Shown here piece after piece: positions 1 through 64,000 of a stretch of 64,000 bases of DNA. The notes under the pieces were generated by a model, which was not told where the DNA came from, made no database searches, and saw only the letters and a program-made list of their open reading frames with translations. The stretch lies in NCBI RefSeq assembly GCF_030144855.1, contig NC_082736.1, positions 7,192,001 to 7,256,000 on the forward strand, read 5' to 3'. Position 1 is the stretch's first letter; each line of letters begins with the position of its first letter. The translations under genes were made by a program, and so were the position numbers. This stretch comes from Hypanus sabinus. Lineage: Eukaryota.

Positions 1-1399
1 GACTGGGACTCTCTTTCTCACCAGAGAGATTAAGGAACTGTCTGGTGACCATCCAAAGGTTTACAAAATCAGTAGGCTATCACTCTTTTTGTCAGGGTAG
101 GGAAGCATACATTTACAAGACAATTGTTTAAGGTGAAGGGGAAACATTTAAAGGCTACTTGACAGGTGGGGGGGATGTTGCATGTTTGATTAAGGAGACC
201 AACACAACAGTAATTAGTGAGGGATATGATGAGGTCTTGTAAGTAGAGGTTTTAAATAGAATGATGAATGGTGATTTTGATGGGATTACACTGCTGGCCT
301 CCCAATAGGCTCAGGTATTGTGGAGCAGACATGTTGGTAAATCACACAGAGGTGTAATGGGAACTGGCTTACAGCAGCCGGGCATTTTGACTTCCCCTGC
401 ATTAACCAGATTACCTTTGTATGAAAAGCTTGAGTTTCCAGGAGTAATTTGGCAGATGCAGGATCAGTTCATCCCTCAGCAGAAACAATATTTGAAAGGG
501 AGAATGAGGCAACCATCACCAACAACGGAAGACAAAAGCAACATAAAGGAACATGAGAGAGCAGAGAATATCACAAAAGTTAGTGGGAAGCTAAAGGATT
601 AGTGGACTTAAAAAGAACAGAAGGTAACTAAATAGCAATATGGAGAGAACAGATGAATTATTAATGTGACTGACCAATAGCATAAAGGGGAATAAGGATT
701 TCTTTCAGATATTTAAAGAGTAAAAGAGGCGAGAATGGATCAGGTTTCCCATTCTCACCTTCAGAATCACATCCCTCCCTGAGCCTCTTTTACACTGTTT
801 AGTTTATTCTGTATTTCTTATTTAACCCGGAAATCTTGAACATTTAGTGAAGAGGGCCACAGCGTGGCAAATGCATTTCAATACAGATAAATGTGAGACA
901 GTGCACACTGCAAAGTGATACCAGTGCAGAACTTACACTGTGAATGGTCAGTCATTAGGGAGTGTAATGGGCCAGAGAGATTTAGGGGTAAATCTCTCAC
1001 ATACAGTTCATTGAAAGTGGTGTCACTGGCAGACAGGGTGGTGAAGAACGGGGTTTAACATGCTGGTCTTCATTAGTCAGGGGACTGAGTATATCAGTTG
1101 GGACATTGTGTTACAGTTGTGTAAGTGACTGGAGGCCACACTTGTATTGTGTACAGCTCTTGTCACCGTTATAGGAAAGGTGGTTAAACTGGGGAGAGAG
1201 TAGAAAAGATTTCCAAGGATGTTTCCCGGACCTGAGGTTCTCAGTTACACAGAGAGTTTGGTCAGACAATGTCCGTTGTCCTTTATTCCTTGGAACCAGA
1301 ATCATTTATCACCGTGTTATATGACAAGGAATCTGTCATTTTATGTTGACGGCAGAACAATGCGATGAAGTTGCAGATGTGAACATTGGGTCAGCATAA

Positions 1400-1580
1400 C
1401 GCCAAGAGATTCTGGGAATCGCGAACAACGCGGACAAAATGCTGGAGGAACCCAGCAAGTCCGGCAGCATCTCCCACCAGAGTCCTGAGGAAGGGTCTCA
1501 GCCCGAAATGTCGGCTGTTTATTCCCACCATTGATGCTGCCTGAGTTGCTGATTTCCGTCAGCATTGAGTGTGTATTGTG
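1400..1580. mobile_element. Inverted pair of Penelope pseudo-LTR fragments upstream of H1
   Basis: aaaatgctggaggaacccagc...gcagcatc opposed to gatgctgc...cagcatt; CTGAGGA...GAAA core at 1485-1508. Confidence 0.7.
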
Positions 1581-1626
1581 TCAGAGAGAGTGAGTTAAAG
1601 GAGCGGGCGGCTTAGACCAGTGTCAC

Positions 1627-2053
1627 TGTGTTTGTGAGTCCTAACACATCGTAGGATTTCTCAGCAGCTCCTGTAGAAAATGAAAAGATTTTTCTGTTAC
1701 GGAAACGCCCCACTCCCCAGATCATTCCCGAAGAGGGAATTAACCGCAAAGTTTTAATTCGATTAAATATTTCAGCCATAAAACAGAGAACAGGTCAATG
1801 ATAGGGAGAGAGATCGCGGGCAATGCAGTAAAGAAACGGGTTAAAATAGAAAGCGCTGCCTTTAATCCCGATTAAACTTTCTTTCCAGCGAACATTCCGG
1901 CCTCAGGGACGGACAGGTACTAGTCCGAGTCTCCGCAGCGTCCGATTTGAATTGGAATCAGCGAGTTTTTGAGGAGAGAGAAACACAGAAAAATGAAGCC
2001 GCCGGGAGCTGACAGCAGGATGTCTCCGCCCCGTCCGCTCGCTGCCTTTAAAT
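1627..2053 (+). promoter_or_regulatory. H1 promoter: TG-box TGTGTTT (1627-1633), H1/AC-box AAACACA (1981-1987), GC box (~2026), TATA-like TTTAAAT (2047-2053)
   Basis: Motifs read directly; AAACACA is the known H1-specific box. Confidence 0.7.
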
Positions 2054-2128
2054 GGCTCTTTGCCGCCGCCTTTCGCTTCATTTATCATTCAGTTCTGATT
2101 GTGAGAAGGATTTACCAAAGTCGCCGAC

Positions 2129-2782
2129 ATGACTGAGACAGCACCCGCCGAAACGGCTCCTCCAGCCGCACCCGCCGCCGCAAAGAAGACTCCCAAGAAG
2201 AAGGCGGCTGCCCGGAGCAAACCAACCGGTCCCTCGCTGGGCGAACAGATCGATAAGATCGTGGCGGGTTGTCACGATAGGAAGGGTATGTCCGGTGTGG
2301 CCATCATGAAGGCTCTGGCCGACAGCGGTGTCGATGTGGCGAAACGTCGCCACCAGGTCAAAATGAGCATCAAGAGGAAAGTGGAAAGCGGCTCCTTGGT
2401 TCAGGCCAAGGGCTCGGGTATTTCGGGATCCTTTAAATCCGGTAAAGGGAAAACTGCCGTGAAGGTGGTGAAGAAAGCGAACAAGCCAGCGGCAAAGAAA
2501 TCTCCCGACAAGAAGCTTGGCGCCAAGAAACCAGCGGCTAAAAAAGCGGGAGCAAAGAAACCAGTGGCTAAAAAAGCGGGAGCAAAGAAAGCGGCAGCAA
2601 AGAAACCCGCGGCTAAGAAAGCGGCAGCAAAGAAACCCGCGGCTAAGAAAGCGGCAGCAAAGAAACCCGCGGCTAAGAAAGCGGCGCCGAAGCCCAAGAG
2701 CCCCAAGAAAGCCGCAGCCACGAAGACGAAGGCGGCCAAGAAGCCGAAGTCGAAACCCAAGAAGACAGCAGTCAAAAAATGA
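2129..2782 (+). CDS. H1: Linker histone H1 (217 aa), replication-dependent
   Basis: N-terminal TETAPAETAPPAAPA, globular domain ending LVQAKGSGISGSFK, K/A/P-rich tail; intronless; stem-loop downstream. Confidence 0.96.
   Translation: MTETAPAETAPPAAPAAAKKTPKKKAAARSKPTGPSLGEQIDKIVAGCHDRKGMSGVAIMKALADSGVDVAKRRHQVKMSIKRKVESGSLVQAKGSGISGSFKSGKGKTAVKVVKKANKPAAKKSPDKKLGAKKPAAKKAGAKKPVAKKAGAKKAAAKKPAAKKAAAKKPAAKKAAAKKPAAKKAAPKPKSPKKAAATKTKAAKKPKSKPKKTAVKK
2525..2686 (+). repeat. 15/30-bp coding tandem repeat in the H1 C-terminal tail (KKPAA/KKAAA)
   Basis: Repeated aagaaagcggcagca and aagaaacccgcggct units. Confidence 0.85.
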
Positions 2783-2819
2783 ATTGAGAATCCACCATTT
2801 GTGTGTATCTGAACCCAAC

Positions 2820-2858
2820 GGCTCTTCTCAGAGCCACCCACATCTCAGAAAAGAGCTG
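2820..2858 (+). terminator. H1 3' stem-loop and histone downstream element (HDE)
   Basis: GGCTCTTCTCAGAGCC (2820-2835), then ACCCA, then AAAAGAGCTG (2849-2858). Confidence 0.95.
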
Positions 2859-3594
2859 ATTCGGAGTGTTGTGATTCCCGCGCCGGGTCCGATTGAGAAC
2901 TTCTCAATGGAACCCGAGATTGCCGGTACCTCTGACATTTGGTGCGGTGTCTGAAATGAGACACGGATGCCCGAGCTGAGATTGAGAGATAAGGGATGTG
3001 GGCAGTTTCAGGCCCAATTCCTTCTCCGATCTGGGCGAGAGTGACCGACATTGACACCAGCGGAGATTCAGCTGAGTTGATTGGGAACTGGTGAAACCTA
3101 CGCGAGAGGGGAGGGGGCGTGTTGAGAGAGGGATCCGTCTCTGGACGGACTGCAGCGGGAGGCTATATGATAAACTACCCGGTGGCATTGCCGACTGACC
3201 TTCATGCAGGCCCCAGCTACAAAACGACATTGTTAATTTACACAAAACACCAATATCAAAAATGTACAAGAGCGAAATCTAATCTTAAAAGTCACTATTT
3301 CCTGGCGGTCACCGCCCCCTGAATTCCCCCACTGTTACCCCTCGCGTCGGCATGCTTCACTCCAAGCACAGCGGGCACGAACGTATCCCCATGTCCAAAG
3401 CAAACAAAACGGTAACAGCCGCACCAGCTGTACACGACAGGTTTGTGAGAGAAGTGAAGGGCCAGATGAGACCCTGACAGGAAGTGAGCGCGTTCAGCTC
3501 CTGTCCCTCGCTAAACTACCCTGGTAGCACGGGACAATTAGTGCAAAATCGATCGGCAGGACAGGTCGCTACTACAATAATGATGAGCAAGCTA

Positions 3595-3635
3595 CAGCCC
3601 TTTCCTTTGCCGTGGTAGTGGCTCTTAAAAGAGCC
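3595..3635 (-). terminator. H3 3' stem-loop and HDE
   Basis: Minus-strand GGCTCTTTTAAGAGCC (3620-3635) followed by GGAAAGGGCTG. Confidence 0.95.
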
Positions 3636-3664
3636 TTTTCTGGTGTTCGGAGTGTAGGCTGGGC

Positions 3665-4081
<417 letters not shown>

Positions 4082-4146
4082 TCAGGAGTGAGAACACGGG
4101 CTGAAATACAGGAACAAGATAGACGAAACGGGCTCCAGCACAGGCC

Positions 4147-4368
4147 TTTATACCGCTGGGAAGGGCCGTCCCACCGCTTATGACTGGCTGTGCACCAACT
4201 GTCTGTTAAAGGATCTCCTTGCTGCGATTGGTTTATTGATTTCATGAAGGCTGGCGGCGAATAAAAATTTACGACAAAATGGGAAACTGTTAATTGGCGG
4301 TCGGACTTCATCCAATCGGAATGCACTGTGATTGGCGCCCGATTAATTTCGAACCGCCCGCCAATTTC
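4147..4368 (-). promoter_or_regulatory. H3 promoter: TATAAA, several CCAAT boxes, E2F-like CCCGCCAATTTC
   Basis: tttata at 4147-4152; attgg/ccaat at ~4227, 4294, 4312, 4331; cccgccaatttc at 4357-4368. Confidence 0.7.
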
Positions 4369-4681
4369 AGAGCACCCAGCCTGATAACTTATTATTTACA
4401 ATTAATTCTATCACGGATCATGTACTTTCAGTTTCATTTAATATCTAATTCCCTCTGTTAAGATTTGAATGCATGATTACGGAATCGACTCTCAAAACGA
4501 GTGAACTGATTTCTGTCCGAGATGGACAGAATGATTAAGATCGATATAAATGCATCCAGCATTCACGATAATCACCGCCTGGAAAGGCACAATCACAATA
4601 TATTTCAAGCGGAATGATTAATCTGTTTCAAAAGTAGCTCAGCCAAATATATCGATAAAAATAATTAAAAGGTTGTGGACA

Positions 4682-4722
4682 CGGCTCCGTCTGTGAGGCG
4701 GTGGGTGGCTCTTAGAAGAGCC
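4682..4722 (-). terminator. H4 3' stem-loop and HDE
   Basis: Minus-strand GGCTCTTCTAAGAGCC (4707-4722), then ACCCA, then CAGACGGAGCCG. Confidence 0.93.
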
Positions 4723-4755
4723 TTTGTGTTGTTCTCGGGAGGAAGTGGGAGTTTT

Positions 4756-5076
<321 letters not shown>

Positions 5077-5120
5077 TCACTCAGGTCGCTGCTCAGTGAC
5101 AAACCGACTGCTGCTGTCTC

Positions 5121-5269
5121 CTTTTATACACAGCGCCCCGACCTGCCTGAGAAACGCGCAGAGAGACAGAGGCGGGGAGGGGAGGAGACAGATTCAGAGT
5201 GACGGACAGAGCCGAGAGCGGCCTCTCATCGTCCAGCTCCGCCTTCACTTTACCACCCCCGCCAATTTC
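5121..5269 (-). promoter_or_regulatory. H4 promoter: TATAAAAG, CAGGTCGG (H4 site II-like), E2F-like CCCGCCAATTTC
   Basis: cttttata at 5121-5128; ccgacctg at ~5138; cccgccaatttc at 5258-5269. Confidence 0.65.
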
Positions 5270-5291
5270 CAACAGAAAGCGCTCTTGCTCG

Positions 5292-5412
5292 ATCTGTGTC
5301 CTCTGGTCCGAGACTCCCCCACAATAGGAAACATCCTCTCCACATCCACTCTATCTGTGTCCTCTGATCCTAGACTCCCCCACTATAGGACACATCCCCT
5401 CCACATCCACTC
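5292..5412. repeat. ~61-bp tandem duplication of a CR1-derived fragment
   Basis: atctgtgtcctctg...ccacatccactc occurs twice in direct tandem. Confidence 0.75.
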
Positions 5413-5747
5413 CAGAGAGACATACTTTATTGATCCCGGGGGAAATTGGGTTTCGTTACAGTCGCAACAACCAAAAATCGTGTAGAAATATAGCAATATA
5501 AACGCATAAATAACTCAATAATAATAAGTAAATTATGCCAAGTGGAAATAAGTCCAGGACCAGCCTATTGGCTCAGGTTGTCTGACATTCCGAGGGACGA
5601 GTTGTAAAGTTTGATGGCCACAGGCAGGAATGACTTCCTATGATACTCAATGTTGCATCTCAGTGGAATGAGTCTCTGGCTGAATGTACTCCTGTGCCTA
5701 ACCAGTACGTTTTGGAGTGGTTGGGAGTCATTGTCCAAGATGGTATG
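5413..5747 (-). mobile_element. 3' fragment of the same Rex1/Babar-like family upstream of H4
   Basis: STFSQRLIPLRCNIEYHRKSFLPVAIKLYN matches the C-terminus of ORF 10667-11548; same 3' UTR. Confidence 0.85.
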
Positions 5748-6199
5748 AAACACGTACAAACTGGAAGATTTCTGGAAATTTGCTGATTCTCCTGTTTTAA
5801 ATTATAGGAGTGCTTTTCCATTCCGCAAATCCCCAAGGACCTCAGTCTGTCCCTCCCCGGCCCCAGGACCAATGCGAGCGTCCTCACACACAGCAGTTGG
5901 TGGGCGAGGGTGCAGTCGAGAGGGTTAATTCATCAGAACAATTGTTCCCCTGGGTCGCGAGGGAAATGAAAGTCCTGTCACATAAAGGAACAGGATACAT
6001 AGGCAGATATAAGGATACACAGACCTCACTTTGGTGCCTTCTAAAGACCAGGTAAAGTGGTGGCTGAGGAGCTGGTGTGAGGTGGGTGACGGCTTTAGGT
6101 ACGAGGATCATTGAGGTCCCGAGGGAAAGGTGAGACGGGTCCAAGGAGGGGAGCCAATATGTTTACGGGAGCTTTCTTCATGCTACACGGAAGGGTTAA

Positions 6200-7735
6200 A
6201 CGAGCAGGTATCAGGTCCTACACAGTGATTTTCAGGAAATAGGTTAAAAAGCAGGACTTCCAGGATTGTAATTATCGAATTGTGGCCCAAACCTTGTGCT
6301 GGTGTGGTGAGGAAACAATTGCTGCTGAGGAACTGATGCAGGAGGGAAGTCTTCAGATTCATGGATCAATGGACTCCCTTCCAGTCAGGTGGGAGACCAG
6401 GACAAACAAGGCCATTTCCATCTGGACCGGAGTGGAACCAATATCCTCACCAGGAGGTTTGATGGTGTCACTTGGCGGAGTTGGAACTGGAGTAGCAAGT
6501 GGGAGAATGTATGTCTGACAAGACAGTCTGAAAAGAACGAGAGCCAATGTCAGGCCAATAAACATGGTGGGATTGGTGGGCTGAAATAAGTTTATTTCAA
6601 CATTAGGAGTATTATGTTGTCGGATGATCAGGGCTGGCAGCTCAACATCTCTAGGTTTCATTGTTTTACATGTGAGTGGGGAGGAGGGGGGTTATAAGAT
6701 GCAGAGGTTACCCCACTGGGAATGTCACAGCAAACTGGAGGGCTCAGTTACAGAGGCAATCTACAGTCACACGGACTGGATTATAGTATTGGCCCCCAAT
6801 AACCACCGGGAGGTGGAGGAACACAGAGGTTTATGTTTAGGGAGAGGTGCAGAACAGAACTGTCATAGTGGGGGACTTTATCTTCCCTCGCATTGACTGG
6901 ATCTTGCTCAATGCTGAGATGCTCAAGATTTCTTCAGCGATTCCGAGGAGTGTTTGAAACATTATGTACAGAGCCCCACCAGAGGCGAGAACAGACGGGA
7001 ATTAGTTTAGGGAAGCGAGCCAGAACAGCTGACGATCACCATTTATTTTGTTCGTTAGTTATGATTAAGACAGAAGCCAAGGGGCATTGATTGGGAGCAG
7101 CCACTGTCAGACAAGTCGACATCTGACATGTGGGATTTGTTTAAAGACCAGCAGCTCAGAGTTCAGGGTCAGCATGTTCCTGTAAGGAGTAAGGACAAGG
7201 ACGGTAAGGTAAGGGAACTTTGGATGAATGGAGAGATCCTGAATTTAGTCAGAAGGATATGGAAGGTTTATGAAGCTAAAATCAGACTGGGTATCTTTGG
7301 AATATAAAGATAGCGGGGAAATGCGAAAGCTGGTAATAGGAAAGGCCAAATGGGGCCTCAAACCATCCTCGTGGAGTGGGATCAAAGATAATCCCAAGGC
7401 CTCTTGATTTATATTAGTTAAACAGGGATAACCAGAGACTGGAAAGGTCCACTCAAGATTAAAGGAGGAATGATGTGGTTGAAGTCAGACCAAGTGGCTG
7501 AGGTACTAAATGAGTCCGTTGTGTCAATATTTACCGAGGAGAAGGAATTGAATGTCAATGAAAACAGAGCGAGACATGCTAATGTGCAGAGAAATGTTGA
7601 GATTAAGGAGGAGGCTGTGCTGGGATATCTGAAAAGCAATAAGATGGATGAGACTCCAAGAACTGAAGGCATATATCCTACAATAGTGAAAGAAGCAAGT
7701 GAGCAGATTGCTGGGGATTTGACAAGGATCTATGT
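6200..7735 (+). mobile_element. Highly decayed CR1 LINE fragments
   Basis: VAEVLNESVVSIFTEEK...TPRTEGIYPTIVKEASEQIA. Confidence 0.65.
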
Positions 7736-9531
7736 TGGGGTCCCCACCTTTGTTTGCACCGCAGACCCATTTAATATTTATTGACAATATTCTTACGGAC
7801 CGACTGGCCGGCGGGGGGGAGGGGTAGGGGTTTGTTAATATATACCAGAATGCAGGTGAAACTATGTCACTTATAAGTGGCTAATTAATACACTCAATTT
7901 TGTTTCTAAAGGGGTTTATCTAAAGAATTTAGTATTAAACACACAGCACCTATTATCCCCGTATGAACATATAAAATCATTGCAACACACCAATATCAGT
8001 GAATCAGTGAGAGTCCTGGGCTTGTTTTCCTGCAATAAGGCGGTCTCATCGAGGGGTGATGGGAGACAGCAATACTCAAAGGGGGCTCCTTATGTCCTGA
8101 TGAAGGGTCTCGGCCTGAAATGTCGACAGTGCTTCTCCTTACAGATGCTGCCTGGCCTGCTGTGTTCTACCAGCATTTTGTGTGTGTTGTTTGAATTTCC
8201 AGCATCTGCAGATTTCCTCGTTTTTGCTCCTTATATCCAGTCTATTCCGCAATTTAATTTTTGTTGCATTCGTTGCAGAAAACCCCGCTTCACAGAGATA
8301 TGATGTTGGAAACGGATGCAACGTTTTCAGTCCTTTCATGGCTATCTCAGGATATTCAGCCTTGACTTTGATCCAGAATGCCGGCAGAGATGTTATGTGA
8401 AACATATTTTTCAACCCACCATCATTTGCAAGCTCGAGGGGTTGATCTTCCCGCGCTGACATGGATAGCTGTCATTCTCACCTGAAGTTTGCAGACTGTC
8501 ATCCAGGAGCAACCACTTTGACTCGGGTAGTGAAACCAGACAGCCGTCCAGTCATAGCTGCAGCCCCATCTGTGCATATTCCAACACAGAATGACCAGTC
8601 CGGTTTGCCTAACATGTAGTCATTCAAAGACTTGAACAGTTCTGCCCCAGTTGTGTTAGTTGGCGGTGGCATTGCGCACAACGAATCCTCGTGCACATCG
8701 TCTTGAAATATATATCGCTCATAAACCAGCAGTGTTACCTTGTTGTCGCATTGGTAGACTCGTCGACCTGGATAGCATACCATGGTGACTCGTTAAGCCG
8801 TTCTAACATCTATGCTTCGATGTCCTCCGCTTTGTCATCGATTCTCCTTGAAACTGTGGTAGCTGGAAGAGAAACCTGTGCCATCTTGTTAGCAGCAGCT
8901 TCTCTCAACTGTTCACAGCACATGTCCTTGGCAGCAGGCAGAATCAATTCTTCCCCAACAGTGAAAGGCTTCTTAGCCTCAGCAATATGGCTAGCCACTA
9001 ACTATGACGCTCTCAGAGCAGCAGCATTTGTGGAGGTGGTGGCTCTCAGCACCCGCTTGAGTCCCGCTTGCTCACGTTTTTTCCACTCAAAAAACTTAAA
9101 GGGTTTGTCTTTAAGTGCAGGGAGCTGGGACTCGAGATGCCGAAGCAGTTTTGAGGGCTTCATTGCCTCATTAGACAGCATGTCTCCACATATCACACAC
9201 AGGGAAATGGAGCATACGAGTCACCGATCGCATTAACGCCATATTTTATGTGCGACTCGTCGTATTTTCTGTTGAAGGAAGCTTTCTTTTTTTTTGTAGT
9301 CTTGGCCTCAGCCTTCTCTGCGTGGTCGTCATCATTGGGCCTTTTATGTCCCCCACCACCTCTTCCAAAGAAACTCTCAAGCGACGTTTGTTTTTTACTC
9401 ATACCGACTGATGACCTTGCGTGCGTTCAAGTTCAACAGTGGCGTGACAGGGAATGAGGAAAGGTGAAGCTGACTCATATCGTTTCATATCACCAAATCA
9501 TATCGGTTCTTCACAGCCCGGCAGCACCACT
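7736..9531 (-). mobile_element. hAT (Charlie/Buster, ZBED5/SCAND3-like) DNA transposon, degenerate and internally deleted
   Basis: Fragments RKYDESHIKYG, CGDMLSNEAMKPSKLLRHL, KKPFTVGEELILPAA, ICTDGAAAMTG, PFPTSYLCEAGFS; terminus resembling GGGGTCCCCAACC at ~7736. Confidence 0.88.
8094..8225 (+). mobile_element. Short Penelope pseudo-LTR insertion with minimal hammerhead motif, nested in the hAT element
   Basis: GTCCTGATGAAGGGTCTCGGCCTGAAATGTCGAC; flanked by direct repeat GCTCCTTAT (8085-8093 and 8226-8234). Confidence 0.8.
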
Positions 9532-9539
9532 GATTTGAG

Positions 9540-11655
9540 ACACTCCAGAGTTGTTTTGAGGTGACAGACAGGCAGGCACTCTGTGAGCCACATGGAGAGG
9601 ACATTGATGGGCTCACAGAGTGCATCACTGGTTACATCAACTTCTGTGTGGACTGCAATGTTCCAGCAAGAACTGTCCTTCGTTATTCAAATAACAAGTC
9701 ATGGGTAACAAAGGACATTAAGGACATCCTGAACGCTAAAAAGAGGGCATTTAGAGATGGAATTAGGGAGGAGCTGAGGACAATATAGAGGGACCAGAAA
9801 GCCAAGATCAGGGAAGCTAAAGACAGGTGAAGGAGGAAGCACGAGGAAATCTGCAGATGCTGGAAATTCAAACAACACACACAAAATGCTGGTGGAACAC
9901 AGCAGGCCAGGCAGCATCTATAGGAAGAATCACTGTCGACGTTTCAGACCGAGACCCTTCGTCAGGACGCTTGAGTGGAAACTCCAGCACAACATGACAG
10001 AGGTCTGGAGTGGGATGAGGACCATCACTGGGTTCAGGCAAACCAGCAACAGAGGAACTGAAGGCAATGTGGACAGGGACGACAAACTTAACCTGTTCTT
10101 CCAACAGATTTGACACTGTGGCCCCGGCCCATCCCCCACACGATTCATCTGTTGTCGGCCCCCAACCAACACATACTCCACTCTCCCCTCCTACTCCTCC
10201 TCACAGCCCCCCACCCTGCTCTCAGGACTACACCCCTCCCCCACCTGAAACCACCATGGTGGGCTTCACAGCTGAACAGGTGAGAAGACAGCTGAAACGT
10301 CTCCACCCAAGCAAGGCTGCAGGCCCGGATGGTGTCAGCCCCAGGGTGCTCAAAGGCTGTGCCCCCCAGCTATGTGGAGTACTTCACCATGTCTTCAAGC
10401 TGAGCCTGAGTCTCCAGAGGGTTCCCGCCAGCCCCGACTAGGAGTTGAGGATGCCATCGCCTACCTGCTGAACCATGTCTACGCCCACCTGGACAAGCCG
10501 GCAAGCACAGTGAGGGTCATGTTTTTTGACTTCTCCAGTGCGTTCAACACCCACCGCCCTGCTCTGCTCAGTGAGAAGCTGACAGTGATGCAGGTCGATG
10601 CTTCCCTGGTGTCATGGATTATTGATTGCCTGACTGACAGACCACAGTACGTGTGCTTACAACACTGTGTCAGACAGAGTGGTCAGCAGCACTGGGGCTC
10701 CACAGGGGACTGTCCTGTCTCCCTTTCTCTTCACCACCTACACCTCGGACTTCAACTACTGCACAAAGTCTTGCCAACTTCAGAAGTTTTCTGATGACTC
10801 TGCCATAGTTGGATGCATCAGCAAGGGGGATGAGGCAGAGTACAGGGCTACGGTGGGAAACTTTGTCAAATGGTGCGAGCAGAATCATCTGCAGCTTAAT
10901 GAGAAAAATACTAAGGAGCTGGTGGTGGACCTGAGGAGGACCAAGGCACTGGTGAGCCCTGTTTCCATCCAAGGGGTCAGTGTGGACATGGTGGAGGATT
11001 ACAAATACCTGGGGATACGAATTGACAATAAACTGGACTGGTTGAAGAACAGTGAGGCTGTCTACAAGAAGGGTCAGAGCCGTCACTATTTCCTGAGGAG
11101 AATGAGGTTCTTTAACATCTACAGGAGGATGCTGAGGATGGTCCACGAGTCTGTGGTGGCCAGTGCTATCATGTTTGCTGTTGTGTGCTGGGGCAGCAGG
11201 CTGAGGGTAGCAGACACCAACAGAATCAACAAACTCATTCGTAAGGCCAGTGATGTTGTGGGGGTGGAACTGGACTCTCTGAGGGTCGTGTCTGAAAAGA
11301 GGATGCTGTCCAAGTTGCATGCCATCTTGGACAATGTCTCCCATCCAATGCACAATGTACTGGTTAGGCACAGGAGTACATTCAGCCAGAGACTCATTCC
11401 ACCGAGATGCAACACTGAGCCTCATAGGAAGTCATTCCTGCCTGTGGCCATCAAACTTTACAACTCCTCCCTCGGAGTGTCAGACAACGGGAGCCAATAC
11501 GCTGGTCCTGGACTTATTTCCACTTGGCATAATTTACTTATTATTTAATTATTTATGGTTTTATATTGATATATTTCTACACTATTCTTGGTTGGTGCAA
11601 CTGTAACAAAACCCAGTTTCCCTCAGGATTAATAAAGTATGTCTGTCTGTCTGTG
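9540..11655 (+). mobile_element. Rex1/Babar-like LINE, 5'-truncated, with RT remnants
   Basis: KAAGPDGVSPRVLK, MFFDFSSAFNT, GAPQGTVLSPFLF, KFSDD, YKYLG; 3' tail aataaagtat(gtct)n. Confidence 0.9.
9841..9968 (-). mobile_element. Short Penelope pseudo-LTR insertion with minimal hammerhead motif, nested in the Rex1 element
   Basis: Minus-strand GTCCTGACGAAGGGTCTCGGTCTGAAACGTCGAC (9935-9968). Confidence 0.8.
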
Positions 11656-11659
11656 TCCT

Positions 11660-12485
11660 GAATTGCAACATTTGAGGTCCCTCAGTACTGGAGTGTAGCA
11701 AATGTTGCAGCTTTGATCAAGAAAGGAAATAACAAGAACCTAGGGATCTATAAGCAAGGCAGCCTCATTTCAGTGGTGGAGAAGCTACTGGGGAGGATAC
11801 TGAGGTACAGGGTTTATACACATTTGGAAAGGCACGGCCTGCTCAGGGACAATCAGCATGGCTTTGTGCAGGCAGATCACACTTGATAAAGCTGATTGAG
11901 GTTTCTGAGGAGGTGATACAGACTCTAAGATATAGGATCAGAATTAAGCCATTAGGCCCATCAAATCTGCTCCGTCATTTCATCGTGGCTAATCCATTTT
12001 CCCTCAAAGCCCCAATCCCCTGCCTTCTCCCTGTAACCCTTCATGATCTGACCAATCAAGAATCTACCAACCACTGCCTTAAATATACATAAAGTCTTGG
12101 CTCCACAGCGGCCCGAGGCAACAAATTCCACAGATTCACCACTCTCTGGCTAAAGAAATTCCTCATCTCCACATTCTACAATGCTTTATTCTGAGGCTGC
12201 GTCCTCTGGTCTCAGACACTCCCATCCTCCGCACATCCACTTTATCAAAGCCTTTCACCATTCGAAAGGTTTCAATTAGGTCAGCCCTCGTTGACCTAAA
12301 TTCCAGTGAGTACAGGCCCAGAGCAATCAAACGCTCTTCATATGCCAAGCTGTTTCATCCTGGAGGCAATTTTGAGAATCTCCTTTGAAACACTTCCAGT
12401 TTCAGCTCATCCTTCCTAAGATAAAGGGCCCACAAATGCTCACAATACTCCAGTGAGACCTCACCAGTACTTTATAAAGTCTCAA
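11660..12485. mobile_element. CR1 fragments in both orientations
   Basis: YEERLIALGLYSLEFR (minus strand, 12163-12348); RT remnants on the plus strand. Confidence 0.65.
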
Positions 12486-12712
12486 CACTATTATGATTGG
12501 TGCAGATATTGTGGACTGAAGGGCAGGTTGCCATCTGTTCCATATTGTGTACTGACAAATATGTTTGATCTACTAGCTATTGCAGGGACATGGTTACAGA
12601 GTCTTGCACTGGGAATTTGACATTCCTACATGTTTAATGTTCCACACGGAATCGGCAAAATGGAAAGGAGCAGGGTGGATTTGTTCATAACGTGCTGGTG
12701 AAGGGGTGGATA

Positions 12713-14268
12713 CAGTGCCATCAAAAGTATTCAGTCTCCTTTGGAGGTTTTCATGTTTATTGTTTTGCAACGTTGATTCACAGTGGATTTAATTTGGCTT
12801 TATTTTCCCACAGTGATCAGCAGAATGGACTCTCTGGTCTCAAAGTGAAAAACAGATCTTTACAAAGTGATCTAATTAATTGCAAATATAAAACACAAAA
12901 TAATTTAATTGCATTGGTATTCACCTCCTTCAAGTCAAGTTGACGCACCTTTGTCAGTAATTACCGTTGGCTCTGTGTGGACAGGTCTCTATGTGCTTTG
13001 AACATTTGGACACTGAAAATTTTCCCCATTCTTCTTTACAAAACTGCGGAAGCTCTGTCAGATTGCATGCGGTTCATGAGTGAACAGATCTTTTCAAGTC
13101 CAGTTACAAATTCTCAATTGGATTGAGGTCTGGACTCTGACTTGGCCACTCCAGGACATTAACTTTGGTTTTAAGTCATTCCTGTGCAGTTTTGATTTTA
13201 TACTTGCGGTCATTCTCCTGCTGGAAAATGAATCTTCTCCTAAGACACAGTTCGCTTGCAGACTGAATTAGGTTTTCCTAAAAGATTTCACTGTATTTGG
13301 CTGCATTCATTTTACCCTCTACTTTTCTGAGCCTTTCAGGGCCTGCTGCAGTGAAACATCCCCACAGCAAGATGCAGCCTCCACCAGGCTGGGATGGTGT
13401 GTTTTTGATGCTGTGCGGTGTTTGTCTTGCGCCAAGCTTAGTGTTTAATCTGATGGCCAAAAAGGTCAATTTTGTTTCATCAGACTATACAACCTCCTTC
13501 CAGTTGACTTCGGAGTCTTCTGGCAAACTCCAGGTGAGATTTCATGAGAGCTTTTTTCAACAATGGCTTTCTCTTTCCCACTCTCCCATAAAGCTCTGAC
13601 AGGTGAAGCATCTGGGCAACAGTTGTTGTCTACACAGTCTCTCCCATCTCAGCCACTGAAGATTGTGATTTCTCTAGAGTTATCATAGGTCTCTTGGTGG
13701 CCTCCCTCACTCGTCCCCTTCTTGCACAGTCACTCAGTTTTTGAGGATGGCCTAATCCTGGCAGATTTACAGCTTTGCCATGTTCTTTCCATTTCAGGAT
13801 GAGTGACTTAACTGTACTCCAAGGGATGTCCAGTGACTAGAGAATTTTCTTGTATCCATCTGCTGAATTGTGATTTTCAATTACCTTTTTGCAGAGCTGC
13901 TCAGAGTGTTAATTTGTTTTTATGGTGTAGTTTCTCCCAGAATACTGACTACCAACAGTCGTGTATTTGTACTACAATCAATTGAAACACCTTGACTCAC
14001 ACAGAGTCCTCCACTTAACTGATAAAGTAATTCCTAAAACTGTACCAGTGATGATTTGGGGGTGAATATTTATACAGTCAATTATTTTGCGTTTTATATC
14101 TGTAATTAATTTCAAGCACTTTGTGGAGATCTGTTTTCACTTTGACACAAAAGTCTTTTTCTCTTGATCAGTCAAACAAATGCCAAATTCATTCCACTGT
14201 CATTCAAAGTTGTAAAACATTAAAACATGAAAACTTTAAAGCAGCATGAATACTTTTCATAGGTACCT
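12713..14268 (-). mobile_element. Tc1/mariner DNA transposon with ~210-bp terminal inverted repeats, degenerate
   Basis: TA|CAGTGCCATCAAAAGTATTCA start and matching inverted end followed by TA; transposase remnant GGGCILLWGCFTAAGPERLRKVEGKMNAAKYSEI. Confidence 0.88.
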
Positions 14269-14429
14269 TACATGTAGGGACAGTGATGGTGAAAGGGGAG
14301 GGAAAGAAGACACAGGGGGGAGTGGTCTCAGGATGCTCAGGTGTTCCTCCCGAAGGGATAAAACACAAAAGGGGAAATATCAAAGAGAGATGAGAATGGA
14401 AATGTGATTGTCATGAGAGATTTAATCGG

Positions 14430-15040
14430 AAGCAAATTGATGTACCACAACATCGAGTACCTTTGCTCTGTGAGCTGCAACAACAACAATCTGCCAGTGG
14501 CAATGCATTCTAGTTCCATTTCCCATTCACATACTGACATATTGGTGCCTTACACGTGTTTTAACCAGTGGTGGGGCGGTAATGGGGACAAGCTGTCACT
14601 TCCTATAAATTACTGCTTCAAATTGTCTCTGTCAACCAAGTCCAGCTCCTGGCTTTTATCGCTTAGCTACAAAGCCTGACAGACTCTTTCTTAGTGACAG
14701 GGGAGGGTCTAAATGGGTTTACTGGCATCATTTAACTAACTCCTAAGGGCAGATGGGGCTTTCACTCTCTCTGGTTCTCCACCTCCTTCGTGTCATCCCA
14801 TGGTCCAACGTTCTCTCCTACTGGATTCCTTTCTCTTCATCTCTTTGCCTTTCCTGTCTGTCACCCAGGTCTTCACATTATCATCCCTCCACAAAACAAC
14901 CCCCTCCCCCACTCACTTGTCCTCCTCCACCTCCCCGCACCTTATTCTGGCTACTGTCCCTTTCTTGCTAATCCTGATGAAGGTTCTCAGCCCGAAATGT
15001 CGAATCTTTGCTGAGTTCCTGCAGTATTTTGTGCATGCTT
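14430..15040 (+). mobile_element. Second Penelope-like 3' remnant, interrupted, with a hammerhead-like core at 14971-15005
   Basis: IEYLCSV...LPVAMHSSSISHSHTDI resembles the GIY-YIG C-terminal region; CTGATGA...GAAATGTC. Confidence 0.6.
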
Positions 15041-15049
15041 GTGTCAGTC

Positions 15050-17885
15050 TGTGTGGTCATTGAGCTGATCAAACTGGTACAGTCAAAGAGGAATTTGTGG
15101 AGTGGTCAGAGACAGTTTCTTACAGCAGGACCTTACCCCGGAACAAGACATCTCATATGTAATCCGTATAATGAGGTGGGATTAAAGAGAGATCTTGTGG
15201 TGAAGTATCCCAGAAGAAGTGATCACAATGTGGGAGAACTCCAGACCACAGATTGATGGTGAACACCAGGGTCCAGTACCAGTGTCCTCAAACTAAATAA
15301 AGGCAATTACGGAGATGTGACAGTGGCGTTGTCTGGGGCAGATGGGGTAAATATGCTTAGGGACAAGTCAATAATGAGCAGTGGCGACGTTTAAGGAGAC
15401 TGTTCATAACAGTCAGCAGACGTTGATCCCGATTCTACAGAGGGATCACAGAGAGCAAAGAACGTTCTGTGGTCAATGGAGTTCAAGGGAAACAATAAAT
15501 CAAAGAGCATAAAAAGAGGCAAGGGTTGGCAGTAGAAAAGAGGATCAGGATTTTTCCAGGAACCAGTGATGAGACAAAAGCTAAAACTAACAAGGAAAAA
15601 GCAGATAGGTTAACTCAATAATTTTAATTAGTGTTCACAGTGGGGACACAGCAAACATCCCAGAGATATTGAACAGTGACATTTCAACATTGTCCCATAA
15701 TGTGTAACAATCACCAACACAAGGGTGAAACTAAAGGGACTAAAAGCAAACATTTCCAGGTCCCAACGACCAGCACTGAAGCCTGGAGAGAAAGTAGAGA
15801 CACTGAAGTCTGTCAAAACTCACTGTTACGGAAAGGTCCCAGTGGAGTTGAAAACCATTGTTGAAGAAGGGTGGAAGATAAAAAGCAGGTGACTGTAGTC
15901 CAGTTAACTTCACTTCAGCTACTGGAGTCTACAATCTGTGAAGAAATAACAAGTCATTTAGAAAAGTTTAATGTGAATGAACTGAGTTAACAGGGTTTAC
16001 AGTCAGATTCACACAGCACAGAAACGAGCCCTTCAGCTCAAATGGTCCACGCTGAACAAAGTTAACATCTGAGCTTGTGGTCTGTAACCCCCTCATCACC
16101 ACATTAAGAACAAGGCTATCCTCCTCCTTATCCCATATCCTTCAAAACCTTTCCTTCCCATCTACCTGTCCAAGTACTTTTCTTAAATATACCTGACTCA
16201 ACCATCCCCCCGGCAGCTCACTCCATACACTGACCAGCCTGTGTGTGGAAAAGTTGCCCTTCAGGCTCCTATTAAATCTCATCTCAAACCAATGCTCTTC
16301 AGTTCTTGATTCCCCTACCCTGACAAAAATATTGTTATCTTTGACTCAACCCAGGCCACTTATTATTTTATACACCTCTGCAATATCGCCACTCATTCTC
16401 CAACTTCCCAAGGAAAATTATCCAAAACACTTTCCACAAATCAGTCCTTCGAGATCCAGTAACATGCCCGTAAATCACCTCTGCACTCTTTCCAGCTCAA
16501 TGGTGTCTGTCATACTGCATGATCACTAAAACTAAACACTATTTATGAAATGCGGCCAAACTAACGTGTTGTACAACCGCACCATTTCATCCCAGCTTCT
16601 ATATCCGGTGCCCTGACTGAAGGCCAGTGTTCCAAAAGCCTCGTCACCACCCTGTCCATCTGGAACCTGGTTTTTGTCCCTGTAACCTGGGTTACTGAAT
16701 GTTAAGTCATGTTTGACAAACATACCAGAGATTTGAGACTTTACAGGAGAAGTTGGAGAAGTGGTGATTTTGGATTTTCAGGAGCCATTTGCCAATGTCT
16801 CACATGAAAGGCTGGTGCACAAGACCAGAGCTCAGTACTGGGAAGGAAGTGTGTTAATATTGACTGAAGACTGGTTATCATACTGAGACAGAATAACAGG
16901 TCTGTTTCAGGCAGGGATGACATAACTACTGGACTGTTGAGGTGTTGCCTGCACAACAAAATAGAGATGGGTGCAGTGAGGGGTTCATAAGACCATATAT
17001 GACCAAAGTTCAGAGGTGAATGGTTCATTGACATTTATTGCTGGGGCATTAGTGCAGAGAAACAGAGCAGTGTTGCTACAGTGTCAGACAAATGCACATT
17101 GATGGATTTTGGGAAGTTAAAGCAGGTCAGCACATACCCAGTGAATGGCAGGGTCCTGAGGAGTGTTGATGAAAAGATAAACCTGAGGCACAGGTAAATA
17201 GTTCCCTGAAAGTACCAACACAGGTAGACAAGGTGGAGAAGAAGGTGCATGAAATGCTTACCTTTATTGGCAAAGGTTCTGAGACGAGTTGGGACATCAC
17301 ATTACAGTTGTACAAATCAATAATTACCCCACACCAGGAGTACCCTGTGCAGTTCTGGTCACCACGAGAGGAAGGATGTGATTAAGCTGGAAAGGTGCAG
17401 AAACGATTCACAGGAATGGAACCTGGACTGGGGGCTTGAGTTACAAGGAAAGATCAGACTGACTGGGACTGTTTTCCCTGGAGTGAAGGAGGCTGAGGGA
17501 AGATCTGACAGAAGTTTATAAAACTATGAGAGGTGCCAACAAGCTAGACAGTCAAAATCACTTCCTCAGGTTAGAAATATCAAATTTGAGAAAGCACAGC
17601 TGTAAAATGCCAGGGTGAGAATTAAAAAGTCTATTTCAGGGCAGGTAAGATTTCTGTTTCCATACGGCAAGTGGTGAGGGCCGAGTACGGGTTGCCTTAG
17701 GGAGTGGTGAAAGTAGATATGATAATGACATTTAACAGCGTTTTAGATGAGCCATGAATATTCAGAGAATTGAAGCATATGAATTATACGCAGGCAGAAG
17801 AGATTTAGTTCCATTTGACATCGTGTTCAGCACAGACATCATGGGAAGAAGGGCCTGTTCCTGTGCTGTACTGTTCTGTGTTCTC
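15050..17885. mobile_element. Mosaic of decayed CR1 fragments
   Basis: Recognisable CR1 RT and 3' UTR sequence on both strands; no intact ORF. Confidence 0.55.
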
Positions 17886-19559
17886 GGTGAGCCTCAGTGA
17901 CGGGGGAGTCTTTAGCCGGGGTCACAGACAGGTGTATCTGTGGCAAGGAGAGATACTGCAGGATGGTGCATCACCTCCGTGATACCAGGGCCAAGGATGT
18001 AACTGAACAAGTACAGGCCATTCTGAAAGGGCAGGATGAGCAGACACAGATTGTGTCCATATTGGTTCTAACAAAAGAGACAAAGTCCTGCAAAGAGACT
18101 GAGGGAGTTGGGGAAAAAATTAAGTAGAAACACTGTGGTGAGGAGGGGGGTAATCCCAGTGTCACCTGCTAGTGCGGAAAGAAAGAAAAAGGTGGTACAG
18201 TTATATGTGTGGCTCACAAGCTGGTGCAGGACGGAGGATTTTTGTTACATGGATCATTGGGCTCTCTTTCAGGAGAGGAGTTGGGAAGAGTGAAAGGTCA
18301 GTCGTGGAGTTGACAGATGTGGATCAGCACAGAAAGTAAGTCCAAATAGATAAATTACAGTGTCTCAGTAGCACTACAACTGCACAGATAAACAAATACC
18401 AGGTAGGCCTCAAATTTACATTTAATTTTTAAAAATGGATCTGAAAGAAACTTAACACAATTTTTGGTCTTTAATGGAGCAATCGGGAAAGGTTCATGAG
18501 TTTTTAATCAAAAAGTACTGACGATAGGCTTGTTATGCCTACTTTTGAGTGGGGAAGGATCAGGAAATATCCTAAATAAAGCCTTTAAAACTATCTATAT
18601 ATCTAGATCTCTGAACTAGCATTACTTATTTTTTGTGATGTGGCAATCACAATAATGTATGCAAGTCTTTGAAATCCTTTGAAATGCTTAAGTATTTGAA
18701 AGAGAGAGAGCTAGAAATGATAACTAAATGGAGAAAAATTGAGAAGGTTTGTGAGGCATAAATTCCAGCCTGACTGGGCTGAATAGGAAGTTTCTGTGTG
18801 CTGTATTACATCTTGTATATAATTTCCAGATAAAATATCAGAATATCAAAGTTTCTTAAAATTACTTCCTCAAAGGGATTTTATGATATTTTGTTAATAA
18901 TCAATGATGCTCAAAGTTGGTGTATTTTCAAAGTTCAGGATAAGTTTATTATCAATGTATATGCCACCATATACAACCTTAAGGACATTCACAGTAAAAA
19001 CTAAAAACAATAGAATCATTAAAAGACTGCACCCAACAGGACAGACAAACAACTGATGTGCAAAAGACAACAAGCTCTGTAAATACAAATAGAAAAGAAA
19101 AATAAATAAACAAACAATAAATATTGAGAGCATGGGATGGAGTCCTTGAAGGTGAGTCCATAGATTGTGGGAAGAACACAGTGATGGGGCAAGTGAAGTT
19201 ATCCCTTTTGGCTCAGGGGGCTGATGATAACTTTTCCTGAACGCGGTGGTGTGGTCCCTGAGGCTCACTGACCAACTCCTTGATGGCAGCAAAGAGAGGA
19301 GAGCTTGTCCTGGGTGGTGGGGGTTCCTGATGAATGCTGCTTTCCTGCAATAGCATTTTCTGTAGATATGCTCAGTGGGAGGAAGGTCTTTACCTGCTAT
19401 GGACAAAATTTACAAAATAGGCTTTAGTGTTTATAGGAATATTTTATTTAGAGATAAAGCATGGAACAGGCCTTCGAGCACCACCACTTAGCATCCTCCA
19501 ATTTAACCCTAGTCTATTCGTGTGGCAATTTGCAATGATTTGTCTTTGGACAGTGGGAG

Positions 19560-20475
19560 GAAAGCTGGGCGGTGGCATTAGCTGTGAGGTGGATGCTTAG
19601 AGGATGCAGGGTGACTTGGATAGGTTAGTTGAGTGGGCAAATTCATGGCAGATGCAATTTAATGTGGATAAATGTGAGGTTATCCACTTTGGTTGCAAGA
19701 ACAGGAAAACAGATTATTATCTGAATGGTGGCCGATTAGGAAAAGGAGAGATGCAACGAGACTTGGATGTCATTGTACACCAGTCATTGAAGGTGGGCAT
19801 GCAGGTACAGCAGGTGGTGAAAAAGGCAAATGGTATGTTGGCATTCATAGCAAAAGGATTTGAGTACAGGAGCAGGGAGGTTCTACCGCAGTTGTACAAG
19901 ACCTTGGTGAGACTGCACCTAGAATATTGTGTGCAGTTCTAGTCCCCTAATCTGAGTAAAGACATACTTGCCATACAGGGAGTACAGAGAAGGTTCACCA
20001 GATTGATTCCTGGGATGGCAGGACTTTCATATGAAGAAAGACTGGATCTACTAGGCTTATACTCACTGGAATTTAGAAGATTGAGGGGGGATCTTATTGA
20101 AACGTATACAATTCTAAAGGGATTGGACAGGCTAGATGCAGGAAGATTGTTTCAGATGTTGGGGAAGTCCAGAACGAGGGGTCACAGTTTAAGGATATAG
20201 GGGAAGCCGTTTAGGATCGAGATGAGGAGAAACTTCTTCACACAGAGAGTGGTGAATCTGTGGAATTCTCTGCCACAGGAAACAGTTGAGGCCAGTTCAT
20301 TGGCTATATTTAAGAGGAAGTTAGATATGGCCCTTGTGGCTAAAGGGACTGGGGGTACGGAGAGAAAGCAGGTACAGGGATCTGAGATGGATGATCAGCC
20401 ATGATCATACTGAATGGCAGTGCAGGCTCGAAGGGCCGAATGGCCTGCTCCTGCACATATTTTTTACGTTTCTAT
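19560..20475 (+). mobile_element. CR1 LINE 3' fragment (RT C-terminus and 3' UTR), relatively well preserved
   Basis: QGDLDRLVEWANSWQMQFNVDKCEVIHFG; LSYEERLDLLGLYSLEFRRLRGDLIETY; MRRNFFTQRVVNLWNSLP. Confidence 0.9.
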
Positions 20476-21789
20476 TAGAAATAAGAGAAAGAATAAAAAG
20501 TTACCGCAAACAGTCTAACATGTCACTTCCCCGGCTATAGGTTGAGTCATTACAGAGCCGAGGGTCCGAATGACTTCAACCCGTGTTGATGCCATTTGCC
20601 CAGTGCACCACTGCATAGTTAATGAGCACAGTGGCACCGAGGGGCTGAAGTGTGTTTGTGTCAGTGCCGGGTGTGGAACAGTTAATGCAGACGTACTTAG
20701 AGCCTGGATTAGTACATGGCACAGTGATTCAGCCATTACAGAGAAGGGCAGGACTGGTAGCGAAACATTCCAGGATTCAGATTCAGACAGTCCAGAGGGA
20801 GGTGAATGAGGTTGGGGAGCTGTACTGCTGATCAGGCAGAATGTCACAAATTCAAGGTCATCCAGTGAGACAATGCGGGTAGAACTCAGAAATAAGAAGA
20901 GTGCAATCACTGTTATGGGATTGTACAGTAGGGCTCCAAACAGCCAGTGAGAGAGAGGAACAGATATGTCGGCAGGTTATGGGCTGATGTAAAAACAACA
21001 GAGTAGCTTTGCTGAGTGAATAATCTCCCCAGTGACTGGGACTCCCTTACCACCTGAGGCTTGGATGGGGCATTATTTGTTAAGTGTGTTCAGCAAGGTT
21101 TCCTGAAACAGTATGTAGATGGTCCACCAGGGAGGGAGACATTCTTGACTTTGGCTTGGGAAATATGGGACTCACCAGAGTGGTGGCGGGAACAACCAGT
21201 GTTAGAGGAATTAGACAGGTCCTTCAGGGGAAATAACCAGCAGAGCTGTGGGGACAGAGTGGGGAATGGGACTGTGGAAATGTTGTAGCAGGAGTTGGTA
21301 TAAACTTGATGGGTCAGATAGTCCAGACCATCCCAGAATGATCCTGTGACCAATAACAGTCTGAAAAAATCATTCTGGCCTCCAGTCAATCTTCCAAACT
21401 CCAGGGTGGACAAGATCAATTGTGTAATGAGGACACACTTCTGTAAAAACACTGACACTGTATTCCAAGCACACTGAGCTGCCAGAGCACAGCACCGGCC
21501 AGTGAGGACACAGACCAGTACAACACCCGGCTCTCGAATACAAAGTTCAAAGCTGAAAGTAAATGTAATATCAAAATACATTTCTGTCATCATACGCAAC
21601 CCCGGGATTTATTTTCTTGTGTGCGTACTGCTGGTTTGTTGGGGAGGGTATAAACTGATTTGGCAGGGGCGTGAGAACTGGCATGAAAGTACTTAGGATA
21701 GTACAGTTGGTAAAGAAACAAAAGATAGCATGCAGTCACACTGTCAGGAAAAGCGAGCTGATGGCAGAACATAACTGCAGCCAGCAGAG

Positions 21790-24515
21790 GGATGCAGAAT
21801 CAATTAGGGTAGCAAATCCAATACTTGAAGTGTTGTACCTCAATGCACAGCATATAAAAAATAAGGTGGATAATCTTATTGCCCTACTACAGATTGTCAT
21901 GTATAATGTGATCATCATTGAATCACAGCTGAAAAATATTTATAGTTGAGAGCTAAATGCCCAAGTTAGACATATCGGAGGGTCAGCAAGGTAGGCAATG
22001 AGGATAGCATGGCTCTGCTGGTAAAGAATGGTATCAAATCAGTAGGAAGATGAGCCATTGGATCGGAAGATGTTGAATCATTGTGAGTAGAGTTAAAAAA
22101 ATCTGCAAGTGTAAAAGGACATTGATGCAGTTATAAACAGGCCGCCAACAGTTGTTTGGATGTGGACCACAGATTACAACAGGAAATGGAAGAGGCATGT
22201 CAAAAGGCAATGTTATTGGAGATTTCATGGGAGATTTCAACAACCAGGTCAATTGGGAGAATCAGGTTGGAAATAGATCTCAAGAGAGTGAGTTTGTTGA
22301 ATGCCTAAGAGATGGCTTTTTAGAACAATTTGTCGTTGAGCCTACGAGGGAATCAGCTATACTGGATTGTGTGTTATTTAATGAACAGCAGGCAATTAGG
22401 GAACTTAAGGTAAAAGAACCCTTAGGAGGCAGTGATCACAGTATCATTGAGTTCAACTTGAGTCCAGGATAAGCGTATTCCAGAAACAAATAAATACTCA
22501 AATGGCAAAATAGTACAACTGTGGCTGAAAAGGAAGTCAAAGCTAATGTAAAACCAAAAGGGAGGGCATAAAACAAAGAAAAAAATAGTCAGAATACAAA
22601 GGATTGGGAAGCTTCTAACACCTTACAGAGAGCAACCTAAAGAGGATAAAGATTAAATATACAAGCAAACTAGCAAATATTATCAAAGTGGATCGTTGAA
22701 GCTTTTTCAAGTATGTAAAACATAAAGGAGAGATGAGACTGGATACTGGATTGCTAGAAAATCAGGACAGAGGAAGAATAATGGGGTGGGGGGGCGGGGG
22801 AAGGTGATGGCAGATGAACTAAATGAGTATTTGGCATCAGTGGAAGTTACTAGCCGTGTGCCAGATGTTGAAGGGAGTGAGGGGAGAGAAGGGAGTGCAG
22901 TTATTATTATAAGGGAAAGGTGCTCAAAAAGCTGAAAGACCTGAGGGTATATAAGTCACCTGGACCAGATGAACTGGACCCTAGGATTCTGACAGAGGTA
23001 GCAGTAGAGATTGTGGTGCCATTTGTAATGATCTTTCAAGACGTATTGGACTCTGGCATGGTGCAAGGGGACTGGAAAATTGCAAATGTCACTCCACTCT
23101 TTAAGAAAGGAGGAAGGCGGCAGAAAGGAAATTATAGACCAGTTAGTCTGACCACAGTGGTTGGGAAGATGCTGGAGTTAATTGTTAAAGATGAGGTTAT
23201 GGAGTATTGGAAACACAGGACAAGAAAGGACAAAGTCAGCATGGTTTCCTTAAGGGGAAGTCTTGCCTGATGAATCTGTTGGAATTCTTTGAAGAGATTA
23301 CACGCAGGATAAATAAAGGGGATGCAACGGATGTCATATATTTGGACTTTCAAAAGGCCTTTGACAAGGTGCCACACATGAGGCTGCTTACCAAGTTAAT
23401 AGCCCATGGTATTACAGGAAAGTTACTGACGTGGTTAGAACATTGGCTGATTGGTAGAAGGCAGCAAGTCAACAAGTGGGAATAAAAGGATCCTTTCTGG
23501 TTGGCTGCCAGTGAGTAGTGGTGTTCCGCAGGGGTCGGTGTTGGGACCACTTCTGTTTATGCTGTTTATCAATGATTTAAACGATGGAATAGATGGATTT
23601 GTTGCAAGTTTGCAGATGACAAGAAGGGCAGGTACTGTTCAGGAAACAGGTAGGCTCTAGAAGTACTTTGACAGATTAGGAGAATTGGCAAGACAATGGC
23701 AAAGGAAATACAATGTTGGAAAATACATGGTCGTGCACTTTGGTAGTAAAAATACACGTACAGACTATTTTCCAAATAGGGAGAAAATCCAAACATCTGA
23801 GATGCAAAGGGACCTGGAGTCTTCGTGCAAACCAGCCAAAAAATAACTTGCAGGTAGAGTCGGAGGTGAGGAATGCCAAAGCAATGTTAGCATTCACATC
23901 AAGCGGTTAGAATACAAGAGCAGGGATGTGATGCTGAGACTTTATAAGGCATTGGTGAGGCCTCACCTTGAGGATTGTGAAGAGTTATGGGCTCCTCATC
24001 CAAGAAAAGATGTACTGGCACTGGAAAGGGTTCAGAAGAAGTTCACAAGGGTGATTCTGGGAATGAAACGGTTATCATACGAGGAACATTTGATAGCTCT
24101 GGGTCTGGACTCGCTGGAATTTCGAAGGATGGGGGGGGGGGGGAATCTCATTTCAAATGCTGAAAGGCCTAGACTGAGTAGATGTGGAAAGAATGCTTCC
24201 TATGGTGGGGGAGTCTAGGACGAGAAGACACAATCTCAGGATAGAAGGCTGTCCATTTGAAACAGAAATGCAGAGAAATTCTTTAGTCAGAGGGTGGTGA
24301 ATTAATGCAATTTATATCCACAGGCTGCTGTGGAGGCTATGTCCTTGGGTCTACTTAAGGCAGAGCTTGATAGGCTCATGATTGGACACGACATCAAGGT
24401 TTGCAAGGAGAAGACCAGGGAGTGGGGATGCAAAGGGAAAAAAGGGTCAGCCATGATTGAATGGGAGTAGACTCGACGGGCCAAATAGTCTAATTCTGCT
24501 GCTATGCTGTACGGC
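21790..24515 (+). mobile_element. CR1 LINE ORF2 remnant (endonuclease, RT, 3' UTR); mirrored at ~61795-64000 on the minus strand
   Basis: LYLNAQHI, GDFN, GSDH, KSPGPDELDPRIL, YLDFQKAFDKVPH, SGVPQGSVLGPLLF. Confidence 0.9.
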
Positions 24516-24629
24516 CTTACTCAGTAAATCCAAGAACCATAACAGAAAGACGCACCTAACAGGGTGGCCAAATCACCAATGTGCAAACGACAATAAATTG
24601 TGTAAATACAAGAGAGAAAATAATAATAT

Positions 24630-27600
24630 TGTGGTGACCCTCTTCCCAACTCTCTCGAACCGGCTCACAAAGTGGCGAGCACCGGCATTGAGGCTGGTCC
24701 CAAAGAGGGCACCAAGCCTGCTTCACCAACAAGGGGAAAAGCCCGAGCACGGGATGGGACTGAGCGCGGGAACAGGAAGGCTTTAAAGCGAGGCCGTGCA
24801 GCTTGAATAAACATCTTTTGCAACTGCAGCTCACTGACTATGTGTCGTTATTTCAGCGCTGCGTGTAGCACACCGCTACAATTGGTGACCCCGACGGCCC
24901 AAACGATATTTGGACCGGAGATGAACGACTCCACATCTGTTCCTGCATTTTCATTAAAACTGCCAAGCTTCAGGACGCTGCGACCTCACCTATGGTTTCA
25001 GCAAGCAGAAGCCCAATTCCACATTCGGCAGATAAACTCGGATGTCACTTGTTACTACCACGTGGTGAGCTCCCTCGACCAGGAGACAGCCGCTCAGGTT
25101 GAGGAGTTCATACAGTCACCCCTGGAGGAGGACAAATACACAGAATTCAAAGCCCTGGTCATAAGGACTTTCGGACTCTCACGACGGGAGCAAGCTCTCC
25201 ACTTACTGCACTTGGATGGTTTGGGGGACAGGCCACCGTCAGCTTTGGTGAACGAGATGCTGTCCCTGGCCGGAGGTCACAAGCCCAGCCTCATGTTTGA
25301 GCAGGCGTTCCTGGAGCAGCTGCCCGAGGACATACGTCTGCTGCTGTCTAACGTGGATTTCAGTGACCCCCCCCCCGGAAGGTGGCGGCCCGGGCAGACG
25401 TGCTGTGGAAAGCCAAGGAGAGTGGGACGTCCGTCGCACAGATCACCAGGCCAGGCTCCCAGCAGCAGACCAGACCGGGCCTGGCCGCAGAGCCCAATAA
25501 CCCCAGGGGCAGGGGTGAGGAGACCAACGGACAATGGTGCTTTTACCACCAGCGGTGGGACGCAGAAGCCCATCGCTGTAGCTCGCCCTGCAAGTTCCCA
25601 GGGAATGCCACATAGAGACATGGTATCAGAATAGCCTCCTGCATGCCTGGGACAAGCATTTTGGTTGACACCGGAGCCGACATCAGCGTCTTACCTCCGA
25701 CGTGTTACGACACCCGCCACAGAGAATCGGGTCCCACCCTGAGGGCCGCGAACGGCAGCACAGTAAGGACCTACGGCAGCCATACGGTGCAGCTACAGTT
25801 CGGTTCCAGCCAGTTCATGTGGGACTTCACACTGGCCGCTGTAGCCCAACCGCTCCTGGGAGCAGATTTTTTGCGAGCTCACAGCCTACTGGTCAACCTG
25901 CCAAGGAAGAGACTGGTCCACGCTGAGACTTTTCAAACGTTCTCCCTGGGTGAAGCCCAGTTGCCGGCCCCACACCTAGACTCCATCACGCTGTCCGACA
26001 ACGACTTCACCAGAGTCCTGGCAGGTTTCCCATTGGTTCTGATGCTGAAGTTCATGGCAGCCATGCCCAGAGATGACATACAGCACCACATCCCGATACA
26101 AGGACCACCCCGTCCTCGAAGGCTTCCCCCAGACAAGCTCCGACTGGCAAAGGAGGAGTTCAAGAGGATGGAGGAATTGGGGATCATACAGCGGTCCGAC
26201 AGCCCATGGGCCTCCCCCCTGCACATGGTGCCCAAAGCAACAGGGGGCTGGAGACCATGCGGCAACTACCGCAGGCTGAACGAAGCTCCAACACCGGACC
26301 GCTACCCTGTGCCGCACATTCAGGACTTTGCAGCAAACCTGCACAGCACACGGATCTTTTCCGAGGTAGACCTCGTCCGGGGACACCATCAGATCCTGAT
26401 GCATCCGGACGACGTCCCCAAAATGGCACTCATCACCCCTTTCGGCCTTTTCGAATTCCTCCGCATGCCGTTCGGCCTAAAGAATGCCGCACAGACGTTT
26501 CAGCGGTTAATGGACGCGGTGGAACGCGACCTGGACTTCGCTTTCATCTATTTGGATGACATCCTCATAGCCAGCAGTAGTCGTCAGGAGCATCTGTCCC
26601 ACCTTCATCAACTCTACACCCGACCGAGTGATTACGGCCAAATGCCAGTTCGGATCGACACCATCGTCTTCCTGGGCCACAGGATTACTAAAGACGGGGC
26701 AACCCCTCTGCCCGCCAAGATAGACGCGGTCCGTCATTTCCCCCGAACCAACATAATCAAAGGCCTTCAGGAATTTGTGGGTATGGTAAATTTCTACCAC
26801 CGCTTCCTCCCTTCAGCAGCCTGAATCATGTGCCCCCTGTTCGCCCTGATGTCAGATAAGGGCAAGGACATAACCTGGGATGAGGAGTCCGCCACCGCTT
26901 TCATTAAAACTAAAGAAGCCTTGGCAAACGCCGCGATGCTAGTGCACCCCAGAACGGACGTCCCTACCGCCCCCACAGTGGACTCATCTAACACGATGGA
27001 GTCGATGGAGTGCTGGAACAACTCATCGAGGGTCGCAGGAAACCTCTGGCGTTTTTCCGCAAACACCTATGACCACCCGAGCTCAAATACAGTGCTTTCG
27101 ACCGGGAACTGTTGGCGTGATAACCTGGCAATCTGGCATTTCAGGTACTTCTTAGAAGGTAGGCCCTTTACCGCGTTCACGGACCACAACCCTCTTACGT
27201 TTGTGTTCACGAAAGCATCCGACCCATGGTCGTCCAACCAGCAGCAACATCTGTCCTACATCTCCGAATGCATGACGGGTGTCCAGCATGTCTCGGGAAA
27301 GGACAATGTCGTTGTGGACACCCTAACATCCAAGCCCTGTCCTGCGGGTAGACTATGAAGCGCTGGAGGAGGCACAGCAGGCAGACGAGAAGATCCCTAG
27401 TTACAGAACCGCAGTCTCCGGTTTGCAGCTCCAAGACCTCCCTGCAGGACCAGGTGAGAGGACCCTACTCTGTGACGTCGCCACTTGCCAACCCCGCCCC
27501 GTCGTCCTGGCAGCGGCACATTTTCATCTCCATCCACAACTTAGCTCACCCCTCCATCTGGTCAACCGTCTGGATGGTAGCCAACAGGTTCGTTTGGCAC

Positions 27601-28888
27601 GGACTCCGCCAGCCGGTCAGTGAATGGGCCAAAACGTGAATGCACTGCCAAACAGCCAAGGCTGAGCGGCACACCAAACCCCTGCCGCAGCAGTTCCCGG
27701 CGGTGTTTCAACCACATTCATGTGGATATCGTGGGCCCCTGCCAGTGTCGCGAGGAGCGTGGCACCTCCTGACTATCGTGGACCGGTTCACAAGATGGCC
27801 AGAGGCAGTCCCGCTCGCCGACACCACCTCCGAATCTTGCGACCGAGCACTGATTGCAACCCTGGGTATCTCACTTGGGTGTACCGGCCCACATTACCTC
27901 CGACAGAGGCGCCCAGTTCACCTCCAGCCTGTGCTCAGCTATGCCCAGCCTTTTGGGGACACAGCTGCAAAACACAACTGCCTACCACCCACAAGCGAAC
28001 GGACTAGTGGAGCGTTTCCACCTGAAGTCAGCTCTCATGGCCCGCTTCAAAGGGCCTAACTGGGTGGACAAGCTTCCCTGGTTCCTGCTCGGAATCCGCA
28101 CGGCGCCCAAAGAAGATCTGCATACCTCGTCGGCTGAGTTGGTGCACGGCGGACCCCTGGTCATCCCAGGAGAGTTCATACCAGCCCCAAGGGGGCAAGA
28201 GGAAGAACCCGCAGCAGTCCTGGGCAGACTACGCGAGGTTTGGTAACCTGGCCCACATACCCACTTCACAGCATGGGCAGAACCCGACCTGCGTTCCCAA
28301 CGACCTGCAAAACTGTAACTGTGTTTTTGTACGACAGGGCGGACATTGGGCACTGCTACAGCGGCCCTATGAGGGGCCGTTTACGGTGTTCAGAAACAAC
28401 GGGTCCACATTCGTGCTGGACGTTGTGGGGAGAGAGGAGGTTTTCACAGTGGACCAACTCCAACCGGCCCATGTGAACTTGGCGCAGCCGGTCAAGATTC
28501 AGGCACCGCGGCGCAGAGGCCGATCTCCCAAACAGAGTCCGACCCAGATTGAGGACATTGGGGGGGTGTATCGCCGGTTCTCTGGGGGGGGGGGGAAGGT
28601 TATGTGGCGACCCACTTCCCAGCGCACTCGAACTGGCTCACAAAGTTGCAAGTGCGGGCATTGAGGCCGGTCCCAAAAAGGGCACCAAGCCTGCTTCACC
28701 AGCAAGAGGAAGAGCCCGCACGCAGGACAGGTCTGTGAATATGTGCCCCCTACAGTATTCCCGCCCGGGGAGGGCAGGAACAGGAAGGCTTTTAAGCGAG
28801 GCCGCCAAGTTTGAATAAACCTCTTTTGCAACTGCAGCTTACCGATTACGTGTCTTTATTTCAGCGCTGCGTGTAGCACACCGCTACA
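24630..28888 (+). mobile_element. Ty3/Gypsy LTR retrotransposon, CsRn1-type, degenerate, both LTRs present
   Basis: LTRs 24630-24880 and 28603-28888 (TG...CA); TSD ATAT; PBS TGGTGACCCCGACG (tRNA-Trp) at 24883-24896; PPT ~28584-28599; Gag with CHCC motif; protease DTG, RT YLDD, RNase H and integrase fragments broken by frameshifts and stops. Confidence 0.95.
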
Positions 28889-30849
28889 ATATAGTCATAA
28901 TTAAGTAGAGAACATGACATGCAGAATACTTGGAAGTGAAGTGATAGATTGTGGGAAACAGTTCAGTGGTGAGTTAAGTGAAGTTAAATAGAGTTATCTC
29001 CATTGGTTCTGGTTTAAAGTGACACCAGTGAATCTCTTTTTCTGGTAAACAAATAGCCTGTAACTTTCCTATCAACTTGGATGCAATTTCATGTGGCAGA
29101 ACCAATGTGAGGAAGACCCAAAGTACGGTTTATTTAAACTCCGGGCTGAAATGGCAAAGTCAGATACAGGCCAAATCGAGGTGGTGGGTACCAGGCCCCA
29201 GATCGTATCAAAGCGACTGAACCCAATGTTTGGACGACGATTTAGACGCAGGGCCAGAATGAAAAGATCAGGTTGTTCTGCCCGAGGCCAGGGACAAAAG
29301 AAATTTAATGATAGGATCAGCTTGCATAAACAAAAAGCATAAACAATTTCAGAGTAGCCAATATCACTTTGCATGGGCAACGTCAACTCTTGCAAACTTG
29401 GCCGAATGTTTTAAGTGACAGACTCAACTGATGAGAGCTGGGTAGTGGGTATAGGACACAAGGACTTTGGTAAAGCTTTCAACAAGAGTCCCCATGGTGG
29501 GCTGATCCACAGCATGGAAGCACATCGCTCAAGAGAAATCTGATTGAGTATATTCAAAATGTACTCAATCAGAGAACACAGAAGGTAATGGTTGAGGGGT
29601 GTGATTCTGACTGGAGACCTGTGAAGAGTGGGCCCCACAAGAAATTCTGCTTTTTGTGAAATGATTCAGATAAAAACGAAGGAGGGCTGATTTGTTGGTC
29701 TGCAGAGACACAGAAATTGGTGCAGTTATGGACCGTGAAGAAAGTTTCCAAAGGATTCAGCAGAACATAGACCGGCTGGAAATGTGGGCAGAGAAATGGG
29801 AGATAAGTCGATGTACTCTGGGAAGTCAAATGTCAGAGGATTTCTTTGGAATTCCTCTCCCCATCAGAGTGGCTGGAATTACAGTTACGGCAGTGACATG
29901 CTCCACCTCAGGATGTGGGAGTCAATCAGTGTCCCCGATAACTTCACATGGGGGAAGTGCACCGAGGTGCAGCTCCTGACTGACCGTGTGAAGGAAATGA
30001 AGATGGAGATGAACAGACCGAGAGTTTCCAGGATGCTGAGACCAGAGGTTCAGTGAGTTGGTCACAACCGACGTCAGGCTGCAGATTGTTGGGTGACCAC
30101 CATGACGGAAAGGGGAAGAGACAGATAGAGGAATGTCTCCCTGTGGCCGTGACCCTCAGCAACAAGTACACTCCTTTGGATACCCCTGGGATGATGAACC
30201 AGAGACAGCAGCCAGCCAGGTCGGTGGTACTGAGACCCCAGACCGATGCTCCGCGGGAGGAAAGGTCAAGCAGAGCAGTGATGACTGCAGTCTCACAGTA
30301 CAGGGGATGTGCAGGAGATTCTGTGGCAGCCACAGAGATGACACGATGGTGTGTCGCCTCCTGGGTACTGGGGTCAGGTCCGTCTCAGACGTGCAGGATT
30401 TCCTAACGATAAACTTGCCAGTCAAGTCAGTGGTAAGGAAACCAAATGTCGGCATTCATTTAGAGAGGACTACAATACAAAAGCAAGGATGTAAGCATTG
30501 GTCCGATCACACTTGGAGTATTGTGAACTGTTTTGGGCCTCTTATCTAAAAAGCTACATGCTCGCATCGGAGAGGGTCCAGAGGACGTTCACAAAAACGA
30601 TCCTGGCAATAAAAGGGTTAATGCACGGGGATTGTTTGATAGCTCTGGGCCGGTTGTCTCTGGACTTTAGAAGAACGAGGGAATCTCATTGAAACAGATC
30701 AAATATTGAAAGGCCTAGAATAGAGTGGGGAGGGTGCTTCCGATAGTGTCTAGGAACACAGGGCACAGCCTCACAATACTAGGACAATACTGTTAGAACA
30801 AAGATAAGGAGCAATTTCCGTAGTAAAGAGCAGTGAATCTGTGTAGCCT

Positions 30850-31500
30850 ATGTCAGGATGTTGCTCATTGACTAGAGCTCAACGTTTAACACTATCATTC
30901 CCACAGTCCTGATCAATAAGCTACTGAACCTGGTCCCTCTGCAAATGGATCCTCGACTTCCCAACCGGAAAACCACAGTCTGTGCGGATTAGTGATAATC
31001 CACACAGATTGTGTGGAGGTATGGAGATGGGCTAACCCCTATTGACATCGATGGATCTGGGGTTGAGAGGGTAAACAGCTTTAAATTCCTCGGCATCAAC
31101 ATACCCGAGGATCTCGCATGGTCTCTACGTACCTGCTGTGTGCTGAAAAAGGCACAACAGCGCCTCGTTCACCTCCCAAATCCTAAGAACTTTCTACAGG
31201 GGCATAATTGGGAGCATCCCGACTGGCTGCATCACAGCCTGGTATGGGAACAGTACCTCCCTTAATTGCAGCACAGCCCAGCGCATCTGTTGTTGTCAAC
31301 TTCCCATGATTCAGGACATTGACAAAGACAGGCGTGAGAAAAGGGCCCGAGGGATCATTGTGGACCCCAGTCACCCCAAGCACAATCTATTCCAGCAGCA
31401 ACCATCTTTCTATATTAGCACGTCCTGCATTGAACTGCTGCTGCTAAATTAACAAATTTCCTGACACCTGCCGGTGATAATAAACCTGATTCTGGTCCTG
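30850..31500 (+). mobile_element. Rex1/Babar-like LINE 3' remnant (mirrored at ~55115-55810)
   Basis: VERVNSFKFLGINIPEDLAWS...KKAQQRL; tail aataaacctgattct. Confidence 0.7.
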
Positions 31501-33279
31501 ACTTTGAATTCATCCCCACAGACGGATGTGACCAATTCATTGGGTATATTTAATGTGGAGGTTCTCGATTGTGGGGGGAGGGGGGGGGTGGGCGGGATAA
31601 GAGTGTTTGAGAGGGTTAAGAGATCTGTCATGATCTCTTACTCCTGGCAGAATGGTGCAGCAGACTGGTTGGGCCAAATGGCCTAATTCTGCTGCTGTGT
31701 CTTATGGTCCGATGGTCTCGGAGCAGCTGCAGGACATTTCAAAGGGAAGGTTGAGCAGCCGGACATCGTGGTGGACGGTGGCTGTTGGTAATAGCAACGT
31801 AGGGATACGAGGGTTGTGTCTTGTGCAGTGAATTTAGAGAAATCAGACAGAAACTAAAAAGTAGTAAGCTCTGTATTACTCCCAGTGACACTTGTTAGTA
31901 GGGGGAGATATAGAGAGATACCAGTGATGAACGTGCGACTCAGGAGCTGGTGCAGGGGACAGAGTGCCAGTTTCATGGATCAATGGGACATCTTCTAGGG
32001 ATGGGTAGGCAGAAACTGTTCACTCCACAGGGTCTTTTAGGGAAGCAACAGTTTTCTCCGTACTAAAAGTGCACGGGATAGTTTTGATGTGACAGGGTGG
32101 ACATTGAAAGGGAATCTAAAGGGTGAGTTGCTGGAGGTGAATAAAATTACATGAGACATACAAAGGTTAGAGAAGCAGAGGCTGTTTCCAGTGGTGTGGC
32201 TGTCTAAAGCTAAAGGGAATAGTTGTAAGGTAAGAGGGTGTGTTTAAAGGTGATCTGAAGGGTAAATATTTGACACAGAGAACAGCTGGAATCCCAAATA
32301 AGCTGCCAGAGGAGGTGGTGGAGACAAAGACACACAAAGTCTCTGTTCCTGAACACTTCCCTGGAACCTGTCATTACTGTGTTCATCCTGCCCTGGTTTA
32401 ACTTCCCGATGCTGGGTCCATTGTTGTTTTCAATCTGTATAAACGATCTGGATGAGAATGTAGTAAACTGGATCAGAAAGTCTGTGGATGACAACAAGAT
32501 TAGGGGTATGATGAACAGTAAAGCCGGCTAACAAATCTGGATGTGGAATGCGGACCAGCTGGCAAAATGAAGTTGGTTACAATCTGGAACACACTTCCTG
32601 AGGGAGAGGTGCAGGCTGGTATTTAAGGAACATCTGGCTGAACATTTGAATCACCAGGACAGGGTAGGAGACAGACCAAGTGCTGAGTTAATGGAGACAG
32701 ATTCTCGATGGTCAGTATAGCCATGCAGAAACCACTGACTGTGAAAGTTCAGTGGGAAGCTGGAACACAGAACTTCAGGATGGATTTACCTAAAACACTC
32801 AGAACCCAATACGATGGATTTTTGTTGGACAAAGGTATTAATGCATTAGGGTTAATAGTGAATCAAACACCTCAAAAGGCTATCAAAATGCACCCATTCC
32901 CTGTTCACCAGTAACAGGACTTTAAAATGGGAATTTGATGAAGAACACTGGTTAGTATTAGGAGAGATGGCGGACAGCTTGGTCACAATGGAACGGTGCA
33001 AGTATTTTCTCAGAGGATAAGGGGTTCAGTGGAACAAGCTCACAGCTGAGAATGAAGGTAACAAACCCCACTGCAGTGGAGGACTGCTGTTGCCCTGGTT
33101 GAACCGCCCAGAATAGAGTCAGTGATTTATACAGAACTGAAACCGTCCCTTCGGTAAAACTCATCCACGCCGACCAAGTTGTCGACCTGAACTCGTCCCA
33201 TCCGCCTGCATTAGGCCCGTGTCCCTCTCAACCTTTCCTATCCATGTAACTGTGCAAATATGGTTTGAATATTGTACCT

Positions 33280-33625
33280 GAGGCAGAGAGCCGGTGCGGT
33301 GAGGCGCTGACAGGCACTCACTGTTCCGAGGGCAGGAAGAGGAGAGGCCGATTCCCACAGTGGAGCCGAAACCCAAAGTAGAGACCGATTCCACTTTACC
33401 ACAACCCCGTGTCCACCATTCCGGACCGTTCCCTAGGAAACGACGTCAGTGACGTAACATCTATGACGTCACCTCGTCACAGATAGGCATACGCGCATGA
33501 TATCACGTGACGCGTTGCCAACAGCCCAGGAGGCGGGACACAGACACCTGTCAATCAGTGGAGTCGTTGAGAAACTGCAAGCATTGTAACAGAGTGGGTA
33601 CAGAGGGGCATTTCCGGGAACAGTG
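33280..33625 (-). promoter_or_regulatory. CpG-rich promoter-like element with candidate first exon (left arm)
   Basis: GTTCCCTAGGAAAC (RFX-like), TGACGTCA and CRE half-sites, TCACGTGAC E-box, GGCGGG, TTCCGGGAA (33612-33620); splice donor GTGAGT at 33316-33321 on the minus strand. Confidence 0.55.
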
Positions 33626-36296
33626 ACCCAACCCCACCCCCACCCACGGGAATTGAATGTGTTATAATGAGTAATATTCACATTTTAATTTGACTCTTCG
33701 GTCGTATAAATATTTAATATTTGTATTTTTTTACTTTTGTGTGGATAATCTTTTATAATTTGGGATAGAAAAACGTTGTAACTGGATCACTGAACCCTTT
33801 ATGAAAAAAGAATGTTACTTAAAAATATTGTCAAAGTCAACATTTTAATCCAAAGTAATTTAATAGAAGCATAGAAAACCTCCAGCACCAAACAGGACTT
33901 TCGGCCCACAATGTTGTGACGAACATGCCTATTGAAAAGTCTCTGAAAAGACCCTACATTATCTGCCTCCACCACCGTTGCGGGCAGCCCATTCCACGCA
34001 CTCACCACTCTGAGTAAAAAACTTACCCCTGACATCTCTGTACCTGCTCCCCAGCACCTTAACCTGTGTCCTCTTGTGCAGCCAGTTCAGCCCTGAGAAA
34101 AAGCCTCTGACTATCCACACGATCGATGCCTCTCATCATCTTGTACACCTTGGGCCTAAAGGAAACGATGCTGACTTTGTCCTATTTTATCATGTGTCGC
34201 CAAGTAGCCCGAAAATACATCGAGTCCATCATCTTCCCCACCACTGAGGTCAGACTGATTGGCCTATGATTTTTGTAAATCGTATAACTGAGTGTCAGGG
34301 AAGTCTCAGAGCAGCTACTGAACAATGTTCACTCAGCCGAAGGTGGTGGTTCACGTCAGTAGCAGTGGACAGGTAGAAAAGAGATGAGGTCCCACAGTGA
34401 ATATAGAGAGTTAGGGAACAAGTTAAAGAGCAGGACCTGAAAGGTTATAATTTTTGTGTTACTCCCAATGCTCTGTGGTAGTTCGGGTGGGAACAGAAAG
34501 TTGGAGCAGATGACTGTGTGGCTGAGGAGCTGGTGCAGGGACAGGGTTTCAGGATTCCAGAACACTGGAACCTCTTCAGGTCCAGAGGTGACATTTACGG
34601 GGGTGGGGGGGGGGTCAGAATCATGAGGTTCATTGTTGTTCCCTGGGAGGGTTGAAATGAGATTGACAGGGGGATGTGAACCAGAACACCAGTCACTGAA
34701 TGGAGAGATTGATGCCAAGTTTGATGCTTAATGCTGTAAGGATGCATTTTGAGGCAAATCCCCATCGGACATGAGTTTGTTTCAAGACCAGCAGCACAGT
34801 GATTCAGGGCCAGTTTCTTCCTGTAAGGGGGAGGGTCCAGGATGGCAAGGTTCAGGAAACCTGGATGATGAGAGAGGAAGTAAATTTAGTCGAGGAAGAG
34901 TGAGAAGCTTATGCAAGGCTTAGGAAGCTGGAATCAAACAGGGGGTTTGAGGATGATATTTAAAACACAGAAGGGAACTCAAGAACATTTGCAGAGTGAG
35001 AAACAGTGATGAAAAATCTCTGATGAGCAGGATTAAAGATAATCCCACTGCATTCTGTACATTCATTGTGGTGAAAAGGATACCCAGGGGTGCACATCCA
35101 ACATAAAGCATGGATACACAGGTAATGGCAGGAACATTAACATACAGAAGGATGCTGGGTCCGGGCAGATTGGTTCCCTGAAACTGGGAGCACAGGTTGA
35201 CAGGGTGGTAAAGCCGGTGTACGGCATGTTTGCCTTCACCGGGCAAGGCATTGAGTTCAATCACCAGGACATCATGTTACAGTTTATAAAATGCTGGTTA
35301 GGCCACAGTGAGAGCACAGTGTTCAGTTCCGGTCACCTCATTCTAGGAAGCATGTGGAGGTTTCGGAGCAGGTGCAGAAGTTGTTAAGCAGGATGTCTGG
35401 AGGAGGAGTGAGGTGAGGAGAGGCTCGACATGCTGGAGCTTTTTCCTCTGGAGTGGCGTCAGCTCAGGAGAGATCTGACAGAAATTTATACAGTTTTGCT
35501 GGTGTACACTGTCCGGGGTGGTGTCAGAGGCAGAGAGCACAGGGGTATTTAGGGAAGTCTTAAACAGACAGGAATTTGGAGAGAAGTGACTGGCAGGAGA
35601 TACAGAAGCCTGCAGGCACACTCAGCGATTCAGGAACAGCTTCTTCCCCTCTGCCATCCGATTCCTAAATGGACATTAAAACTATGGACACTACCTCACT
35701 TTTTTAATGTACGGTATTTGTTTTTTTTACGTTTTTTTTAAATAACAGTCAATATACGTAACTGATTTACTTGTTTCTTTATTATGTTTTATTTTAATTA
35801 ATAATTTTATAATTATCTTCTAGATTATGTATGACATTGAACTGCTGCGGCTGAGTTAACAAATTTCACGTCACATGCCGGTGATAATAAACTTGATTCT
35901 GAAATGTAAAACGCAAATGTTATTTTTCTGTGAGGCGATGGGAATCGCTCATGAAGCAACGAACAGGCAATGTTCCCTCCTTCTGCACACCGGAACGGTC
36001 CGGAGTCAACCCGTAATGTGGAACCCAGACAACGCGGTTCTAGGTGATGAAGAGCGGAGTCGTTCAGTGATCGGAGATTAAATTCTCCCTCCCGGGGCTG
36101 ACTCCGGAAGTTCATTTCATGAACCCGCTGACTCTCTGCAAGGGGAGAGAGCTCATTCGGTCTGCTGAGAGGGGAAAACGAGCCGGGACTGAAACGAACC
36201 GGTTTCTGTGCAGATTTATTCCGGTTTCTTTCGCGGAAGAAACATGTCGAGGCACTGACAGATGCAGGATATCAAAAGGACGGATAGAACCCGCCG

Positions 36297-36339
36297 CTCA
36301 GCCCTTCCAGAGCCATTGTGAGTGGCTCTGAAAAGAGCC
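36297..36339 (-). terminator. H2A 3' stem-loop and HDE
   Basis: Minus-strand GGCTCTTTTCAGAGCC (36324-36339) followed by GGAAGGGCTG. Confidence 0.95.
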
Positions 36340-36369
36340 TTTGGAGAAATAGATTCAGCTTACGTCGCT

Positions 36370-36795
<426 letters not shown>

Positions 36796-36815
36796 TCACC
36801 CCGCCCCTACTTGCC

Positions 36816-37011
36816 CTTTTTATAGCCTCTTTGAGAATGAAAAGTGATGTTTGTGATTGGTGTGATCGTCCTTATTCTCATTGGTGAAGACAAATGTCCC
36901 AATCGAAGAACTGCCTTAATCACCAATCAGCAGTCCGTAAAAGTAGAAGCGCGGAAAATAACCGTCTCCTCCCCAAAATGTACTGAAATCTGGAAAAAAG
37001 CCCGCCAAAAA
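36816..37011 (-). promoter_or_regulatory. H2A promoter: TATAAAA, four CCAAT boxes, E2F-like CCCGCCAAAA
   Basis: ttttata at ~36818; attgg/ccaat at ~36856, 36880, 36899, 36923; cccgccaaaaa at 37001. Confidence 0.7.
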
Positions 37012-37299
37012 TAAACCTATTGTTCAAATTTAATTTCCAGTTAAATAATTGCAGATCGGTTACCCTCTGTTACTGAAACCAGGCATATTTGATTTAAGTG
37101 TAGTTGATATTGGAGTGTCTGGGAAGTCAGTTCTCTAATTTCTTTCAACCCGTAACGGAACCGAATAAAACTGACCCTCAGCTTCTGCCCGCGGTCGGTC
37201 ACTGTGTGAACGTTATCAGGTTATGGAAAACGGTTCTTCTCAAACTTTGACCAGCGTCTAGTCTGCAATTTTATAAAGTTATAATATGAAAGAGCCATC

Positions 37300-37397
37300 A
37301 CGAGGAAATCTGTAGATGCGGCAAATTCAAACAACGCACAAAATGCTGGTGGAACCCAGCAGGCCAGGCAGCATCTATAAGAGAAGGACTGTCGACA
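37300..37397 (-). mobile_element. Truncated Penelope pseudo-LTR between H2A and H2B
   Basis: Matches 9841-9940; hammerhead core lost. Confidence 0.75.
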
Positions 37398-37663
37398 CTT
37401 CTCCATACGAAAGAGTCATGGGGTCTTTCAGGCTCGAGTTGAAAAGAGATTCAGGAGTTACCCAGCTGGAACCAATAAACACCGAACCCACAAATATAAC
37501 GGCAGCAATCCTCCACTTGGCATGGATATCGAGTGGGACGGACTGGTGGGGGGGGGGGTAACAATTTCTTGTCAGTTCAGTGGGATGTTATTCCAACCGC
37601 GATCTAGCTCTTGTAAAAGTCACCAGACATAAAGTATGTGTAATTTATTACCGAAAAGCTAGT

Positions 37664-37705
37664 ACAACTCTTCCACTGAAATTGTGAGTGGCTCTTAAAA
37701 GAGCC
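37664..37705 (-). terminator. H2B 3' stem-loop and HDE
   Basis: Minus-strand GGCTCTTTTAAGAGCC (37690-37705) followed by GGAAGAGTTG. Confidence 0.95.
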
Positions 37706-37736
37706 GTTGTGTTTTCGATCATCTCACTGGACAGCT

Positions 37737-49749: not shown

Positions 49750-50569
49750 TGTTACGTTCCCTGTAACTAGGTCACTTACCAGCGAAGATAGAGAGGTCCA
49801 TTGAAGTCTGATGGTAATATTTTTTTAAAATCTTTATTTATAAAGGGGCACAAAAATAAGATTAATATAAACATTCAGATAATATACATCGTCACTACTC
49901 AATCTAAAAGCGTGGGTCTAATAATAACCATCAATAAGAAACAGCTCGATCGTTTGTCTAGGGGATAATATTTTGTCCGATGGAAATATAAAAGTCACTC
50001 AGTTCCTGCGGGCTTCAGCCTTTGGGACCGCTGGGTTTTCACTTGTTGGAGAGAGAGAGAGAGAGATTTGTGAGAAAAGAAACTTGCCCGGGTCTTTTAA
50101 AAAGCAAATCCGTTGAATCGGGAAAGTTGGTTCCTCGTTGTTAGTTCAAGAACATCGGTTCTATGGTACCTGCCACTGGCTCCCAAGCAAAGGGGAACCG
50201 AACGCACGTGGCTTCCTTCAAATGGCTTCCCGCTACTACGGGATCATTAGCGTTTCTTCTGGTGCGTCTGAAGGGGTTGTTCCCCCAGACCCTCTTTTAT
50301 ACTTCCTCATGGGGTCGCAGATATCAATCAGGTTGGGATGATGCAATCTCTCTCTCAACCAGCCCACTTTGCCCGAGGGCTTACACGTAGCATAGTCCCC
50401 AATCCACAAACGTGGTCTCCAGGAGACAATGGTCAATGTCGCGTTATTTTGCATCACTGGGGAACGAGGCTTCCGGCACGTCTCTCTCCCATTTCCTGGG
50501 TCTACTGACCCCACCCCCCCAACTAGTGCTCTTACAATTCTCACAAAGGAGGGGGCTGCCCGCATAACA
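49750..50569 (-). mobile_element. Solo LTR (820 bp)
   Basis: TGTTA...TAACA termini; 4-bp TSD ACGT (49746-49749 and 50570-50573); minus-strand TATAAAAG ~50295-50302 and AATAAA ~49833-49838. Confidence 0.82.
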
Positions 50570-50641
50570 ACGTAATGTAGCATTTGCAAACCTGCCAGTG
50601 AACATGGAATTTCCTATTTCAGTGGAATCGGGCTGATTTTA

Positions 50642-50715
50642 TCCTGGACTTATATTGGGAAGGAAAGTGAGCGAGTCCTGGACTTATATTGGGAAGGAAA
50701 GCGAGGGAGTCCTGG
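50642..50715. repeat. 34-bp tandem duplication
   Basis: tcctggacttatattgggaaggaaagtgagcgag then tcctggacttatattgggaaggaaagcgagggag then tcctgg. Confidence 0.85.
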
Positions 50716-51284
50716 TGAGTACGTCCTTTTACACACTGTGGTTGTAGCGCGTGTGGTTTGGGGTTGTGTGACAGGTCAAGGTGTTTTGGGTTGTGTGGAA
50801 GAAAACGAACGTGAAAACCACAACTGACAGTGAGGAAGACGCACGTCACTCAGCAGACAAGAACTATTCAGCATTTTCTCTGTTTCTCAGAGTATTGGGT
50901 TCATCTGTGGGTTCCATACATCAGCAAAGACATTAATTCTAAGGTGCGATATTTTAGTAATCCGATACATTGTTGAAATGGGGTTTGTTTTGTCACCCTG
51001 GTTTGGATATGGCCAAAGTGCAATGTGAGAGACACTGAAGTGGGTTGATAGTTCACAAATCTTCCATGTGAACAGTGTTCAAATGAAAGTAAATCAATAA
51101 ATGCTGGGCAAAAACAGGACTAGTAACCAAAACTCTCAAACAGGTAACGGGCTGAAAAGAGCATCAAATTATTGAACGAATAGCGTGAGTCTTCAAAGTC
51201 AGTTGACTCCAAAGTCCAGGTTCTCAGACAAGGCTGATGCAAAACAAAATCGAACCGTTGCTGTGCTCTGAGCAAGTCTCAAGA

Positions 51285-52645
51285 AGTGAGTCTACATCAG
51301 AGGTCAGTAAGTTGATGGAGAAGATACTGAGAGGCAGGATTTATGAAGGCATCATCTGATTAGGAATATTCAGCATGGCTTTGTGAAAGGCAGGTTGTGC
51401 CTTACGAGCCTGGTTGAATTTTTTGAGGATGTGACTGCACACAGTGATGAAGGCAGAGCTGTAGATGTAGAGAATATGGAATTCAGCAAGGCATTCGATA
51501 AGGAACACAATGCAAGGCACATTGAGAAAGTAAGGAGGCATGTAATCCAAGGGGACGTTGCTTTGTGGATCCAGAACTGGTTTGCCCACAGAAGGCAAAG
51601 AGTGGTTATAGAGTTGGTATATTCTACATGGAGGCTGATGAACAGTGGTGTGCCCCAGAGATCTGTACTGGGACCCCTACTCTTTGTGATTTTTATAAAT
51701 GACCTGGATGAGGAAGTGGAGGGATGTGTTAGCGAATCTGCTGATAACATAAAAGGTTGGTGGTGTTGTGGATAGTGTGGAGTGCTGTCAGAGGTAACAC
51801 CGGGACATTGATAGGATGCAAATCTGGGCTGAGAAGTGGCAGGAAGGTATGATGTGGTTCATTTTGGTAGTTCGAATATGATGGTAGAATGTAGCATTAC
51901 TGATAAGACTCTTGGCAGTGTGGAGGATCAGGGGTCTGAATCCACAGGACACTAAAAGATGCTAAGCAGTCTGACGTTGTGGTTAAGAAGGCATATGGTG
52001 CCTTGATATTCATTAATCGTAGGATTGAGCTTTGGAGCTGAGAGGTATTGTTGCAGCTATATAAGATCCTGGACAGATCCCACTTGGAGTATTGTGCTCA
52101 ATTCTGCTCGTCTCACTACAGGAAGGATTTGGAAACCATAGAAATGGTTCAGGTGAGATTTACAAGGATGATGCTTGGATTGGGGAGCATGCCTTATGAG
52201 AATAGGTTGAGTGAACTTGGCCTTTTATACTTGGAGCAGCAGAGGATGAGAGGTGTCCTGATAGAGGTGTATAAGATGATGAGAGGCATTGATTGTGTGG
52301 ATAGTCAGAGGCTTTTTCCAGGACTGAAATGGCTGCCACAAGTGGACACAGGTTTAAGGTGCTGGGGAGTAGGTACTGAGGAGATGTCAGTGGCAAGTTT
52401 TTACATTCAGAGAGTGGTGAGTGCTTGGAATGGGCTGCTGGCAACGGTGGTGGAGGCGGATAAGATAGGGACTTTTAAAAGACTTTCAGATAGGTACATG
52501 GAGCTTAGAAAAAGCTATGTCCATGGAGGTACATGGAGCTTCGAGGGCTTTGGGTAAGCCTAGTAACTTCTAAGGTAGGGACATGTTCAGCACAACTTTG
52601 TGGGCTGAAGGGTCTGTATTGTGCTGGAGGTTTTCTACGTTTCTA
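51285..52645 (+). mobile_element. CR1 LINE RT and 3' fragment
   Basis: CLTSLVEFFEDVT, EFSKAFDK, SGVPQRSVLGPLLFVIFINDLD, YENRLSELGL. Confidence 0.88.
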
Positions 52646-52879
52646 TTAACTTAATTTGGATTAAAATGTTGACTTTGACTTATTTTTCCATAACGTTCTG
52701 TTTTCATGCAGAGGTCCAGTAATCCAGATACAACGTTATTTCACCCCAAATTATAAAAAATTATATACACAAGATTATACAAAATACAAACATTAACTAT
52801 TTATAAGACCGAAAAGTCAAATTAAAATGTGAATATTACTGTCTATAACACACTCAATTCCCGTGGGTGAGGGTGGGGT

Positions 52880-53205
52880 CACTGTTCCCGGAAATGCCCC
52901 TCTGTACCCACTGAGTTCCAATGCTCGCAGTTTCTCAGTGGCACCACTGATTGACAGTTCTCTCTGACCCCGCCTCCCGTCACGTGACACCGTGTTGCGA
53001 TGACGCCGTGTGGCGATAATGACGAGATGAAGACGCCACAGAGGTCCCATCGTCACCGATGGTGGGCACGGGGTTGTGGTAAAGTGGAGTCGGTCTCCAC
53101 TTTGCGTTTCGGCTCCATTGTGGGAATCGGCCTCTCCTCTTCCTGCCCACGGAACAGTGAGTGTCTGTCAGCGCCTCACTGCACCGGCTCTCTGCCTCAG
53201 GTACA
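52880..53205 (+). promoter_or_regulatory. CpG-rich promoter-like element with candidate first exon (right arm)
   Basis: TTCCCGGAA (52885-52893), GC box, GTCACGTGAC (52979-52988), donor GTGAGT at 53157-53162. Confidence 0.55.
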
Positions 53206-56200
53206 ATATTTAAACCATATTTGCACAGTTACGTGGATAGGAAAGGTTGAGAGGGACACGGGCCTACTGCAGGCGGATGGGACGAGTTCAGGTCGACAAC
53301 TTGGTCGGCCTCGATGAGTTTTACCGAAGGGACGGTTTCAGTTCTGTATAAATCACTGACTCTATTCTGGGCGGTTCAACCAGGGCAGGATGTACGCAGT
53401 GAATGTCAGGTTCCTGGGAAGGTTTAATGAACATAGACTTTGCGGGTTTCTGCCCCCACACCTCCTCCGGCAGCTGATTTAGGAGAGCAGCTATTCTCTG
53501 TGTGAAGTATGTACCCTTCAGATCCCCTTTAAATCTGTCTTTAAACAGTTTTGTGCAATTCCAATGAGAGGCAGTTCTTTGGCTGATAAGGAAAGTAGAA
53601 CACACAACCCTGTCTACCTGTGATGCCACATACAGGGAACTGTGTAACAGTATTAGAGATACATGCATAGGCAGTTCAGTGAGCAAGGCCTGGAGGGATA
53701 TGAAACTAATGCAGGAAAGTGGGATTAGTATAGCTGTGCATGATGGGGAGCATAAATGTGATGGGCCAGAGGGTCTGTTTCTATCCTGGCCAACCCTGGC
53801 AACAGCAGTCCTCCACTGCTGTGGGGTTTGTTACCTTCATACTCAGCTGTGAGCTTGTTCCACTGAACCCCTTATCCTCTGAGAAGATATTTACACCCTT
53901 CCATTGTGACCTCCATCTCTCCTGCTATTAACGAGTGTTCTTCACCGAATTCCAATTTAAAAGTCCTGTTACTGGTGAACAGGGAATTGGTGCATTTTGA
54001 TAGCCTTTTGAGGTGTTTGATTCACTATTAACCCTAATTCATTAATTCTGAGTATTTTAGGTAAGTCCATCCTGAAGTTCTGTGTTCCAGGTTCCCACTG
54101 AACTTTCACAGTCAGTGGTTTCTGCATGTCTATACTGACCATCGAGAATCTGTCTCCATTAACTCAGCACTTGGTCTGTCTCCTACCCTGACCTAGTGAT
54201 TCAAATGTTCAGCCAGATGTTCCTTAAATACCAGCCTGCACCTCTCCCTCAGGCAGTGTGTTCCAGATTGTAACCAACTTCATTTTGCAAGCTGGTTCAC
54301 TTCCCACTTCAAGATTTGCTAGCCGCCTTTGCTGTCCATCATACCCCTAATCTTGTTGTCATCTGCAAACTTGCTGATCCAGTTTACCACATTCTCATCC
54401 AGATCGTTTATACAGATGCAAAACAACAACGGACCCAGCACCGGGACGTTAAACCAGGGCAGGATGAACACGGTAATGACAGGTTCCTGGGAAGTGTTCA
54501 TCAACAGAGACTTTGTTTTTTTTTCCTCCACCACCTCATCTGGCAGCTCATTCGGGATACCAGCTATTCTCTGTGTCAAATATTTACCCTTCAGATCCTC
54601 TTTAAACTACCCCCCTGTCACCTTACAACTATAGCTTTAGACAGCCACACCACGGGAAACAGTCTCTGACTCTCTAACTTTTGTATGCCTCACGTAATTT
54701 TATCCACCTCCATCAACTCACCCTTTAGATTCCCTTTCAACCTCCACCCTGTCACGTCTTAGTTTCTGTCTGATTTCTCTAAATTCACTGCACAGGACAC
54801 AACCCTCGTATCCCTACATTGCTATTACCAACATGCACCGTCCACCAGGATGTCCGGCTGCTCAACCTTCCCTTTGAAATGTCCTGCAGCTGCTCCGAGA
54901 CCATCGGACCATAAGACACAGCAGCAGAATTAGGCCATTTGGCCCATCCAGTCTGCTGCCCCATTCTGCCAGGTGTAAGAGATCATGACCGATCTCTTAA
55001 CCCTCTGAAACACTCTTATCCCATCCCCCCCCGCCCCCACAATCGAGAACCTCCACATTCAATGTACCCAATGAATCGGTCACATCCGTCTGAGGAGATG
55101 AATTCAGAGTCAGGACCAGAATCAGGTTTATTACCACCGGCAGGTGTCAGGAAATTTGTTAATTTAGCAGCAGCAGTTCAATGCAGGACATGCTAATATA
55201 TAAAGATGGTTGCTGCTGGAATAGATTGTGCTTGGGGTGACTTGGGTCCACAATGATCCTTCAGGCCCTTTTCTCACACCTGTCTTTGAAACTGTCCTGA
55301 ATGATGGGAAGCTCACAACTACAGATGCGCTGGGCTGTCCGCAACACACTCTGCAGAGTCCTGCAATTGAGGGAAGTACAGTTCCCATACTAGGCAGTGA
55401 TGCAGCCAGTCGGGATGCTCCCAGTTGTGCCCCTGTAGAAAGTTCTTAGGATTTGGGGGCCCAGAGCAAACTTCCTCAGTTGTCTGCGGTGTACGAGGTG
55501 CTGTTGTGCCTTTTCCACCACTCAGCAGGTACGTATAGACCACGTGAGATCCTCGGATATGTTGATGTCGAGGAATTTAAAGCTGTTTACCTTCTCAACC
55601 CCAGATCCATTGATGTCCATAGGGGTTAGCCCATCTCCATGAACAATCTGTGTGGATTATCACTAATCCGCACAGATTGTATTCTCCCAGTTAGGAAGTC
55701 GAGGATCCATTTGCAGAGGGACCAGGTTCCATTGCTTATTGATCAGGACTGTGGAAATGAAGGTGTTAAATGCTGATCTCTTGTCACTGAACAACTTCCT
55801 GACATAGGCAGCACAGATTCACTAGCTTTTTCCAAGGAATTTGCTCCTTACCTTTGTTCTAACCACTGACCACTGACTCGACTGGCAAGTTTATCTTTAG
55901 GAAATCCTTCACATCTGAGACGAACCTGACCCCAGTAGCCAGAAGACAACAGACCATCGTGTCATCTCTGTTGCTGCCACAGAATCTCCTGCACATCCCC
56001 TGTACTGTGAGTCTGCTGTCATCACTGCTCTGCTTGACCATTCCTCCCGCGGAGCATCGGTCTGGGGTCTCAGTACCACCGACCTGGCGTGCTGCTGTCT
56101 CTGGTTCGTCATCCCAGGGGTATCCAAAGGAGTCTACTTGTTGCTGAGGGTCACGGCCACAGGCAGACATTACTCTGTCTGTCTCTTCCCCTTTCCGTCG

Positions 56201-57418
56201 TGATGGTCACACAACAGTCTGCATCCTGCCCTCAAGTGTGACCAACTCACTGAACCTCTGGTCTCAGCATCCTGGAAACTCTCGGTCTGTCCATCTCCAT
56301 CTTCATTTCCTTCACACGGTCAGTCAGGAGCTGCACCTCGGTGCACTTCCCCCATGTGAAGTTATCGCGGACACTGAGTGACTCCCACATCCTGAGGTGG
56401 AGCATGTCAGTGCCGTAACTGTAATTCCAGCCACTCTGATGGGGAGAGGAATTCCAAAGAAATCCTCTGACATTTGACTTCCCAGAGTACACCGACTTAT
56501 CTCTCATTTCTCTGCCCACATTTCCAGCCGGTCTATGTTCTGCTGAATCCTTTGGCAACTTTCCTCACGATCCATAACTGCACCAATTTCTGTGTCTCTG
56601 CAGACCAACAAATCAGCCCTCCTTCGTTTTCATCCAAATCATTTCACAAAAAGCAGAATTTCTTGTGGGGCCCACTCTTCACAGGTCTCCAGTCAGAATC
56701 ACACCCCTCAACCATTACCTTCTGTGTTCTCTGATTGAGTACATTTTGAATATACTCAATCAGATTTCTCTTGAGCGATGTGCTTCCATGCTGTGGATCA
56801 GCCCACCATGGGGACTCTTGTTGAAAACTTTACCAAAGTCCTCGTGTCCTATACCCACTACCCAGCTCTCATCAGTCGAGTCTGTCACTTAAAACATTCG
56901 GCCAAGTTTGCAAGAGTTGACGTTGCCCATGCAAAGTGATATTGGCTACTCTGAAATTGTTTATGCTTTTTGTTTATGCAAGCTGATCCTATCATTAAAT
57001 TTCTTTTGTCCCTGGCCTCGGGCAGAACAACCTGATCTTTTCATTCTGGCCCTGCGTCTAAATCGTCGTCCAAACATTGGGTTCAGTCGCTTTGATATGA
57101 TCTGGGGCCTGATACCCACCACCTCGATTTGGCCTGTATCTGACTTTGCCATTTCAGCCTGGAGTTTAAACCAACCGTACTTTGTGTCTTCCTCACATTG
57201 GTTCTGCCACATGAAATTGCATCCAAGTTGATAGGAAAGTTACAGGCTATTTGTTTACCAGAAAAAGAGATTCACTGGTGTCACTTTAAACCAGAACCAA
57301 TGGAGATAACTCTATTTAACTTCACTTAACTCACCACTGAACTGTTTCCCACAATCTATCACTTCACTTCCAAGTATTCTGCATGTCATGTTCTCTATTT
57401 ATTTAATTATGACTATAT

Positions 57419-60400
57419 TGTAGCGGTGTGCTACACGCAGCGCTGAAATAAAGACACGTAATCGGTAAGCTGCAGTTGCAAAAGAGGTTTATTCAAACTT
57501 GGCGGCCTCGCTTAAAAGCCTTCCTGATCCTGCCCTCCCCGAGCGGGAATACTGTAGGGGGCGCATATTCACAGACCTGTCCTGCGTGCGGGCTCTTCCT
57601 CTTGCTGGTGAAGCAGGCTTGGTGCCCTTTTTGGGACCGGCCTCAATGCCCGCGCTCACAACTTTGTGAGCCAGTTCGAGTGCGCTGGGAAGTGGGTCGC
57701 CACATAAACGCCCCCCAGAGAACCGGCGATACACCCCACAATGTCCTCAGTCTGTTTGGATGGTCTGCCTCTGCGCCGTGGTGCCTGAATCTCGACCGGC
57801 TGCGCCAAGTTCACATGGGCCAGTTGGAGTTGGTCCACCGTGAAAACCTCCTCTCTCCCCACAACGTCCAGCACGAATGTGGACCCGTTGTTTCTGAACA
57901 CCGTAAACGGCCCCTCATAGGGCCGCTGTAGCGGTGCCCAGTGTCCACCCTGTCGTACAAAAACACAGTTACAGTTTTGCAGGTCGTTGGGAACGCAGGT
58001 CGGGTTCTGCCCATGCTGTGAAGTGGGTATGTGGGCCAGGTTACCAAGCCTCGCGTAGTCTGCCCAGGACTGCTGTGGGTTCTTCCTCTTGCCCCCTTGG
58101 GGCTGGTATGAACTCTCCTGGGATGACCAGGGGTCCGCCGTGCACCAACTCAGCCGACGAGGTATGCAGATCTTCTTTGGGCACCGTGCAGATTCCGAGC
58201 AGGAACCAGGGAAGCTCGTCCACCCAGTTAGGCCCTTTGAGGCGGGCCATGAGAGCTGATTTCAGATGGAAACGCTCCACTAGTCCGTTCGCTTGTGGGT
58301 GGTAGGCAGTTGTGTTTTGCAGCTGTGTCCCCAAAAGGCTGGGCATAGCTGAGCACAGGCTGGAGGTGAACTGGGCGCCTCTGTTGGAGGTAATGTGGGC
58401 CGGTACACCCAAGTGAGATACCCAGGTTGCAATCAGTGCTCGGGCGCAAGATTCGGAGGTGGTGTCGGCGAGCGGGACTGCCTCTGGCCATCTTGTGAAC
58501 CTGTCCACGATAGTCTGGAGGTGCCACGCTCCTCGCGACACTGGCAGGGGCCCACGATATCCACATGAATGTGGTTGAAACACCGCCGGGTGGGGTGGAA
58601 CTGCTGCGGCAGGGGTTTGGTGTGCCACTCAGTCTTGGCTGTTTGGCAGTGCATTCACGTTTTGGCCCATTCACTGACCGGCTGGCGGAGTCCGTGCCAA
58701 ATGAACCTGTTGGCAACCATCCAGACGGTTGACCAGATGGAGGGGTGAGCTAAGTTGTGGATGGAGATGAAAATGTGCCACTGCCAGGACGAAGGGGCGG
58801 GGTTGGCCAGTGGCGACGTCACAGAGTAGGGTCCTCTCACCTGGGCCTGCAGGGAGGTCTTGGAGCTGCAAACCAGAGACTGCGGTTCTGTAACTAGGGA
58901 TCTTCTCGTCTGCCTGCTGTGCCTCCTCCAGCGCTTCATAGTCTACCCGCAGGACAGGGCTTGGATGTTAGGGCGTCTGCAACGACATTGTCCTTTCCCG
59001 AGACATGCTGGACACCCGTCATGCATTCGGAGATGTAGGACAGATGTTGCTGCTGGTGGGACGACCATCGGTCGGATGCTTTTGTGAACACAAACGTAAG
59101 AGGGTTGTGGTCCGTGAACGCGGTAAAGGGCCTCCCTTCTAAGAAGTACCTGAAATGCCAGATTGCCAGGTTATCACGCCAACAGTTCCCGGTCGAAAGC
59201 ACTGTATTTGAGCTTGGGTGGTCATAGGTGTTTGCGGAAAAACGCCAGGGGTTTCCTGCGACCCTCGATGAGTTGTTCCAGCACTCCATCGACTCCATCG
59301 TGTTAGATGCGCCACTGTGAGGGCGGTAGGGACGTCCATTCTGGGGTGCACTAGCATCGCGGCGTTTGCCAAGGCTTCTTTGGTTTTAATGAAAGCGGCG
59401 GCGGACTCCTCATCCCAGGTCATGTCCTTGCCCTTATCTGACATCAGGGCGAACAGGGGGCACATGATTCAGGCTGCTGAAGGGAGGAAGCGGTGGTAGA
59501 AATTTAACATACCCACAAATTCCCGAAGGCCTTTGATTATGTTGGTTTGGGGGAAATGACGGACCGCGTCTATCTTGGCGGGCAGAGGGGTTGCCCCGTC
59601 TTTAGTAATCCTGTGGCCCAGGAAGACGATGGTCGATCCGAACTGGCATTTGGCCGTAATCACTCGGTCGGGTGTAGAGTTGATGAAGGTGGGACAGATG
59701 CTCCTGACGACTACTGCTGGCTATGAGGATGTCATCCAAATAGATGAAAGCGAAGTCCAGGTCGCGTTCCACCGCATCCATTAACCGCTGAAACGTCTGT
59801 GCGGCATTCTTTAGGCCGAACGGCATGCGGAGGAATTCGAAAAGGCTGAAAGGGGTGATGAGTGCCATTTTGGGGACGTCGTCCGGATGCATGAGGATCT
59901 GATGGTGTCCCCGGACGAGGTCTACCTCGGAAAAGATCCGTGTGCCATGCAGGTTTGCTGCAAAGTCCTGAATGTGCGGCACAGGGTAGCGGTCCGGTGT
60001 TGTAGCTTCGTTCAGCCTGCGGTAGTTGCCGCATGGTCTCCAGCCCCCTGTTGCTTTGGGCACCATGTGCAGGGGGGAGGCCCATGGGCTGTCGGACCGC
60101 TGTATGATCCCCAATTCCTCCATCCTCTTGAACTCCTCCTTTGCCAGTCGGAGCTTGTCTGGGGGAAGCCTTCGAGGACGGGGTGGTCCTTGTATCGGGA
60201 TGTGGTGCTGTATGCCGTGTCTGGGCATGGCTGCCGTGAACTTCGGCACCAGAACCGATGGGAAACCTGCCAGGACTCTGGTGAAGTCATTGTCAGACAG
60301 CGTGATGGAGTCGATGTGTGGGGCCGGCAACTGGGCTTCACCCAGGGAGAACGTTTGAAAGGTCTCAGCGTGGACCAGTCTCTTCCTTGGCAGGTTGACC

Positions 60401-61681
60401 AGTAGGCTGTGAGCTCGCAAAAAATCTGCTCCCAGGAGCGGTTGGGCTACGGTGGCCAGTGTGAAGTCCCACATGAACTGGCTGGAACCGAACTGTAGCT
60501 GCACCGTATGGCTGCCGTAGGTCCTTACTGTGCTGCCGTTCGCGGCCCTCAGGGTGGGACCCGATTCTCTGTGGCGGGTGTCGTAACACGTCGGAGATAA
60601 GACGCTGATGTTGGCTCCGGTGACAACCAAAATGCAGCGTCCCGACTGCTTGTCCCAGACATGCAGGAGGCTATTCTGATACCATGTCTCTATGTGGCAT
60701 TCCCTGGGAACTTGCAGGGCGGGCTACAGCGACGGGCTTCTGCGCCCCACCGCTGGTGGTAGAAGCACCATTGTCCGTTGGTCTCCTCACCCCTGCCTCT
60801 GGGGTTAGTGGGCTCTGCGGCCAGGCCCGGTCTGGTCTGCTGCTGGGAGCCTGGCCTGGTGATCTGTGCGACGGACGTCCCACTCTCCTTGGCTTTCCAC
60901 AGCACGTCTGCCTAGGCCGCCACCTTCCGGGGGGGTGGGGGGGGTCACTGAAATCCACGTTAGACAGCAGCAGACGTATGTCCTCGGGCAGCTGCTCCAG
61001 GAACGCCTGCTCAAACATGAGGCTGGGCTTGAGACCTCCGGCCAGGGACAGCATCTCGTTCACCAAAGCTGACGGTGGCCTGTCCCCCAAACCATCCAGG
61101 TGCAGTAAGTGGAGAGCTTGCTCCCGTCGTGAGAGTCCGAAAGTCCTTATGACCAGGGCTTTGAATTCTGTGTATTTGTCCTCCTCCAGGGGCGACTGTA
61201 TGAACTCCTCAACCTGAGCGGCTGTCTCCTGGTCGAGGGAGCTCACCACGTGGTAGTAACAAGTGGCATCCGAGTTTATCTGCCGAATGTGGAATTGGGC
61301 TTCTGCTTGCTGAAACCATAGGTGAGGTCGCAGCGTCCTGAAGCTTGGCAGTTTTAATGAAAATGCAGGAACAGATGTGGCGTCGTTCATCTCCGGTCCA
61401 AATATCGTTTGGGCTGTCGGGGTCACCAATTGTAGCGGTGTGCTACACGCAGCGCTGAAATAACGACACATAGTCAGTGAGCTGCAGTTGCAAAAGATGT
61501 TTATTCAAGCTGCACGGCCTCGCTTTAAAGCCTTCCGGTTCCCGCGCTCAGTCCCATCCCGTGCTCGGGCTTTTCCCCTTGTTGGTGAAGCAGGCTTGGT
61601 GCCCTCTTTGGGACCAGCCTCAATGCCGGTGCTCGCCACTTTGTGAGCCGGTTCGAGAGAGCTGGGAAGTGGGTCACCACA
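57419..61681 (-). mobile_element. Second copy of the Gypsy element (duplicated with the arm)
   Basis: LTRs 61431-61681 and 57419-57704; same ATAT TSD and flanks; protease motif mutated to VTG. Confidence 0.95.
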
Positions 61682-61794
61682 ATATTATTATTTTCTCTCT
61701 TGTATTTACACAATTTATTGTCGTTTGCACATTGGTGATTTGGCCACCCTGTTGGGTGCGTCTTTCTGTTGTGGTTCTTGGATTTACTGAGTAA

Positions 61795-64000
61795 GGCCGT
61801 ACAGCATAGCAGCAGAATTAGGATATTTGGCCCGTCGAGTCTACTCCCATTCAATCATGGCTGACCCTTTTTTCCCTTTGCATCCCCACTCCCTGGTCTT
61901 GTCCTTGCAAACCTTGATGCCGTGTCCAATCATGAGCCTATCAAGCTCTGCCTTAAGTAGACCCAAGGACATAGCCTCCACAGCAGCCTGTGGATATAAA
62001 TTGCATTAATTCACCACCCTCTGACTAAAGAATCTCTCTGCATTTCTGTTTCAAATGGACAACCTTCTATCCTGAGATTGTGTCTTCTCGTCCTAGACTC
62101 CCCCACCATAGGAAGCATCCTTTCCACATGTACTCAGTCTAGGCCTTTCAGCATTTGAAATGAGATTCCCCCCCACCATCCTTCGACATTCCAGCGAGTC
62201 CAGACCCAGAGCTATCAAATGTTCCTCGTATGATAACCGTTTCATTCCCAGAATCACCCTTGTGAACTTCTTCTGAACCCTTTGCAGTGCCAGTACATCT
62301 TTTCTTGGATGAGGAGCCCATAACGCTTCACAATCCTCAAGGTGAGGCCTCACCAATGCCTTATAAAGTCTCAGCATCACATCCCTGCTCTTGTATTCTA
62401 ACCGCTTGATGTGAATGCTAACATTGCTTTGGCATTCCTCACCTCCGACTGTACCTGCAAGTTATTTTTTGGCTGGTTTGCACGAAGACTCCAGGTCCCT
62501 TTGCATCTCAGATGTTTGGATTTTCTCCCTATTTGGAAAATAGTCTGTACGTGTATTTTTACTACCAAAGTGCACGACCATGTATTTTCCAACATTGTAT
62601 TTCCTTTGCCATTGTCTTGCCAATTCTCCTAATCTGTCAAAGTACTTCTCGAGCCTACCTGTTTCCTGAACAGTACCTGCCCTTATTGTCATCTGCAAAC
62701 TTGCAACAAATCCATCTATTCCATCGTTTAAATCATTGATAAACAGCATAAACAGAAGTGGTCCCAACACCGACTCCTGCGGAACACCACTACTCACTGG
62801 CAGCCAACCAGAAAGGATCCTTTTATTCCCACTTGTTGACTTGCTGCCTTCTACCAATCAGCCAATGTTCCAACCACGCCAGTAACTTTCCTGTAATACC
62901 ATGGGCTATTAACTTGGTAAGCAGCCTCATGTGTGGCACCTTGTCAAAGGCCTTTTGAAAGTCCAAATATATGACATCCATTGCATCCCCTTTATTTATC
63001 CTGCGTGTAATCTCAAAGCATTCCAACAGGTTCATCATTCAAGATTTCCCCTGAAGGAATCCATGCTGACTTTGTCCTTTCTTGTCCTGTCTTTCCAATA
63101 CTCCATATCCTCATCTTTAACAATTAACTCCAGCATCTTCCCAACCACTGAAGTCAGACTAACTGGTCTATAATTTCCTTTCTGCCGCCTTCCTCCTTTC
63201 TTAAAGAGCGGAGTGACATTTGCAATTTTCCAGTCCCCTTGCACCACGCCAGAGTCCAATACGTCTTGAAAGATCATTACTAATGGCACCACAATCTCTA
63301 CCGCTACCTCTGTCAGAATCCTAGGGTCCAGTTCATCTGGTCCAGGTGACTGATATACCCTCAGGACTTTCAGCTTTTTGAGCACCTTTCCCTTATAATA
63401 ATAACTGAACTCCCTTCTCTCCCCTCACTCCCTTCAACATCTGGCACATGGCTAGTAACTTCCACTGATGCCAAATACTCATTTAGTTCATCTGCTATCA
63501 CCTTCCCCCGCCCCCCCACCACCCCATTATTCTTCCTCTGGCCTGATTTTCTAGCAATCCAGTATCCAGTCTCATCTCTCCTTTATGTTTGACATACTTG
63601 AAAAAGCTTCAACGATTCACTTTGATAATATTTGCTAGTTTGCTTGCATATTTAATCTTTATCCTCTTTAGGTTGCTCTCTGTAAGGTGTTAGAAGCTTC
63701 CCAATCCTCTGTATTCTATTTTTTTCTTTGTTTTATGCCCTCCCTTTTGGTTTTACATTAGCTTTGACTTCCTTTTCAGCCACAGTTGTACTATTTTGCC
63801 ATTTGAGTATTTATTTGTTTCTGGAATACGCTTATCCTGGACTCAAGTTGATCTCAATGATACTGTGATCACTGCCTCCTAAGGGTTCTTTTACCTTAAG
63901 TTCCCTAATTGCCTGCTGTTCATTAAATAACACACAATCCAGTATAGCTGATTCCCTCGTAGGCTCAACGACAAATTGTTCTAAAAAGCCATCTCTTAGG
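61795..64000 (-). mobile_element. Mirror copy of the CR1 LINE in the right arm
   Basis: Same ORF fragments on the minus strand. Confidence 0.88.

What the first reader, a model, noticed from the sequence alone, without database searches (positions are those of the whole stretch)
22304..64000. At least 11.7-kb inverted duplication bracketing an ~18-kb spacer that holds H2A, H2B and tRNA-Asp
Seen: 22304-34150 is the reverse complement of 52265-64000, sharing nested TE junctions (CR1, Gypsy with the same TSD, Rex1), and the match continues to the last base of the window. Established: long inverted repeats are substrates for non-allelic recombination and arm-to-arm gene conversion. Inference: the H2A/H2B/tRNA spacer may be an invertible cassette with polymorphic orientation, and the palindrome may extend far enough to duplicate the H4-H3-H1 block downstream.
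Basis: partly seen in the sequence, partly recalled or inferred. Interest (0 to 1): 0.7.

Follow-up and report, generated by a model that had tools for sequence, protein, structure and literature searches.

The report
Two-layered inverted duplication flanking stingray histone genes
Two mirror-image copies of about 12 kb of decayed mobile-element DNA really do flank the H2A, H2B and tRNA-Asp genes of the Atlantic stingray; they have an old inner layer and a younger outer layer and have drifted apart since, so this is an ordinary old genome duplication rather than a demonstrated flip-flop switch.

Summary
Window 22304-34150 is the reverse complement of 64000-52265, and the match is cut off by the window edge. 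The 18.1-kb spacer holds canonical H2A, H2B and tRNA-Asp genes.

The genome is Hypanus sabinus, assembly GCA_030144855.1.

The arms carry no genes. They are decayed mobile elements: a LINE, a broken Gypsy with identical target-site duplication in both arms, and short high-copy elements.

The arms have two age layers.
- **Outer layer:** at least 7.7 kb, K2P distance 0.022.
- **Inner layer:** 4.1 kb, K2P distance 0.10.
- **Step between them:** sharp, at 30041-30068, in low-copy DNA.

This pattern fits an old inverted duplication whose outer part was later over-written or extended by one long homology-directed copying event. Since then the arms have diverged neutrally, with no sign of ongoing conversion; the longest identical tract is 221 bp.

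An assembly artefact is very unlikely, although short public contigs could not bridge the arm-spacer junctions.

The arm divergence argues against an active flip-flop.

The scan has noted similar inverted duplications elsewhere in this genome (for example s1-207110, s1-187899, s1-203393). Interest is low to moderate.

The parts
22304..30066 (+). Arm A, young outer layer. It contains a LINE (endonuclease about 22224-22449, RT about 23100-23482) and a nested decayed Gypsy. The left limit is set only by the window edge of its partner.
   Evidence: 7,729 aligned sites, 2.2% substitutions, K2P 0.0224, transversions 0.78%. Domains.
24630..28890 (+). Gypsy LTR retrotransposon in arm A. LTRs lie at about 24630-24882 and 28603-28890, and the target-site duplication is ATAT. 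The coding region is broken into several ORFs. The same insertion lies in arm B at 61681-57417.
   Evidence: LTR-to-LTR K2P is 0.16 within an element, against 0.012-0.021 between the arms, so the insertion predates both layers.
30041..30068 (.). Step between the young and old layers: the end point of the later copying event. The partner position in arm B is about 56262-56235.
   Evidence: maximum-likelihood change point at 30067, 2-lnL interval 30041-30068, gain of 132 lnL units over one rate; depth here is low-copy, so the step is not at an element boundary.
30067..34150 (+). Arm A, old inner layer, a mix of low-copy DNA and high-copy short elements. Arm-A-only pieces lie at 30438-30789 (352 bp, a high-copy element) and 31858-32085 (228 bp).
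   Evidence: K2P 0.101, transversions 4.5%. Copy-number classes.
33091..33419 (+). 329-bp island of low divergence (4.0%) inside the old layer, bounded by indels. It is a candidate short conversion tract. Its partner is 53387-53059.
   Evidence: 13 differences in 329 sites against a 10% background, P = 3.5e-5.
34151..52264 (.). Spacer of 18.1 kb. It holds H2A (36370-36753, minus), H2B (37737-38111, minus) and tRNA-Asp (47276-47349, minus), plus LINE fragments such as an RT piece at 51347-51772.
52265..56262 (-). Arm B, old inner layer. Arm-B-only pieces lie at 53388-53801 (414 bp) and 52495-52581 (87 bp). The high-copy element that is cut at 34150 in arm A runs on here past 52265 into the spacer.
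   Evidence: In one search the loose ends at 34150 read CTATCAGGTCACCTCTCATCC..., which is what arm B carries below 52265.
56263..64000 (-). Arm B, young outer layer, including the same Gypsy at 57417-61681. It is cut off by the window end.

Best explanation
This is a genuine, old inverted segmental duplication in the histone locus of Hypanus sabinus, built in two steps. First, a stretch of non-coding, mobile-element-rich DNA was copied in inverted orientation about 18 kb away, on the other side of the H2B-H2A-tRNA-Asp segment. That is the old layer, K2P about 0.10. Its inner edge in arm A cuts a high-copy element that is continuous in arm B, so arm B is ancestral at that edge. Much later, at K2P about 0.022, one arm was over-written or extended from the other by a single long homology-directed copying event. 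This could have been long-tract conversion, or break-induced or template-switch replication primed in the old repeat. It ended or began at 30041-30068 and ran outward for at least 7.7 kb, past the window edge. Since then the arms have diverged freely and neutrally. The arms carry no genes and no evident function. The repeat is a possible substrate for inversion of the histone/tRNA spacer, but probably a poor and currently inactive one. Shown here: the anatomy, the two layers, the sharp step, neutrality, and the relative ages. Inferred: the copying mechanism, its direction, and the absolute ages, which are of the order of 10^7 years or more given slow elasmobranch rates.
For: Collinear inverted alignment over 11.8 kb. 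Two rates with a sharp step: K2P 0.0224 against 0.101, change point 30067 with interval 30041-30068 and a gain of 132 lnL units. The contrast holds for transversions alone (0.78% against 4.5%) and for non-CpG sites (1.6% against 8.1%), so it is not a CpG effect. The step lies in low-copy DNA, not at an element boundary (depth). Gypsy LTR-to-LTR K2P of 0.16 exceeds both layers, and the target-site duplication is identical in both arms, so the element predates the duplication. The substitution spectrum looks biological: a transition-to-transversion ratio of 1.8, and 29% of outer-layer substitutions are CpG transitions. Differences are even over codon positions in the Gypsy ORFs, which indicates neutrality. 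There is no unusually long identical tract: the maximum is 221 bp, and the simulated probability of a tract at least that long is 0.63. Element-sized arm-specific indels show independent later history of the arms. The element truncated at 34150 continues in arm B and in the consensus of 82-109 loose contig ends per run. Independent samples carry arm-A-specific structure: contigs of runs X3 and X4 span the 228-bp arm-A-only piece at about 97% identity (records 11 and 20).
Against: No read or contig listed bridges either arm-spacer junction. The region 33800-34200 is an element of about 10^5 summed depth, and short-read contigs break there. Arm B is supported in independent data only by a 31-mer share of 0.26-0.31, and part of that may come from high-copy elements. 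The outer end of the young layer is unseen, so over-writing of an existing repeat cannot be told apart from outward extension of a shorter one. Differences in the young layer are over-dispersed (variance-to-mean ratio 2.15, P = 0.0002), so its history may not be a single clean event.
Confidence: 0.72

Rival explanations
1. Active invertible cassette. Non-allelic homologous recombination between the arms repeatedly flips the H2A/H2B/tRNA-Asp spacer, so both orientations segregate in the population.
For: The arms are long (at least 11.8 kb) and inverted, and the outer 7.7 kb is about 97.8% identical. The young layer and the 329-bp island prove past arm-to-arm exchange. Human polymorphic inversions are known with 7-kb inverted repeats of only 94% mean identity (PMC3961182).
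Against: Systems that flip repeatedly keep their repeats almost identical through continual homogenisation, as in the yeast flip/flop region (PMC9731477). The human 94% case contains a 782-bp tract of 99.9% identity. Here there is one difference every 42 bp, the longest identical tract is 221 bp and no longer than chance gives, and divergence is neutral and even. No orientation data exist.
Confidence: 0.08
2. Assembly artefact. The second arm would be a mis-joined haplotype or a chimeric palindromic read, not a real second copy in this arrangement.
For: No listed public contig bridges the junctions at 34150 or 52265. The source reads of the assembly were not available.
Against: There is no gap in 64 kb. 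The arms differ by 2.2% in the outer layer and about 10% in the inner layer, with element-sized indels of 352, 228, 414 and 87 bp. That is far above the one shark nucleotide-diversity figure to hand, 0.002 in the epaulette shark (PMC10587355). Chimeric palindromic reads give near-identical arms and no 18-kb unique spacer. Retained haplotigs give direct rather than inverted copies (general knowledge). The substitution spectrum is evolutionary. Arm-A-specific pieces occur in independent samples.
Confidence: 0.04
3. A single duplication of one age, with the inner 4 kb simply mutating four to five times faster than the outer 8 kb.
For: The inner layer is rich in short high-copy elements and has many indels, which can inflate apparent divergence.
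Against: The step is abrupt, within about 30 bp, and lies in low-copy DNA. The contrast is as strong for transversions and non-CpG sites. GC content and CpG content are similar on both sides. The outer layer is not under constraint.
Confidence: 0.04
4. The arms are only the inner part of a much larger palindrome, or of a multi-copy alternating array, that also duplicates the H1-H3-H4 block. This is compatible with the best explanation rather than exclusive of it.
For: The match is cut by the window edge, and a LINE runs across the 22304 limit. Unchecked earlier notes report more inverted duplications just downstream and an approximately 11-kb inverted duplication bracketing an H4-H3-H1 trio about 129 kb further on.
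Against: The exact H1 protein of this window is on record at one place only. Both points are weak.
Confidence: 0.12

Closest known systems
[quoted passage not shown] 2014, PMC3961182)
   Same: Inverted repeats of several kb flank a unique segment of 5-200 kb that contains genes. Mean identity of the repeats can be as low as 94%.
   Different: In those cases both orientations were genotyped, and the break points fall in tracts of near-perfect identity (782 bp at 99.9%). Here no orientation data exist, and the longest identical tract is 221 bp.
Yeast chromosome XIV flip/flop region (Salzberg et al. 2022, PMC9731477)
   Same: A roughly 24-kb gene-bearing segment lies between inverted repeats of several kb.
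   Different: The yeast repeats are almost identical because they are continually homogenised, and they consist of functional genes. The stingray arms are 2.2-10% diverged, show no recent homogenisation, and consist of decayed mobile elements.
Sex-chromosome palindromes with arm-to-arm gene conversion (human Y; recalled from memory, Rozen et al. 2003)
   Same: Large inverted repeats around a unique spacer, with sequence exchange between the arms.
   Different: Y palindrome arms are above 99.9% identical and carry testis genes kept intact by conversion. Here there is a single past exchange, there are no genes in the arms, and the arms have drifted freely since.
Inverted-repeat-primed replicative rearrangements (DUP-TRP/INV-DUP at PLP1 and MECP2; PMC4352052, title and abstract seen)
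   Same: A pre-existing inverted repeat serves as the homology for a template switch that copies neighbouring DNA in inverted orientation. This would give an old core with a younger outer layer.
   Different: Those are recent pathogenic events with copy-number gain. Here the mechanism is only inferred from the divergence layers.
Inverted duplications in the chicken histone gene cluster (recalled from memory, D'Andrea et al. 1985, Mol Cell Biol; not found in the paper library)
   Same: A dispersed vertebrate histone cluster whose organisation includes inverted duplicated blocks.
   Different: In the chicken the duplicated blocks contain the histone genes themselves. Here the seen arms hold only mobile-element debris, and the histone genes sit in the spacer and the flank.

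Membership tests
Inverted segmental duplication (low-copy inverted repeat) | Two collinear copies of at least 1 kb and at least 90% identity in opposite orientation on one chromosome | tested here: met
   11.8 kb collinear. The outer 8.1 kb is 96.7% identical counting gaps; the inner part is 84-96%.
Inverted segmental duplication (low-copy inverted repeat) | The copies share one origin and are not independent insertions of the same elements | tested here: met
   Same nested junctions and the same ATAT target-site duplication. Low-copy stretches align too. Orthologous LTRs differ by 1-2% against 16% within an element.
Inverted segmental duplication (low-copy inverted repeat) | Present in the organism and not only in the assembly | tested here: inconclusive
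   Internal evidence is strong. Independent contigs confirm arm-A-specific pieces. No listed contig bridges the junctions, and arm B is supported only by word share.
Palindrome maintained by ongoing arm-to-arm gene conversion | Arms near-identical (above 99%), with long identical tracts | tested here: not met
   2.2% and 10% divergence. The longest identical tract is 221 bp, as chance gives.
Palindrome maintained by ongoing arm-to-arm gene conversion | Evidence of at least one past exchange between the arms | tested here: met
   A sharp divergence step at 30041-30068 and a 329-bp low-divergence island.
Inversion polymorphism mediated by inverted repeats (invertible cassette) | Both orientations of the spacer observed among haplotypes or individuals | not testable with these tools
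Only short Logan contigs of up to about 0.9 kb lay on the stretch.
Inversion polymorphism mediated by inverted repeats (invertible cassette) | A tract of near-perfect identity of several hundred bp in the repeats, to serve as the crossover site | tested here: not met
   The longest tract in the seen part of the arms is 221 bp. The unseen part beyond base 64000 could differ.

The most novel reading that the evidence does not exclude
The seen arms could be the inner part of a larger, multi-layered palindromic architecture of the stingray histone locus. Its young layer would reach and duplicate the H1-H3-H4 block. By occasional long copying events and inversions it would drive concerted evolution and reshuffling of histone gene sub-clusters.
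Probability: 0.1. Interest if true: 0.5.

Novelty: new member of a known kind. Interest (0 to 1): 0.27.

Why it matters
The duplication gives a clean, datable example of how a dispersed vertebrate histone cluster is remodelled: an inverted duplication of mobile-element debris, followed by one long homology-directed copying event. It also marks a place where inversion of the H2A/H2B/tRNA segment is mechanically possible. Together with the other inverted duplications the scan has noted in this genome, it may point to a recurrent repair or replication signature in this species. Taken alone it is a neutral structural feature with no shown effect on any gene.

Tried and rejected
- **Reaching DNA beyond base 64000 through the look-up of encoding contigs.** The H1 look-up named the assembly but returned no DNA because the file is too large. 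The Gypsy gag ORFs of both arms are not on record. The outward extent of the palindrome therefore stays unknown.
- **Laying reads across the left arm-spacer junction.** Only Logan contigs were available, so there was no depth-based copy count. Contigs break in the very high-copy element at 33800-34200, so none of the listed pieces bridges 34150. At 80% likeness the tables were dominated by element copies, and most rows were cut from the output. Arm-B-type contigs, which would show as skips of 352 or 228 bp, could be neither shown nor excluded.
- **Word shares of the two junction stretches.** The shares are alike in the same runs (X3 0.35 and 0.31; X4 0.33 and 0.26). Runs of several other organisms reach about 0.22-0.25, so high-copy element words may make up much of the share. 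I count this as weak support only.
- **Pfam scans of 30 ORFs outside the Gypsy.** They gave only LINE endonuclease and RT fragments. No host gene was found in the arms. The names CR1 and Rex1 could not be checked.
- **CpG-island scan.** It found only the histone genes and the Gypsy interior, with no orphan promoter in the seen arms.
- **CpG decay as the cause of the divergence step.** Considered and rejected.
- **Selection on the outer layer.** Considered and rejected.
- **Independent insertions of the same elements.** Considered and rejected.
- **Paper searches for the chicken histone inverted duplications.** Nothing was found. That comparison rests on memory.
Full report
**1. The observation**

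A self-comparison of the window finds one dominant inverted match. Positions 22304-30437 pair with 64000-55866 over 8.17 kb at 96.7% identity counting gaps. Collinear inverted blocks of 84-96% identity continue inward down to 34150/52265. A global alignment of the two arms confirms collinearity over 11.8 kb, and similarity falls to background (46%) just beyond 34150/52265.

The match begins at the last base of the window, so the true outer end is unseen. The window contains no N.

An exact-protein look-up of the H1 gene places the window on a 39.8-Mb chromosome of assembly GCA_030144855.1. A paper names that assembly as the Atlantic stingray, Hypanus sabinus (PMC12946260).

**2. Gene content**

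The window holds one set of five replication-dependent histone genes:
- H1 at 2129-2782 (+)
- H3 at 3665-4075 (-)
- H4 at 4756-5067 (-)
- H2A at 36370-36753 (-)
- H2B at 37737-38111 (-)

Each is followed by the histone 3' stem-loop. Two reach the Rfam gathering score, and all five are found by the stem-loop pattern, with 6 matches against 0.04 expected. tRNA-Asp(GTC) lies at 47276-47349 (-).

H1-H3-H4 lie 17-20 kb to the left of arm A.

**3. What the arms are made of**

No host gene was found in the arms.
- **LINE:** endonuclease and RT fragments run on the + strand from before 22304 to about 23.5 kb.
- **Gypsy:** an LTR retrotransposon with gag (DUF7041), protease, RT, RNase H and integrase lies at 24630-28890. 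Its coding region is broken into several ORFs, differently in the two arms. It has TG...CA LTRs, a primer-binding site, a polypurine tract and an ATAT target-site duplication, and all of these are the same in arm B.
- **Older split element:** the Gypsy splits an older element whose two halves are contiguous in another copy at 18980-19201.
- **Inner 4 kb:** this part mixes low-copy DNA with short elements of very high copy number. Summed contig depth reaches up to 10^5 in four public runs.

**4. Two age layers**

Divergence is not uniform along the arms.

| Region | Substitutions | Non-CpG | Transversions |
|---|---|---|---|
| 22304 to about 30000 | 2.2% | 1.6% | 0.78% |
| About 30000 to 34150 | 9.3% | 8.1% | 4.5% |

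A two-rate model places the change at 30067, with a 2-lnL interval of 30041-30068. It gains 132 lnL units over a single rate. K2P distances are 0.0224 for the outer layer and 0.101 for the inner.

The step lies 370 bp before the nearest large indel. It also lies in DNA of low copy number in the public runs, so it is not an element boundary or an alignment effect. GC and CpG content are similar on both sides.

Inside the old layer, a 329-bp island (33091-33419) bounded by indels has only 4.0% divergence against a 10% background (P = 3.5e-5). This is the size of an ordinary conversion tract.

The two LTRs of the Gypsy differ by K2P 0.16 within an element, but by only 0.012-0.021 between the arms. 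The order of events is therefore: Gypsy insertion, then the old layer, then the young layer.

**5. State of the young layer**

Its 183 differences are spaced 42 bp apart on average. The longest identical tract is 221 bp, which is what random placement gives (simulated mean 242 bp, P = 0.63).

Differences are somewhat clumped (variance-to-mean ratio 2.15, P = 0.0002). The clumps are 50-100 bp long.

Differences fall evenly on the three codon positions of the Gypsy ORFs. The transition-to-transversion ratio is 1.8, and 29% of all substitutions are CpG transitions.

This is neutral drift since one event, with no sign of later homogenisation.

**6. The inner boundary**

Homology ends at 34150 in arm A, in the middle of a very high-copy element. 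In arm B the same element runs on past 52265. In all four runs the loose ends of 82-109 contigs at 34150 continue with the element's consensus, which matches arm B.

Arm B is therefore ancestral at this edge. Arm A's edge is a rearrangement break point: either the original duplication junction or a later deletion.

Arm-specific pieces of 352 and 228 bp (arm A only) and of 414 and 87 bp (arm B only) record separate later histories. The 352-bp piece is a high-copy element.

**7. Real or artefact?**

- **Sequence evidence.** There is no gap in the window. The arms differ by 2-10% and by element-sized indels. The one shark nucleotide-diversity figure to hand is about 0.002, in the epaulette shark (PMC10587355). 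The spacer is 18 kb of unique DNA, and the substitution spectrum is evolutionary. None of this fits a retained haplotype or a chimeric palindromic read.
- **Independent data.** Runs of a coded organism A, with four samples in one study, hold both junction stretches at similar 31-mer shares. Laid on 29400-35399, they give low-copy contigs 96.7-98.6% like arm A. These include contigs that span the whole arm-A-only 228-bp piece (X3 record 11, X4 record 20) and the left edge of the arm-A-only 352-bp piece (X4 record 19).
- **What those contigs imply.** They differ from the window by 1.4-3.3%, so organism A is probably a close relative rather than the sequenced animal. If so, the old layer predates their split. 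This is inference.
- **Limits.** No listed contig bridges 34150, because short-read contigs break in the high-copy element. Arm B has only the word share in its favour. The tables were heavily truncated.

I put the artefact reading at about 4%.

**8. Mechanism**

The simplest history has two steps.

First came an inverted duplication of mobile-element-rich DNA across the H2B-H2A-tRNA segment. Later, a break in one arm was repaired from the other by a single long copying event whose inner end is the step at 30041-30068.

Ordinary conversion tracts are a few hundred bp and rarely above 1 kb (PMC3961182). A tract of at least 7.7 kb therefore points to long-tract conversion, or to break-induced or template-switch replication primed in the old repeat, as described for inverted-repeat-mediated rearrangements (PMC4352052). 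Whether it over-wrote an existing old outer part or extended a shorter repeat outward cannot be told without the outer end.

On absolute age, a shark germline rate of 7e-10 per site per generation (PMC10587355) would put even the young layer at the order of 10^7 years. This is rough and rests on a rate from another species.

**9.

- **Invertible cassette.** Inversion is mechanically possible. However, repeatedly flipping systems keep near-identical repeats (PMC9731477), and even the human case with 94% mean identity has a 782-bp tract at 99.9% (PMC3961182). The seen part of these arms has nothing of the kind. I rate an active orientation polymorphism at about 8%. No data on orientation could be obtained.
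- **Extension to H4-H3-H1.** This is untestable here. The exact H1 protein is on record at only one place. Earlier notes list no histone genes in the roughly 40 kb after the window. They do list an H2B/H2A pair about 53.5 kb beyond, further inverted duplications just downstream, and an approximately 11-kb inverted duplication around an H4-H3-H1 trio about 129 kb beyond. These notes are unchecked leads.

**10. Verdict**

This is a real inverted segmental duplication with two age layers, made of neutral mobile-element debris and flanking histone and tRNA genes.

It is a new example of a well-known kind of structure. The clean divergence step is a neat record of one long arm-to-arm copying event. 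No function or present activity is shown.

Noticed in passing
window 36324-38111 (-): H2B and H2A lie head-to-tail on the same strand: H2B, its stem-loop, about 0.9 kb, H2A, its stem-loop. They do not form the usual divergent pair with a shared promoter. Earlier notes on this genome mention orphan H2A promoters in such units.
   Followed up: no
window 33800-34400: A short element shows extreme copy number, with summed contig depth of 5e4-2e5 in runs of two coded organisms. It is cut at 34150 in arm A and continuous in arm B. The family was not identified.
   Followed up: partly
window 30438-30789: A 352-bp piece present only in arm A is itself a high-copy element. It is most simply an insertion after the old duplication. 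A second arm-A-only piece of 228 bp (31858-32085) is low-copy.
   Followed up: partly
window 5413-5751 and 11314-11649: A 339-bp inverted repeat pair at 90% identity lies just downstream of H4 and brackets about 5.6 kb. These are probably two copies of one element.
   Followed up: no
window 8094-8232 and 9830-9968, also 37284-37401, 43995-44080, 40016-40101: A dispersed short repeat of about 80-140 bp occurs in both orientations. Rfam at gathering score reported no hammerhead.
   Followed up: no
window 23244-23292, 26034-26077, 28520-28600: Small clumps of 8-15 differences per 50-100 bp lie inside the otherwise 2% diverged young layer. They may be unconverted remnants of older divergence, or multi-base mutation events.
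   Followed up: partly
window 29400-35399 in runs X1, X3, X4 (organism A) and X5 (organism B): Low-copy contigs from two coded organisms are 1.4-4% different from the window. At many sites where the arms differ they carry arm B's letter. This suggests close relatives whose data could polarise the arm differences.
   Followed up: partly
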